NCBI GenBank assembly: GCA_038878295.1
Contig: JAVZVY010000002.1
Coordinates: 1 to 45,943, forward strand
Direction of reading: 5' to 3'
Length of the DNA stretch: 45,943 nucleotides
DNA from: Candidatus Micrarchaeaceae archaeon
GTDB taxonomy: Archaea; Micrarchaeota; Micrarchaeia; Micrarchaeales; CABMGC01
Part shown: one piece after another, positions 1 to 45,943 of the stretch
Position numbering within the stretch: position 1 is the stretch's first letter
Layout: each line of letters begins with the position of its first letter
Made by a program: the position numbers and the translations under genes
Notes under the pieces: generated by a model
Database searches by the model: none
What the model was told of the DNA's origin: nothing
What the model saw: only the letters and a program-made list of their open reading frames with translations

Positions 1-3000
1 ATACAAAATGGCACACTTTACATACAAAATTCATATGGAACAATATGCATTGATTACAGCTGCCAAAGCCCAACGGCAAGCACGCCGCAGCATATCAGCA
101 TGACAGAACAGAATGTTCATGTGGCAAACTTCAACGGGCAGAGCAGTTACATAACTGTGCCAACTTCAAATGCGGTAAGCTTCAATGGCCCTTCTGTTAC
201 AGTTGCATTCTGGATCTATCCAGTGCCCTCGCAATACTGGGGTGCCAGTGGAAACTACTGGGAAAATGCTGTCAGCGTATATCCTTCAACTGCGTGCACT
301 GGAGGGGGCGCAGGTACCGGCTACAATTTCTTTATAGAGTCAGGCGGTAATCCACCTACGGAATCATGGACTGCTGACAATGTGAGGGATTTTCCTGGGA
401 AGGTTCTGCAACCATACAAGTGGCAGATGCTTGTAGGTGTAGCCAATTCTACTTACATTAACGTTTACTACGATGGAGAGCAGATAGGCACGCCAATTGC
501 TACAAATGGCATAACAACATTCACATCGCCGCCGACAATAAGGATAAGTGGTTCCCATCTAGCATCCAGTGGCCCAGGTTGCAATCCGGTTTCAGGTGAC
601 TTAGCAAATGTACAGATTTACAATACTTCTCTATCAGCAAGCGAGATTCAGGCTCTTTATCAGGAAGGGATAGACGGCACGCCAATTCAAAATGCAGGCT
701 TGGTCGGCTGGTGGCCTTTAGATGGCAACGCAAATGATTATTCTGGATTCGGAAACAACGGGGAAATAAACGGACCTGTCATTTTCACCGCAGTTTCACA
801 GCTCTTTGCAAAGGTCACAAGCGGCATAGGCTATGCTGTTTCGAATGCGCTTGTCGGCTTTACCACGACGTTCGGCTCTTTGAGCGGCTCTGGCGGCTAT
901 GGCAGTGCTACGACAAACTACACAAATTCCAATGGCATAGCCACCGCCTTTCTCAACCAGCAAGGCAACAACGGCTATGCATTGGTAAAGGCAAGCGTAT
1001 TCAACGGCAACCAATCGCTGCAAAGAAGCCTTGTCGGCTGGTGGCCTCTCAACATAAACTTCGGCACAACAGCTTATGATCTAAGCGGCAATAGGAACAA
1101 TGGCACAATAAGCGGCTATGCGGCATGGTCGTCACCAAACTTCATCGCAGGCTTTGACGGCTCAAATTCCTCTTACATACAAATCACCACGCCTGTAGCC
1201 GTCAATACAATTTCAACCGCATATACTCTTGATGTTTGGATAAACCAAAGCTATGCGCCTGCAAATCTTTTGATACTTGGCAACACTTCATGCATAGGCA
1301 TTTCGTCTTCGCCTATTTCTAAAAGCGACTACAGCATTTCTGCGTGGCTTTCAGGAAGTGCAACACCTTTTGGAAATGTGCCATACAATTCATGGCAGAA
1401 CATTGCCGTGGTGTATAATGGTATAGGCTATACAACGAGGACTGTTTATGTTAATGGCGTGGCTGTAGGAATTGACAGCTCAGGAAGCGTATCTAGCTGC
1501 AATGACTCTCCTAAAATGTGGTACAATGCATCGGCAAATGTGGCCAAGGGAGAAATGGCCAATGCACAGATGTATGCAACAGCACTATCCGCAAATCAGA
1601 TTCAGCAGCTTTACCAGGAAGGCATTTCTGCGCCGCCAATTTCAAATGCAGGCTTAGTCGGCTGGTGGCCGCTCAACGGCAACGCCAATGATTATTCTGG
1701 AAATGGCAACAATGGTACAGTATATGGCGCTATATCTTTTGTTCCACAAAATCTTGCAGCTTCAAATTATACTAGTTCACTTGCTGCAAACTTCAATGGG
1801 CAGAGCAGCGTAATTACAGCACCCATAAGTCTAAATTCCAGTTCATTCAGCATTGTTTTCTGGACCGATCCTGCAAATCAGTTGAAGATAACTAGCAGTA
1901 ACGGTTACACTGTTATGAACTCTGTTGGTACAAACACATTAGAGATCTGGCTCAATAATGGCGCAGGTGCTGGCGCGTCTCCAGGAAGTGGCGATGAAGA
2001 GCTTGGAATAGGAAGTAATTATTACCACGGCTTCGGAGTCAATGCCAATACTTGGGACTTCATAGGCGTTTCTGTTAACAATGGCAAAATAAGCTTTTAT
2101 GCAAATGGCGTCGGACCGTACAATGTAAGCGGCGTATCAGGACCATACAATGTAAATAGTATCTCTTTAGCACAATCTGCAGCAGGGATTTCGATGTTTA
2201 ATGGCAGCATTGCAAACTTCCAGATTTACAATACCGCCCTCTCAACAAGCGAAATTCAAGCTCTCTACCAAGAAGGCATTTCGGGCGTGCCGATTGCAAA
2301 TGCAGGCTTAGTCGGCTGGTGGCCTTTAGATGGCAATGCAAACGACTATTCTGGCTTTGGAAACAACGGCACTGCTACAAATGTAGGCTACGTCGGTGTA
2401 GTGAGCAGAACATATAATCCAATAAGTTCACTGAGTAATTACGGATTAAATTTTAATGGTTATGGTGGTTATGTATCTCTTCCGCCGCTGCACACACTCA
2501 ATGGTCACAACTCTTTCACGATAAATGCATGGATTAACTATGTGGGCGGCGCACAGTACTTCAATCAGAATCCTTATCCTGTCGGCTGGCCAGGATGCCA
2601 TGCAGGCTTCATGTTTAGTTCACCATCAAGCCTAACCTTTTTTGAATGGTACACGTCAAATTCGATTAATCCACCAGGCTGCCCAACGAGCGGCGGCGGC
2701 ATTGCACCCGCATCAGCAACAGTGCAGCCAAATACATCATATATGGTGACTGGCGTATACAATAACGCAACTGGTGTGCTTGACTTTTATGTGAATGGCG
2801 CGTACCATTCTTCAGCTATAGTGCCTTCTGGAGACTATATAAGCAACTACGATGAGACTGGCTACATTGGTGATGCGTTGGATGGAAACACAGGCACACA
2901 TTTCTTCGATGGCTCGGTAGGAGACGTTCAGATATACAACACAGCGCTTTCGAGCCTGCAAGTGCAGCAGCTGTATAACAGCCAGCTGCAATCAGCAAGC

Positions 3001-3030
3001 GCCACAATCCCAATGAGTTGGTATCCATGA
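1..3030 (+). CDS. Large surface protein with four LamG (concanavalin-A-like lectin, Laminin_G_3-type) modules; 5' end probably runs off the window
   Basis: Frame 1 has no stop from base 1 to the ATG at 100, so the gene is likely 5'-truncated. Four modules are bounded by LamG-type start signatures (NFNGQSSY.. / LVGWWPL[DN]GNANDYSG.GNNGT) and end signatures (.QIYNT.LS..EIQALYQEG). An Ig-like Gly/Ser/Thr-rich insert sits at about aa 226-310. Confidence 0.8.
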   Translation: MQNGTLYIQNSYGTICIDYSCQSPTASTPQHISMTEQNVHVANFNGQSSYITVPTSNAVSFNGPSVTVAFWIYPVPSQYWGASGNYWENAVSVYPSTACTGGGAGTGYNFFIESGGNPPTESWTADNVRDFPGKVLQPYKWQMLVGVANSTYINVYYDGEQIGTPIATNGITTFTSPPTIRISGSHLASSGPGCNPVSGDLANVQIYNTSLSASEIQALYQEGIDGTPIQNAGLVGWWPLDGNANDYSGFGNNGEINGPVIFTAVSQLFAKVTSGIGYAVSNALVGFTTTFGSLSGSGGYGSATTNYTNSNGIATAFLNQQGNNGYALVKASVFNGNQSLQRSLVGWWPLNINFGTTAYDLSGNRNNGTISGYAAWSSPNFIAGFDGSNSSYIQITTPVAVNTISTAYTLDVWINQSYAPANLLILGNTSCIGISSSPISKSDYSISAWLSGSATPFGNVPYNSWQNIAVVYNGIGYTTRTVYVNGVAVGIDSSGSVSSCNDSPKMWYNASANVAKGEMANAQMYATALSANQIQQLYQEGISAPPISNAGLVGWWPLNGNANDYSGNGNNGTVYGAISFVPQNLAASNYTSSLAANFNGQSSVITAPISLNSSSFSIVFWTDPANQLKITSSNGYTVMNSVGTNTLEIWLNNGAGAGASPGSGDEELGIGSNYYHGFGVNANTWDFIGVSVNNGKISFYANGVGPYNVSGVSGPYNVNSISLAQSAAGISMFNGSIANFQIYNTALSTSEIQALYQEGISGVPIANAGLVGWWPLDGNANDYSGFGNNGTATNVGYVGVVSRTYNPISSLSNYGLNFNGYGGYVSLPPLHTLNGHNSFTINAWINYVGGAQYFNQNPYPVGWPGCHAGFMFSSPSSLTFFEWYTSNSINPPGCPTSGGGIAPASATVQPNTSYMVTGVYNNATGVLDFYVNGAYHSSAIVPSGDYISNYDETGYIGDALDGNTGTHFFDGSVGDVQIYNTALSSLQVQQLYNSQLQSASATIPMSWYP
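2288..2375 (+). repeat. 88-bp perfect repeat, copy 1 (LamG module junction)
   Basis: tgccgattgcaaatgcaggcttagtcggctggtggcctttagatggcaatgcaaacgactattctggctttggaaacaacggcactgc is identical in all three copies by character-by-character comparison. Confidence 0.9.
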
Positions 3031-3557
3031 AAGCTCAGTTCTGGTCTTTCGATGTCATATTTGCAATGGTGATATTCTCCCTAGTTATAGTCATACTCAC
3101 ATACGTTTGGTACAGCATCAACAGCCAGCTTTCCCTATCTGAAGGCTATGGCATACAAAACATACAGATGCAGCTGCTAGTGCTCAGAAACACGATCATG
3201 TCACAGGGAAGCCCTCCGGACTGGAACAATATAGTAATTGCAAACCAAACAAGCACATGGAGCAACATAACTGCAGGTCTTGGCACTGGGCAGGGCAATG
3301 AGATATCGCTGCAGAAGGTGATGACGCTTATGGCGATGTCAAACTATGATTACCAAGCGACAAAGCAGGTCATTGGCATAGGCTTCGATTATTATATAAG
3401 CATAAATTGGAATGGCTTTACAATATACTTGGGCCGCAATCCGGCATATTACAATGCAAAGTCCATACAGGTGGTGCAGATTCCTGTTATGATGAATGGA
3501 GTTCCTGGCACCATGACAGCAGAAGTGTGGACCAATACGAGCTTTGGAGTTGGTTAA
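3027..3557 (+). CDS. Pilin-like protein with archaeal class III (prepilin-type) signal peptide, about 176 aa
   Basis: The ATG at 3027 overlaps the upstream stop (ATGA); TTG at 3018 is the longest-ORF alternative. The N-terminus MKA|QFWSFDVIFAMVIFSLVIVILTYVW has a short charged leader, K-A-Q, then about 22 hydrophobic residues. Confidence 0.65.
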   Translation: MKAQFWSFDVIFAMVIFSLVIVILTYVWYSINSQLSLSEGYGIQNIQMQLLVLRNTIMSQGSPPDWNNIVIANQTSTWSNITAGLGTGQGNEISLQKVMTLMAMSNYDYQATKQVIGIGFDYYISINWNGFTIYLGRNPAYYNAKSIQVVQIPVMMNGVPGTMTAEVWTNTSFGVG

Positions 3558-5714
3558 ATGCGCGCAGTAATATTCACGCTTGATGCTGTGTTCGCGCTTA
3601 TCGTAGCTTCGGTAAGCATCTCCATACTTCTATATGTAAACTATATAACTCCAACCCCATATACGCTCCATTATTCGGAAGCTGCGTCGATAATGCAGGA
3701 ACTCAGCTCGGCTTCGATAAGCAGCATAGCTTCGTCGAATCCGATTGCCTACTCAATAGTGCAACAGTCCAACGGCGAAAACGAAACATGGCCTATGCAG
3801 ATGAAGAATGCATATGGCGATGCGGGCAACCCTTACGGACCCATTGCACCGCTACTTTATGTTGTATTCACAGCTAATTCACCGATTACAACGCCTGTGA
3901 TTGCAGACTATGGAAAACTGTTCTTTGCAAGCTCTAATGTCTTGTATGCTGTCAACGCCACTACAGGCTCGCTTGCATGGACAAAAAGCACGCAGACAAG
4001 TGTGAGTGGCTCGCCGGCTGTATACGACGGCGTGCTATTCTATTCAAATACCTCTGATATAGTTGCAGTAAATGCCCAAAATGGCGCGCAGGTGTGGTCC
4101 ACCAATGCGCTCTCAGGCGTAGCGCTCTCCGCGCCTATACAGGTCTATGCAGGCAAGCTCCTTCTTGGTGCGATTAACAACAACCTTTATGCTGTTTATG
4201 CAAACAATGGAACTGTTGCATGGAGCATATCCGTAGGGGCTCCTCCAGCGTCTATAGTCGCTGTTGACGGCTCGATTGCAGTAAGGACAACATCAAATAT
4301 GGTGGCCCTGATAAGCGGCACTTCTAATAGCATGGTCGTTGCTTGGAGCAAATCATTCCCAGCTTCAACAACTGCACTCTCAAGCCTTGGCAACGCGTTC
4401 GTATACGGAGTGGGAACTTATGCTAATGCAACATACACCGACGGCTCATCTGATTTCTCGTACAGCACAGGTCAGACGGTCAACGGTAGCACAGCTTATA
4501 GGGGCATTGCAGCATATCAGCTTCGAAGCGGCGACGGCGTAATAACTGCAAGCGGTACAGGCGTATGGAGTTTGCCTATGCCAAGCAGCTTCGGCTATGC
4601 TTACTTTGGCGCAGAGCCTGTGCTCTCTGATGGCTTCCTCTATACGCTCTGGTCCAACAATACCATAGTGGCGCAAAACGCAAGCACTGGCAGCATAGTG
4701 TGGCACACAAGCGTTCCAAAGCAGTTTATAGGCGGCGATGATGCTTTGAGCCCGCAGATGGCCCTCGCTTATGGCAGGCTTTACATTATCGCAAACAATA
4801 AGATTCTTGCCTATGGATCGTGCAATGCGCAAGCAAACGACAACATACTGCATGCGGCTGCACAGCTGTATATTAATGGCGATGGAAGCTGCGCGACAGC
4901 ATTGGCTGATTACATGAGGCCGATGGCTAATTATAGTATATTGATAAACAACACATACGCGCCTGGGATGGAAGCTGCATCATTCAACGGCGCCAGCAGC
5001 TACATAAACCTGCTCGGCAATGCATCGCTGATGTCAAATGACTATACATGGGCATTTTGGATCAAGCCAAGCACATGGAATGCAAATGCAATGATAATAG
5101 GCGAGAATACAAATGCAGCAGGTGCGCCGTATCTTGAAGAGCAGGTAAATGCTACATCAGACCGCTACCAATTCAGCGTCAATGGCAGTTCTGCCCATGG
5201 TACAGTCTATGCGAAGGCAAGCGTGGGCAGCTGGCAGTTTGTCGTTGCAGAATACAGTATAACCACAGAATCCATGTATATATACGTAAACGGTTCACTG
5301 GCATCGACGCAGAAGAAAGTGCTGACAACAAGAACTCCAGGCAACATAACCGTTGGCTGGTCGCCTATAACAAATCTCTATTTCAATGGCGAAATGGCAG
5401 ACCTGCAGATTTACGACACTGAGCTTTCAGCCCAGCAGGTCGAGCAGCTTTATCTGCGGGGCATTGGCGGTGGGCCTGTTGATACGCAGGATCTTGTTGC
5501 ATGGTACCCACTTGAAGGTGATACAAACGATTATAGCGCAAAGCCAATTGTAAATACAGGTTATGCCGTCGGCATTTCTTATGCCCCGAGCGGCTATCTG
5601 CCGCTTTCGCTCTCAAATGCGTTCGAGATAAGCAAAAGCACTGTGAGCATGCCGCTCGTGAATGCGAGTGGCTTTTCGAGAATCTATAATGTAGGTGTGT
5701 ACACGTGGAGATAA
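3558..5714 (+). CDS. Pilin-like N-terminus fused to a PQQ-type beta-propeller and one LamG module (718 aa)
   Basis: The ATG directly follows the upstream stop. The N-terminus is MRA|VIFTLDAVFALIVASVSISILLYV. Repeated propeller-blade motifs are LYAVNATTGSLAWT, IVAVNAQNGAQVWS, LYAVYANNGTVAWS and IVAQNASTGSIVWH. The LamG module runs from SFNGASSYINL to LQIYDTELSAQQVEQLY. Confidence 0.75.
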   Translation: MRAVIFTLDAVFALIVASVSISILLYVNYITPTPYTLHYSEAASIMQELSSASISSIASSNPIAYSIVQQSNGENETWPMQMKNAYGDAGNPYGPIAPLLYVVFTANSPITTPVIADYGKLFFASSNVLYAVNATTGSLAWTKSTQTSVSGSPAVYDGVLFYSNTSDIVAVNAQNGAQVWSTNALSGVALSAPIQVYAGKLLLGAINNNLYAVYANNGTVAWSISVGAPPASIVAVDGSIAVRTTSNMVALISGTSNSMVVAWSKSFPASTTALSSLGNAFVYGVGTYANATYTDGSSDFSYSTGQTVNGSTAYRGIAAYQLRSGDGVITASGTGVWSLPMPSSFGYAYFGAEPVLSDGFLYTLWSNNTIVAQNASTGSIVWHTSVPKQFIGGDDALSPQMALAYGRLYIIANNKILAYGSCNAQANDNILHAAAQLYINGDGSCATALADYMRPMANYSILINNTYAPGMEAASFNGASSYINLLGNASLMSNDYTWAFWIKPSTWNANAMIIGENTNAAGAPYLEEQVNATSDRYQFSVNGSSAHGTVYAKASVGSWQFVVAEYSITTESMYIYVNGSLASTQKKVLTTRTPGNITVGWSPITNLYFNGEMADLQIYDTELSAQQVEQLYLRGIGGGPVDTQDLVAWYPLEGDTNDYSAKPIVNTGYAVGISYAPSGYLPLSLSNAFEISKSTVSMPLVNASGFSRIYNVGVYTWR

Positions 5715-8323
5715 GATTCAAAGCACAGCTTATGACGTTGCTTGTGTTGATACTGTTCGTGCTCATGCTTGCAGAGCTGATGATATTCGTTGCCGTAAAT
5801 GTGGGATATAACAGCATAGGGCAAAGCCTAGTGCTCTCGTCTAGCTCAGTAAACTATGCTGCTGAGCTTAAGGCAAGTGCGTCTGCATTTGCTTCTCAGA
5901 GCTTGAGCCGGGCGCTTTATACATTGACAATGTATGAGTATACGCCAAAGCTCAGATATGACAACTTCATAACAAATCTGAGCATGTACATCTCGCAGCT
6001 AATGATAAACGGCACACTGCCAAATGTGCAACAGGGCAGCTACGCCGCAAATGCCCTTCTTAGCTATATGGGCAACGAGACCTTCACAGCATACAACAAG
6101 AGCATAATGAAGAGCATAGGCACTGGCGTGGCATTGAAGATAAACCAGACAAGGCCCATAATCTTCCAGGATTCGCCTTATTCAATTTCAGTTAGGTATA
6201 TAGAAAATGTTTTCATAAATTCTTCGGCGGGGCTCTATGCGTATTCTATACCTGTCAACGCCAGCATACCATTAAACGGCACGTATGATCTGCTTTACGC
6301 GCAGGAGGGCATACTGCGCAGCATAAAGTTTTCATCAGCAAACAACCTCACAAGTGTAATAAGCAACAGCCATGCAACATACGGCAACAGTTTCATATAC
6401 GGTATCGTGCTCAATGTGCCGAGCGGTGTCACCTGTACGACTCTGCCCTCTAATGTGCCGACGGCATTTAGAAGCGCGCCTCTCAACAAGAGTGTAATAC
6501 TTGCCACGCCAAATGCAGCATACATAACAAACGCCACGTGCACTGCAGCAAACAACTATGGCGGTCTGGTAACCTACTCGATAAACAGCATTTCGAGCCC
6601 GCCGAATATCCCTTATTTAATCTATGCAAGCGGCACAAACGTATTGCAGCAGCTGAAGAACTACACAAAGGTTCTGCTCTATGGTCCTGAAATGGACCTG
6701 CTGAACATAGAAAGTTTGAGGAACGCAATAGCGAACGGCTACTTCTTCGCTTCGCCATTCGCGCCTTCATACATCGACAGGGCAGACGCAAGCCTGCTCA
6801 AGCAGTCGCAGAACGGCATCTTCACATTTACAAACTACAACAGGCAGGCTGCAAACTTCAATGGGCAGAGCAGCTACATACAAATTCCAAATGCCAATTC
6901 CTTGCAACTTTCTACGGTGACGTTTGGCGGTTGGGTAGACTATAAAGGTCCAGCAAGTGGCAATTGGGATTGGCTGATTGCTAAACAGAATGCTTACGGC
7001 GTTGGTGTTTGTGGTTCTTCACTAGATGTCTGTTTTTATAATTGGGGTACAGGTACAAATTATCAATCTTCATATGCACTTACCAAAAATACATGGTATT
7101 ATCTCGTAGCAGAAGTTGCAAATGGAAATGAAACTGTATATGTAAATGGAAATAAGATATTTGCAGGTCCGCTTTCGGTTTCAAGTCAGTCTACTGTTGG
7201 ATGGCAGATAGGGTATGGTAATGCAGGTGGCCAACTTCTAAACGGCAGTGCAGGCAACATACAAATCTACAACACTACCCTCTCAGCAAGCGAAATTCAG
7301 GCACTTTATACTGAGGGCATAGGAGGTGTGCCGATTGCAAATGCAGGCTTAGTCGGCTGGTGGCCTTTAGATGGCAATGCAAACGACTATTCTGGCTTTG
7401 GAAACAACGGCACTGCGACAAGTGTAAGCTATTCGCTTCTGCCTAATTACCAGCGCGATAGTATATTCATTACACCTATTCCAGGTACACTTCAGCCCAT
7501 TCCTGGAGTAATGTCGTGCGACACTGTCGCACAGTGCAACAACGCCTCCCTATCAAAGCTCTATATAGGGAGCATGCCACTTGAGCTGCAAAACAAATTT
7601 GTAGAAGCAGCGAGTCTTAACGGACAAAGCAGCTATATAGAACAGAGTAATGGTTTTGGCTTTATGAATAATGCTGCTGCGAATTTCTCGATATCCATAT
7701 GGGTGTATCCAACGTCGCCAAGCGGAGTAATTGTTGATGAACTTGGCCAAACTACGCCAAATTCAGGATGGCACGACAGCTGGATAGAACTCGTTAACGG
7801 CAATGTATATATGAGGGTTTGGAATCTCGCATGCGTAAAGGTAGGCACAATAAGCACAAATACATGGAGTAATATAGTTATGACAGGAAGTTACGTTAAT
7901 GGTAATTTCATTTATGAGGGCTATATAAACGGCGCATTTGGAAATTCCGGAACAGGTTCCAGATCTGTTCCGGGTGGAAGTAGCTTGATGTATTATCCTC
8001 TTGGTGTTCTCGATGCTACAAATTGCGGTTCAGGCGCATACTTTAGCGGGGAGATGTCAAATTATCAATTTTATAACACAACTCTGACGCCGAGCGAAAT
8101 AGCTGCTATATACAAAAATGGAATTTCAGGATTGCCGATTGCAAATGCAGGCTTAGTCGGCTGGTGGCCTTTAGATGGCAATGCAAACGACTATTCTGGC
8201 TTTGGAAACAACGGCACTGCAACCAATGTTTTTTACCAGCGCATTTCTCCGCAATACAGTCTTCCTGGCCTGTCCACAATAACAATTGCTGGCAGTGAGC
8301 AGCAGGTCCTCGGTCTTGGCTGA
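5705..8323 (+). CDS. Pilin-like N-terminus, about 340-aa unassigned domain and two LamG modules (872 aa)
   Basis: The GTG start overlaps the upstream gene by 10 nt. The N-terminus is ..RFKA|QLMTLLVLILFVLMLAELMIFVAV. The two LamG modules are NFNGQSSYIQIP...IQIYNTTLSASEIQALY and SLNGQSSYIEQS...YQFYNTTLTPSEIAAIY. Each is followed by the linker AGLVGWWPLDGNANDYSGFGNNGTAT. Confidence 0.75.
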   Translation: MEIRFKAQLMTLLVLILFVLMLAELMIFVAVNVGYNSIGQSLVLSSSSVNYAAELKASASAFASQSLSRALYTLTMYEYTPKLRYDNFITNLSMYISQLMINGTLPNVQQGSYAANALLSYMGNETFTAYNKSIMKSIGTGVALKINQTRPIIFQDSPYSISVRYIENVFINSSAGLYAYSIPVNASIPLNGTYDLLYAQEGILRSIKFSSANNLTSVISNSHATYGNSFIYGIVLNVPSGVTCTTLPSNVPTAFRSAPLNKSVILATPNAAYITNATCTAANNYGGLVTYSINSISSPPNIPYLIYASGTNVLQQLKNYTKVLLYGPEMDLLNIESLRNAIANGYFFASPFAPSYIDRADASLLKQSQNGIFTFTNYNRQAANFNGQSSYIQIPNANSLQLSTVTFGGWVDYKGPASGNWDWLIAKQNAYGVGVCGSSLDVCFYNWGTGTNYQSSYALTKNTWYYLVAEVANGNETVYVNGNKIFAGPLSVSSQSTVGWQIGYGNAGGQLLNGSAGNIQIYNTTLSASEIQALYTEGIGGVPIANAGLVGWWPLDGNANDYSGFGNNGTATSVSYSLLPNYQRDSIFITPIPGTLQPIPGVMSCDTVAQCNNASLSKLYIGSMPLELQNKFVEAASLNGQSSYIEQSNGFGFMNNAAANFSISIWVYPTSPSGVIVDELGQTTPNSGWHDSWIELVNGNVYMRVWNLACVKVGTISTNTWSNIVMTGSYVNGNFIYEGYINGAFGNSGTGSRSVPGGSSLMYYPLGVLDATNCGSGAYFSGEMSNYQFYNTTLTPSEIAAIYKNGISGLPIANAGLVGWWPLDGNANDYSGFGNNGTATNVFYQRISPQYSLPGLSTITIAGSEQQVLGLG
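7329..7416 (+). repeat. 88-bp perfect repeat, copy 2
   Basis: Same 88-mer in the same codon phase. The flanks diverge immediately on the 5' side and after about 12 nt on the 3' side. Confidence 0.9.
8133..8220 (+). repeat. 88-bp perfect repeat, copy 3
   Basis: Same 88-mer, 804 bp (268 codons) downstream of copy 2 within the same gene. Confidence 0.9.
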
Positions 8324-8333
8324 CTGGCTGCTG

Positions 8334-9350
8334 CTACGGCGCCGCAGGCGCACCGCCTGCTCCGCTTATTGTCGAGAATATGCCATGTATAGCAGCGCCC
8401 GTTATGAAGAATATCGCAAAGCCGACAAGCAGGAAAATAGGCAGATATCTAATGCCTCTTGTTACTGAGCCGCTTGCGACAGCTGAAACTATCAATGCCC
8501 CAAACGCAGTAATGATAAATATGGCGCCCATCGCGAAGTCCTGATACTGCGTTGTGGTTATCTTAGGCGGCGACGGCCTAAGAAATGAAACGCCAGTTGT
8601 CGGCAACCCGCCTGGATTCTGCGCGAGTATTCCGCGCCACACCTGATTGGTCACGCCTATCATCTGCGACGTAAGGCCATACATGACTGGCGCGCCTATT
8701 AGAGCGGCGAAGGCTATGAATATAGTGTACATGAAGAGCTGGCCTGATATTTCCTTCTGTATGGTCTGCTGGTTTCTTATGTCCTTTGCAACCTGGTTCA
8801 AGAGATCGGACATGCCGCCGCCATACTGCACAGCCTCGTTCATCATTCTTACGGTGTGCTTCAATGTGTTTGACCTATATTTCTCGGCTAGATGCACCAG
8901 GGCGTTCTGCAGAGTTTCACCGGCGTATAGCCCTTTTGCTGTAAGTTTAACGTCTTCGCTGAAGTACTTGAATTCGGGTCTTGCAGCAAGCACCATAGCT
9001 CTGTCAAGGGCTATTCCGCTTCTCACGTTTGCCGCAACAAGCTGGAGGTAGTCCGGAAGTATGCTCTCAACGAACGTCTTCCTCTGGTCTATCTTCATGC
9101 TGAGCACAAAATAGATTGACGCTTCAAACACGACAAGCGCAACTATTCCGAGCGCCACGGATAGGGCAAAATGCAGTTTGAAAGCGAGGAAGGCGACATA
9201 TGAAGATATAGTCATAAGCAATATTCCTCCCACTATCATTATAGCAAGAAGCCTGTTTATCGTCATTTTTACTCCTGCAAGGTCAAGCTCTCTTGATAGC
9301 AATACGACGACGTTCCTCGAAACAAGCCTCTCGAATGGTATCTCTCTCAT
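8334..9350 (-). CDS. Type II secretion system F-domain platform protein (TadC/PilC/FlaJ-like), paralogue 2
   Basis: 338 aa with N-terminal TM helices, a cytoplasmic helical bundle (LPDYLQLVAANVRSGIALDRAMV..) and C-terminal TM helices. It is a tandem paralogue of the upstream gene and last in the ATPase operon. Confidence 0.7.
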   Translation of the reverse strand: MREIPFERLVSRNVVVLLSRELDLAGVKMTINRLLAIMIVGGILLMTISSYVAFLAFKLHFALSVALGIVALVVFEASIYFVLSMKIDQRKTFVESILPDYLQLVAANVRSGIALDRAMVLAARPEFKYFSEDVKLTAKGLYAGETLQNALVHLAEKYRSNTLKHTVRMMNEAVQYGGGMSDLLNQVAKDIRNQQTIQKEISGQLFMYTIFIAFAALIGAPVMYGLTSQMIGVTNQVWRGILAQNPGGLPTTGVSFLRPSPPKITTTQYQDFAMGAIFIITAFGALIVSAVASGSVTRGIRYLPIFLLVGFAIFFITGAAIHGIFSTISGAGGAPAAP

Positions 9351-9354
9351 TGCA

Positions 9355-10389
9355 TCACATCGCGAAAGTCGGCCTTGACGAACGCATTATGTTTAGGAAG
9401 ATGATCTGCAGGAAAGCTATGCCTATAAGGACGAAAACCAATGTCGAAGCATCTATTGTGAAGAGACTTATGAATGTAGTGAGTATGGCAAGAACGGCAA
9501 TGCCCATGCTTGGGAATATCACCCCGAAAAGCATGTAGAACATGGCCAGCGCGTTGAGCCTCTGACCGTATCTTCGTAAGTCTATGACCCTCTCCTGCGT
9601 GACTTCCTCTACGACACCCTGCAATGCGCCCACAATGTCGGCTCCTGCTTTTATGCTCACAGAAGCCTGAAGCATTATCCTCTTGAAGGTCTTTGACTCG
9701 CTTTTCTCGCTCACTTCCTCTATGGCCTGCTCTATCGGCATGCCGAGCTCAACGCGCTCGACGATTTTGGCGAATTCCCTGCTCGCCGCGCCGTAGCCCG
9801 TGCTTACCGCGACGATCGCGTTGAAAAGGGGCATTCCAGAACGCATGCCTATGACTATATCCCTTGCCGCAAAGAGAATGTCCCGCTCTATTTCCTTGCC
9901 AACATTCTTGCCCTTGGCCACAGGATAGTTGATGAACCTCGCGAAAAAGGTCTTGAACATACCGTAGAAAATTGCTGCACCGAGTATGATTGTCAAGGCT
10001 ATGTTGAAGCCGTAATGGATAAACACAACAATTATGGTAGCGGCTATTATTGCGCTGACTATTATGGAATTTGTAAGCATCTTCTTTACGAACTGGTCTG
10101 GCGTGGACTTTATTCCTTGCTCCTTCAGCGCGATTGGCAGATCTTTGTTTTTGGCCAGCAGCTTCGCGACATACATCTGGAACCAAGTGAGCTTCTGCTG
10201 CGGTGCTGTCTGCGGAGGCGCATTTTGCTTCTGCTGCTTCTTGAGAAGCTCCTCGATGCGCGACTCAGCGGCACTTTTTTGCTGATATATCGGCTTTGAT
10301 TTTATTTTGAAAAAAAGGAATCTCTTCTGCTTTGTGAAGCCTACCGGCTTTTGCTCAGCACTAGCAGCATTCTTCTTGAACAACGACAT
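9355..10389 (-). CDS. Type II secretion system F-domain platform protein (TadB/PilC/FlaJ-like), paralogue 1
   Basis: 344 aa. It has an about 100-aa Lys/Gln-rich cytoplasmic extension, then the same TM / helical bundle (ERDILFAARDIVIGMRSGMPLFNAI..) / TM layout as its neighbour. Only 4 nt separate it from the next gene. Confidence 0.7.
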   Translation of the reverse strand: MSLFKKNAASAEQKPVGFTKQKRFLFFKIKSKPIYQQKSAAESRIEELLKKQQKQNAPPQTAPQQKLTWFQMYVAKLLAKNKDLPIALKEQGIKSTPDQFVKKMLTNSIIVSAIIAATIIVVFIHYGFNIALTIILGAAIFYGMFKTFFARFINYPVAKGKNVGKEIERDILFAARDIVIGMRSGMPLFNAIVAVSTGYGAASREFAKIVERVELGMPIEQAIEEVSEKSESKTFKRIMLQASVSIKAGADIVGALQGVVEEVTQERVIDLRRYGQRLNALAMFYMLFGVIFPSMGIAVLAILTTFISLFTIDASTLVFVLIGIAFLQIIFLNIMRSSRPTFAM

Positions 10390-10400
10390 GATTGCACCGG

Positions 10401-10976
10401 TTATTTAACCTTTGAGAGCTTTGCCTCCGCTTCCTCAAGCCTCTTCGCGCGCATAGCGGCAAGCGAGGCCTGGAACGCATCGAGAGACTTGGACTTTTCA
10501 TACCTTAAAGTCTCGGCGAGCCCGAAGATCTCCTGCCTTATTATCTTAAGCTGCTCACCATTAAAAACGTTCTCATCAAGACCCTCGTTTATTTTCTCTA
10601 GTTCAGAGAGCTGGTCCTGAAGCGAGAGCGTTGGCAGCACGAGCTTGCCGACCTTTACCTTTTCGATCTCTTTAAGCACGCTCTCCTCGAATTCTATGCT
10701 GGCCTTGCTTACAAGCTTCTTTATCTCCTCGGAAACTTCTTTTGTTTCTGTGGGCTGGGCGCGCTGAACCTGCAATGGCTGCTGCTGTATTGCAGGTTGC
10801 GGCTGCGGTTTCAGCCCTTCTACACTCGATATGATTCTGTAAGCATCCTCATATTTGTATGCGCTTTCCTGTATTCTATTCTTGAGAGCGCTTTCAGGAT
10901 CTATTATTACAGATTCGTTCTGCGTCGAAACAGATTCTATCTCGCTTACCAGCTTCACTGCATCCGCGTATTCCAT
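10401..10976 (-). CDS. Hypothetical acidic protein with Gln/Pro linker and C-terminal coiled coil
   Basis: 191 aa with no TM segment. It has a PQPQPAIQQQPLQVQ linker and a Glu/Lys-rich heptad-like C-terminal half. No family was recognised. Short gaps wedge it between the ATPase and platform genes. Confidence 0.5.
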   Translation of the reverse strand: MEYADAVKLVSEIESVSTQNESVIIDPESALKNRIQESAYKYEDAYRIISSVEGLKPQPQPAIQQQPLQVQRAQPTETKEVSEEIKKLVSKASIEFEESVLKEIEKVKVGKLVLPTLSLQDQLSELEKINEGLDENVFNGEQLKIIRQEIFGLAETLRYEKSKSLDAFQASLAAMRAKRLEEAEAKLSKVK

Positions 10977-10995
10977 GATAGCGCCTATACTTTAA

Positions 10996-12507
10996 TTATA
11001 CCTTAAACAATTCATCTGAGTATGGCAGGCCTTTGTCAACTATGTCCATGACGCTTTGGCTGTTCTTGTAGTACTTTGCGACAACGTAACCGGCCTCGTT
11101 GACTCCGAAAACCTTGTTTTTGACCATCCATTCAAGGACTTTTTTCTTTTCGTCAATGTTTGCATACATTTCTTCTCTTGAGTAGCCCCCATAAAGCATT
11201 ATTGTGTCTGCGAGTCTTGACGGCTCGGCGATTCTGCTGAATGTGTCGTTCCTCACATTCCACCTGAAGAGAACGTTTGCGTCGCCTGTATCGAGTATTT
11301 CGCCGAACTCCAGAAGGCGTCTAATTCCGAGACGCCTGTGCCTGAATAGAGTCGCTATCCCGCCAATCGCGTTAATCAGGATCTTTGGCACGTCTATGGG
11401 CGGATTTGTCATCCTTACTATTGTGTCTTGCACGTTGTCCGCGTGCACAGTGCCGTAAACCGCGTGCCCAGTATGTATGGCTTCGAAGAGCGTTTCGGCA
11501 TCTTGCTTGATCCTCACCTCGCCTATGAGCATTATGTCAGGCCTCTGCCTTAATGCGTTTATCATCAGGTTGTAAAGCGTGACTTCGCCCTTGCCTTCTG
11601 GATTAGGCTGCCTCGTTAGCATCGGTACCCAATGGAGGAAATCTGGCAGCGTGAGTTCTCTAGTTTCTTCAACTGATATTATTCTCCTGTTTGCGGGCAT
11701 GAATATGCTCATCGCGTTGAGAAAGCTTGTCTTTCCGCTTGCTGTGCCTCCAGATATAAGCAGGCTGACCTCATTTTGTATGCTCAGCCAGACCAGAGCG
11801 GCAAGCTCGCTGGTTATAGTGCCGTTGGCTATGAGCATAGGCATTGTCCACGGATTTTTGGCGAACTTTCGTATTGTTATCGTGTTACCGAACTGTGATA
11901 TTGGATAGAGGGTGGCATTTACTCTGGAGCCGTCAGGCAGCTCGGCGTCCATGAGCGGCGAGATGTTTGTTATCTGTCTGCCCACGCGCCTGCCTATGTT
12001 CTCAGAATAGTCGTATATTGTCTCTTCATTCTGTATTCTTATTGTAGTCTTGCACCAACCATATTTCTTATGGAACACCCAGACGTTTTCCTTTGAGCTG
12101 TTCACAGCCACTTCTTCGAGATTCTCATCTGCAAGAGGAATCTCAAGTTCACCCAATCCGAGCATCATGTTTATTATGTAGGCTATAAGCACTTTCTTAG
12201 CCTCGTCGCTCGTCCCAGGGAGGTATTTGTCTATCACAACATTTGATGCATCTACGTACCTAGCAGTTAATTCATCGGCGTATTCTTTGTCTTCTATTCT
12301 GGTTGGATCTATCGGCACGAGGCTAAGCAACTCGGGCCTCATCGAATTTAGGAGTATTTTCGACGCATCGCCAAGACCGACAACGTTTACTTTGTACTCC
12401 AATGCGAATTTGCCTGTATCCTCTATGCTTATGTCGGCTTTGAGACCGTGAACGTCCAGGGTGTACGATGCGAGAACATTACCGGCCGTTACATTATCGT
12501 CAGTCAA
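10996..12507 (-). CDS. Type IV pilus / archaellum-type secretion ATPase (FlaI/PilB/TadA family)
   Basis: Walker A is GGTASGKTSFLNAM, the Walker B region is PDIMLIGEVR and the His box is GHAVYGTVHA. At 503 aa it has a FlaI-like N-domain. Confidence 0.9.
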   Translation of the reverse strand: MTDDNVTAGNVLASYTLDVHGLKADISIEDTGKFALEYKVNVVGLGDASKILLNSMRPELLSLVPIDPTRIEDKEYADELTARYVDASNVVIDKYLPGTSDEAKKVLIAYIINMMLGLGELEIPLADENLEEVAVNSSKENVWVFHKKYGWCKTTIRIQNEETIYDYSENIGRRVGRQITNISPLMDAELPDGSRVNATLYPISQFGNTITIRKFAKNPWTMPMLIANGTITSELAALVWLSIQNEVSLLISGGTASGKTSFLNAMSIFMPANRRIISVEETRELTLPDFLHWVPMLTRQPNPEGKGEVTLYNLMINALRQRPDIMLIGEVRIKQDAETLFEAIHTGHAVYGTVHADNVQDTIVRMTNPPIDVPKILINAIGGIATLFRHRRLGIRRLLEFGEILDTGDANVLFRWNVRNDTFSRIAEPSRLADTIMLYGGYSREEMYANIDEKKKVLEWMVKNKVFGVNEAGYVVAKYYKNSQSVMDIVDKGLPYSDELFKV

Positions 12508-12517
12508 TCAAACACCA

Positions 12518-13714
12518 TTATTTTGCAATATTGTTTATGTCGTCATTCAGTTTATCAAGCTTTTCGCGCGTAGACGCTGCATTTCTGGAAAGCTTCTTGG
12601 TCCTTTCCTCTAGGCCCTTTGCCGCTACGGCTTTTTTCTCTATATCGGCTTCCGACATGGCCAGTATGGCTCTGCTCTGGTTGAGCAGAGCGTTGATTTC
12701 TTTCTCCAGGTCGTCGCGCTCCTTCTTTATATTTGCTATGTCTTCCGAAGCTTTATTTATCTCTTCATGAATCTTCGAAAAGTCGCCGAAACCCTGCTTC
12801 AGTTGGGCGAGCTTCTCATTCGCAGAGCTGAACTTCTGCTCTATCGCCGAAAAGGCGGCATCAGCATCCTGTGCGCTTTTTGCAACCATGTCAATCAAAG
12901 CAACCTTATGCCGCTCTACTCGTTTTGATATTTCTTCGCTAGCGTGCTTGTACTCATCAATGAGCTTAAGGTTACTACGAAGGGTGTGCTCTTGCTCAGC
13001 AAGGGTACGCATGGAAAGCTCAGCCTCAGTCCTGATACTGTTTATTATTGCGCTTACTTCGCTTCTGTATTTACTTATCATCTTCTCAGATTCGTTGTTG
13101 AACGACTTCGCGGTGGATTCAATTAGTTTTATCTTCTCTTCCATGTCGCTTATTACCTTTCTGATTTCGGATTCCCCTGACGTTATACCGCTTATCGCTT
13201 TTGCCCTTTCCTCAAGAGCTGCTATCTCCTTAGCCACGGCTTCATGCGCCTTGTCAATGTATTCCTTCCTGCTGCGGACTTCCTTATACCTGCTTTCTAT
13301 GACGCTACGTATTTTGTCTATCTCCTTCAGATCATTTGAGACTTCGCCAGACTTCCTCTTAAACAGCAGGTCCGTGTCCTTTATCAGCTTGGAGAGCGCA
13401 TCGAGCTTTGCATTCATTTGACCAAGCAGCGTGGCCTGCGTCTCGAGTTCGTTTACCGCAGTTGTGGTTTTTTCGTTTATTGTATGCTTAAGAACCTCGG
13501 CGTGATCCTTTGATACCGCTATTGGGGTAACGAACATGCGCCCGCTCCTGTAGTTTATCTTTACTATATCAGCCTTTTCCAGCACATCTGCCCACTCTTC
13601 GATAACATGCTCACCTACTTTGAGAGCAGTGGCCAGTGTGGCAACGTCAGTTTCCCCATGCGTTTTTAGGTAGTCTATAAATTTATCTATACTGGTCGTG
13701 ACTTCCTCAGTCAT
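12518..13714 (-). CDS. Winged-helix N-domain fused to an about 320-aa coiled coil; hypothetical, first gene of the pilus-machinery operon
   Basis: The ATG is at 13714; GTG at 13732 is the longest-ORF alternative. The N-terminus IDKFIDYLKTHGETDVATLATALKVGEHVIEEWADVLEKADIVKINY looks like a wHTH. The rest is Glu/Lys/Ala/Ser-rich helical sequence. It lies 10 nt upstream of the ATPase gene. Confidence 0.55.
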   Translation of the reverse strand: MTEEVTTSIDKFIDYLKTHGETDVATLATALKVGEHVIEEWADVLEKADIVKINYRSGRMFVTPIAVSKDHAEVLKHTINEKTTTAVNELETQATLLGQMNAKLDALSKLIKDTDLLFKRKSGEVSNDLKEIDKIRSVIESRYKEVRSRKEYIDKAHEAVAKEIAALEERAKAISGITSGESEIRKVISDMEEKIKLIESTAKSFNNESEKMISKYRSEVSAIINSIRTEAELSMRTLAEQEHTLRSNLKLIDEYKHASEEISKRVERHKVALIDMVAKSAQDADAAFSAIEQKFSSANEKLAQLKQGFGDFSKIHEEINKASEDIANIKKERDDLEKEINALLNQSRAILAMSEADIEKKAVAAKGLEERTKKLSRNAASTREKLDKLNDDINNIAK

Positions 13715-13810
13715 CAAATCATATACACACACAGATTAAAAGGATTTAATTCTTTCGTTGCCTAACTGCAACTTTGCAAACAGCTGTGAATACTTGATGA
13801 TACGCGCTGA

Positions 13811-14548
13811 TCATGAACCGCTTCGCTTCATTGCTCCAATTATTGAGCTTGCTATCTCGTCGCCAATAGCGTGCTCTGGAAGGACTAGATGGCTTACCCC
13901 GGCGCGGCGCATCCTTGGTATATCCTCCTCTTTCTTAATTCTTGCGGCAACCTTTATCCTGCTGTTGAGGTGCTTTGCGGCTATCACAGAAAGGGTGTTT
14001 TCCATATCGTCCTCGCCGAGGAGCACCAGCGCGTAGGCTTTTTGCGCGTTGGCTGCACTAAGCGACGCAATTTCTTTTGGAGTGCCTTCTATCGCGATCA
14101 TTTTTTCCCTAATCGCGGCGTCGACTTTCTGCCTGTTTCTATCGATTATCACAAATGGCACATTTGAAGCTGCTAGCTTTTTGGACATTTCCGCAGCGAT
14201 CTTATTGAATGGCGTCATGATTATGTGATTAGAAGCCTTGCGCGCCTTGTCTGCTACCGCCTTCCTCTTGAAGTTTACCTTGCCCATCAGGTCGTACAAG
14301 ATCGTCGTAACAAGTATTACGAACATCAGTTCTCCGATTATCTCTATGGAAAGAGCCGCAACAACTAGTGGGTTCGCTGTATCGACAAGGGCTTCGCTCG
14401 GCGGAAGCTCGACGCCTATAATGTTTATGAAACTCCAAATAACAGCTATGAAGAAGTCCTTTTCAACCGTATAAATGGCTACGGTGGAAGCTGCGAATAT
14501 CGCAAGCATGCTTATTATAAGCAGTTTTTGTATTGCTCTCATGATCAA
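13811..14548 (-). CDS. Membrane protein with 2-TM channel-like N-terminus and RCK/TrkA-N domain (no canonical K+ filter)
   Basis: It has TM1, a pore-helix-like segment (DFFIAVIWSFINIIGVELPP), TM2, then a Rossmann RCK domain (HIIMTPFNKIAAEMSKKLAASNVPFVIIDRN..). No T-V-G-Y-G motif was seen. Confidence 0.65.
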   Translation of the reverse strand: MIMRAIQKLLIISMLAIFAASTVAIYTVEKDFFIAVIWSFINIIGVELPPSEALVDTANPLVVAALSIEIIGELMFVILVTTILYDLMGKVNFKRKAVADKARKASNHIIMTPFNKIAAEMSKKLAASNVPFVIIDRNRQKVDAAIREKMIAIEGTPKEIASLSAANAQKAYALVLLGEDDMENTLSVIAAKHLNSRIKVAARIKKEEDIPRMRRAGVSHLVLPEHAIGDEIASSIIGAMKRSGS

Positions 14549-15333
14549 TACCTCAAAGCCCTTACTATATTGTCACCTATGTCTATGCCGGCAAGGTATT
14601 CAGGGAGAACGCACATGTCTATTCCGACCGCGAACATCTTGGTGCGCACCTCAGGCCTGCTGACCCTCACAAACGTCTTAATCTTGCTATTGAGCTTTCT
14701 CGCAGTGAGCGCGCCTACGAAGTTCAAGAGGTCGTTCTCTGCATCGAACACTATAACGCTTGAGCTCGATATGTTCGCAAGTTCGTAAGTGTGCTCATCC
14801 TTCAGGTCGCCGTTGAAAGCGACTATGCCGCGGCTCGAAAGCTCTGCAACGGTTTCGGGATTTTGATCCAAAACTATAAAGCGCTTCTTGTGCGCCGAAA
14901 GTTTTGCGATGAGCTCTTCGGCTATGCGGTTGTAGCCACAGATTATTATGTGGTCCCTGTAGCCACGCTTCTTTATGCTGTTTATGAACATGTCTATGTT
15001 CGCGTAGCCCACCATGCTTATTACCGCAGCTATTATGAAGCTCATTATGAAAAGTCTGCCGAAATTAGCTATGATCGCTATGATAAAGACAGCCGCCGAA
15101 CCTAGGGCGGTGAACGATTTATACAGAAACATCATGTCCGCCAGATCGAATGCCGCGCTAGTGTTCTGCGACCCGAAGAAAGCCTCTATTATGTAATATA
15201 CAGTCAAATACAGATCCTTCGTCACTAAAAGAAGCACTGCGAACGTGAATGCTATCAACACCACTGCGATGATTAGCGCAAGCTCAAGCACGTTGCCAGT
15301 TTCCTCATTTTCAGACTTTTGCATCTTAACCAC
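14545..15333 (-). CDS. Membrane protein with channel-like N-terminus and RCK/TrkA-N domain (paralogue)
   Basis: N-terminal TM helices are followed by HIIICGYNRIAEELIAKLSAHKKRFIVLDQNPETV.. (RCK N-domain). It overlaps the downstream gene by 4 nt. No T-V-G-Y-G motif was seen. Confidence 0.65.
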   Translation of the reverse strand: MVKMQKSENEETGNVLELALIIAVVLIAFTFAVLLLVTKDLYLTVYYIIEAFFGSQNTSAAFDLADMMFLYKSFTALGSAAVFIIAIIANFGRLFIMSFIIAAVISMVGYANIDMFINSIKKRGYRDHIIICGYNRIAEELIAKLSAHKKRFIVLDQNPETVAELSSRGIVAFNGDLKDEHTYELANISSSSVIVFDAENDLLNFVGALTARKLNSKIKTFVRVSRPEVRTKMFAVGIDMCVLPEYLAGIDIGDNIVRALRY

Positions 15334-15341
15334 GCGCAGTT

Positions 15342-15761
15342 TTAGAAGCCCTTCGATATCTCCTTGAAGAGCTCGTCGCTTGCAGACTTTGCAGGAGTGG
15401 CGATGAACTTCACGCCAACATCGATAAACTTCTCCTTTAGAGAATCGTCGTTTACCCTTGTGGCTATGATTATCTTCTCGTTAAGGCTCTTGGCAGTTAT
15501 TGAAGCGAAGAGGTTTTTGGCGTCGTCATCGAGCACTATCGCTATCGCTTTCGCGTTTGCTATGCCTGCTTCCTTTAGTATTTTTGAAGAGGTAGCGTCG
15601 CCCTTTATAACGTCTATTCCGCGCTCCCTCAGTATTTCGACTTTCTCAGGATCGATCTCGACAACCACAACGCTTATGCCATTCTCAAGCAGTATGTCGA
15701 CGACGCGCTCGCCCACAAGGCCGTAGCCGCATACTATCACATGATCCTTGAGCTCTTCCAT
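15342..15761 (-). CDS. Soluble TrkA-N/RCK domain protein
   Basis: 139 aa. HVIVCGYGLVGERVVDILLENGISVVVVEIDPEKVE..GDATS is a classic NAD-binding-type RCK fold signature. Confidence 0.85.
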   Translation of the reverse strand: MEELKDHVIVCGYGLVGERVVDILLENGISVVVVEIDPEKVEILRERGIDVIKGDATSSKILKEAGIANAKAIAIVLDDDAKNLFASITAKSLNEKIIIATRVNDDSLKEKFIDVGVKFIATPAKSASDELFKEISKGF

Positions 15762-15772
15762 GCAACAACCAT

Positions 15773-15845
15773 TAGCTCCAGCCAGATTCGAACTGGCGTC
15801 AACAGGTCCAGAGCCTGCTATCCTTGACCACTAGACGATGGAGCT
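15773..15845 (-). tRNA. tRNA-Gln (anticodon CUG)
   Basis: The reverse complement folds as a cloverleaf. The acceptor is AGCTCCA/TGGAGCT (A1-U72, typical of archaeal tRNA-Gln). The anticodon stem is GCAGG/CCTGT with loop CTCTGGA. The T arm is GCCAG-TTCGAAT-CTGGC. No CCA is encoded. Confidence 0.85.
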
Positions 15846-15972
15846 TCACTAAAATATAGCATAGCAATATTAATATTTTTCCTGCCAGCTTTGAACCGGT
15901 ATTTTGCATTTTTCGCAGTTCGTCGTATGCCATAACCGCATTTATAAAGATTGCAGTGCAAACCTACAAGCA

Positions 15973-16149
15973 ATGGACAGCAAAACAATAAAGACCATTA
16001 AGTTTGTCGTGTCGTGCGAGTCGCAGTACTTCGGCCCAGATAAGATAGCAGAAAGATACTGCAAGAGCGCCTTAGGAATGAATGACGAATGTGCGAGGCT
16101 AGTCAAGGAGCTCTACAGGAAGGAGCAGGACATAAAAGATGAATTCTAG
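15973..16149 (+). CDS. Small hypothetical protein (58 aa from the ATG; the TTG-extended ORF starts at 15904)
   Basis: This is the only ORF between the two tRNA genes. No motif was recognised. Confidence 0.25.
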   Translation: MDSKTIKTIKFVVSCESQYFGPDKIAERYCKSALGMNDECARLVKELYRKEQDIKDEF

Positions 16150-16229
16150 ATTCTCATAATGCGGCCTGGGCATAGAGCATGTTCTGCAAAAGCAAATACT
16201 TTATTATTTTATCGGCAATTATTAATCAG

Positions 16230-16336
16230 GCCCTGGTAGCTCAGTGGTAGAGCGCCTGTCTTGTAAACTTCTAGAAGAAGTTTAATCAAGAAGCTAGGAG
16301 AACAGGAGGTCGAGGGTTCAAACCCCTCTCAGGGCT
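16230..16336 (+). tRNA. tRNA-Thr (anticodon UGU) with a 35-nt intron at the canonical 37/38 position
   Basis: The acceptor is GCCCTGG/TCAGGGC, the D arm GCTC-AGTGGTA-GAGC, the anticodon stem CCTGT/ACAGG and the T arm GAGGG-TTCAAAC-CCCTC. The loop CTTGTA|A is interrupted by about 16266-16300. The intron contains the helix CTTCTAG/CTAGGAG. Confidence 0.85.
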
Positions 16337-16469
16337 TGTTGCAAGCAGATTAAAGCCACAAAGAACGGCAGAGCATGCAATACAAATGCAGACGCGAAAT
16401 AAATAAGTCTGTAAGGGCGGGGTAGTTCACATAGAGTCTAGTCAACACAGCAATGGGAAAAATCGTGTC

Positions 16470-16973
16470 ATGTTCACTATTGGCTATTCCACGCGCCAAT
16501 TGGGCAAGTTTATAGAAATGCTAAAGGAGCATGGAATAAAAATTTTAATAGATGCGCGTACAGTGCCAAGATCAAAGCATAAGCCTGAATTTAATGCTGA
16601 GAGTTTACCCAAGCCGCTACGCAAGGTCGGGATAAGATATCTGCATATGAAAGAACTTGGCGGCCTGAGAAAACCAGATAAAGATTCTGTAAACACTGGC
16701 TGGATAAACGCAAGTTTCAGAGGTTTCGCGGATTATATGCAGACTAAGGATTTCGATGATGCAATAAAAAGGCTAATGGCTTTAGCAGATAAAAAGAATG
16801 TGGCGCTAATGTGCGCAGAGGGCAATCCATTCAGATGCCATAGATCCTTGATTGCTGATGCGATGTTGGTCAGAGGCTATAAGGTGTTTGAGATAACAGG
16901 AAATAAAAGCTCTAGCGAGCACAGATTAACAAAATTCGCCAAGGTTTCGAAAAAGAAAATAACCTACCCGTGA
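16470..16973 (+). CDS. DUF488 family protein
   Basis: MFTIGYSTR...LIDARTVPRSKHKPEF...CAEGNPFRCHRSLIADAM matches the conserved DUF488 blocks, including the C-x(6)-CHR signature. Confidence 0.75.
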   Translation: MFTIGYSTRQLGKFIEMLKEHGIKILIDARTVPRSKHKPEFNAESLPKPLRKVGIRYLHMKELGGLRKPDKDSVNTGWINASFRGFADYMQTKDFDDAIKRLMALADKKNVALMCAEGNPFRCHRSLIADAMLVRGYKVFEITGNKSSSEHRLTKFAKVSKKKITYP

Positions 16974-17010
16974 TAAAACGATAAAATACGTTATTCCGCA
17001 GAAACCTAAA

Positions 17011-17511
17011 GTGCTTTTCATAGGGATAAATCCGCATTACGGTTCTTACCATAACGGCGTGCCGTTCTCAAACAATAAAAGCTTCTGGTATTTGCTTAGC
17101 AGATCTGGGCTAATAAGCGAAAATATCGAAACACTTAGAAACAACAAGAGCCTAAAGAAATTTTACCTTAACGAATTTGGAAAGAAATATTGCTATGGCT
17201 TTGTAAATCTCATAGACAGGCCAACAAGGAGCGTTTCCGAGCTGAGGAAAGGCGAAGAAACTGCGGGAGTGAAAAAAGTGAGGAGGCTTTTGCTTGCTGA
17301 AAAGCCGAGTATCGCATGCTTTGTAGGCAAGATAACATACCAGAAATTTAGCGGACTGAAAAATGTAAAGTTTGGGCTGCAGCCCTATAAAATAGGCAGG
17401 TGCAGGATATTCGTTTCCAGGTTCCCGATAAGAGGCCCAAGCAGTATACGCATAAATGAGTTCCGGTTTATCGGAAGAATCATAAAAAGTCACAGCAGGT
17501 CTGCCATTTAG
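17011..17511 (+). CDS. MUG/TDG-type (family 2) mismatch-specific uracil-DNA glycosylase
   Basis: LFIGINPHYGS..GVPFSNNKSFWYLL aligns by eye with E. coli Mug VVFCGINPGLSS..GFPFAHPANRFWKV. The C-terminal FPIRGPSS aligns with Mug NPSGLS. The start codon is GTG. Confidence 0.7.
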   Translation: MLFIGINPHYGSYHNGVPFSNNKSFWYLLSRSGLISENIETLRNNKSLKKFYLNEFGKKYCYGFVNLIDRPTRSVSELRKGEETAGVKKVRRLLLAEKPSIACFVGKITYQKFSGLKNVKFGLQPYKIGRCRIFVSRFPIRGPSSIRINEFRFIGRIIKSHSRSAI

Positions 17512-17514
17512 AAT

Positions 17515-18675
17515 TTATTCTCTCTTGATTTTAATGAGCTCACTTGCATCGACGCCATCTCTGGATAATGTATCCAAAAGCATTTTTCCTAGCTCTATTG
17601 TGGCTTTGTTTGCCTTGAAGTAACCTGCGTATTTGCTGAGTTCTGAGATTGATAGCCTCATGTATTTGTCGCGCTGCTCCAATGCATACTCCAGCGAACC
17701 TGTTTTGTTAACTATTTCTACAAGTCTTTCTATTTTTGGCTTGTTTTCTGCCTTTTCCCTTTCAGACCTGCTCTTCTGATACATTGAATTTATAAATTTC
17801 TTATCAGAATCGTTTGCGGCGTTATATGCATGCGCCATTATGAGCGTATATTTCCCTTCGTATAAGTCCCCATATTGGGTTTTGCCAAAATTCTTTGGCT
17901 TCAGAAAATCCAAGATGTCATCGTTTATCTGGAATGCTATTCCGGCTGGTTCGCCTATGGCTTTCAATGCGTCTAGGACCTCTTCATCCTGCTCAGCAAC
18001 TATGGCTGCGAACTGCAATGGGCCATAGATCGTATAGGCCGACGTCTTAGCCTTTGCAATATTATAGTATAAAGAGTCATCTACCTTTGAGAAATCTCGT
18101 ATATTATACATGAATAATAGTTCTTGAAGCTGACCGCTTGCGGTTATGGTTGCAATCTCGTCGAACTTTGCATTCAGCCTGTCTGAAACTTCCGCTTTCA
18201 GGGTTTTGCTGTAATCCCTTAGCATCCGCCTTATTTTATCGTGCAATACATAAGCATAGTGCACTGCTAATTCATCGCCGTATTTTGCATTTGTTGTAGG
18301 ACCGCCTCTTCTGAGCAATGCGTGATCCTGCATGTCGTCATATTTCAGTATGGCCTCCTCAGACATCTCTATTGTCGCAGCCATGAGAAGCAAGCTGCTG
18401 TCTAGCTTAAGGCCAAAAGCCTTCGCCGCATAAATGAATAACAATGGCCTTGAATAATGTCCGCCTCTTTCTATGTAATCGGTCAGGCCTTCATAGTATT
18501 CTCGTCCCTGCGCTTTTTCTGGTTCCAAGTATGACAGCATGATGTTTTTGATTTCTGTCTTTAGTTCTTCCTGAGTGGCCTTGTCATAAAGCGAGCTATT
18601 AACTTTGCGATTATTTTCGTACAACAAAGCACCAGTAGGATCGTTATTGCATCTGCTATAAGCATTGCACAGCAA
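17515..18675 (-). CDS. Polyprenyl synthetase (trans-isoprenyl diphosphate synthase) family protein
   Basis: The first Asp-rich motif is YDDMQDHALLRRGGPT and the second is GIAFQINDDILDF. The start codon is uncertain (TTG at 18675). Confidence 0.75.
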   Translation of the reverse strand: MLCNAYSRCNNDPTGALLYENNRKVNSSLYDKATQEELKTEIKNIMLSYLEPEKAQGREYYEGLTDYIERGGHYSRPLLFIYAAKAFGLKLDSSLLLMAATIEMSEEAILKYDDMQDHALLRRGGPTTNAKYGDELAVHYAYVLHDKIRRMLRDYSKTLKAEVSDRLNAKFDEIATITASGQLQELLFMYNIRDFSKVDDSLYYNIAKAKTSAYTIYGPLQFAAIVAEQDEEVLDALKAIGEPAGIAFQINDDILDFLKPKNFGKTQYGDLYEGKYTLIMAHAYNAANDSDKKFINSMYQKSRSEREKAENKPKIERLVEIVNKTGSLEYALEQRDKYMRLSISELSKYAGYFKANKATIELGKMLLDTLSRDGVDASELIKIKRE

Positions 18676-18811
18676 ATTATAAATAGTCTAGTATGGAAAT
18701 ATGCTTGAGTGATTTGAGCAATCTGAAATATCACGGATTTTTAAGGAAATATAAGAGGCCATTGAAATTGGAAAATTATAGAAACAAGGCAGCAAGCAAT
18801 TCTTAGCTTGA

Positions 18812-20038
18812 TTAGCCGATCCTAATGCTGACCTTCTTTTTGTAATATAGATTAAATAATTTTTCTATGTTCTCTTTAGTTGAACTTATTTTCGCAAGAA
18901 TTGTAGCCTGCTTTTCTTCGTTCGCCTTTATGGCGTTTTCTATGTTTTCCTTGCCCTTCTTTAGGTCTTCTATTTCGTCAAGCAGCGCTCTTACGTCGTT
19001 TAGCTCGCTTAGAAGAGGCTTCTCTTTTTCGCTTAATTCTGAAACTTCATAGATTGCATCAAGCATGTTTGAGCTGAGCACAATGTCGAGTCGCTGCTTT
19101 ATCGAGTCAAGCTCTCTTTGATTAGGCTCTATCAAAGCGATCTTTGACCGCATGTCTCTCACTGCATCGATGAACTTTGAATATGATTCGCTGCTGCGCA
19201 TAGCCTCAAATGGGTTCTTTATGGCTTCCATAAGCTTGAATTTGCTTGCAACGCTATGGTCGTATTTCCTAGCCACGCGCTCAAGCGGGGCCAGCATCGC
19301 GTTTATTTCTGCGGCTATCGACTTCTTCTTCTGTTCTATACTCTCTATTTCTTTTGAGAGGTCGCTTATCTTCACTGATAGCCGCGCTATTTCGGCTTCG
19401 TCAACGCTGCGCTGTTCTGCGCGCGCCCTTTCCTGTTGAATCGCAACGCTTTCGGAGTTCAATGCGGAAAACTCATCGATCAATGCGGAAAGCTTCGCAA
19501 TTGAAGCGATTAGATTTTTGTGGTTTAAGAAGTCAACAGAGCCTTTATCTATCTCAAGCCTAAGCGCGGCCATGTCATTCTCAAGAGCCTTGAAAGCTTT
19601 CTTTATGTTGCCAAAATAGCCACCGTAGCCTACGAGCACGCCGCGGAAAACCGCATTCAGCTTGAGCATGTCTTCCATCGCGCCCTCAAAAAGAGCCTTC
19701 TTAGCAAGCAGTTCCTCGTATTTGGTAGGCGCTTTTGCCGCGCTTATGCTATGCCTCAGCGAGTCTATAATTGATACGAGCTCTTTGACATAGCGGGGTT
19801 TCTGCTCGGCTATGGCTTTGGATGAGCCGCTAGCTATCGACTCAAGGTCTGGCATAGCATCAAGCTTGCCCAGCTCGGCGCATGCTTCCTCGAAGCGCTT
19901 AAGAGAGCCATCGAGCTTAGCCATGGATTTGGCGCACCTTGAGTTAACCTTGCTCAACTTTCCATCAAAGAGAGCTATAGCATAGCCACCCAACGCGTCA
20001 GCTGATATTTCTTCGGCTCTACGCTTTCCAAACAACAT
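18812..20038 (-). CDS. Hypothetical 408-aa coiled-coil protein
   Basis: Long heptad-like Glu/Lys/Leu/Ala-rich stretches. No TM segment, no Walker motif and no recognised family. Confidence 0.5.
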   Translation of the reverse strand: MLFGKRRAEEISADALGGYAIALFDGKLSKVNSRCAKSMAKLDGSLKRFEEACAELGKLDAMPDLESIASGSSKAIAEQKPRYVKELVSIIDSLRHSISAAKAPTKYEELLAKKALFEGAMEDMLKLNAVFRGVLVGYGGYFGNIKKAFKALENDMAALRLEIDKGSVDFLNHKNLIASIAKLSALIDEFSALNSESVAIQQERARAEQRSVDEAEIARLSVKISDLSKEIESIEQKKKSIAAEINAMLAPLERVARKYDHSVASKFKLMEAIKNPFEAMRSSESYSKFIDAVRDMRSKIALIEPNQRELDSIKQRLDIVLSSNMLDAIYEVSELSEKEKPLLSELNDVRALLDEIEDLKKGKENIENAIKANEEKQATILAKISSTKENIEKLFNLYYKKKVSIRIG

Positions 20039-20086
20039 CTACACACAATTTGATTTACCCGGCAAATTATAAATATGCGAATGCGT

Positions 20087-21064
20087 TCACGCATTGGAGG
20101 TGCTGTTGAAGTATGCGTAAAGAAACGCACCCCAAGCCGGAGACGGCGTTCCAGAAGAGGGATTTGAAAGATTGAGGAGGCCGAAGTTGTTGCCCAGCTC
20201 GCCATCTGAGAGCCCCCACAGATCGTACCAGTACACTCGCTTTACAAAGCTCATGCTGTTGAAGAGCGTCAGGCTGCTTGCAAGGAACTCTTCCTGCAGC
20301 TTTGGCGTATATCCAGGTATCAGCGCCGAAGACGATGGAACGCCGAATTCAGTAATCCATATGGGCTTGCCTGTAAGGCTTTCGTATTCGTTTAGGCTTT
20401 CCATCCATTCCCGTTTGCCTGAGCTGTTTAACGGACCTGCTGCCTGCGGGTAAGCGTGTATTGATATCGCATTGCAGTAGTTTGAGGCGCCGTATGCCCA
20501 TACCTGTGCGTACCAGTAATACGCATATTGATTTGCGATTGGCGCGCCGCCGAAGCATACTATAGTTGCATTGGGCTCCTTAGCCTTTATTATCGCATAG
20601 GCGCTTTTTATTACCTCGTAGTAGTTGTAAGGGCTGCCATTCATGTAGCCTGTCTGAAACTGGCTTACAAGAGGCTCGTTCCATATCTCCCATGCGGTTA
20701 TCCACGGATAATCGGCAACGGCCTGGGCTACGCTTGCATTCCACTGGCTCAGATTCCAATTATCTCCTTTGACGGTAGCGTAGTCCAAGATACCCAGATA
20801 ATTGGCTCCGTAATTGGAATGCTCAAAGTCAAGAAGATTCTCCTGGGCTTGGCTCAGAGAAATGTCTGTGCGCATGTATTTTACTCCGCTGCTCAAAGCC
20901 AATATCTCGGAGCTTTTGTTTCCGTGAGTGCATATGCCGATTGTGAGATTCAAGTGTCTTGGAAGCGGTATATGACTGCTTTCAGACGCAAACGAAATTA
21001 GCGTCACGGCAATCGCAACTGCGATTGCGGCAATTATTGCAGCTGTAGTTAAAAGTGGGCGCAC
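20087..21064 (-). CDS. Secreted or membrane-anchored clan GH-A glycoside hydrolase (GH5-like)
   Basis: The N-terminal hydrophobic anchor is MRPLLTTAAIIAAIAVAIAVTLISFA. The acid/base motif is WEIWNEP and the nucleophile motif is IWITEFG. Confidence 0.7.
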   Translation of the reverse strand: MRPLLTTAAIIAAIAVAIAVTLISFASESSHIPLPRHLNLTIGICTHGNKSSEILALSSGVKYMRTDISLSQAQENLLDFEHSNYGANYLGILDYATVKGDNWNLSQWNASVAQAVADYPWITAWEIWNEPLVSQFQTGYMNGSPYNYYEVIKSAYAIIKAKEPNATIVCFGGAPIANQYAYYWYAQVWAYGASNYCNAISIHAYPQAAGPLNSSGKREWMESLNEYESLTGKPIWITEFGVPSSSALIPGYTPKLQEEFLASSLTLFNSMSFVKRVYWYDLWGLSDGELGNNFGLLNLSNPSSGTPSPAWGAFLYAYFNSTSNA

Positions 21065-21097
21065 ACTTTCACCATGCGCAACCAGGCGCTTGCAGCT

Positions 21098-21781
21098 CTA
21101 TTTCTGGGCTGCCCTGTTTTTCGCGTCTTTGCCAGCGCGCTTATTAAGCATTCTCTCCATAGCTTCGAGCATCTCCGAATTCGATCTTATTTTGGCCTCT
21201 ATTCTTTTTAGTTTTCTGCTTATCCTTTTTCCTTCTTTGTTCAATAGCATTATCTTTCCGCGCCTGAAAATCCTAAATATGCTCGCATTCTCTTTTGAGA
21301 GCATGTTGTAGATAGAGCTCAGCATTTTGCTGTTTTTCTGCAGCAGCGCATTCAGAGCCAAAGATTTGCTGTTTATTTCGTTCGCAATCCTGTAGTAGTG
21401 GGCGCTTATGCTGCCAATGCTTTTGTTTCTTACAAGCAGGCCTGTTATTACGAGCGATGCCACATCCTCGCCGAAATTTTTCGAGTAGAAATAAGCAATG
21501 GATTCGACAAAGCCCATGTACTGCAGTGCCTTTTCGGCGCTCATCCTGGAAGTGTTTTCTATGAGTTTGTTCACGCAGAAAGCCTCATAGTTGAAGTTAG
21601 GCATTATGCTACTTATGCGATCCACGTGCTCTTCTACGGCCTTTTCTATGTCCCTGCTTTCTATCGCAGATTTCCAGCTGTCCCTTTCCACGCCGTGAAG
21701 TATCCTTTCGACTATCTCAGCGTTTACCTCCATCTCTGGGCCGGATTTTACGCCAGCGTTGGCTATTTCCAGACTGGTCAT
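21098..21781 (-). CDS. Hypothetical 227-aa helical protein with basic C-terminus
   Basis: An uninterrupted ORF in the same-strand gene array. No motif was recognised. Confidence 0.45.
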   Translation of the reverse strand: MTSLEIANAGVKSGPEMEVNAEIVERILHGVERDSWKSAIESRDIEKAVEEHVDRISSIMPNFNYEAFCVNKLIENTSRMSAEKALQYMGFVESIAYFYSKNFGEDVASLVITGLLVRNKSIGSISAHYYRIANEINSKSLALNALLQKNSKMLSSIYNMLSKENASIFRIFRRGKIMLLNKEGKRISRKLKRIEAKIRSNSEMLEAMERMLNKRAGKDAKNRAAQK

Positions 21782-21826
21782 CTCTCACACTGCCATTTGA
21801 TAAATAGAGGGTATTTCCGCACAAAT

Positions 21827-22549
21827 TTATTTATTTCTAACTATGCTGCGCCTCTTGCCAAGCTTCTCTATTATGTCTTTGCCTTCAACGAAGGGCAAGC
21901 CATTAAGCGCCGCGTATTCCATTGCATCGTCCTTAGCAAGTGACTTTCCGTTATCGCCAAGCATCTCTACGATTGCTGCTGATGGAATTATTCCAGCCTC
22001 AGTAGCCAGGACTGTTGTAAGCTCTGTGTGGCCCTTTCTGTCTACGAGCGGCCTTTTTGAAGCTATAAGAGTGTGCACATGTCCGGGAGTCCTGAAATAT
22101 TTGCCAAATTCAGACATTACTGATACGCGCGCCTCCTCGCTGGCATAGCTTGCGATGGCCTTCCCCACAATCTTTGCGAATTCTGATACCGTAAGCGCCC
22201 TGTCAATATCCGATATGCCAGTGAAAGTTTTCCTGTGGTTTATGGTTATTGAAAAGGCCGACTTTTCGTCGTATGGTATATCGTTTGGGTAAAGCTTTTC
22301 GAAAACGGGCAGGCCAGACTTACTGTATATGTTTACAGTGTAGTCCAGTCCGAGCGCTTCGGCGGCTTCAAACGGCATCGTTACGCAGATGAGTCCGCCA
22401 CCGTCCTTCCGCATCGTCCTTATGGCTTCGCTTGTAACGAACTGCGCCCCGAATGTTATGTCAGTTTCGCCTTCTCTGGAAACCGAGTCAAAAACAAGAA
22501 CAGGTTTTCCTCTTCTCAGATTTTCTAGAGCTTCTTCAAAAGTTCCCAT
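21827..22549 (-). CDS. ribB: 3,4-dihydroxy-2-butanone-4-phosphate synthase
   Basis: The N-terminal block LVFDSVSREGETDITFGAQFVT..IRTMRKDGGGLICV is the archaeal RibB signature. Confidence 0.9.
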   Translation of the reverse strand: MGTFEEALENLRRGKPVLVFDSVSREGETDITFGAQFVTSEAIRTMRKDGGGLICVTMPFEAAEALGLDYTVNIYSKSGLPVFEKLYPNDIPYDEKSAFSITINHRKTFTGISDIDRALTVSEFAKIVGKAIASYASEEARVSVMSEFGKYFRTPGHVHTLIASKRPLVDRKGHTELTTVLATEAGIIPSAAIVEMLGDNGKSLAKDDAMEYAALNGLPFVEGKDIIEKLGKRRSIVRNK

Positions 22550-22568
22550 GATTCAGTATTGCAATCAA

Positions 22569-22577
22569 TATTTATAT
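22569..22577 (-). promoter_or_regulatory. TATA-like box for ribB (leaderless-type spacing)
   Basis: ATATAAATA on the - strand is centred about 24 nt upstream of the ribB ATG at 22549. Confidence 0.35.
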
Positions 22578-22651
22578 GCTTGTAAACCTGAGCATTGATG
22601 AGACTACACATGTCGTGCATTGCACAGACATTGCTTTAGAAAAGGCTGAAG

Positions 22652-23242
22652 TCAAGGAGGTGAACCGAGATGATCGAATATGCCTCCATAGCCTATGAAG
22701 AGCGCAATCAACGCAGTTATTATCAGCAATATTGCTAGCAAGTAGTATGCGTATTTGCCGCTGCCTTTTGGATCCGCAAACGCTATAGGAGAAAACAGCG
22801 CTGAAAGAGCCGCAAATAGGTATAGGCCAAACGCTGTTACGAAGTGGTTGCTTGGAGAAAATGCAAACGAAACAGGCCCTTCGAGGTTGAAGGCTATAAT
22901 TCCAGCGAGCTCAACCGCGATGTATATTCCAAGAAAGAATCCAAATATTGAGAGTATCCTTGGATTGGTGTTCTTGTGGAGCATGTACGCGCCGGCCATC
23001 ATTATAAGACCTAGCATCAGTATGGGGTCGCCGAAAAGCATGTTGTATGAGCCTGGCAGAGGCCACTGAAACGACATAACAAAGCCGCTCAGGAAATCGA
23101 AAAGTCCGAGAGTAAATGCGGGAACCACAAGCTCCCCAAGCCATTTCTTGTTTGCCGCTTTACCGATGAAATAGAGCGCGATAACTAAGCTGCTCAGCCC
23201 CAGGCTGAGAAGCATCACAGCAAGCGAATCTACGTATACCAT
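22652..23242 (-). CDS. Integral membrane protein (about 6 TM), function unknown
   Basis: 196 aa, almost entirely hydrophobic helices. It possibly belongs to an archaeal DUF membrane family, which I could not verify. Confidence 0.55.
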   Translation of the reverse strand: MVYVDSLAVMLLSLGLSSLVIALYFIGKAANKKWLGELVVPAFTLGLFDFLSGFVMSFQWPLPGSYNMLFGDPILMLGLIMMAGAYMLHKNTNPRILSIFGFFLGIYIAVELAGIIAFNLEGPVSFAFSPSNHFVTAFGLYLFAALSALFSPIAFADPKGSGKYAYYLLAILLIITALIALFIGYGGIFDHLGSPP

Positions 23243-23352
23243 ATCATCGCCGATTTTTCAATGCGACGCGTAAAAATAAAAAGGTTTCCATGTGCTTTTT
23301 TAGGGTTTGGCGAAGGTTCTAAAAGATGGTCTGATATTATCAATATGGTGGT

Positions 23353-24717
23353 TTGCTGAGCGCACTGAAGAAGGTCCTTTCGCTTACAGATGCTATAATG
23401 ATAAATTTAGGGGCGATAATAGGCGCTGGCATTTTTGTGATAATAGGGATAGCAGCGGGCGCTGCGGGCCCGTCTATAGTAATTTCGATAATCATTGGCG
23501 CGATAATATCGATTTTTACAGGGCTCAGCTTCTCTGAGATAGCGAGCCACGTCGCCAAGGAGGGAGGCGTATACGAGTATGCAAAAGATGCTCTTGCGCC
23601 ATTTGCGGGTTTCCTTGGCGGCTGGCTTTGGTCCTTCGGCAACATGATAGCTGTTGCTGCAGTTTCGTTGAGCCTTGGTGGGTACATAAATTCATTGCTT
23701 GGCGTCTCTTTCAATGTTGCATATTACGCAATTGCTGCTGTGCTGATCTTTACCACTATCAACATATTGGGCATAAAGAATTCAGCGAAAACCCTCAAAC
23801 TGCTTGTGATAGTGAACGTTGCCGTGCTAATCGCTTTTGTTGCGATCGGCGCCTTCTTTTTCCATGCGTCACACTTTGCGGACTTCGCACCTAACGGCTT
23901 AAAGGGTGTTATTACCGGCTCTGCTATAATCTTTTTTGCGTTTACTGGATTTTCTAGGGTTACAACGGTTGGCAGCGAAGTCAAAAATGCTGAGAAGGTG
24001 ATACCAAAAGCGATAATAATCTCAATCATAGTATCAAGCATAATTTACATAGCGGTTGCGGCGGTTGCGGTTGGCTTGGTTCCGTATACAACATTGGCCC
24101 AATCAAAATCTCCGCTCTCTACCGCGATAGCAGTAACCAATATCCGGATTCTGAGCGAAGTGATTGCAGTAGGCGGCATTGCCGCTACGGCCGGGGTAAT
24201 ACTCACAGGGATATTGGGAGTTTCGAGGGTCTTCTTTGCGATGGGCAGGGACAATGAGTTGCCTAAGGGATTGTCAAAGTTAGACAAATTTTCTACGCCA
24301 ATAAATTCCATAATTGTTGCATGCATTATCAGCATCGCGTTTATAGTAGCTGTATCTTTTGAGACGATAGTCGAAGCGTCAAATGCGGCTGTGCTTTCGG
24401 CATACGCAATAATAAACATAGCGGCATTAGAGATGTGGCTAAAATTTAGACGCAGAAAAGGCAAGGCTATGCACCTGAGGGAGCACGGCTATTTCGCTGC
24501 TATACCTGTCATAGGATTTATAGCGATAATTGCGATATTGGCGTATCTAAGCGTTGCGAGCTTGTTCATAGTTGTCGGCATACTTGCAGTTGGTATTGCT
24601 TATTATTCTTACAAATCGCTGCTTGCTTCTAGGGGAGTAAAGCATGCAATAAGCAAAGCGGTGCCAATAATAAGCGAGGTAAGAGAGTTTGGCAAAAGCA
24701 GGGTAGAAAAATCGTAG
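23353..24717 (+). CDS. APC-superfamily amino acid permease
   Basis: 454 aa with about 12 TM helices. The N-terminal block LSLTDAIMINLGAIIGAGIFVIIG is typical of amino acid/polyamine permeases. The start codon is TTG. Confidence 0.85.
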   Translation: MLSALKKVLSLTDAIMINLGAIIGAGIFVIIGIAAGAAGPSIVISIIIGAIISIFTGLSFSEIASHVAKEGGVYEYAKDALAPFAGFLGGWLWSFGNMIAVAAVSLSLGGYINSLLGVSFNVAYYAIAAVLIFTTINILGIKNSAKTLKLLVIVNVAVLIAFVAIGAFFFHASHFADFAPNGLKGVITGSAIIFFAFTGFSRVTTVGSEVKNAEKVIPKAIIISIIVSSIIYIAVAAVAVGLVPYTTLAQSKSPLSTAIAVTNIRILSEVIAVGGIAATAGVILTGILGVSRVFFAMGRDNELPKGLSKLDKFSTPINSIIVACIISIAFIVAVSFETIVEASNAAVLSAYAIINIAALEMWLKFRRRKGKAMHLREHGYFAAIPVIGFIAIIAILAYLSVASLFIVVGILAVGIAYYSYKSLLASRGVKHAISKAVPIISEVREFGKSRVEKS

Positions 24718-24798
24718 AATTCGGCAGTATGCAGGATGGGCCTACTTGCGCGGAAATTATTTATCACGGAGTTGTTAGACCGCCATGCAGGGCATAGC

Positions 24799-24844
24799 TT
24801 TTTATATTTATATATTTTAATGTAATAACATTAAATTACATTAA
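24799..24844 (+). promoter_or_regulatory. TATA-like box plus three phased 7-bp half-sites upstream of the RHH gene (candidate promoter/operator)
   Basis: The TATA-like sequence is ctttttatatttatatatttt. The half-sites are TTAATGT (about 24817-23), ACATTAA (about 24828-34) and ACATTAA (about 24838-44), spaced 10-11 bp apart. The outer pair forms a perfect 10-bp inverted repeat, TTAATGTAAT/ATTACATTAA. The ATG is at 24854. Confidence 0.45.
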
Positions 24845-24853
24845 AGTGCAATT

Positions 24854-25075
24854 ATGGACAGAAAATATACAACAATAACAATCCCAAAACCGTTGTATGC
24901 AAAGCTGTCGAAGTTAATTGGACACACAGGGTTTTCCTCAGTCTCAGACTATGTTACCTATATGCTCAGGGAGACTCTGGCTGAGATAGAAGAAACCAAA
25001 AGGCGGCCTTATAAGGAAAAGTCCGTAGAAAAAAGCGAGATCGTGAAGAAGCTCAGAGCTTTGGGGTATGTTTAA
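24854..25075 (+). CDS. Ribbon-helix-helix (CopG/Arc/MetJ-type) DNA-binding protein
   Basis: YTTITIPKPLYAKLSKLIGHTGFSSVSDYVTYMLRETL fits a strand-helix-helix pattern. It is the first gene of the cysDN-like operon, just downstream of a repeat-bearing promoter. Confidence 0.75.
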   Translation: MDRKYTTITIPKPLYAKLSKLIGHTGFSSVSDYVTYMLRETLAEIEETKRRPYKEKSVEKSEIVKKLRALGYV

Positions 25076-25084
25076 GGTGCTATA

Positions 25085-25399
25085 ATGGCCAAAAAGAAGA
25101 AAACAGAAAGAAACAGAGCGGGAAGCACGAATTTAGAGGCAATTGCAAATGACCTTTGGTCTGATCCTAGCGAGAAGAATTGGAATAAGTTCTATTCTTC
25201 GGTTAAGAAAAGCAAGGCGAGATACTACAAAATAGTCTATGAGACTTTGAAGAACAGCCAGGATCTCATGAAGTCATTTGCGCTGATTTATGATTCTAAG
25301 ATGAAGCAGATAGCGAAGATACCTATAATAAAGAAAAATGGCGGCATCGAAGGTGCAACCATATACTTAAAAGACCTAAAAAACGCAAACGTGTTTTAG
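25085..25399 (+). CDS. Small basic hypothetical protein (104 aa)
   Basis: An AGGTG Shine-Dalgarno-like motif lies about 8 nt upstream. No family was recognised. Confidence 0.45.
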   Translation: MAKKKKTERNRAGSTNLEAIANDLWSDPSEKNWNKFYSSVKKSKARYYKIVYETLKNSQDLMKSFALIYDSKMKQIAKIPIIKKNGGIEGATIYLKDLKNANVF

Positions 25400-25406
25400 T
25401 GATTTT

Positions 25407-26195
25407 ATGATAGAGCAGAACCTTGATAGCTTAGAGGAAAAGAGCATTTACATAATGAGAGAAGCTAAAATGAAATTCAAGAACCTTGCCGCACTTTGGA
25501 GCATGGGCAAGGATTCTACGACAATGCTTGCAATTGCAAGGAAGGCGTTCATGGGCAAAGTACCATTTCCAGTTATACATATAGACAACTCTATAGACTT
25601 CCCAGAAACATACAAATTCAGGGAAGAATTAACTAAAAAGTGGGATCTTGAGCTGATAGTAGCTAAAAGCAAGATAAAGCCTGAGATATCTGGTTTCAGC
25701 TGTTGCGGAGCCAACAAAACAGAGGCGCTTAAGGAGGTAATGAAGGAATACAAATTTGATGCACTTATCGTTTCTATAAGAAGAGACGAACATGCGATAA
25801 GGGCCAAGGAACGCTATGTTTCTCCGAGGGACAGAAATTTCAAGTGGAATTACAAGAACCAGCCTGCTGAACTTTGGGATGACTATTCTTCAAAGATTGA
25901 TGAAGGGGGACATGTGCGCGTGCACCCTCTGCTCGACTGGAACGAGATTGACATATGGAGATACATAAAAAAGGAGCACATACCTGTAAATCCCCTCTAT
26001 TTCTCGAGAAATGGTTACAGGTACAGAAGCTTGGGCTGCACGCACTGCACAGTGCCTATAAAGTCAAACGCAAGCAGCCTCAATGATATAATAAAAGAAC
26101 TGAGCACAACGAGCATAGAGGAACGATCTGGCAGAGAGCAGGACAAAGAGAAAGAGTATGTGATGCAGCGTTTGAGAAGTCTTGGATATATGTAG
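25407..26195 (+). CDS. cysD: Sulfate adenylyltransferase subunit 2-like protein (CysD/NodP family, short form)
   Basis: LEEKSIYIMREA..LWSMGKDSTTMLAIARKAF..VPFPVIHID aligns by eye with E. coli CysD LEAESIHIIREV..LYSIGKDSSVMLHLARKAF..LPFPLLHVD. The motifs RRDE..RAKER and LGC are also present, as is the C-terminal LGYM (E. coli QGYF). Confidence 0.85.
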   Translation: MIEQNLDSLEEKSIYIMREAKMKFKNLAALWSMGKDSTTMLAIARKAFMGKVPFPVIHIDNSIDFPETYKFREELTKKWDLELIVAKSKIKPEISGFSCCGANKTEALKEVMKEYKFDALIVSIRRDEHAIRAKERYVSPRDRNFKWNYKNQPAELWDDYSSKIDEGGHVRVHPLLDWNEIDIWRYIKKEHIPVNPLYFSRNGYRYRSLGCTHCTVPIKSNASSLNDIIKELSTTSIEERSGREQDKEKEYVMQRLRSLGYM

Positions 26196-27409
26196 TGGGC
26201 AATATGCACGTATATAAGATAGTCCTGCTTGGAGACAAAGATCATGGAAAATCCACACTCATAGGCAATATGCTCATACTCACCAACAGCGTAAGCGGTG
26301 AAAGAATAAAAGAGGCAAAACGCATGAGCAAGGAGCTAGGCAGAGAATTCGAGCCGGGCTTCATTCTTGACAGCTTCTCGGAGGAGCGCGAAGAGGCGAT
26401 GACAATAGACACCACAAGGATGCAGCTCGCCTACAAGAAAGCTGGATTTGAATTTATAGATGTACCGGGCCACGAAGAGCTGATAACAAACATGCTCACT
26501 GGCGCTTCTAATGCGAACACGGCTGTGCTAATAGTTTCTGCAAAGAAAGGCGAAGGAATAAGCATGCAGACAAAACGCCATCTACTTCTTGCAATGATGC
26601 TTGGCATAAACGGCGTAGTCGTCGCTGTTAACAAAATGGACTTGGCCGACTACAGCAAGGATGCCTTTGATAAGATAAAGAACGGAATTACAGCTTTAAT
26701 AGATAACGCAGAGAAATCTCTAGGAAAGGTAAAGTTCGAGTTCGTTCCAATCTCTGCTTACAAAGGAGAAAACCTGATCAATCATTCAAGCAACATGAAA
26801 TGGTACAAGGGCAAACCGCTTGCTGAAGTTTTGCGTGGATATGCGATAAATAAACGCAAAGAAAAAGACGAAGGCTTGCGAGTTGTTGTGCAGGGCAAAA
26901 TGCCTGATGGCACACTTGCTTGCAAGGTGCTTGCTGGAGCGCTCTCTAAAGGAGCTGAAGTCATTTCAATGCCTGGCAGTATAAAATGCGTTGTAAACAA
27001 GATTGTAAAGGCAGGCAAGCCTGTATTACGGGCTTATCCTGGTTCATCACCAGCGTTGGAGCTTAGCAACGCAAATGGCATAGACAGAGGTAGCATAATT
27101 TCGTCACCTGATGATACGCCAAACGTAGGTAAAAAAATTGATGCGCTTGTTTTCTTCTCAGAAGTGCCTAAAAACGCATCTATAAGGCTGAATGGAGTCG
27201 AAACCAGGTGCGATATTGGTATATTAAAAGAGCTTGACATAACTGCAGGCACGCTCAAGGATGGCGAAGCAAGGCCTCTAGGCATATTCAAGGCAGAGAT
27301 AAGCTGCGATAAAGCTGTCGTATTTGAAAAACAGAGTAAAGCCAGCGAACTTGGCAGATTCACGATTTATGATGGTGGAAAATTCGCGGGTTTAGGTATA
27401 GTCATTTGA
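26195..27409 (+). CDS. cysN: CysN/NodQ-like translational-type GTPase, without an APS-kinase domain
   Basis: G1 is GDKDHGKSTLIGNML, G3 is DVPGHEELITNMLTGAS and G4 is NKMD, followed by two beta-barrel domains. The GTG start overlaps the cysD stop (TAGTG). ATG at 26204 is an alternative start. Confidence 0.8.
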   Translation: MGNMHVYKIVLLGDKDHGKSTLIGNMLILTNSVSGERIKEAKRMSKELGREFEPGFILDSFSEEREEAMTIDTTRMQLAYKKAGFEFIDVPGHEELITNMLTGASNANTAVLIVSAKKGEGISMQTKRHLLLAMMLGINGVVVAVNKMDLADYSKDAFDKIKNGITALIDNAEKSLGKVKFEFVPISAYKGENLINHSSNMKWYKGKPLAEVLRGYAINKRKEKDEGLRVVVQGKMPDGTLACKVLAGALSKGAEVISMPGSIKCVVNKIVKAGKPVLRAYPGSSPALELSNANGIDRGSIISSPDDTPNVGKKIDALVFFSEVPKNASIRLNGVETRCDIGILKELDITAGTLKDGEARPLGIFKAEISCDKAVVFEKQSKASELGRFTIYDGGKFAGLGIVI

Positions 27410-28631
27410 TCGCAATTTTTGATATCAATCTGTAGTACTTTTTAAGCATCGCCTTCTCTGTAAAAAGTTTGGCTATATTCCTTGAAGAAGCAATCGCCTG
27501 GTCCATGGCCGATTTGTGGTTTAGCATGTATGAGATTTTGTCAGCAAGATCAGCGCTGCTGAACGTCTTGAAAGAAATCAGCTTGCCTATACTTTGATCC
27601 TTCAAGTCATCTATATATGCACCTTTTGAAAGTATTATAGGCAAGCCGTGAGCGGCTGCTTCTATTATGGTTAGGTTGAAACCTTCCCATACAGAGGGCA
27701 GGACAAACAAATTTGATATGTTGTAGACGTGGTTAACATTTTCTTCGGAGATTTCTCCGGTAAATACGATTCTGTGGTCTTTTGATGCGAGTTTTATGTA
27801 ATCTGTAACCGATTGGCCGCCGCCTACTAGAAGAAGTCGAAGATGCTTGCCCTTGAGGCGCATGAAGGCCTTTATCAATGTGCTAACATTCTTCTGCCTT
27901 TCGAGCATTCTTCCTAGATACAATATTACGAAATCTGAATCGCTGAGACCATAATGCTCTCTGAGCCTTTTTTCGGCTCTCGCGTCACGCTTCACATCCA
28001 CATCAAGTCCGTTAGGTATATAGTAGACTTTATCCGTAAACTTCGAAATCTCCTTAAGCTGAGTCTTGTTCAAGGCGACGCATGCATCAAAATATCCGAA
28101 GAATTTTGACTTTATTGAGTTTATGCTCGCGCCAACGAGCCCAGTGCCCAAGGTAAGCGGCAGGTTACTTTTGCTGAAATATCCGGAAACGACGCTGCTT
28201 GAAATGCTTGCATGGTCTACGAATATTGTTTTAAAATCTAGGCTTTTCTTAACGCTTCTAAGCGTGGAAAAATCCCAGACAGAATTTGAAATTACAATAT
28301 CCGGAGCAATGCTTCTAATCTTTTTTATAAGCGTTTCCCTGCTCATTCCTATATCGAGCATGTTTCTGCCCATCATGAAGAAATATCCCGAGCGCATGAG
28401 CCAGTTTTCAGACAGGCCCTTCTTCTTAACAGCGGGTCCCTGCCAGCTTCTGCTGCCCCTGTTCAGCATTATTGTGTCTTTTTTCTCTTTTAGGTATTCG
28501 GTTTCGTAACCTAAGTAGCTTGTCTTGAAATATCTTTTCAAGCCCTTATAAAGAACGCTTGCTATTCTAGCCTCTCCGCCAAAGGTATTAGTACGCGAAC
28601 CGAAATCCATTATTAATACTTTTTGGTTCAT
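27402..28631 (-). CDS. Glycosyltransferase, GT4/GT1-fold family
   Basis: The C-terminal domain motif PSVWEGFNLTIIEAAAHGLPII is the E-x7-E region. A 4-nt overlap links it to the upstream gene. Confidence 0.85.
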   Translation of the reverse strand: MNQKVLIMDFGSRTNTFGGEARIASVLYKGLKRYFKTSYLGYETEYLKEKKDTIMLNRGSRSWQGPAVKKKGLSENWLMRSGYFFMMGRNMLDIGMSRETLIKKIRSIAPDIVISNSVWDFSTLRSVKKSLDFKTIFVDHASISSSVVSGYFSKSNLPLTLGTGLVGASINSIKSKFFGYFDACVALNKTQLKEISKFTDKVYYIPNGLDVDVKRDARAEKRLREHYGLSDSDFVILYLGRMLERQKNVSTLIKAFMRLKGKHLRLLLVGGGQSVTDYIKLASKDHRIVFTGEISEENVNHVYNISNLFVLPSVWEGFNLTIIEAAAHGLPIILSKGAYIDDLKDQSIGKLISFKTFSSADLADKISYMLNHKSAMDQAIASSRNIAKLFTEKAMLKKYYRLISKIAIK

Positions 28632-29836
28632 GAAAAGAACCTGCGTACGCGTTTGACGTCAAACTTTCTCATTTTGCTTGCGTCTATGCCAGGAACGAAG
28701 CTTATGTTGGCTGGTATGCCGAAACTCTGCGCATAGACTTTCCGTGCGTACAGCTCGCTGACTGCGTTCTCCGAGCCATTCAAATAGCTGAATATGAACT
28801 TTTTTATGTTTGCAAGGGAGCAGTATCTCCCATCGCTTCCGTGCGTGCCAGTTTGATTTCGCGACACTACAGCAAAAGGCACTTTTATGACTTCGTCGTA
28901 AAGCACCGTACCGTGTCCGACAAAACCATGTTCATTAAGCGCTTGACCGTGATCGCTCGTAAAAATTATGAGTTGATTGTCGCCATATCTGTCAAGCAGA
29001 TTTTTGGCTATTTCAACCGCATATTTGTATCCTTTGAGAGCGGCTTTCGAGTATAGTTTTCTCCATGCGGCTATTTTGCTTTGACTTGGTTTCTCTTTTA
29101 GGAAAGGCGTAGCCCAGTTGAAATCGGCATTCTTTTTGCCAACGTAAGGATCGTGGGCTTCCATTAAGTTTACAAAAATGAAATATGGCGTTTTGAAATG
29201 CGTTTCCTTTATTTTTCTTAATATGCGGTAGCCGCCTTTTTCTATGGGCCACCCATCTAAGACTTTGGCTTTTATTTTCTTAAGCGCGGCCACAGGCGTG
29301 TGCACGGCGGCGCTTGCCAGCGCTTCGAGCAGAAGCTCAGGCTCCTTGGCGAGTATACTGCTTGATATCCTTACCACATTGTTTCCGTATATGTTTCTAT
29401 ATTTTGCTATCAGGGGTTTAAGTTTGCTCGAAACCTCTACCACGCTGCCGAAGATGTCGGTAAAATAAGACTCTTCCGTAAAAGAGCCGAAATCCGTGAA
29501 GCCGTATACCGGATGCACATATGGATTTGCGGAAATCGCATACGTATGGAAACCCAACGCGTTTAGATCAGAGACAAACGTCGGCATCCTGAGCTTTATC
29601 CTGTCTATGTCCAAAGATTTTATTTTGCTTGTTTCATGCGCGCCGTGTTCGCTCGGATAAAGGCCTGTGAATATAGACGCGTGCGAAGGCAGCGTCCACG
29701 GCGATGGGGCTATGCAGTTCTTCAGGAATGTCGCATTGCCAAGAGAGCCGATCATGCCATATCTGCGCTCTAGTTTTTCGAATTCGTCAAGCCTAAGCGT
29801 GTCGATTACTATGAGAGCCAAGTTGCTCGCTTTCAC
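28628..29836 (-). CDS. Sulfatase-like alkaline-phosphatase-superfamily enzyme lacking the formylglycine motif
   Basis: Motifs are LIVIDTLRLDEF, PWTLPSHASIFTGLYPSEHG and FTSDHGQALNEHG. The GTG at 29836 forms a GTGA overlap with the upstream stop. The longest ORF starts at ATG 29905. Confidence 0.75.
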   Translation of the reverse strand: MKASNLALIVIDTLRLDEFEKLERRYGMIGSLGNATFLKNCIAPSPWTLPSHASIFTGLYPSEHGAHETSKIKSLDIDRIKLRMPTFVSDLNALGFHTYAISANPYVHPVYGFTDFGSFTEESYFTDIFGSVVEVSSKLKPLIAKYRNIYGNNVVRISSSILAKEPELLLEALASAAVHTPVAALKKIKAKVLDGWPIEKGGYRILRKIKETHFKTPYFIFVNLMEAHDPYVGKKNADFNWATPFLKEKPSQSKIAAWRKLYSKAALKGYKYAVEIAKNLLDRYGDNQLIIFTSDHGQALNEHGFVGHGTVLYDEVIKVPFAVVSRNQTGTHGSDGRYCSLANIKKFIFSYLNGSENAVSELYARKVYAQSFGIPANISFVPGIDASKMRKFDVKRVRRFFS

Positions 29837-31560
29837 TGGGTCACCTTCTCCACGAAATAATTGCCTATTGCCAGGTATTTTGCTCCTGTATTGAGAAGGG
29901 TCCATACAGCATCTTCCGGGCTCATCACTATCGGCTTTCCGTGCTTGTTGAAACTTGTGTTGAGTATTGCGCCTATCCCGGTTTCGTGCTTTATGTTTTC
30001 TATAAGCTTCCTGTAAAGCTTATTCTCTGCTCCGAGCACCTGCGGCCTTGTGGTGCCATCTATGTGAGACGCTGCGACAAGGTCGGCTCTGTGCTCCTTC
30101 CTGACATTGTAAGCAATTGTCATAAATTTTGTGCCTCTTGGATACGGATCAAGGAGTTCGGCTGCGTCTTCCTCAAGGATGGTGCTTGCAAAAGGCTGAT
30201 AATACGGCCTGCGCTTTATTATGATGTTGGTTTCATCCCTGTTCTTTGGATCGCTTGCGAGCGCAAGAACGCTCCTGTTGCCAAGCGCCCTAGGCCCGTA
30301 TTCCATCTTGCCCTGGAACCAGAGTAGGATCTTGTTCTCCTTTGCTATCTTTTCAGCTGCGTATTTCTCTATGTCCTTTACTTCTTCGTACTTGATCTTG
30401 TTTCCCGCTTTCTTCAATTCCCTTTCAATTGCTTCGTTTGTGTAAGAAGGCCCGAAGTAAATATTGTCAATCTGCTTATTGTTGAATTTTCCGTGCTCAA
30501 GAAAATCGACATAATATGCGGCGCCAAGGGCCAAGCCGCCGTCACCCATTTGCGGAAACACAAAGAAATTCTTTACTTCTGGCAGTTGGTTTATCAGCAT
30601 GTTCACTATCACATTAGAGAAAAATCCGCCGGCAACCGCTATGTTCGCGATCTTCGTTTCTTTTATGTACTGCTTGACTATTTTCAAAACCTGGTTTTCA
30701 ACGTGGCGCTGCACAGCATAGGCCAACGCTTCCCTGTTGTATTTCCAAAGAAGCTCATCCTTTATGTATTCAGCAAGCAAGTACTCGAATTTTTTGCCTG
30801 TGTTGCTTACCAGCTGCTTTTTCTTTTCGTCGTACCTTACAATATCTTCAAGCTCTTTTATCTCAGCCGGATACGAATAAGCTGCAAGGCTCATGAGCTT
30901 GCCTTCGTCTTCGCTGTATCGCAGGTCGCAGGCTATAGTTGCCGCGCCGTAAAGTATGCCTATGCTTGCGCTTGCTTTGAACTGATTTATGCGCTTAAGG
31001 TTGCCGTTTTCACCTATAGATATGCTTCCTGAGAGACCGTCGCCAGCTCCATCAAGCGTTATGACAAGCGCCTCCTTGAAGCCTGAGGAATAATACGCAG
31101 AAGCAGCATGCGCCATGTGATGGTCAACAAAGACTATCTTCTTGTTCAAGCCTACAGATTCAAGCCTCTTTCTAAGCTCATAGCCGCCAACATGCTCGCC
31201 TAGGTAACGCCACATTGATTTTGGCTTTTGGTCCTGCACAAGCTTAAATACAAGATTGGTTAGGCGCATTCGCCATACCGATGGCTTTTTTATCTCTTTG
31301 CGCCAAAGCTTCCTCCTTTTCACTTCTAAACCAGGAAATACTCGCGCAAAAAGTGCGCTGCCGCCTATCCATGGAATTGCGATCTTTTCAATTTCGTCAT
31401 CGCCAAGCTCCTTAAGCAGATAATTTATCGAGTTTCTAGGGAAACCAACGTCATTCTTGAGCTTGGTAAAGCGCTCCTCGTTGACTGCGCCAACGACTCT
31501 GCCTTCTTTCACAATTCCAGCACCAGCGTCGTGCGCGTCATGTATTCCTATTATAGGCAT
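29833..31560 (-). CDS. Carbamoyltransferase, NodU/CmcH family
   Basis: The N-terminus MPIIGIHDAHDAGAGIVKEGRVVGAVNEERFTKLKNDVGFP and the 575-aa length are typical of NodU/NovN/TobZ-type O-carbamoyltransferases. Confidence 0.85.
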   Translation of the reverse strand: MPIIGIHDAHDAGAGIVKEGRVVGAVNEERFTKLKNDVGFPRNSINYLLKELGDDEIEKIAIPWIGGSALFARVFPGLEVKRRKLWRKEIKKPSVWRMRLTNLVFKLVQDQKPKSMWRYLGEHVGGYELRKRLESVGLNKKIVFVDHHMAHAASAYYSSGFKEALVITLDGAGDGLSGSISIGENGNLKRINQFKASASIGILYGAATIACDLRYSEDEGKLMSLAAYSYPAEIKELEDIVRYDEKKKQLVSNTGKKFEYLLAEYIKDELLWKYNREALAYAVQRHVENQVLKIVKQYIKETKIANIAVAGGFFSNVIVNMLINQLPEVKNFFVFPQMGDGGLALGAAYYVDFLEHGKFNNKQIDNIYFGPSYTNEAIERELKKAGNKIKYEEVKDIEKYAAEKIAKENKILLWFQGKMEYGPRALGNRSVLALASDPKNRDETNIIIKRRPYYQPFASTILEEDAAELLDPYPRGTKFMTIAYNVRKEHRADLVAASHIDGTTRPQVLGAENKLYRKLIENIKHETGIGAILNTSFNKHGKPIVMSPEDAVWTLLNTGAKYLAIGNYFVEKVTQ

Positions 31561-31679
31561 GCGTCACACCGGTTTTCTATTAACCATGAGAATGCTAACC
31601 ATAATGCAGGCTATAACTGTAATATTGAGTATAATGTATTTCGAAAGAGGATTTAATAAGTTATCTTTGCCTAAGTGAT

Positions 31680-32372
31680 TTGGAGTGTATGGAGGGCTCT
31701 CTGGAAAAGTTCTACTCAGTGGTCAGTATAAACTATGACAAAGTATACAACATACTGACATTCGGACTTAGCAGGGTTTGGAGGCGCAAAATGCTCAACA
31801 AACTTGGCGCCAAAGGCAAAGCCATGGTGCTCGACCTTGCGACCGGAACAGGCGAAACCGCCATAGCGATAGCGAAACAGTATAAAAACTATAAAGTCAT
31901 AGGCCTGGATTTCAACGCTAAAATGCTGAAGATAGCTAAAGAAAAAAGCAGGGGCTTGAAAAACATAAGGTACATAGAGGGCAACGCCGAGGAATATAGG
32001 AGCTTCGGCTCAAAATTCGACTACGTGACTTTGACGTTTTCTCTCGGTGAATTCGAAGATTTGAGGAGCGTAATCGAGAACACCTTCAATATATTGAAAC
32101 CTGGAGGCAAAGTTTTGCTCATGGATATAAACGCTCACAGAAGCACGTTTATAAGAAGGCTCATAAACGCATACTACTATTTGAGGATAATGCCAATGTC
32201 TCAAGCTGAAATAAAGACCGAAATCGAAAGATACGTTCACAGCAGCTACTTTGAAGTGAATATGGAAAACATAGTAGCGCTTTTAAAGCAGGCGGGCTTT
32301 TCAAATATAGAAAAGGAGAGCATGGGCTTTGGCCTGGGCTTTATGATACTTGCGGAGAAGCCAGTTAGCTAG
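31680..32372 (+). CDS. Class I SAM-dependent methyltransferase (UbiE/MenG-like)
   Basis: YDKVYNILTFGLSRVWRRKM followed by VLDLATGTGETAIAIA (motif I). The start is TTG 31680 or ATG 31689. Confidence 0.8.
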   Translation: MECMEGSLEKFYSVVSINYDKVYNILTFGLSRVWRRKMLNKLGAKGKAMVLDLATGTGETAIAIAKQYKNYKVIGLDFNAKMLKIAKEKSRGLKNIRYIEGNAEEYRSFGSKFDYVTLTFSLGEFEDLRSVIENTFNILKPGGKVLLMDINAHRSTFIRRLINAYYYLRIMPMSQAEIKTEIERYVHSSYFEVNMENIVALLKQAGFSNIEKESMGFGLGFMILAEKPVS

Positions 32373-33192
32373 TAAATATTATGCTGGCGTAAGCCACTAC
32401 CGAGGAATAGTCTTTGGTTTCGTCTCCGGAATTGCTGTACTTTAGCAATATTCCCTCTTTCGCCTTTTCTTCTATTGCAATTATTGTTGCGACTGTTATC
32501 GGGCCGTAGCCGCATGCCGTGTCGCCCGATTCCGCTATCGAAGCATTGAAGCCTATATAATCAAGCTTTTTCAGATGCTCTATTGCTGGAAGATCCTTTT
32601 TTTCGGCTATTTTTGCTGATTCGTAGTGGTTGAAATCGGAGCTTGCTATAACTGCAATGCGCCTCCCGAGAGCATTGCTTGCGTCTATAATTGCGTTGCT
32701 GAGCACCTTGCTTGCTTCAAGCGACTGATCGCCCATGCATATGAAGACGCATTTCGGCTCGTTTGCAACCATCTGCAAGAAAGGCAATTGCACCTCTATG
32801 GAATGCTCGTATTCGTGCGCTTCTTCATCTATTGTTATAAATTCGTGTTTTGCTATCTCGTTAGAAAGGGCATTGTCATTTTTGACTATGCCGAGCGGAG
32901 TTTCCCAGTCCATACTTGAAACGGCTATGGGCTTGCCGTATCCTGTGTGATTCGGACCTATTATTACGAAGGTGTCTATTCTCCTGTGCAAAAGTGCGGT
33001 TTTAAGAGCCTTGTAGGTGTATGCGGCTGTTTTTCCAGAATATATGTAGCCTGCATGCGGAGCCACAAAAGAAATTGCTTTGCTTGCATCAACTTGCAAA
33101 ACAGCGTCATCGATGGCGCTGCTGATAAATTTCTTTATCCATGCTTTGTCATTTGGGTAGAAAGCACCAGCGACAGCAGGATGTCTGAACAT
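32365..33192 (-). CDS. MEMO1 family protein (AmmeMemoRadiSam system protein B-like)
   Basis: The N-terminus MFRHPAVAGAFYP is the family signature. Later His/Asp/Cys metal-site residues are also present (APHAGYIYSG, GPNHTG). Confidence 0.8.
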   Translation of the reverse strand: MFRHPAVAGAFYPNDKAWIKKFISSAIDDAVLQVDASKAISFVAPHAGYIYSGKTAAYTYKALKTALLHRRIDTFVIIGPNHTGYGKPIAVSSMDWETPLGIVKNDNALSNEIAKHEFITIDEEAHEYEHSIEVQLPFLQMVANEPKCVFICMGDQSLEASKVLSNAIIDASNALGRRIAVIASSDFNHYESAKIAEKKDLPAIEHLKKLDYIGFNASIAESGDTACGYGPITVATIIAIEEKAKEGILLKYSNSGDETKDYSSVVAYASIIFTS

Positions 33193-33270
33193 TTTATCAA
33201 TTTATGTTGGCAGCAAAAATTATTAAGCTTAGCCGAAAGAATTAGCTGATATTCTTATTCTACTGTGAAA

Positions 33271-33579
33271 TCACTGCTTCTGCTTGCGTATTTGCCTCTT
33301 CATTCTTGCTTCTTTCCTTATCATTGCAAATCTGTCAACTATTTTTTCATAGTGATGCAGGAAAAATAACGCCACAAGCAAAACGGTTACAAGAATTACC
33401 TCCGCGGTGAGCGCTTCATCGAAGTAAAATAGGAATACCGATATTTTATTCCAGTAATGGTTGACCGCGATTAGCGTAGCTATCGTTACCATGTAGTCCA
33501 ATGCCAGCGATCCGTACGCTAGCACCTCTATCCACTTCTTTATTCTCATTATCCTTAGTATGTTTTTCATTTCGGGCAT
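33271..33579 (-). CDS. Small membrane protein (about 3 TM), hypothetical
   Basis: 102 aa with hydrophobic helices and a basic C-terminal tail. Confidence 0.4.
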   Translation of the reverse strand: MPEMKNILRIMRIKKWIEVLAYGSLALDYMVTIATLIAVNHYWNKISVFLFYFDEALTAEVILVTVLLVALFFLHHYEKIVDRFAMIRKEARMKRQIRKQKQ

Positions 33580-33630
33580 GGCTACGCACTTGAAATATGC
33601 AACACTTTTTTCCTGAATAAATAGTTAAAT

Positions 33631-34224
33631 CTATTCTACAGAAGCGAGAAATTCCACTATTATCCTGTTGAATTCTTCCGGATGCGAAAGGTAGCACGCA
33701 TGGGAAGCGCCATCAATCACTTTGTATTCGGAATTCTTTGCGTTTTTCAGCAGTTTCGCACCGGCTTCTGGCGGCGAAATTTCGTCTTTGCTGCCCCAGA
33801 TTCCAAGAATTTTGAAGTTGAATGTTTTTAGTACGCCTTGAGGCAAATACACTGGTCCGACAAGTATCATCGCTTTGATGGCGTTCGAATGCGATTTGGC
33901 AAAATTCACAGCATTTCTTGAGCTTGCACTAGAACCCAGCATGACGACGCTGGCGCTGGCTTTTTCTCTTATAAGGCTGTATAGAAGTTCGATGAAATCG
34001 CTATCATCAATCTTAAACCTGTTTCTGCTTTTAGGAAACCCAGGAACGTCTATGGCTATCACATTGTAACCAGCTGCGTTCATGGCCTTTACAAGTCCGA
34101 CTTGCTCCCAAACTTTCGATTCAAAGCTATATCCGTGAAAGAGCACTGCGAACTTTCTGCAGTCGCATGGAGCATAATAGTATAGCAAATCAAAGCTGTC
34201 ATGTTTGAAGTGTTTCTCTTCCAT
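33631..34224 (-). CDS. Alpha/beta hydrolase fold protein
   Basis: The oxyanion HG is in VLFHGYSF and the nucleophile elbow is MLGSSAS. The Asp lies in GSKDEI and the His in GASHACYL. Confidence 0.75.
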   Translation of the reverse strand: MEEKHFKHDSFDLLYYYAPCDCRKFAVLFHGYSFESKVWEQVGLVKAMNAAGYNVIAIDVPGFPKSRNRFKIDDSDFIELLYSLIREKASASVVMLGSSASSRNAVNFAKSHSNAIKAMILVGPVYLPQGVLKTFNFKILGIWGSKDEISPPEAGAKLLKNAKNSEYKVIDGASHACYLSHPEEFNRIIVEFLASVE

Positions 34225-34270
34225 AGCAAACCATTATATGCGTTACAGATAGAGAAATTTGTGGCTGCGC

Positions 34271-34807
34271 TTAGTGCACGCCTGTTTTGTAGTATTGGAT
34301 TACTTTGTAGAGAACTATTTTAAGCCATGGTGTGAATTTTTCACCGTCTTTTTGTATCTCTTTTTTGAGGTCATCTAGAGAGATCCACCGCCAGTCCATT
34401 ACTTCGTCTGGATTCGGCGTTGCCTTGCCATCGTATGATCCGAATATCACATGATCGTATTCCCATTCGGTTAGCCCGTTGCCCACAGGAGTCTTGTATA
34501 TGAAACTGAAAGCCTCTTTCATTTCGCAATCGAAACCCATTTCTTCCTTAAGCCTGCGGTGCGCCGCATCAAGCACAGATTCGTTTGGGAATGGGTGCGA
34601 GCAGCAGGTATTGCTCCACATGCCTGGCGTATGGTATTTTGACAAAGCGCGTCGCTGCAGCATTGTTTCGCCTTTGCTGTTGAGAACGAAAATAGAAATG
34701 GCTCTGTGCAGCTTTCCGCCATTCATATGGGCTTTTATCTTTTCCTCAGTACCGATCTGCTTGTCATTCTCGTCCACTAGCACAACAAGCTGGCTTCTGT
34801 TCTCCAT
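34271..34807 (-). CDS. idi: Isopentenyl-diphosphate delta-isomerase, type 1 (Nudix fold)
   Basis: LHRAISIFVLNSKGETMLQRRALSKYHTPGMWSNTCCSHP aligns by eye with E. coli Idi [40 protein letters not shown]. Confidence 0.85.
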   Translation of the reverse strand: MENRSQLVVLVDENDKQIGTEEKIKAHMNGGKLHRAISIFVLNSKGETMLQRRALSKYHTPGMWSNTCCSHPFPNESVLDAAHRRLKEEMGFDCEMKEAFSFIYKTPVGNGLTEWEYDHVIFGSYDGKATPNPDEVMDWRWISLDDLKKEIQKDGEKFTPWLKIVLYKVIQYYKTGVH

Positions 34808-35228
34808 GAGATTATTTTTACCGTTTTCTTTATATTCCTTTTCATAGGGCTCAACACTTTAGTAAACCATCCTCTGCTTTATATACAATTCAGGATATGC
34901 TATTCATGTTCCAGTACATAGGCAAGCATGTCCGTTGAAGCGAGAAGCTCCCACACTATGCTTGCCGCGACTTCAACATGGTTTTCACACTTATCTAGCT
35001 CCTTGCCCTCAATGCTGAATGTTCCCATGATCTATGCGTGCCTGCTTCCCTATGTATTAATCTGACTCCTACTACCTCGCAGATATCAGCCAGTTTATCT
35101 GAATGTCCTACTGCAGCCACATAAACCGCGAGTGCAGTTGCTCCCGCCAATCAAAGCTTTTTCCTATGATTTCTTATACGTGAAAAGCGCATAAAACTAT
35201 ACGTGTTTCCAGCTAACTTCAAGTTATG

Positions 35229-35299
35229 TGGAGGCACAGGGAATCGAACCCAGATCTGCACCTTGTAAAGGTGCCGTCCTTCCATTAGACGATGCCTCC
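35229..35299 (-). tRNA. tRNA-Val (anticodon UAC)
   Basis: In the reverse complement the acceptor is GGAGGCA/TGCCTCC and the D arm is GTCT-AATGGAA-GGAC. The anticodon stem is GCACC/GGTGC with loop TTTACAA. The T arm is CTGGG-TTCGATT-CCCTG with one U-U mismatch. Confidence 0.8.
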
Positions 35300-35334
35300 T
35301 CGTTATAATTGTATTGGCTTTATTCTTATTCTTA

Positions 35335-36564
35335 TTATTTATGCTGTTTTGCCCTTTCTGCGCAGAAATCGTTGAGCCTTGTGATTGCTTCACCAAGTAC
35401 TTCTTTGCTTGGTAGGGCAACAATCCTTATGTGGTTTGGCGATCCGAAGCCAGAACCTCTGGCTATCTGCACGTATTTTTCCTTCAGGAAAGCGTCTGTA
35501 AATTCTTTGTCTTTTGTGAAGCCCAGCGGCTTTAAATCTATCCTCGAAAATATGTAAAATGCGCTGTTTGGCCTTACCGTTTCAAGGTATGGGTTTTCGT
35601 TTAGCAGGCGCATACTGAAGTTTACTCTGTCTTCTATGCTGCGCACAAGTTCTTTTATTGATTTGTCGTGCTCGCGCTCGTTGCTTATTGCCTCGGCAAC
35701 AGCATACTGAGCCGGCGCGTTTACGGATATTCTAACAGAGGCGAAGTTTGAAAATTTCTCCTTGAGCGCATTTGATACAGCGTCGTTGCCCGGCACAATC
35801 ATGTAGCCAATCCTGAAGCCTGTAGAAATGTAATCCTTTGAAGCGCCGTTGAGTATTACATAGGGCATGCCTTTCGCCACTTCGGCTATGCTGGTGAACT
35901 TCGCACCGTTGAATATTATTTCATCGTATATCTCGTCGCTCACTATGAGCATGCTGTTGTCGTTCGCTATGTCTGCAAGATCCTCCAGAACTTGCCTGCT
36001 AAGCACAGTGCCTGTAGGATTGTTCGGATTCGTTATGAGCATGTACTTCGGCTTCCTCTTTAGTTTTTTAAACGCTTCCTTTATGTGCTTTGAAAATGCA
36101 TCTGTATCTATACTCCAGCCTGACTTTTCGTCGTAATCGTGCATATATGCGACTCCCTCAGAAAGCTCTATGAACGGCACGTAAAGCGGATAAAAGGGCC
36201 TGAAGATAACCGCTGGATCGCCAGGGTCTATTAGTGCAGCATTAAGTATGTAAAGGGCTTCTGATACGCCATATGTAACTATCACACCGCTCGGATCGAA
36301 ATCTACGCCAAACTTTCTTTTGTACCTATTAGCAACTGCTTCCCTCAGTTCAGGTATGCCGGTCGTTTGTGTGTAATGCGTCTTATTTTCCTTTATGGCT
36401 TTTATGTAAGCTTCCTTTATGTATGAAGGCGTTTCGAAATATTCTGCCGGGTCGCCCCTGTTGAGATGTATGACTTTTGCACCTTTTCTTTCCAAATCAA
36501 AGGCCAATGCGTCGTCCTCTTCAAGCGCATTGGTAGCGAAACTGCTTCTCTTTGAAAAAAGCAT
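35335..36564 (-). CDS. Class I/II PLP-dependent aminotransferase (aspartate aminotransferase-like)
   Basis: Motifs are ITNPNNPTGTV and the PLP-lysine block GASKDYISTGFRIGY. Confidence 0.85.
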   Translation of the reverse strand: MLFSKRSSFATNALEEDDALAFDLERKGAKVIHLNRGDPAEYFETPSYIKEAYIKAIKENKTHYTQTTGIPELREAVANRYKRKFGVDFDPSGVIVTYGVSEALYILNAALIDPGDPAVIFRPFYPLYVPFIELSEGVAYMHDYDEKSGWSIDTDAFSKHIKEAFKKLKRKPKYMLITNPNNPTGTVLSRQVLEDLADIANDNSMLIVSDEIYDEIIFNGAKFTSIAEVAKGMPYVILNGASKDYISTGFRIGYMIVPGNDAVSNALKEKFSNFASVRISVNAPAQYAVAEAISNEREHDKSIKELVRSIEDRVNFSMRLLNENPYLETVRPNSAFYIFSRIDLKPLGFTKDKEFTDAFLKEKYVQIARGSGFGSPNHIRIVALPSKEVLGEAITRLNDFCAERAKQHK

Positions 36565-36592
36565 TGAACCACAGTGCTATTTCTGCGAAAAT

Positions 36593-37267
36593 CTATTTAT
36601 CTTTATCTGAAAGCTCCGCTTCCTTTATTATGTAAACGCCTGAATTAGCGTGCCATTTTATCTCTGCGTTCTTTATTGTTATTTTCTTCTTGAAAAGCGG
36701 AGCATCAAGCACAAAGGTTTCGGCTTCGCCTCCCTCAAAGGCTGCATTAATGCCGAACTTACCGCTAAGGGCCTTTATTTTAGCTACCATTTCCGCATCT
36801 ATCTTCTTCCCTAAAAATGATTCGGTGAGTCCTTCGGCTGAAACAGCCGTTATTATGGCTTCGAAGTTCTTTGCAACTTCCTCAAGCTCATCTATCTGAT
36901 CCATGTGCCACAACGGGGCAACGTGCTCTATGCCTAGCTTTCTTGCTATGGCGTTTACCCTTGATGCCTGGTATTCGCTGGCTATCGCTCCAGTGATTAT
37001 CCTTCCGGCGCCACTTTTTCTGATTGCAGCTTCAAGGTCCTCCAGCTCTTCCTCCTTGTTGCCGCTTGTCCCAGCGAAGAATTGCCTTATGCCCATCGCT
37101 TCTGCCTGCAGCTTAGTGAATTCAAGATTTGGAAAGTGGAACATGTAACTTTCGGGGTTGCGCGGCACAATCGTTATGAGCAGGTCTACCTTTATGCCTA
37201 ATGAAAAAGCCTTGTGGATTGCAAGTGTTGAATCCTTTCCGCCGCTAAACAGCGCAGCATTTATCAT
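36593..37267 (-). CDS. PP-loop ATP pyrophosphatase of the diphthine-ammonia ligase (Dph6/MJ0570) family
   Basis: MINAALFSGGKDSTLAIHKA carries the PP-loop SGGKDS. The ATG at 37267 lies 8 nt after the nth stop. The longest ORF starts at 37312 and would overlap nth. Confidence 0.75.
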   Translation of the reverse strand: MINAALFSGGKDSTLAIHKAFSLGIKVDLLITIVPRNPESYMFHFPNLEFTKLQAEAMGIRQFFAGTSGNKEEELEDLEAAIRKSGAGRIITGAIASEYQASRVNAIARKLGIEHVAPLWHMDQIDELEEVAKNFEAIITAVSAEGLTESFLGKKIDAEMVAKIKALSGKFGINAAFEGGEAETFVLDAPLFKKKITIKNAEIKWHANSGVYIIKEAELSDKDK

Positions 37268-37275
37268 ATAATCGC

Positions 37276-37917
37276 CTATGAGGTATTTGCCTTTGCATTG
37301 CTTGATTTGCATATGTTCCTAAGAACGCACCTGTAGCATTCCTTCTTGCGCGCCTTGCACGTATCCCTGCCGAGCGCTATGAATAGGTTTGATGTAACAT
37401 GCCAATACCTTTTTGGGATTCTTCTCATTAGGTCCTTCTCGATTATTTTTGGATCGTGGCTTCTTGTCAGCTTCAGTCTGTTCGCAACCGTTATGCAGTG
37501 CGTGTCTATCGCGATGCCTTCTGTTATGCCGTATCCCTCGTTAAGTATGACGTTCGCGACCTTTCTGCCGACGCCAGGCAGCGTCATCAGTTCCCGCATA
37601 GTTTTTGGCACTTTGCCTCCAAAATCCCTTATCATTATTCTGGCCGCATTTCTAAGATTGCGCGCTTTGGTCCTGTAGTAATTGAGGCCGCTCAGCCTTT
37701 TTTCCAAAACGCTCAAGCTAGCGTTGGCATAAGCTTCGATCGTTGGGAAATCCTCAAACAGACCTTTTGTCACTTTGTTAACCTGCTTGTCAGTGCATTG
37801 CGGCGAGAGCAGCGTCGCGACAAAAAGCTCGAGCAAGTTCGCATGCCTGAGCGCGGTATGCTGCACGCCGTACTTGCCTGCAAGCTTCACCATGACTTCG
37901 GTTTCGTAGCTTCCCAT
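37276..37917 (-). CDS. nth: Endonuclease III (HhH-GPD DNA glycosylase/AP lyase)
   Basis: The HhH motif is LPGVGRKVANVILNE and the catalytic region is IAIDTHCITVANRL. The C-terminal 4Fe-4S cluster motif is C-x6-C-x2-C-x5-C (CKARKKECYRCVLRNIC). The start is ATG at 37917, or TTG at 37986. Confidence 0.9.
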   Translation of the reverse strand: MGSYETEVMVKLAGKYGVQHTALRHANLLELFVATLLSPQCTDKQVNKVTKGLFEDFPTIEAYANASLSVLEKRLSGLNYYRTKARNLRNAARIMIRDFGGKVPKTMRELMTLPGVGRKVANVILNEGYGITEGIAIDTHCITVANRLKLTRSHDPKIIEKDLMRRIPKRYWHVTSNLFIALGRDTCKARKKECYRCVLRNICKSSNAKANTS

Positions 37918-38092
37918 ATGGAGTTTTCCTCTTAAACTAATGCTTGTTGCGCTTCTATTAGCGAGCAACCTAGCATATTGCAGCAAAAACTTATATATTT
38001 CTGCGCCAGTTTTCAGCTTGTACCGTAGAGCCCCTTTTGCTTGCAGGCCTTCTAAGCATAAAACTTATATCCTTAATCTATCATAGTTATCT

Positions 38093-39418
38093 GTGAAATT
38101 TATGGCGGCTGATGAATTTTCGACTTTTGAAGACGCTGTTTTTAAGGAACTGAGCGAAAAGCTCAGCAGATATCCAGAAAGGGAAAGCAGGGAAAACTAC
38201 ATCAGAAGCGTGGCTAAAGCCATAATGCCTGATGCTCCTGCCGATTATGTTGACAAGGTTGTAAGCGACTGCGAGACTTTCGGCCCGATAGACAAGTACT
38301 TGAACGATCCAAATGTTGAAGACATAATGATAAACAACACAGCAAACATATTTGTGTATTATTCATCAGCGGGACAGACAAAGACCGCAGACCGCATAGC
38401 CAACAGAGACGAACTCGACAGGCTTGTGAATAAGCTCAAGATGTACGCCACCACCGCCGCAACCAACGAAAAGATATTTGACGTGCATCTGCCGAACGGC
38501 TCAAGGGTAAACATAGTAGACTCGCCAATAGGTGCCGATATAACCATAAGAAATTTCAAGGGCATCGCCATGAGCATAATCGACCTGATAAATGCGGGCG
38601 AGATGAGCTACAACATGGCAGCGAGGCTATGGCTTTACACAGAGGGGCTGAAAGTGAGGCCCGCAAACCTTCTGATTGGGGGCATGCCCGCAAGCGGCAA
38701 GACGACGCTGCTAAACGCGATGTTCAGCTTCTTCAGACCAGAAGCGAGAGTTGTAGTGATAGAGGAAACCTACGAGCTTCATACCGAAACGCAGGATAAC
38801 TGCGTCAGGCTCGAAACGAGTCCCGACATGAGCATGGAGGATCTTGTGAAGAATGCCCTTAGAATGAGGCCTGATATGATTATCATAGGCGAAGTGAGAG
38901 GCAGGGAAGCCGTAGACATGATGACAGCTATGAACATAGGTAAGATCGCTATGGGCACCATACACGCGAGCACAAGCAGGGATGTGATAACAAGGCTGCA
39001 GCATACGCCAATGAATGTGGAGATGGACATAATACCGCTGATTGACGCGATAATAATTGTTTCGCAGGTTCCTGAAAATGGCAAGCTTATCAGGAAGATA
39101 ACAAACGTCGCTGAAATATCTGGAATAGAAACCCAGGTTCTGCTTTCTGACCTATACACGTACGATTACAAGCAGCACAAGGGCTCTCCGATTCTGCCGA
39201 GCGTCACATACAGAGATACACTCGCCAAACTGACTGGATATCCACCTGCAGAGATTATAAACGAGGAGAATAGGCGCGCAAGGATTCTTGAAAAGCTGAA
39301 CAACATGGGCGTGCGCGGTTTAAAGGAGATAAACGAATTCTGCAAGGAGTATTACGACGATCCTGCTAAGGCCCTCGCTAAGATAGGGCTTGAGGATCTA
39401 GGCACGCTGCCGTGGTAG
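38093..39418 (+). CDS. Second type II/IV secretion-family ATPase (FlaI/VirB11/CpaF-like), orphan
   Basis: Walker A is GGMPASGKTTLLNAM, the Walker B region is PDMIIIGEVRGREAVDMM and the His box is IAMGTIHAS. There is no adjacent platform or pilin gene. Confidence 0.85.
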   Translation: MKFMAADEFSTFEDAVFKELSEKLSRYPERESRENYIRSVAKAIMPDAPADYVDKVVSDCETFGPIDKYLNDPNVEDIMINNTANIFVYYSSAGQTKTADRIANRDELDRLVNKLKMYATTAATNEKIFDVHLPNGSRVNIVDSPIGADITIRNFKGIAMSIIDLINAGEMSYNMAARLWLYTEGLKVRPANLLIGGMPASGKTTLLNAMFSFFRPEARVVVIEETYELHTETQDNCVRLETSPDMSMEDLVKNALRMRPDMIIIGEVRGREAVDMMTAMNIGKIAMGTIHASTSRDVITRLQHTPMNVEMDIIPLIDAIIIVSQVPENGKLIRKITNVAEISGIETQVLLSDLYTYDYKQHKGSPILPSVTYRDTLAKLTGYPPAEIINEENRRARILEKLNNMGVRGLKEINEFCKEYYDDPAKALAKIGLEDLGTLPW

Positions 39419-40525
39419 CTAAGGCATGAATTCCTTGTTCTTTATCTTTTCCTTTATGTAGTCGTCAACGAAGGTAAGCCTAGGGGCCTGCAGCGCATCC
39501 TGCTCGAGCTTTATCTTAGTCTTTATCATTGTCTGCAGCTCTGAGCGCCATTCTTCGTACTGCTTTATCCACTCGTAGTTCAGCATCTCCAGCGCTCGTC
39601 TTGTGTCCATTTCCGTAGCCTTTATAGTGAGCTTCTTCAGGAAATCGTACCTTTGCAGATCGGAAATTGTTACGCCTATGAACTTTGCTTCGGGAGTTGC
39701 GATGTTCTTTGCTATGTAAGCAAGGTTTATGCTTCCTGTCTTTATTGTCCAGTATATGTACCAGCCCCATGAATCAGAGTCTGTAAAGACGTATATTGGC
39801 ATGCCCATGTCAGCAAGCTTCCTTATGAGGCGCCTTGCGCCTCTTGAGGCTTGCCCCTGCGGCGTTATAAGTATGGCGTTTTCCTTTTTCCAGAAACCGT
39901 CTTCATTGAGTCTCTGCCAGAGCGCGTCCTTTTCCACAACAAGCACGTATTTGGCCTTTGCGTCGACAAACTCTATCTCGTTGTCGACATCGCTCGGTAT
40001 GGCCCAGCCGCTCCTGCCCTGCTTGCTGCAGTCTATCTCTACCTTGCCTTCGCCGAAGTGGTCTATCACTTTTATGTTCCCGGCAAGCACACCTTTCCTG
40101 TTCGCGTTGAGGTTGAGGTCTTCCCTCTTCACATCGAGCGCGGCTTCTATGTCCTCTATGAGCGGGTTCGACTCGCTCTGCTCATTGAACATGTTTTCTT
40201 CTATGTCCTCCCCAAGGGAGAATTTGAGCTGGTAGAAAAGGCCCCTTATTGTTGTGTGCAGGTTCTCGTTTATGAATTTGTGGCACCTCGAGGCCACTGC
40301 CATAGTCTGCATGAACTTTTTGGCCTGCGCCACGTTAACGAAGGTTCTCTCCTCTTTGCCGCCCTTGAGGCGAAGGTAGCCATCATCTTTGTCGTATATT
40401 ATATTGGACCTTGTCCTGGCTAGCGTTACGAAGCTCGGGTTTCTTCCGGCTTTTATGTCGGTAAGTATTTTGCTGCCGAGCGCTTCAAGCTTTGCTTTGG
40501 GGGTATTGCTTTCCATTCTTGTCAC
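39419..40525 (-). CDS. top6A: DNA topoisomerase VI subunit A (Spo11-like)
   Basis: The active-site Tyr region is [10 protein letters not shown] and the Toprim region is [13 protein letters not shown] ... [12 protein letters not shown]. The start is GTG 40525 or ATG 40516, and both overlap the lon 3' end. Confidence 0.85.
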
Positions 40526-42494
40526 TGCTCACTATGAGCGGAGCCCTTTCGGCGTAATCCGTTGTTATGTATCTTCTGAGCTCCCTTATCATTGCGTCCC
40601 TTCTAGCGCTTTTCTTTATCGAATGCTCTATGACGTCTGCTATGTTCTTAACAGGCACTATCTTGATCTTCTTAAGCTTGTCCTTTGAGATGTAAATGTC
40701 CGCAAGGTTGCTCTTGGGCACTATCACTGTCTTGAGGCCCGCATCTATCGCGGCCTCGACCTTGCTCGTTATGCCGCCTACGGGCAGGACGTCGCCACGC
40801 ACTGAGAGAGAGCCTGTCATCGCTACGGACTGGTCAACTGGCATGCCTTCCATAGCGGAAATGACGCTTACCGCTACCGAAACGCTCGCACTGTCGCCCT
40901 CAACGCCCTCGTATGTTTGAATGAACTGCACGTGTATGTCGTAGCTCGCTATGTCCCTGTCCATGTGGCGCTTTATTATTGCGCTTATGTTCTTTACAGC
41001 TTCCTGGGCTATCTTGCCGAGCTTGCCTGTGGCTATGAGCTTGCCCTCTGCTCTCGAGCTTGCCTGCGTAACCTCTGAAACGATAGGCACTATAACGCCG
41101 GCCGAAAGCTGCGACGTACCTATTATTGCGAGGCCGTTAACCCTGCCTATGGAAAAGCCTTTTGTTGAAAAGACGTTGTAGCTCTTCCTGTATTCGAGGG
41201 CCTGATCTACGAACTGCGCCTCTATGGGCCTTGCAAATTTCTTTGCCTCTAAGACATCATCTTTTGTCACGACCTTCTTGCCTTTGCTAAGGGCTATATC
41301 GCCTGAAGCCCTTACAAGGCCGCCGAGGTCTCTAAGCACAAGCGTGAGCCTACCTTTTCTGTCGCTTCTCCTGCGAGCCTCGTTGAGTATCTCCATGCAC
41401 GCATCATAATCAAAAGGAGGTATCTTCCCATCCTTCTTTATTTCCTGGGCTATGAACTGAACAAGCAATTCCCTATTTCTCTCGGTATCTGGCATCGACG
41501 AATCCATGTAGACTTCGTAGCCGTACCCTCTTATCCTTGATCTAAGCGCCGGATGCATCTTCTGTATGTCCTGGATGTTGCCGGCTGCCACTAGTATGAA
41601 ATCCGACGGCACAGGATCGGTCCTTACCATAGACCCTGAGCTTAGCTCGCTCTGACCCGTTATAGGATACTTTTTCTCCTGCATTGCCGTAAGCAGTTCC
41701 TGCTGCCATTTCAGATCAAGGCTAGCGATTTCGTCTATGAAGAGCACACCGTGGTTGGCTCTATGGATTGCCCCAGCTTCAACGCGCAGATGCGCTGGGG
41801 TTCCGAGGCCGCCTGACTGCAACGGGTCGTGTTTCACGTCGCCAAATATGGCGCCAGCTCTTGATCCTGTTGCATCGATGAATGGAGCGTGTGTAAGTCC
41901 AGTATTGTCAACTATAAGCTTAGGTATGTTAGATTCGAATACGCCTGGGAGAAGCCCCACGCCGCGTCTTGTGACGCCGCTTGTGAACATCAGTATTCCA
42001 CCGAAGAATAGTATGCCAAGTATCAGTGCTGCTATTACCACTATCTCATAGCCGTGAAAGATGCCAACAATCGAGAGGCCGAAAAGAATTATCACAAGGA
42101 AGATTATTATAGAAAGCATAGGGGATGAACCGTGGTCCAAATCTGTTCTATTTCTCAGCCTTTCTCTCTGGACTATCTGCCTGCCCTGACCGTCGCCTAG
42201 CGGTTTTCCCGGCTCAGGCGGATTAGGATAAGTCTTGACGGTCTTTATTATCGGATTGTTTTCGTCGTTCGGATTCTTGTAGGCAAGCGCGTCCTCAAGG
42301 TCTGTAGCAGGAAGCAAATCTGCCATAGCCTGCGCGAGCATTGTCTTGCCTATGCCAGGCTCTCCTATGAGCAGAACGTGCCTGTGCTGCTTCGCGGCTT
42401 TCTTGACTATGTCTACTGCGTTATTCTGCCCTATGACCTGGTCTATGAGCCTTTCTGGTATTTTTATGTCGTTTGTTGTCTTGAACTTTTTCAT
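40485..42494 (-). CDS. lonB: Archaeal membrane-bound Lon protease (LonB)
   Basis: Walker A is [14 protein letters not shown]. Two TM helices are inserted in the AAA+ module ([39 protein letters not shown]). The S16 protease domain carries [16 protein letters not shown]. Confidence 0.92.
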
Positions 42495-42552
42495 AGGAAA
42501 TTACCGATTATTTATTCTATTATACAGCTGCAGACTTAAAAGCGTTATGCTA

Positions 42553-44022
42553 TCAGCCGAGCCAGAACCACGGCAGAACATTCGCGAGAAGGGCCAAGAT
42601 TATCACTATCGCGAGCAGATTCAGCGCGCGCTTGCCTATGTTGAGCTGGTATATGCGCCAGCCATCAAAGCCAGGTATCGGCAAAAGATTTACGACGCCG
42701 ACAAGGAAATTTAGCAGGAACGAGAGCGCAAAGATCATGTAAAGGAAGTTGGCCGCGCCAGAAAGTATGCCTGATTTTGGCACGCTCTCCTGCGTCACGT
42801 AAACACCTATCTTGCCCGTTTCGTTAGTAGCGAATTTGTACGAGCCCTTGTTTGTCTGCACCAGAATTGTCGAATATGGGGTGTCGTTCTTAGCGGCAAC
42901 AACGAAGCTTGTTAGATTCTTGATTGGATAGCCGTTCCAAGCAAGTATTGTAGAGCCTGGGGCGATGACGCCGTTTGCGGGATAACCAGGCATTGTCGCT
43001 TCGACAACAACGTGGTATGTCATGAAATCCGGCAGCACGAAAACCACAAACAGCATCATAAGCGCGAAGAATATCACAGAAGCAAGAATGTTCGACGAGA
43101 TCCCGGCAACTAGTATTCTGATTTGCTTCATCTTAGGAAGCCTTCTTATTTCCTTTTCGTCAGGTTCTACATAAGCTCCTATGGGTATTATGCCGAATAT
43201 CGCTATGCCTATCGATTTAAGCTTCACTTTTGCTTGCCTTGCGAGTACTCCGTGGGAAAATTCGTGCACGACGAGCAATATGAACAGGGATATTATGCCC
43301 GCGAACAGCGGTATTGTTATGCCTGGTATTATAGGAGCTATCCCTGGAACTTGCGAGCTGAGTATAGCAGTGTTTGGATGGGAAGCCGCGGCCGAAGAAA
43401 CGAAAGCCGCAATTCCGTATATTATGCTGGCTGCGTTTTCAAGCACGACAAGAAATGTGAATGTGGCAAAGCCGCCGATTACTGTAACTGCGTATATCGC
43501 ATATGACAAATAACTTATGCCGTGAGCTTGCGACGAAGCAGCGGCTTCGCCCGCAACCCTGCCTGTAATCTGAGGCAGATTTATGAACTGCAACGAGTAA
43601 TAAAGATTTGGCATTACCAGGAATAGCAGCACAGCAAGGGTCGCTATGCCGAAAAGCAACATCCTCTTGCCGTGATGCCTTTTTTTCATGATAGGGTATG
43701 CGAATGCGCCAAGGCTGACCACGAGCCCCCAATCTGCAAGAGCGCCCCAGAAGGCCTTGCGCCTTTTAGAAATGTCATCTATGAAATTTATGCCGCGCTT
43801 ACTGCCTAGCATGTAAACGCCATAGCCGCCTTTGAAGCCGTTGAGTAGCATTATGACCTCGCCGCAAAAGAGGAGGGCAAAGAGCGCGGCAGCCCATTTT
43901 GTGAGGATGCCCACACTGCTGATATACATTGCGTATATGAAAAACACAGTAATCAAAGCGGCAGCAAAGCTCAACGGCAGCGCGTATTTTTTCGCCTTTG
44001 AAATGTCCATCGCACTTCGCAT
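42553..44022 (-). CDS. Site-2 protease family (M50) membrane metalloprotease with PDZ-like insert
   Basis: It has the HEFSHG zinc motif and is multi-TM. The ATG at 44022 sits about 25 nt from a TATA-like box. The longest ORF starts at TTG 44040. Confidence 0.85.
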   Translation of the reverse strand: MRSAMDISKAKKYALPLSFAAALITVFFIYAMYISSVGILTKWAAALFALLFCGEVIMLLNGFKGGYGVYMLGSKRGINFIDDISKRRKAFWGALADWGLVVSLGAFAYPIMKKRHHGKRMLLFGIATLAVLLFLVMPNLYYSLQFINLPQITGRVAGEAAASSQAHGISYLSYAIYAVTVIGGFATFTFLVVLENAASIIYGIAAFVSSAAASHPNTAILSSQVPGIAPIIPGITIPLFAGIISLFILLVVHEFSHGVLARQAKVKLKSIGIAIFGIIPIGAYVEPDEKEIRRLPKMKQIRILVAGISSNILASVIFFALMMLFVVFVLPDFMTYHVVVEATMPGYPANGVIAPGSTILAWNGYPIKNLTSFVVAAKNDTPYSTILVQTNKGSYKFATNETGKIGVYVTQESVPKSGILSGAANFLYMIFALSFLLNFLVGVVNLLPIPGFDGWRIYQLNIGKRALNLLAIVIILALLANVLPWFWLG

Positions 44023-44040
44023 AGCATATTCTACCAGCAA

Positions 44041-44054
44041 AAATATATAATATT
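44041..44054. promoter_or_regulatory. AT-rich TATA-like element in the 60-bp divergent region between the site-2 protease and aMBF1 genes
   Basis: aaatatataatatt lies about 25 nt from ATG 44022 (- strand) and about 32 nt from ATG 44083 (+ strand). Confidence 0.3.
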
Positions 44055-44082
44055 AGAAGTAGCATAAGATATAGTTGGTTGC

Positions 44083-44556
44083 ATGGAGAGCTGCGAGATA
44101 TGTGGCACTGAGACCGACGAGATATACGTGATAGAGATAGAGGGTGCGGAGATGCGCGTGTGCGGAGAATGCGCTAAAGGCCAGAAGATTATTTCTGCTC
44201 CTACGAAAAGCGCGCCCAAGCAGCAGCATGCGTCAGCCAAAGCAGCTACCGCAGAGACGCCAAAGGAATTGATAGAGCATTACGGCGAAGCGCTGCGCAA
44301 GGCCAGGAACGAAATGGGCATTCCGCTCAACGTGCTTGCCGAAAGGATAAGCGAAAAGGAGAGCACTCTGCTCAGGGTGGAAGAAGAGAAGATGCTGCCC
44401 AGCGTAGAGCTCACCAAAAAGCTTGAAAAGGAGCTCGGCATAAAGCTTACTGCGGAAAGCGAGCAGGGCAACGAGCATGTAAGCGGCTGGCGCAGCCAGC
44501 CAGTGACGCTCGGCGACGCAGCAATCAGGAAAGAAAGGCACGACAAAGGTAATTGA
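44083..44556 (+). CDS. Archaeal multiprotein-bridging factor 1 (aMBF1): zinc ribbon plus XRE-type HTH
   Basis: The zinc ribbon is CEICGTE..x..CGECA, followed by IEHYGEALRKARNEMGIPLNVLAERISEKESTLLRVE (HTH_3). Confidence 0.85.
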   Translation: MESCEICGTETDEIYVIEIEGAEMRVCGECAKGQKIISAPTKSAPKQQHASAKAATAETPKELIEHYGEALRKARNEMGIPLNVLAERISEKESTLLRVEEEKMLPSVELTKKLEKELGIKLTAESEQGNEHVSGWRSQPVTLGDAAIRKERHDKGN

Positions 44557-45618
44557 TTGGCCGTAGCTATAGGCTCTCTTGTGGCTGAGGTCAAGGAGAG
44601 CATAGAGCTTTCTGAGCTTAGCGGCAGAAGGCTTGCTATAGATGCGTACAACACCATATACCAATTCCTTTCTATAATAAGGCAGCCTGACGGCACGCCG
44701 CTCCTCGACTCTAAAGGCATGGTCACAAGCCACCTGAGCGGTCTTTTTTACAGAACTATAAACCTGATAGAGCAGGGCATTTCGCCGATCTTTGTCTTTG
44801 ACGGCATACCTCCTGCGCTCAAGAAAAGGACCATAGAGGCGAGGATGAACAGGCGCAATGAAGCGTATGAAGAATGGCAGGAAGCCAAGGAAAAGGGCCT
44901 TACCGAAGAAGCAAGAATGCACGCAATGGCAAGCAGCAGGATAAACAAGCAGATTGTAGACAGCGCAAAGGAGCTTCTTAAGCTCATGGGAGTAGCGTAC
45001 ATACAGGCTCCCGCTGAAGGCGAGGCGCAGGCGGCATATATGGTTAGGAACGGGCTTGCGTACGCCGTAGCAAGCCAGGATTACGACACGCTGCTTTTCG
45101 ATTCCAGATATGTGGTAAGGAACATAGCGATAACCGGCAGGAGGAAACTGCCAAAGAAAAATGTTTATGTAGACGTCGTGCCTGAATTCATAGACCTTGA
45201 AAAATTTCTTAAACATTTTTCAATAAGCATAGATAAGCTTATATGGCTCGGCATGCTCGTCGGAACCGATTTTAATGAGGGCGTAAAGGGGGTAGGTCCC
45301 AAGACTGCGCTCAAGCTAGTCAAAGAGCACGAAAGCATCGACAGCCTAGTCAAGTATGTTGACAAAAAGTACGGCTCTGACTTGGCCGGAAGCGCGGCCG
45401 AGGTAATCAAGATATTCAAGGAGCCAGAGGTCGTTGCAATAACAAGGAATGAGCTTGATGCGCGCATGAGGGAAAACCAGCCGGACAAGGACGCAATTGT
45501 CAGGTTTATGTGCGACCTCCACGGCTTCTCTGCCGAGAGGATAACGAAATTCGCAGACAAACTAGCAACGATAAGGAGGAATGAGAAGCAGAAGGGCATA
45601 TCAGACTGGTTAGGCTAG
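44557..45618 (+). CDS. fen: Flap endonuclease 1
   Basis: The XPG-N block is LAIDAYNTIYQFLSIIRQPDGTPLLDSKG..TSHLSGLFYRTINLIEQGISPIFVFDG. The XPG-I block is APAEGEAQAAYM..ASQDYDTLLF. The TTG start directly follows the aMBF1 stop. Confidence 0.92.
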   Translation: MAVAIGSLVAEVKESIELSELSGRRLAIDAYNTIYQFLSIIRQPDGTPLLDSKGMVTSHLSGLFYRTINLIEQGISPIFVFDGIPPALKKRTIEARMNRRNEAYEEWQEAKEKGLTEEARMHAMASSRINKQIVDSAKELLKLMGVAYIQAPAEGEAQAAYMVRNGLAYAVASQDYDTLLFDSRYVVRNIAITGRRKLPKKNVYVDVVPEFIDLEKFLKHFSISIDKLIWLGMLVGTDFNEGVKGVGPKTALKLVKEHESIDSLVKYVDKKYGSDLAGSAAEVIKIFKEPEVVAITRNELDARMRENQPDKDAIVRFMCDLHGFSAERITKFADKLATIRRNEKQKGISDWLG

Positions 45619-45943
45619 CTCCTCAAATTCTTCAGGATTGTCTTCAGTATTATGTAGCCATCCCTGAATGTCCTGAGATTGCCGTTTCCGTGGGCGCGCC
45701 TTTTCTCGAAGCTCGGTATTTCTATGATGTTGAGCCCTTTCTTTATCGCCTTTATGCTTATCTCTGTTTCTATTCCGAAACCAGGCTCCTTCAGATCAAG
45801 CTTCTGCATGACACCTCTCCTGAAGCTTCTGTAGCCGTAGCACATATCAGTATAGTTGGCGTGGAAAAGGGCGTTGACCAAGCCGACGAAGAACTTGTTG
45901 CCGAGCTTCCTTATTAGGGGCATGTCCTCTGTGCCGCCACCTA
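45615..45943 (-). CDS. GT2-family glycosyltransferase (dolichyl-phosphate sugar synthase-like), C-terminal part only
   Basis: The frame stays open to the right window edge (..GGGTEDMPLIRK..). The C-terminal blocks DMCYGYRSFRR and GFGIETEISIKA are typical of GT2 enzymes. Confidence 0.65.
   Translation of the reverse strand, partial: GGGTEDMPLIRKLGNKFFVGLVNALFHANYTDMCYGYRSFRRGVMQKLDLKEPGFGIETEISIKAIKKGLNIIEIPSFEKRRAHGNGNLRTFRDGYIILKTILKNLRS

What the first reader, a model, noticed from the sequence alone, without database searches (positions are those of the whole stretch)
1..13732. Type IV pilus/Tad-like machine facing giant LamG-lectin proteins that carry prepilin-type signal peptides
Three consecutive + strand genes open with a short charged leader, K/R-Ala, then about 22 hydrophobic residues. 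The N-termini are MKA|QFWSFDVIFAMVIFSLVIVILTYVW, MRA|VIFTLDAVFALIVASVSISILLYV and ..FKA|QLMTLLVLILFVLMLAELMIFVAV, which fits the archaeal class III signal pattern. Their mature parts are about 176, 715 and 865 aa. They are built from a PQQ beta-propeller and LamG lectin-like modules rather than a small pilin head. A fourth, 5'-truncated gene adds four more LamG modules. These genes converge, with a 10-bp gap, on an operon encoding a FlaI/PilB ATPase, two separate T2SSF platform paralogues and two uncharacterised proteins. The two-paralogue arrangement recalls bacterial TadB/TadC and, as I recall it, methanococcal EpdJ/EpdK. The simplest reading is a filament or pseudopilus that displays lectin modules and serves as a cell-cell or cell-surface attachment apparatus. 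No prepilin peptidase and no small major pilin lie in the window.
Basis: partly seen in the sequence, partly recalled or inferred. Interest (0 to 1): 0.8.

Follow-up and report, generated by a model that had tools for sequence, protein, structure and literature searches.

The report
Lectin-tipped pilus locus of Micrarchaeota
This stretch of a tiny symbiotic archaeon (Micrarchaeota) encodes a type IV pilus motor next to a conserved set of pilin-like proteins, most of which carry large sugar-binding (LamG) and propeller domains; it is probably a sticky-tipped filament for attaching to other cells, and is a new example of a known design rather than a new kind of machine.

Summary
Window 1-13732 carries four + strand genes with LamG and PQQ-propeller domains. 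They converge, across a 10-bp gap, on p404, a T2SSE ATPase, p191 and two single-domain T2SSF genes. The three full-length + strand genes have K/R-Ala leaders followed by about 22 hydrophobic residues.

I add three points:
- The 5'-cut gene is 1139 aa and starts MFRKA|QFSVEF, a textbook class III signal.
- A small pilin-like gene (153 aa) lies just upstream of the window.
- The organism is a Micrarchaeaceae (DPANN) MAG.

In 41 of 53 relatives with enough flanking sequence, the ATPase/two-TadC operon is followed by these genes, usually in the same order. Each family has its own conserved N-terminus: Q+1/E+5, Q+1/E+5, Q+1/D+6, D+6, none. An Aenigmarchaeota locus has the same five genes without LamG, so the lectins are C-terminal grafts on minor-pilin modules. 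AlphaFold2 gives ORF1 a pilin-like architecture.

This is an Epd-like ("system 1") archaeal type IV filament with modular lectin pilins. The LamG/T4P linkage in Micrarchaeota, adhesins with class III signals, and bacterial LamG modular pilins are all published. No prepilin peptidase is in the window, though cultured relatives encode one. Adhesion is inferred. I rate it a new member of a known kind, of moderate interest.

The parts
1..3030 (+). ORF0, a giant modular pilin-like protein. It is cut at the 5' end by the window; the full length is 1139 aa in contig JAVZXF010000002.1. It has a class III signal (MFRKA|QFSVEF) and 4 Pfam Laminin_G_3 stretches.
   Evidence: The orthologue N-termini fit [KR][ASMIL]|Q..xE, with E+5 in 9 of 9.
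3027..3557 (+). ORF1, a small pilin-like subunit of 176 aa (179 aa from the TTG at 3018). Its N-terminus is MKA|QFWSFD and it matches no Pfam domain.
   Evidence: 62 homologues were found; every source name given places them in Micrarchaeota. Q4 F5 W6 S7 D9 are invariant in the 45 aligned. The AF2 model has pLDDT 86.8, a helix at 8-58 and a 4-stranded sheet at 121-169. D+6 is present in 29 of 29 orthologues.
3558..5714 (+). ORF2, a 718-aa modular pilin-like protein. It starts MRA|VIFTLDAVFAL, then has a PQQ/BamB-type beta-propeller and one LamG domain.
   Evidence: K[GA]|[FIVL].F[TS].DA is conserved, with D+6 in 25 of 25 orthologues. The orthologue in L078 is only 172 aa.
5705..8323 (+). ORF3, an 872-aa modular pilin-like protein with a GTG start. 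It begins MEIRFKA|QLMTLLV and has no acidic residue at +5/+6. An N-terminal module of about 385 aa with no known domain is followed by 2 LamG domains.
   Evidence: E+17 in 20 of 28 orthologues. In the AF2 model, residues 1-190 have block pLDDT mostly 50-80 and show a long helix plus a 4-stranded sheet; residues 192-392 are unreliable. The Aenigmarchaeota homologue of 428 aa lacks LamG. Another assembly calls this gene from the ATG at Met10, which removes the signal.
8334..9350 (-). TadC/T2SSF platform paralogue 1 (338 aa, one T2SSF domain).
   Evidence: The A_DKE orthologue is annotated arCOG01811.
9355..10389 (-). TadC/T2SSF platform paralogue 2 (344 aa, one T2SSF domain).
   Evidence: The A_DKE orthologue is annotated arCOG01812. 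Two TadC genes are present in 53 of 53 informative loci.
10401..10976 (-). p191, a conserved and highly charged (32% charged residues) accessory protein of unknown fold, presumably cytoplasmic.
   Evidence: It lies immediately downstream of the ATPase in 58 of 79 loci.
10996..12507 (-). Assembly ATPase of the VirB11/T2SSE family (503 aa).
   Evidence: The best solved relatives are the A. fulgidus secretion ATPase 2OAP (E 2e-67), FlaI 4II7 and CpaF. It is 60-77% identical across most Micrarchaeota. The A_DKE orthologue is annotated arCOG01819.
12518..13732 (-). p404, a conserved protein with a long coiled coil (35% charged residues), first gene of the motor operon.
   Evidence: It lies immediately upstream of the ATPase in 63 of 75 loci. 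It has the highest transcript level of the locus in A_DKE (Micr_00441, TPM 5.0).

Best explanation
The locus encodes an archaeal type IV filament machine of the Epd-like kind ('clade 1' / 'system 1'). The motor is an assembly ATPase, a platform split into two TadC-like proteins, and two conserved cytoplasmic accessory proteins.

Its substrates are an ordered set of five pilin-like proteins: pil153 (just outside the window), then ORF0, ORF1, ORF2 and ORF3. Each has an N-terminal class III signal and a hydrophobic helix, which form the pilin module. In Micrarchaeota three of them carry large C-terminal grafts: about 7 LamG lectin-type domains and one PQQ-type beta-propeller in all.

**Proposed mechanism**
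1. An EppA-type prepilin peptidase, encoded elsewhere in the genome, removes the short leaders.
2. The five N-terminal helices assemble on the platform into a staggered complex that primes the filament and stays at its tip. This would resemble the bacterial minor-pilin HIJK complex or S. sanguinis PilA-B-C.
3. ORF3, the only subunit with no acidic residue at +5/+6, may be the cap.
4. The filament body, or a short stalk, is built from pil153 or from a small pilin encoded elsewhere.
5. This pushes the lectin and propeller array through the S-layer, where it binds glycans on other cells. For this DPANN episymbiont the most likely target is its host.

**Shown here:** gene content, signal motifs, conservation of the linkage, the modular-graft pattern, and a pilin-like model for ORF1.

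**Inferred:** cleavage, tip location, the cap role of ORF3, glycan binding, and the host as target.
For: - **Domains and gene map:**
- **ORF0 and pil153 in full:** ORF0 starts MFRKA|QFSVEF, and a 153-aa pilin-like gene lies upstream.
- **Organism:** Candidatus Micrarchaeaceae.
- **Linkage:** 41 of 53 informative loci have these families within 9 kb downstream of the TadC pair. In 30 the first downstream gene is a convergent family member. In 22 of 24 loci the order is ORF3-ORF2-ORF1-ORF0. All 53 have two TadC genes.
- **N-terminal signatures conserved across relatives:**
  - pil153: Q+1/E+5 in 5 of 5
  - ORF0: Q+1/E+5 in 9 of 9
  - ORF1: Q+1/D+6 in 29 of 29
  - ORF2: D+6 in 25 of 25
  - ORF3: an acidic residue at +5/+6 in only 1 of 28
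- **Match to EppA substrates:** these are defined by a conserved Q+1 and E+5 (PMC4371748).
- **Grafting:** Aenigmarchaeota locus L081 has the same five genes in the same order, at 141, 148, 175, 608 and 428 aa. Its ORF0-type and ORF3-type homologues lack LamG. In L078 the ORF2-type gene is 172 aa.
- **Structure:** AF2 of ORF1 gives pLDDT 86.8, with a helix at 8-58 and a 4-stranded sheet.
- **Composition:** the five proteins have 6-9% charged residues, 24-30% N+S+T and 1.3-2.3 N-glycosylation sequons per 100 aa. The accessory proteins p191 and p404 have 32-35% charged residues.
- **Expression in a relative:** the A_DKE orthologues Micr_00441-00450 are transcribed in co-culture, and A_DKE has an arCOG02300 EppA/PulO peptidase.
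- **Mia14:** the orthologous locus was assigned to the Methanococci/Thermococci T4P group, and that genome has an A24 peptidase.
- **Precedent:** S. sanguinis PilC is a ConA-like lectin pilin at the pilus tip that binds glycans. PF13385 is among the most frequent bacterial modular-pilin architectures.
Against: - No prepilin peptidase was found in the window, in the 3' flank (read from sister assemblies), or among multi-TM neighbours in relatives. The rest of this genome could not be searched.
- The -1 residue is L, M or I in pil153 of this contig and in several orthologues (4 of 5 pil153-type, 3 of 9 ORF0-type, 4 of 29 ORF1-type). That is outside the G/A/S rule, so some members may not be cleaved.
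- Pfam and NCBIfam recognise no pilin family in any of the five proteins.
- Foldseek finds no solved pilin similar to the ORF1 model. The best hit has E 0.016 and TM 0.24, to ribosomal proteins.
- The ORF3 N-terminal model has low confidence.
- No clear major pilin was identified.
- 12 of 53 loci lack the linked genes.
- LamG domains are not always lectins.
- I found no report that these proteins sit on Micrarchaeota pili. Cryo-ET of a Micrarchaeota co-culture noted only thin filaments 'that could represent archaeal pili'.
Confidence: 0.62

Rival explanations
1. **Bindosome-like surface display.** The class III signals and the ATPase/TadC pair serve to insert the large binding proteins and organise them into a short pseudopilus or an envelope-embedded array. 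This is how the Bas system of Saccharolobus handles sugar-binding proteins. No long pilus forms, and the purpose could be capture of polymers or nutrients rather than cell-cell attachment.
For: - Large non-pilin proteins with class III signals, dependent on a dedicated ATPase/platform pair, are established in Sulfolobales (PMC4371748, PMC4858521).
- No obvious major pilin was found in or next to the window.
- The ATPase gives a sub-threshold BasE match (128.8 bits against a cutoff of 1000).
- Five pilin-like proteins alone could form only a short stalk.
Against: - No ABC transporter or substrate-binding-protein fold is linked to the locus.
- The system has the two-TadC, Q+1/E+5 hallmarks of Epd-type pili, which do make filaments in Methanococcus (PMC4371748).
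- pil153, or a small pilin encoded in trans, could be the major subunit. A 68-aa class III pilin, Micr_00425, exists in A_DKE.
- Thin filaments have been seen on Micrarchaeota cells.
Confidence: 0.2
2. **Ordinary signal-anchored surface lectins.** The N-termini are uncleaved type II membrane anchors or Sec signals. The LamG proteins work independently of the neighbouring ATPase operon, and the adjacency is a conserved but functionally unrelated synteny.
For: - The -1 residue is non-canonical (L/M/I) in several orthologues.
- No pilin HMM matches.
- No peptidase is in the window.
- LamG proteins are generally expanded in DPANN, and many are predicted to be Sec-secreted (PMC9563170; PMC5498576).
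Against: - A plain anchor would not need invariant Q+1 with E+5 or D+6, held in family-specific register across phyla.
- The same five N-terminal modules occur without any LamG domain in Aenigmarchaeota, co-directional with the ATPase operon.
- The ORF1 model has a 50-residue helix plus a small head, as pilins do.
- The linkage and gene order are conserved in most loci.
Confidence: 0.1
3. **Secretion or transfer machine.** The filament acts as a type II-secretion-like piston, or as a conduit for exporting proteins or exchanging DNA or metabolites with the host. The LamG proteins would be cargo or docking factors.
For: - The ATPase's closest solved relative is deposited as a 'Type II secretion system protein' (2OAP).
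- Authors of the Mia14 paper speculated about DNA exchange through type IV pili.
Against: - No secretin or other channel component is linked.
- The LamG proteins themselves carry the pilin-type N-termini, so they are subunits rather than cargo.
- No DNA-processing genes are linked.
Confidence: 0.05

Closest known systems
Epd pilus of Methanococcus maripaludis, with the 'clade 1' (Makarova 2016) or 'system 1' (2026 preprint) archaeal type IV filament loci
   Same: - A VirB11-family ATPase with two separate TadC-like platform genes (EpdL with EpdJ and EpdK).
- Several co-encoded proteins with class III signals, Q at +1 and E at +5.
- A dedicated EppA-type peptidase, often encoded elsewhere.
- Large ConA-like 'adhesin' proteins in the locus.
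- A small major pilin that may be encoded in trans.
- The Mia14 orthologous locus was assigned to this group.
   Different: - The adhesin domains here are Laminin_G_3 and a PQQ propeller, not DUF2341.
- They are fused directly to at least three of the five conserved pilin modules.
- The accessory proteins p191 and p404 are specific to this DPANN version.
- No EppA, FleN/MinD gene or ~70-aa pilin is in the window.
- The pilin operon converges on the motor operon rather than being co-directional with it.
Modular type IV pilins of bacteria, in particular Streptococcus sanguinis PilC (ConA-like lectin module) and PilB (vWA module)
   Same: - A pilin module is joined to a functional module that is not specific to pili.
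- PF13385/ConA-like lectin modules are among the commonest grafts.
[quoted passage not shown]
- CPR bacteria, the bacterial counterparts of DPANN, are rich in such proteins.
   Different: - This system is archaeal, and its signals are of the archaeal EppA type rather than the bacterial G|F..E type.
- The grafts are much larger, up to 4 LamG domains per protein and about 7 LamG plus a propeller per locus.
- Binding has not been tested.
Bacterial minor-pilin tip complexes (GspH-I-J-K; FimU-PilV-W-X with PilY1)
   Same: - A conserved, ordered operon of four to five pilin-like genes.
- One bulky subunit lacks the +5 acidic residue (GspK/PilX there, ORF3 here).
- A beta-propeller adhesin sits at the tip (PilY1 there, the ORF2 propeller here).
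   Different: - No sequence or Foldseek similarity was detected.
- PilY1 is not a pilin, whereas here the propeller is fused to a pilin module.
- The cap role of ORF3 is only an analogy.
Bindosome (Bas) system of Saccharolobus solfataricus
   Same: Large binding proteins with class III signals depend on a dedicated ATPase/platform pair and on small pilin-like proteins.
   Different: - The cargo there is sugar-binding proteins of ABC transporters. None is linked here.
- Bas has a single platform protein.
- The BasE model scores far below its cutoff.
Bacterial Tad/Flp pilus (TadA/CpaF, TadB, TadC)
   Same: - The platform is split into two single-domain T2SSF proteins.
- The ATPase is related to CpaF (E 2.4e-45).
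- Tad is thought to derive from the archaeal Epd system.
   Different: - No Flp-type headless pilin, secretin (RcpA), TadZ or other Tad components are present.
- The ATPase is closer to archaeal GspE and FlaI than to CpaF.

Membership tests
Archaeal type IV filament, Epd-like (clade 1 / system 1) | Secretion ATPase of the VirB11/T2SSE family | tested here: met
   PF00437 at E 5.8e-33. The best solved relatives are archaeal GspE 2OAP, FlaI and CpaF.
Archaeal type IV filament, Epd-like (clade 1 / system 1) | Platform encoded as two separate TadC-like genes | tested here: met
   There are two adjacent genes with one T2SSF domain each. The same holds in 53 of 53 informative related loci.
Archaeal type IV filament, Epd-like (clade 1 / system 1) | The ATPase falls in the clade 1 / arCOG01819 branch of the archaeal ATPase tree | not testable with these tools
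   No arCOG library or reference tree was available. The A_DKE orthologue is annotated arCOG01819 and its TadC genes arCOG01812 and arCOG01811. The Mia14 orthologous locus was assigned to the Methanococci/Methanothermobacteria/Thermococci group.
Archaeal type IV filament, Epd-like (clade 1 / system 1) | Pilins with a conserved Gln at +1 and Glu at +5 (EppA-type substrates) | tested here: met
   pil153 and ORF0 have Q+1/E+5. ORF1 has Q+1/D+6. ORF3 has Q+1 in this genome. ORF2 has V/F/I at +1 with D+6. The criterion is taken from PMC4371748.
Archaeal type IV filament, Epd-like (clade 1 / system 1) | An EppA-type (arCOG02300) prepilin peptidase in the genome | not testable with these tools
   It is absent from the window, from the 3' flank read in sister assemblies, and from the neighbours checked. 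The rest of GCA_038877615.1 could not be read. It is present in A_DKE (Micr_00634, arCOG02300). Mia14 has an A24A peptidase, MIA14_0570.
Archaeal type IV filament, Epd-like (clade 1 / system 1) | A small major pilin | tested here: inconclusive
   There is none in the window. A 153-aa pilin-like gene lies just upstream, but its role as major or minor pilin is unknown. In this system class the major pilins are typically stand-alone genes.
Type IV pilin / class III signal peptide protein | A short charged leader with K/R at -2 and G/A/S at -1, followed by about 20 hydrophobic residues | tested here: met
   ORF0, ORF1, ORF2 and ORF3 pass. So do 80 of 101 orthologues, against 50 of 903 other genes. 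Exception: pil153 of this contig has Leu at -1, and L/M/I occurs at -1 in a minority of orthologues.
Type IV pilin / class III signal peptide protein | Pilin fold: an extended N-terminal alpha-helix packed on an antiparallel beta-sheet head | tested here: inconclusive
   The ORF1 AF2 model has this architecture (pLDDT 86.8). Foldseek finds no significant match to any solved pilin. The ORF3 model has only mid-range confidence over residues 1-190.
Type IV pilin / class III signal peptide protein | Leader cleaved by an A24 prepilin peptidase, and the subunit incorporated into a filament | not testable with these tools
   This needs biochemistry, N-terminal proteomics or cryo-EM.
Modular pilins (sensu Raynaud et al. 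2021) | An N-terminal pilin module fused to a functional domain that is not specific to type IV filaments | tested here: met
   Class III N-termini are fused to PF13385 and PQQ domains. Homologous pilin modules occur alone in L081, L085 and L078. The definition was drawn up for bacterial IPR012902 proteins.
Bacterial Tad/Flp pilus | A Flp-type pilin, with TadZ, RcpA secretin and other Tad components alongside TadA/B/C | tested here: not met
   Only the ATPase and the two platform proteins have counterparts. No other Tad family was hit in the window.
Saccharolobus bindosome (Bas) | BasE/BasF equivalogs, with ABC-transporter substrate-binding proteins as the class III cargo | tested here: not met
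   NF053672 BasE scores 128.8 bits against a cutoff of 1000. No SBP or ABC genes are linked.
PilY1/PilC tip adhesin | A C-terminal PilC/PilY1-type beta-propeller on a non-pilin protein | tested here: not met
   The ORF2 propeller matches PQQ/BamB-type families only. It sits on a protein with a pilin-type N-terminus.

The most novel reading that the evidence does not exclude
The five pilin modules form a dedicated host-recognition head. In this reading it is a short, ATP-driven, extensible tip complex carrying about 7 lectin domains and a propeller. The modules are swapped and duplicated between lineages; ORF0-type proteins range from 148 to 1146 aa and ORF3-type from 187 to 1547 aa. The head would set the host range of Micrarchaeota by reading the glycocalyx of wall-less Thermoplasmatales. 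It would then be the DPANN counterpart of the pili that Saccharibacteria use for episymbiosis, and the first molecular handle on how ARMAN-type cells find and hold their hosts.
Probability: 0.3. Interest if true: 0.7.

Novelty: new member of a known kind. Interest (0 to 1): 0.45.

Why it matters
Micrarchaeota (ARMAN) are obligate episymbionts of Thermoplasmatales, and the molecules that mediate contact are unknown. This locus is near-universal in the phylum. It is transcribed in the cultured A_DKE co-culture. It gives concrete, testable candidates: the orthologues Micr_00446 to Micr_00450 and the genes following MIA14_0173.

The analysis adds three things to the literature I could find:
- The 'LamG surface proteins' next to the pilus genes are themselves pilin fusions.
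- They belong to an ordered five-gene pilin set shared with other DPANN.
- The lectin modules are lineage-specific grafts.

It also extends the 'modular pilin' idea from bacteria to archaea. Finally, it shows that start-codon calls (863 aa against 872 aa for ORF3) can hide these signals in public annotation.

Tried and rejected
- **Pfam and NCBIfam on the N-terminal parts of all five proteins.** No pilin or class III family was reported, and there was only LamG-level similarity to TafC.
- **Foldseek of the ORF1 model against the PDB.** There was no significant hit; the top hits were ribosomal chains at TM about 0.24. The pilin claim therefore rests on architecture, not on a fold match.
- **AF2 of ORF3 residues 1-392 with a 7-sequence alignment.** Mean pLDDT was 47.9. 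Residues 1-190 have block means of 39-81, and residues 192-392 are below 50. I did not run a fold search on it.
- **The homologue search for the ORF3 N-module.** It returned only 7 proteins.
- **hhalign comparisons.** ORF1 against the ORF2 N-terminus is similar only over the first 64 residues (probability 80%). ORF1 against the ORF3 N-module shows nothing.
- **PDB sequence searches.** Searches for p191, p404 and ORF0 gave nothing useful.
- **Hunt for a prepilin peptidase.** I looked in the window, in the 3' flank read from sister assemblies, and among 63 multi-TM neighbours in 80 loci, 10 of which were scanned with Pfam. I found only M50-type proteases, ABC-2 permeases, an MscS channel and unknowns.
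- **Strain variation in ORF3.** I suspected it between near-identical assemblies (863 aa against 872 aa) and rejected it. The DNA compared around the start is identical and the proteins match 863/863, so only the start call differs.
- **Sigma-70 promoter and terminator scan.** It was uninformative for an archaeon, and counts were at shuffle level.
- **Direct repeats in ORF0 and ORF3.** They are ordinary diverged domain duplications at 64-84% identity, not a cassette system.
- **Krause et al. 2022.** The main text does not discuss pili. Only the supplementary table was useful.

Full report
**1. What is in the sequence**

The first 13.7 kb of the window hold nine genes in two convergent blocks.

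On the + strand:
- ORF0 (1..3030) runs off the 5' end of the window.
- ORF1 is 3027..3557, 176 aa (179 aa from a TTG at 3018).
- ORF2 is 3558..5714, 718 aa.
- ORF3 is 5705..8323, 872 aa, with a GTG start.
- These genes abut or overlap by a few bases.

On the - strand, 10 bp after the ORF3 stop, lie five genes in this order along the window:
- two T2SSF genes (8334..9350 and 9355..10389)
- a 191-aa gene (10401..10976)
- a T2SSE ATPase (10996..12507)
- a 404-aa coiled-coil gene (12518..13732)

Pfam confirms the domain content:
- ORF0 has four Laminin_G_3 stretches.
- ORF2 has a PQQ-type propeller plus one Laminin_G_3.
- ORF3 has two Laminin_G_3.
- Each platform protein has one T2SSF domain.
- The 191- and 404-aa proteins match no family above cutoff.

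The rest of the window is archaeal housekeeping: topoisomerase VI A, LonB, diphthamide synthase, FEN1 and polyprenyl synthase. It contains no A24 peptidase.

**2. What the window hides**

The window is part of contig JAVZXF010000002.1 of assembly GCA_038877615.1. Reading upstream gave three results:
- ORF0 is 1139 aa and begins MFRKA|QFSVEFMIVFSFVLLVFLFLF. This is a textbook class III signal with Gln at +1 and Glu at +5.
- Immediately before it lies a 153-aa gene, MARYKL|QSSFELLITLSLGLAILLPIV, here called pil153.
- Before that lie a CBS-domain gene and a divergent exosortase-like gene.

The + strand block is therefore an operon of five consecutive pilin-like genes, not three plus a LamG gene.

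ATPase homologues and the titles of related genome records identify the organism as a Candidatus Micrarchaeaceae archaeon, which belongs to the DPANN group.

**3. Is the class III pattern more than chance?**

I applied a FlaFind-like rule: K/R, then G/A/S, then 22 residues with at most 2 charges and mean hydropathy of at least 1.6, close to a start codon.
- Relaxed to also allow L/M/I at -1, the rule picks ORF1, ORF2 and ORF3 in the window at real annotated starts. Apart from them, only a K+ channel helix passes at a real start.
- In 80 related loci, the strict rule fires on 80 of 101 members of these families and on 50 of 903 other genes.

Each family also keeps its own N-terminus across the phylum:

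| Family | Consensus N-terminus | Acidic residue |
|---|---|---|
| pil153 | K[LG]\|QSSFE | E+5 in 5 of 5 |
| ORF0 | [KR][ASMIL]\|Q..xEF | E+5 in 9 of 9 |
| ORF1 | [KR][AGLM]\|QFWSFD | D+6 in 29 of 29 |
| ORF2 | K[GA]\|[FIV].F[TS].DA | D+6 in 25 of 25 |
| ORF3 | [KR][GA]\|[QIV]L.T | at +5/+6 in 1 of 28; Glu at +17 in 20 of 28 |

Gln at +1 with Glu at +5 is the published signature of substrates of EppA, the second, larger prepilin peptidase of Epd-type pili (PMC4371748).

One caveat: the -1 residue is Leu, Met or Ile in pil153 of this contig and in a minority of orthologues. That is outside the usual G/A/S rule, and I cannot explain it.

**4. Structure and composition**
- *ORF1 model.* With a 45-sequence alignment, AlphaFold2 models ORF1 at mean pLDDT 86.8. 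It shows a helix at residues 8-58, two short helices, and a four-stranded antiparallel sheet at 121-169. This is the pilin 'lollipop'.
- *ORF1 fold search.* Foldseek found no significant PDB match. The support is therefore at the level of architecture only.
- *ORF3 model.* The N-terminal 392 residues of ORF3 gave a poor model (pLDDT 47.9). Its first 190 residues, at mid-range confidence (block means mostly 50-80), again show a long helix plus a four-stranded sheet.
- *Composition.* The five + strand proteins have 6-9% charged residues, 24-30% Asn+Ser+Thr and 1.3-2.3 N-glycosylation sequons per 100 residues. This fits extracellular proteins of an acidophile. p191 and p404 have 32-35% charged residues, which fits cytoplasmic proteins.

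**5. Linkage in relatives**

A scan of species-representative genomes with an ATPase alignment returned 80 loci. Almost all are Micrarchaeota. They include the cultured Ca. Micrarchaeum harzensis A_DKE (L048) and Ca. Fermentimicrarchaeum (L074).

Results from my ORF and HMM maps:
- All 53 loci with at least 2.5 kb after the platform genes have two TadC genes.
- 41 of the 53 have LamG or ORF0-3 family genes within 9 kb downstream.
- In 30 of the 53, the first downstream gene is a convergent family member.
- In 22 of the 24 loci with three or more such genes, the order is ORF3-ORF2-ORF1-ORF0, as in the window.
- p404 directly precedes the ATPase in 63 of 75 loci, and p191 directly follows it in 58 of 79.

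**6. The lectins are grafts on conserved pilin modules**

This is the most informative comparison.

An Aenigmarchaeota locus (L081) has, co-directional with p404-ATPase-TadC-TadC, five genes in the same order and with the same family-specific N-termini:

| Size | N-terminus | Type | Note |
|---|---|---|---|
| 141 aa | RKG\|QIAVEY | pil153 | |
| 148 aa | TKA\|QSTIEF | ORF0 | pilin module only |
| 175 aa | RKA\|QSWTMD | ORF1 | |
| 608 aa | SKG\|FIFTMDA | ORF2 | |
| 428 aa | SKG\|IFFSMIAV | ORF3 | aligns to residues 69-372 of ORF3; no LamG |

Other observations point the same way:
- In L078 the ORF2-type gene is only 172 aa.
- Within Micrarchaeota, lengths and LamG counts vary widely. ORF3-type proteins range from 187 to 1547 aa and ORF2-type from 411 to 756 aa, with or without LamG.

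The conserved unit is therefore a set of five pilin modules. The LamG and propeller domains are lineage-specific C-terminal additions. This matches the 'modular pilin' concept defined in bacteria, where PF13385 is among the most frequent grafts (PMC8179133). In S. sanguinis, PilC is a ConA-like lectin pilin that binds glycans from a tip-located minor-pilin complex (PMC9934059).

**7. Which system is it?**
- The ATPase's nearest solved relatives are the archaeal secretion ATPase 2OAP, then FlaI, then CpaF.
- Two single-domain platform genes together with Q+1/E+5 pilins are the hallmarks of the Epd pilus: EpdL with EpdJ and EpdK, and the peptidase EppA.
- The same hallmarks define Makarova's 'clade 1' and the 2026 preprint's 'system 1', which is reported in methanogens, Thermococcales and DPANN.
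- In A_DKE the orthologous genes are Micr_00441-00450. The authors annotated the ATPase as arCOG01819 and the TadC genes as arCOG01812 and arCOG01811.
- All ten A_DKE genes have non-zero TPM in co-culture, from 5.0 down to 0.34. Smc, for comparison, has 1.43.
- The A_DKE genome has an arCOG02300 EppA/PulO peptidase, Micr_00634. According to Makarova et al., arCOG02300 occurs only in organisms with clade 1 systems.
- For Mia14, the orthologous locus MIA14_0170-0177 was assigned to the Methanococci/Thermococci group, and an A24A peptidase (MIA14_0570) is listed.

I could not search the rest of this particular genome. The peptidase question is therefore answered only for relatives.

**8. Mechanism proposed**

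Shown here:
- a motor operon (ATPase, split platform, two conserved accessory proteins);
- a conserved five-gene pilin set, three members of which carry lectin or propeller grafts in Micrarchaeota.

Inferred:
- an EppA-type peptidase trims the leaders;
- the five helices assemble on the platform into a priming complex that remains at the filament tip, as for bacterial HIJK or PilA-B-C complexes;
- ORF3, the only subunit lacking an acidic residue at +5/+6, caps the complex, as GspK and PilX lack E5;
- a major pilin (pil153, or a small pilin encoded in trans) extends the filament through the S-layer;
- the LamG and propeller array binds glycans, most plausibly on the wall-less Thermoplasmatales host.

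Rivals:
- a bindosome-like short display structure (0.2);
- uncleaved signal-anchored lectins unrelated to the motor (0.1);
- a secretion or transfer device (0.05).

**9. Novelty**

Already published:
- Golyshina et al. [quoted passage not shown]
- Makarova et al. 2016 modelled large ConA-like (DUF2341) proteins in clade 1 loci as tip adhesins.
- The 2026 preprint mentions a protein with a class III signal and a galactose-binding domain in the Epd cluster.
- Bacterial LamG modular pilins are experimentally established.

What I did not find in the papers searched:
- the explicit statement that the Micrarchaeota LamG and propeller proteins are themselves pilin fusions;
- the ordered five-gene set with its E5/E5/D6/D6/none pattern;
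- the evidence that the lectins are grafts.

I therefore rate this a new member of a known kind. Interest is moderate (0.45), chiefly because it gives testable candidates for host attachment in cultured DPANN systems.

Noticed in passing
window 38093..39418 (+): There is a second, 'orphan' T2SSE ATPase (441 aa) with no T2SSF gene beside it. It sits between an HhH-GPD glycosylase and topoisomerase VI A, and is at the same place in sister assemblies (L086, L087). Orphan PilB homologues in archaea have been speculated to act in retraction (PMC4371748).
   Followed up: partly
L004 5515..5976 (contig upstream of the window; about 470-930 bases before window position 1): A 153-aa pilin-like gene (MARYKL|QSSFELL, with E+5) is the first of the five-gene pilin set. 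Its predicted -1 residue is Leu. L, M or I at -1 also occurs in 3 of 9 ORF0-type and 4 of 29 ORF1-type orthologues. This is non-canonical for prepilin peptidases and is unexplained.
   Followed up: partly
L004 4386..5528 (+) and L004 2598..4118 (-): A CBS-domain protein (380 aa) overlaps the start of the small pilin gene, and this adjacency recurs in L028, L043 and L051. It may be a regulator. Divergent from it is a 506-aa Exosortase_EpsH-like membrane protein. None of the LamG proteins has an obvious C-terminal sorting signal.
   Followed up: no
window 5705..5731: ORF3 is called from the GTG at 5705 here (872 aa). In assembly GCA_038876995.1 it is called from the ATG at Met10 (863 aa), although the DNA around the start is identical and the proteins match 863/863. 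The shorter call removes the leader and the cleavage site, so public annotation can hide the class III signal.
   Followed up: yes
window 592-782, 1546-1736, 2200-2390, 7241-7431, 8045-8235: There are five copies of a 191-nt direct repeat, 64-84% identical to the reference copy, in ORF0 and ORF3. It encodes the end of a LamG domain plus the linker ...EIQALYQEGI.G.PI.NAGLVGWWPLDGNANDYSG.GNNGT. It reflects domain duplication and may be a substrate for module shuffling.
   Followed up: partly
window 13811..15761 (-): Three consecutive TrkA_N (K+ channel/regulator) genes lie next to p404. The same neighbours occur in A_DKE (Micr_00436-00438). Many relatives also have an M50-like HExxH membrane protease of about 230-250 aa just upstream of p404 (Micr_00440 in A_DKE).
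   Followed up: no
window 25407..31560: A cluster of CysD-like PAPS_reduct and CysN-like GTPase genes lies next to a GT4 glycosyltransferase, a sulfatase-like protein and a carbamoyltransferase. It may be a module for modifying surface glycans by sulfation or carbamoylation.
   Followed up: no
L016, L021, L023, L031, L032 (upstream of p404): A recurring block of unannotated multi-TM proteins (about 376-403 aa, 6-8 predicted TM segments, no Pfam match for the four scanned) and 537-549-aa proteins lies upstream of the motor operon in several Micrarchaeota. Its function is unknown.
   Followed up: partly

Follow-up and report, generated by a model that had tools for sequence, protein, structure and literature searches.

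Core to the genome-reduced phylum Micrarchaeota is a CysD-GTPase operon whose gene linkages suggest a role in the sulfur modification of surface glycans. The window analysed here, a 45,943-nucleotide stretch from the genome of a tiny symbiotic archaeon, a hot-spring Micrarchaeaceae (DPANN), carries this operon on the plus strand, where genes for an RHH regulator, an orphan protein, CysD and an EF1A/CysN-like GTPase converge on a minus-strand operon for an O-carbamoyltransferase, an alkaline-phosphatase (AP)-superfamily enzyme and a GT4-family glycosyltransferase. With confidence somewhat better than even, we propose that the plus-strand operon makes adenosine 5'-phosphosulfate (APS) for modifying surface glycans or glycolipids with sulfur, that it represses itself and that the minus-strand operon tailors the glycan. 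CysD, the PP-loop ATP sulfurylase subunit, would adenylate sulfate to APS, with GTP hydrolysis by the co-translated GTPase powering the reaction; APS would then enter O-sulfation or sulfo-sugar synthesis on surface glycans or glycolipids; and the O-carbamoyltransferase, the AP enzyme (a sulfatase-fold protein with a putative Thr nucleophile) and the GT4 would assemble and modify that glycan in the window.

All eight open reading frames of the initial annotation were found at their coordinates, two of them with corrected start codons. The RHH gene (24854-25075, plus strand, 73 aa) is followed on the same strand by the orphan gene (25085-25399, 104 aa), cysD (25407-26195, 262 aa) and the GTPase gene (26195-27409), which starts at GTG 26195 or ATG 26204 (the database protein P0001 has 401 aa) and abuts the CysD stop in a start/stop coupling. 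Its end overlaps that of the GT4 gene (27402-28631, minus strand), with which the minus-strand operon closes, by the 8 nt originally described (27402-27409). That operon is as tight as had been claimed: the GT4 and AP genes overlap by 4 nt, and for the AP gene (28628-29836, minus strand; longest reading frame 28628-29905) the length of an identical database protein, P0121 (402 aa), makes GTG 29836 the most likely start. The gene then shares 4 nt (GTGA) with the stop of the carbamoyltransferase gene (29833-31560, minus strand), the first of the operon, whereas the longest reading frame would overlap it by 73 nt. A gene for a UbiE/MenG-type SAM methyltransferase (31680-32372, plus strand) lies next to it.

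CysD belongs to the PAPS_reduct/CysD subfamily (NCBIfam PRK05253, 309.6 bits, cut-off 195), matches 1ZUN_A over its full length (E=2e-55), with about 50% identity to canonical CysD, and has a visible PP-loop, SMGKDS; its identity across Micrarchaeota is 73-89%. Four cysteines (C99, C100, C211 and C214) form a CC...CxxC motif that is present in 76/76 orthologs and shared with 2GOY, an Fe-S APS reductase, and CysD is probably metal- or Fe-S-binding, judging from this sequence signature. The presence of the motif within a CysD appears novel. Assimilatory APS reductases of this type (Pseudomonas aeruginosa 2GOY) share with the window CysD the PF01507 fold family and the cysteines at homologous positions, but the window protein lacks their catalytic C-terminal ECGLH cysteine and resembles CysD (309 bits) far more than it does CysH (about 82 bits). 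We consider it very improbable that the module instead activates selenate, molybdate, another oxyanion or some other substrate, with CysD as a diverged PP-loop enzyme whose new specificity would be linked to the four cysteines. Such a reading draws on scores below the equivalog-level CysD models (TIGR02039, 229 against a cut-off of 396.6), on the additional motif, on the missing ~33-aa insertion of 1ZUN_A and on a GTPase that scores under the CysN cut-off, but the full-length similarity to canonical CysD argues against it, as do the occurrence of the same four-Cys motif in APS-binding enzymes and a locus, L034, in which the module is co-operonic with a sulfur enzyme, UDP-sulfoquinovose synthase.

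The GTPase has a GTP_EFTU domain (132 bits) with intact and invariant G1, G3 and G4 motifs and, as first described, lacks an APS-kinase domain in the domain scan. Its designation as CysN-like needs correcting, since the protein does not reach the CysN cut-off (TIGR02034, 225 against 336); the score against the EF-1alpha model (248 bits) is likewise under its cut-off, and the PDB matches are to aEF1A (198 bits) and CysN 1ZUN_B (155 bits). The GTPase gene lies downstream of cysD in every fetched locus that has cysD, and the scores of GTPases paired with other short CysDs extend by degrees to those of true CysN. The protein is presumed to be the CysN-equivalent subunit, and APS is the product that we infer for the pair.

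Of 80 non-redundant Micrarchaeota loci, about 65 encode the orphan protein, a conserved partner of CysD. The independent lineage represented by locus L088 has it too (35% identity, E=1e-15), with a stop codon that overlaps the start of CysD. Searches of Pfam, NCBIfam and PDB profiles gave no match to it, and neither did a fold comparison. The RHH protein matches Pfam RHH_1 below the cut-off (E=0.007), a profile built from 31 of its orthologs matches the RHH domain of NikR (E=0.006), and its A_DKE ortholog is listed as arCOG02836 CopG/NikR in Supplementary Data S5 of PMC8975820. Its C-terminal tail, KKLRALGYV, copies that of CysD, and [KR]L..LGY is found in 57/57 RHH orthologs. A KLRALGY tail common to a repressor and CysD appears novel and suggests that the RHH protein may read the state of the enzyme complex. 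Between a putative BRE/TATA-like promoter element of the four-gene operon, read from the sequence (GCTTTTTATAT, 24797-24807, plus strand), and the RHH start codon lies a putative operator (24818-24843), which consists of the palindrome TAATGTAATAACATTA (24818-24833), its sole exact match in the window, and an extra ACATTA half-site (24838-24843). In most of the orthologous loci the operator is directly preceded by the promoter element CTTTTTATAT. The pattern TAATGT-N4-ACATTA, allowing at most one mismatch, occurs within 900 nt upstream of cysD in 55/70 related loci, and these upstream regions account for 55 of the about 62 matches in 1.18 Mb of loci. Since the palindrome overlaps the promoter, binding of the RHH protein to it would shut the operon off.

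GTPase relatives are encoded in 194 GTDB species genomes, from which 80 loci were fetched, and every named protein among the best 120 database homologs is from Micrarchaeota. The conserved unit comprises the RHH, ~100-aa orphan, CysD and GTPase genes, whose order is maintained across about 80 Micrarchaeota species loci. The pairing of CysD and GTPase with adjoining glycan-tailoring genes in an archaeon, and without an APS kinase, was borne out, and the association recurs across Micrarchaeota, where the partners are chiefly cytoplasmic AP-superfamily enzymes, GT4, nucleotide-sugar enzymes and, in some loci, UDP-sulfoquinovose synthase. Within 6 kb of the module, 34/54 loci have an AP-superfamily gene (a c7 or a c4 gene, never both) and the other 20 have none; 25/54 have a GT4 gene within this distance downstream, and UDP-sulfoquinovose synthase is near the module in three loci. 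In L035, L037, L039 and L081 only 1-4 nt separate the GTPase gene from a c4 gene (PF01663, 110 bits) that comes after it on its strand. The UDP-sulfoquinovose synthase gene of L034 begins 16 nt after the GTPase gene, scores 630 against an NCBIfam cut-off of 575, belongs to the gene cluster for which 1QRR was a match (E=5e-95) and is accompanied by phosphoglucomutase and nucleotidyltransferase genes. The association extends to the more distant L088, whose CysD is 55% identical and where the small protein, CysD and a c7-type AP enzyme are encoded on one strand within a dTDP-rhamnose/GT2/GT4 cluster.

The two operons need not be functionally joined: their adjacency could be inherited gene order, the CysD-GTPase operon acting independently of the glycan operon, for example in sulfate assimilation whose other genes lie elsewhere, or by supplying APS or sulfate metabolites for another use. 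The two operons are not co-conserved as a fixed set: a relative with a 57% identical GTPase has the four-gene module and nothing of the second operon, and in L004-type relatives the module has unrelated neighbours. The housekeeping genes Memo (20/54 loci) and HhH-GPD (15/54) are also syntenic with the module, and the adjacency is therefore partly inherited gene order. No RHH operator lies upstream of the carbamoyltransferase operon in the window, and in another organism (L089) a short CysD with CysN adjoins an APS reductase, an assimilatory context. We nonetheless judge independence of the two operons unlikely: several lineages have AP-superfamily or SQD1 genes within the CysD-GTPase operon itself, with gaps of 1-16 nt, the trio in L088 sits independently within a rhamnose cluster, and none of 86 related loci has a CysC or CysH paralog (APS kinase, APS reductase) within ±10 kb, nor do about 640 of the genes tabulated for A_DKE include one.

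With neither CysC/CysH nor any other sulfate-assimilation gene adjoining the operon in any locus, and with glycan genes recurrent, APS most likely feeds glycan sulfur modification, possibly without PAPS as an intermediate. In agreement with the initial annotation, Pfam scans of the other main reading frames revealed neither an APS kinase nor a sulfotransferase nor a gene for sulfate reduction in the window, and the lack of a recognised sulfotransferase there counts against the APS-to-glycan reading, as does the requirement of UDP-sulfoquinovose synthase for sulfite, given that no APS reductase occurs within ±10 kb in the 86 loci. The reading gains plausibility from two published findings: several sulfotransferases use APS as donor in vitro (PMC10638397), and the S-layer protein of Micrarchaeum is glycosylated (bioRxiv 10.1101/2021.04.28.441871).

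The AP-superfamily enzyme is our best inferred candidate for the sulfuryl-handling step. Its description as sulfatase-like stands for the fold (Pfam Sulfatase, 49.8 bits; Phosphodiest, 27.4 bits, cut-off 23) and fails for the formylglycine motif, since T-L-P-S-H replaces the C/S-x-P-x-R of S1 sulfatases: the HMM alignment places Thr48 (SPWTLPSH) at the Cys/Ser-FGly position with His instead of Arg, and the sulfate-binding Lys is also replaced by His. With these sulfatase-specific residues replaced, the enzyme may perform phosphoryl-transfer chemistry. D12, T48, E226, H228, D295, H296 and H308 are invariant, and the AF2 model (pLDDT 87) has as its best Foldseek matches S1 formylglycine sulfatases and phosphonate monoester hydrolases (TM 0.5-0.6), which share the AP-superfamily core, although identity to any solved structure is only 13-16%. 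A Thr nucleophile is found in EptC/EptA, LtaS and NPPs; unlike its AP-superfamily relatives, the window enzyme has no signal peptide or membrane anchor and is therefore predicted to be cytoplasmic. It could alternatively be an NPP-like hydrolase or phospho-group transferase that clears APS or nucleotide by-products or adds phospho-substituents to the glycan, any sulfate transfer being left to another enzyme. The Thr nucleophile with TLPSH...GLYPSEHG, read from the sequence, resembles NPP-type enzymes, the Phosphodiest score exceeds its cut-off, the alternative neighbour, c4, belongs clearly to PF01663, both sulfate-binding residues (Arg and Lys) have become His, and the invariance of E226, H228 and H308 points to a possible second metal site. 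This seems to us rather improbable, because the top structural matches are not NPPs (EptC ranks 44) and destroying the product of a costly GTP-driven enzyme from the same operon would be futile.

The GT4 scores 88 bits for Glyco_trans_1_4 and 86 bits for Glycos_transf_1; the carbamoyltransferase (Carbam_trans_N, 141.7 bits; Carbam_trans_C, 176.8 bits) matches NovN, GdmN and TobZ (E=1e-57 to 1e-50) and is a generic O-carbamoyltransferase of their type rather than the NodU proposed at first, as it scores 91.7 bits against the NodU equivalog cut-off of 1000. The methyltransferase, originally likened to NodS, has no NodS match and is UbiE/MenG-like (Ubie_methyltran, 126.6 bits; TIGR01934, 136.7 against a cut-off of 158). 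A fixed two-operon set is contradicted by the presence of the carbamoyltransferase and methyltransferase within 6 kb of the module in only 5/54 and 4/54 loci, respectively; the methyltransferase commonly accompanies Memo and is a neighbour whose membership of the system is not supported. A literal Nod-factor-like pathway, in which equivalents of NodPQ, NodU and NodS would decorate a chito-oligosaccharide, was rejected as scarcely credible: the enzyme classes do co-occur in the window, but the NodU and NodS membership tests contradict it, both enzymes are seldom linked to the module, and no NodH-type sulfotransferase, NodABC genes or APS kinase are present in the window.

The likeness to rhizobial Nod systems is thus loose and one of enzyme classes only. 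There, NodP/NodQ is a CysD/CysN-type pair that serves glycan decoration and not cysteine synthesis, the role proposed by analogy here, and a carbamoyltransferase of the same Pfam family as NodU lies near the window module; NodQ, however, has an APS-kinase domain and sulfation proceeds via PAPS and NodH, neither of which is found in the window. TobZ, NovN, GdmN and NodU have the two-domain architecture of the window carbamoyltransferase (a Kae1-like N-terminal and a family C-terminal domain), although the latter's link to the sulfate module is confined to the few loci given above.

A close counterpart of the enzyme pair is the bacterial heterodimeric ATP sulfurylase CysD-CysN of Escherichia coli and Pseudomonas syringae (1ZUN), in which a PP-loop CysD whose C terminus forms a ...GY(F/M) tail is likewise adjacent to and translationally coupled with an EF1A-family GTPase, and in which ATP and sulfate yield APS in a reaction driven by GTP hydrolysis that we presume to be the same here. 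1ZUN_A lacks CC...CxxC, whereas the window CysD has the motif and is short; the window GTPase scores nearer to archaeal EF1A than to bacterial CysN; and the operon adds the RHH repressor and orphan small protein and has no cysC/cysH context. For the proposed product, the precedents are the sulfur-modified N-glycans of other archaea, made with the UDP-sulfoquinovose synthase Agl3 in Sulfolobus and with Agl7 in Haloferax volcanii, where a dolichol-phosphate hexose is sulfated (PMC3892788), and we propose comparable glycans by analogy. Unlike the Sulfolobus system, the window has no SQD1 gene, but the likeness extends to L034, where the gene for a true UDP-sulfoquinovose synthase shares an operon with the module.

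The RHH, small-protein, CysD and GTPase genes, which form the plus-strand operon at 24854-27409, are conserved as a module well beyond the close relatives of this genome. Scanning a single genome for each GTDB species gave 194 relatives, and the loci of 80 were compared by tblastn and by clustering of all ORFs; nearly all of these were labelled Micrarchaeota, among them Ca. Micrarchaeum A_DKE, whose genome is complete. The gene order was kept almost everywhere, with identities to the window proteins of 73-89% for CysD, 42-69% for the GTPase, 32-67% for the orphan 104-aa small protein and 34-79% for RHH. The RHH gene is divergently oriented in some clades, and the small protein is missing from the A_DKE/Mancarchaeum group. 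The best 120 GTPase homologs likewise belonged to Micrarchaeota wherever a name is given, and a protein from a "Candidatus Micrarchaeaceae archaeon" MAG is identical to the window GTPase. The initial annotation had treated this operon and the facing minus-strand operon (27402-31560) as one toolkit for glycan decoration, but they are not co-conserved: synteny including the second operon is complete in close relatives (GTPase 69% identical), while a relative whose GTPase is 57% identical has the four-gene module alone, and the genes of the second operon do not stay together as a set.

All eight ORFs previously named in this region were recovered and their domain assignments hold, including that of the GT4 glycosyltransferase of the minus-strand operon, as do the convergent stops of the GTPase and GT4 genes, which overlap by 8 nt (27402-27409). 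The start codon of the GTPase gene lies at 26195 or 26204, immediately 3' of the CysD stop. For the gene of the AP-superfamily enzyme, GTG 29836 is the most likely start, given an identical database protein of 402 aa; this start would make it GTGA-coupled to the carbamoyltransferase stop. Among the other main ORFs of the window, Pfam scans recognised archaeal genes with housekeeping roles (Topo VI, LonB, FEN1, diphthamide synthase), a locus resembling those of type IV pili and surface proteins with Laminin_G_3 domains; as had been stated, they showed no APS kinase, sulfotransferase or gene of sulfate reduction. Window DNA was detected in hot-spring metagenome runs, all of them DNA runs.

The CysD-like identity of the third gene holds. 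Its product matched Pfam PAPS_reduct at 140 bits and passed the NCBIfam PRK05253 subfamily cut-off (309.6 versus 195), it carries the PP-loop SMGKDS and a GY(F/M)-type tail (LGYM, where bacterial counterparts end in QGYF), and it adjoins a partner GTPase; it scored below the stricter models TIGR02039 (229 versus 396.6) and PRK12563 (231 versus 413). The alignment to Pseudomonas syringae CysD (1ZUN_A; E=2e-55, two stretches, residues 5-261) runs end to end except for a ~33-residue insertion of 1ZUN_A that the window protein lacks. The CysD stop abuts the GTPase start and the pair is kept in ~80 loci; together the two proteins are presumed to form APS in a GTP-stimulated reaction. CysD contains four cysteines in all, C99 and C100 (SCCGANK; 25701-25706) and C211 and C214 (GCTHC; 26037-26048), which are invariant in 76/76 Micrarchaeota orthologs and also occur in the short CysDs of four compared loci (L087-L090). 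This CC...CxxC arrangement, absent from 1ZUN_A, is that of Fe-S APS reductases, and its CxxC half aligns directly with an APS reductase encoded in L089, which itself matched 2GOY at E=2e-45. We take the corresponding cysteines of 2GOY to be [4Fe-4S] ligands, and the window CysD probably binds a metal or a cluster. The protein is a CysD and not a reductase, because the catalytic ECGLH cysteine of Fe-S APS reductases is missing. If this reading is right, a CysD subfamily with the Fe-S motif of APS reductases bears on the divergence of CysD and CysH.

The partner GTPase is an EF-Tu-type protein of 404 aa with three-domain EF1A-type architecture (Pfam GTP_EFTU and GTP-eEF1A_C) and invariant G1, G3 and G4 motifs (GxxxxGKST, DxPGH, NKxD). 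The earlier description of it as CysN-like stands in that an intact EF1A-type GTPase directly follows cysD, but it missed the CysN/NodQ family cut-offs (TIGR02034, 225.2 versus 336.1; PRK05124, 216 versus 590). The EF-1alpha model PRK12317 scored above CysN at 248, yet below its own cut-off of 502, and in the PDB aEF1A matched better than CysN (198 versus 155 bits). Since the partner GTPases of other short CysDs grade into true CysN scores (up to 278-348 versus the cut-off of 336), we read the window protein as a probable divergent CysN-type subunit, which fits the published proposal that CysN derives from archaeal EF1A (PMC4342817); the Fe-S-motif CysD subfamily, if correctly read, bears on that proposal too. 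The reported lack of an APS-kinase domain was borne out by the length of the protein and by the bifunctional model, which matched at positions 24-418 of 632 alone.

Free-standing ORFs resembling homing endonucleases lie exactly between CysD and GTPase in seven related loci (L019:9167-9991, L033:9136-9993, L064:9193-9996, L034:9554-9952, L036:9196-10017, L038:9627-10004 and L076:9091-9999). Inspected by eye, the motifs of some are of LAGLIDADG type, those of others Vsr/DUF559-like and those of one HNH-like; this likeness led us to reject their reading as reductases, and repeated insertion at the junction fits a highly conserved target site. Two module copies, with GTPases 57% and 45% identical to that of the window and each with a window-type AP-superfamily gene downstream, occur in a single MAG (isolate clean1451, DAHWQN01; L009 and L084), and could be two paralogous systems or reflect a mixed bin.

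Other steps of sulfate metabolism were not found beside the module. Neither an APS kinase nor a second member of the PAPS-reductase family is encoded within ±10 kb in any of 86 loci, as searched by motif scan and with probe sequences; the CysH probe picked up all 82 CysDs, which shows that the search works. The A_DKE annotation table (PMC8975820) lists RHH, CysD (K00957) and the GTPase as Micr_00134-136, and among the first ~640 genes of the table K00860, PF01583, K00390 and PF00685 do not appear.

Evidence from the first gene of the operon points weakly but consistently to an RHH/NikR-like regulator: the protein fell below the Pfam RHH_1 threshold (16.7 versus 20.5), a profile of its orthologs matched the RHH domain of NikR at E=0.006, and the A_DKE ortholog is assigned to arCOG02836 at 1e-13 (PMC8975820 Suppl. 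Data S5). Upstream of the RHH gene, directly 3' of a TATA-like box, lies the palindrome TAATGTAATAACATTA (24818-24833), followed by an extra half-site on its 3' side. It is the single exact match to TAATGT-N4-ACATTA in the window. With at most one mismatch, the motif occurs in the 900 nt upstream of CysD in 55 of the 70 loci with enough upstream sequence, and 55 of its ~62 matches in 1.18 Mb of locus sequence fall in CysD-upstream regions; we consider it a putative operator through which RHH would act at its own promoter. No operator precedes the carbamoyltransferase operon of the window, where the single two-mismatch match is at chance level. A second exact copy, TAATGTTATGACATTA, was seen in L049 (15657-15672), in the divergent promoter region before an operon of a YgjP-like gene, a PF01663-type AP-superfamily gene, UDP-sulfoquinovose synthase and an epimerase, which hints that the sulfoquinovose genes of that locus may be part of an RHH regulon.

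The motif [KR]L..LGYx closes each of the 57 RHH orthologs and is the same as that at the C-terminus of all 76 CysD orthologs ([KR]LR.[LF]GYx); the window tails are LRALGYV (25052-25072) and LRSLGYM (26172-26192), and LGY falls within the last six residues of only 6 of 1,520 other ORFs. The common motif suggests tail mimicry or partner switching, in which the RHH tail could dock at the CysD-tail site and so provide feedback between enzyme assembly and transcription. If this is right, operator, RHH repressor and tail mimicry make up a compact, testable circuit. Searches of Pfam, NCBIfam and PADLOC gave no match for the small protein encoded between RHH and CysD; a profile built from 33 orthologs matched nothing in the PDB, and an AF2 model (pLDDT 70, from an alignment of only 4 sequences) had no Foldseek match; a word-indexed homolog search returned 4 proteins alone.

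The surroundings of the module were counted in 54 non-redundant loci with at least 5 kb of downstream sequence, considering genes up to 6 kb downstream. AP-superfamily enzymes are its most constant partners, with a gene of any type in 34 of the 54 loci and none in 20; the type present in the window occurs in 9/54 and the alternative PF01663 type in 25/54, never both together (0/54). GT4 genes were present in 25/54 loci, the housekeeping neighbours Memo and HhH-GPD in 20/54 and 15/54, the carbamoyltransferase in 5/54, the methyltransferase in 4/54 and UDP-sulfoquinovose synthase in 3/54. Three observations say that the link between module and glycan genes is more than inherited synteny. In L035, L037, L039 and L081 the PF01663-type gene is fused to the GTPase operon, following on the same strand after gaps of 1-4 nt, and in L081 a GT4 gene overlaps it. 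In L034 a genuine UDP-sulfoquinovose synthase (NCBIfam equivalog 630 versus cut-off 575; the ORF cluster to which it belongs matched SQD1 1QRR at E=5e-95) begins 16 nt after the GTPase, surrounded by phosphoglucomutase, nucleotidyltransferase, epimerase, GT4 and PF01663-type genes. In L088, from a more distant lineage (CysD 55% identical), the small protein (35% identical, E=1e-15), CysD and a window-type AP enzyme (29% identical, E=8e-39; SPWTLPSH retained) lie on one strand (6541-9381) inside a dTDP-rhamnose/GT2/GT4 cluster, with no GTPase within 7 kb. The synthase and PF01663-type genes are also co-oriented neighbours in L046 and L049. In the A_DKE group without the small protein (L054, L056, L059 and L069), a CDP-alcohol phosphatidyltransferase was seen downstream of the module, followed by genes that by eye resemble carbamoyl-phosphate synthase small and large subunits, ~1.5-8 kb 3' of the GTPase.

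The AP-superfamily enzyme of the window had been called sulfatase-like, which is right for its fold but not for its active-site motif. It matched Pfam PF00884 Sulfatase at 49.8 bits (cut-off 25) and Phosphodiest at 27.4 bits, and its confident AF2 model (pLDDT 87) most resembles S1 sulfatases and phosphonate monoester hydrolases (TM 0.5-0.6, only 13-16% identity); these two groups made up the Foldseek top 40 (TM 0.44-0.60). The formylglycine motif C/S-x-P-x-R is replaced by T-L-P-S-H, with Thr at the Cys/Ser position and His at that of Arg; this rules out a true S1 formylglycine sulfatase, and by its residues the enzyme departs from canonical sulfatases; it may transfer either sulfuryl or phosphoryl groups. 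Across 42 homologs T48 does not vary, nor do D12, E226, H228, D295, H296 or H308, and there is no signal peptide.

The parallel with rhizobial NodU and NodS did not survive closer comparison. The carbamoyltransferase has both domains (Carbam_trans_N, 141.7 bits; Carbam_trans_C, 176.8 bits) and aligned with NovN, GdmN and TobZ at E=1e-57 to 1e-50, so that by sequence it is a normal O-carbamoyltransferase of that type, and it reached 91.7 bits against the NodU equivalog NF041651 (cut-off 1000). The methyltransferase (31680-32372, plus strand) is best described as UbiE/COQ5-type (Pfam Ubie_methyltran, 126.6 bits; best NCBIfam match MenG/UbiE), none of its 15 Pfam matches is NodS, and it travels with Memo and not with the module. 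Its gene and the Memo/AmmeMemoRadiSam-B gene, which co-travel in related loci, converge with an 8-nt overlap (32365-32372), the same geometry as that of GTPase and GT4. An anti-phage defence or conflict system (PAPS-reductase-like BrxP/Dnd, GT4-conflict) was rejected, as PADLOC models gave generic domain matches alone, namely BrxP (39.7 bits) and mad2 (83.6 bits, methyltransferase domain).

Elsewhere in the window (100-12507), a small protein and three large proteins of Laminin_G_3 (ConA-like) type have hydrophobic N-termini like those of pilins, and their genes adjoin those of a T2SSE ATPase and of two membrane proteins of T2SSF type. These genes look like a locus for a type-IV-pilus-like surface filament or adhesin, and its products are plausible glycoprotein targets; the pilin-like and Laminin_G_3 proteins contain ~2 sequons per 100 aa. 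Three TrkA_N (NAD-binding) genes stand in a row (13811-15761, minus strand), two of them with N-terminal extensions of >100 aa that have no Pfam match.

We propose that the RHH-controlled operon would make APS. In a symbiont with a reduced genome and no genes for sulfate assimilation at these loci, the most plausible use of APS is in adding sulfur to glycans or glycolipids of the cell surface. Most biosynthesis has been lost in DPANN archaea; the phylum-wide retention of a sulfate-activation operon that costs ATP and GTP, its CysD 73-89% identical, points to something central to how they live, most plausibly the chemistry of their surface where it meets the host. The S-layer protein of Micrarchaeum is glycosylated and N-glycosylation genes are expressed (bioRxiv 10.1101/2021.04.28.441871), and APS can serve several sulfotransferases as direct donor in vitro (PMC10638397). 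The weak points of the glycan reading are that no recognised sulfotransferase was found with the module, that UDP-sulfoquinovose synthase requires sulfite and no APS reductase lies near the module, that 20 of 54 loci have no AP neighbour and that the second operon of the window has no operator. A more specific version, PAPS-independent sulfation, seems to us unlikely: the Fe-S CysD and EF1A-like GTPase would supply APS to the Thr-nucleophile AP enzyme for sulfating glycan precursors, this cytoplasmic, sulfatase-fold protein would be a new kind of sulfotransferase acting via a sulfo-enzyme intermediate, and the RHH tail, mimicking that of CysD, would compete with it for a docking site on the enzyme complex and thereby exert feedback control.

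The literature found touches only briefly on DPANN sat and cysN, under the heading of "sulfur cycling" (PMC7906910, PMC8091004), and on DPANN "arylsulfatase" genes likewise as sulfur-cycling potential; archaeal CysDN is discussed for ANME archaea and a few methanogens alone. If the surface-glycan reading is right, these DPANN genes would move out of biogeochemical sulfate reduction and into the decoration of glycans, and the AP enzyme would become a concrete candidate for the long-missing archaeal glycan sulfotransferase class. The interpretation in the initial annotation is partly supported. The module resembles CysDN/NodPQ in that sulfate activation would be set aside for a dedicated purpose, but it differs in its short, four-cysteine CysD, its EF1A-like GTPase without an APS-kinase domain, its orphan small protein, its RHH/operator circuit with tail mimicry, a partner from the AP superfamily instead of a PAPS sulfotransferase, and its phylum-wide retention in DPANN archaea.
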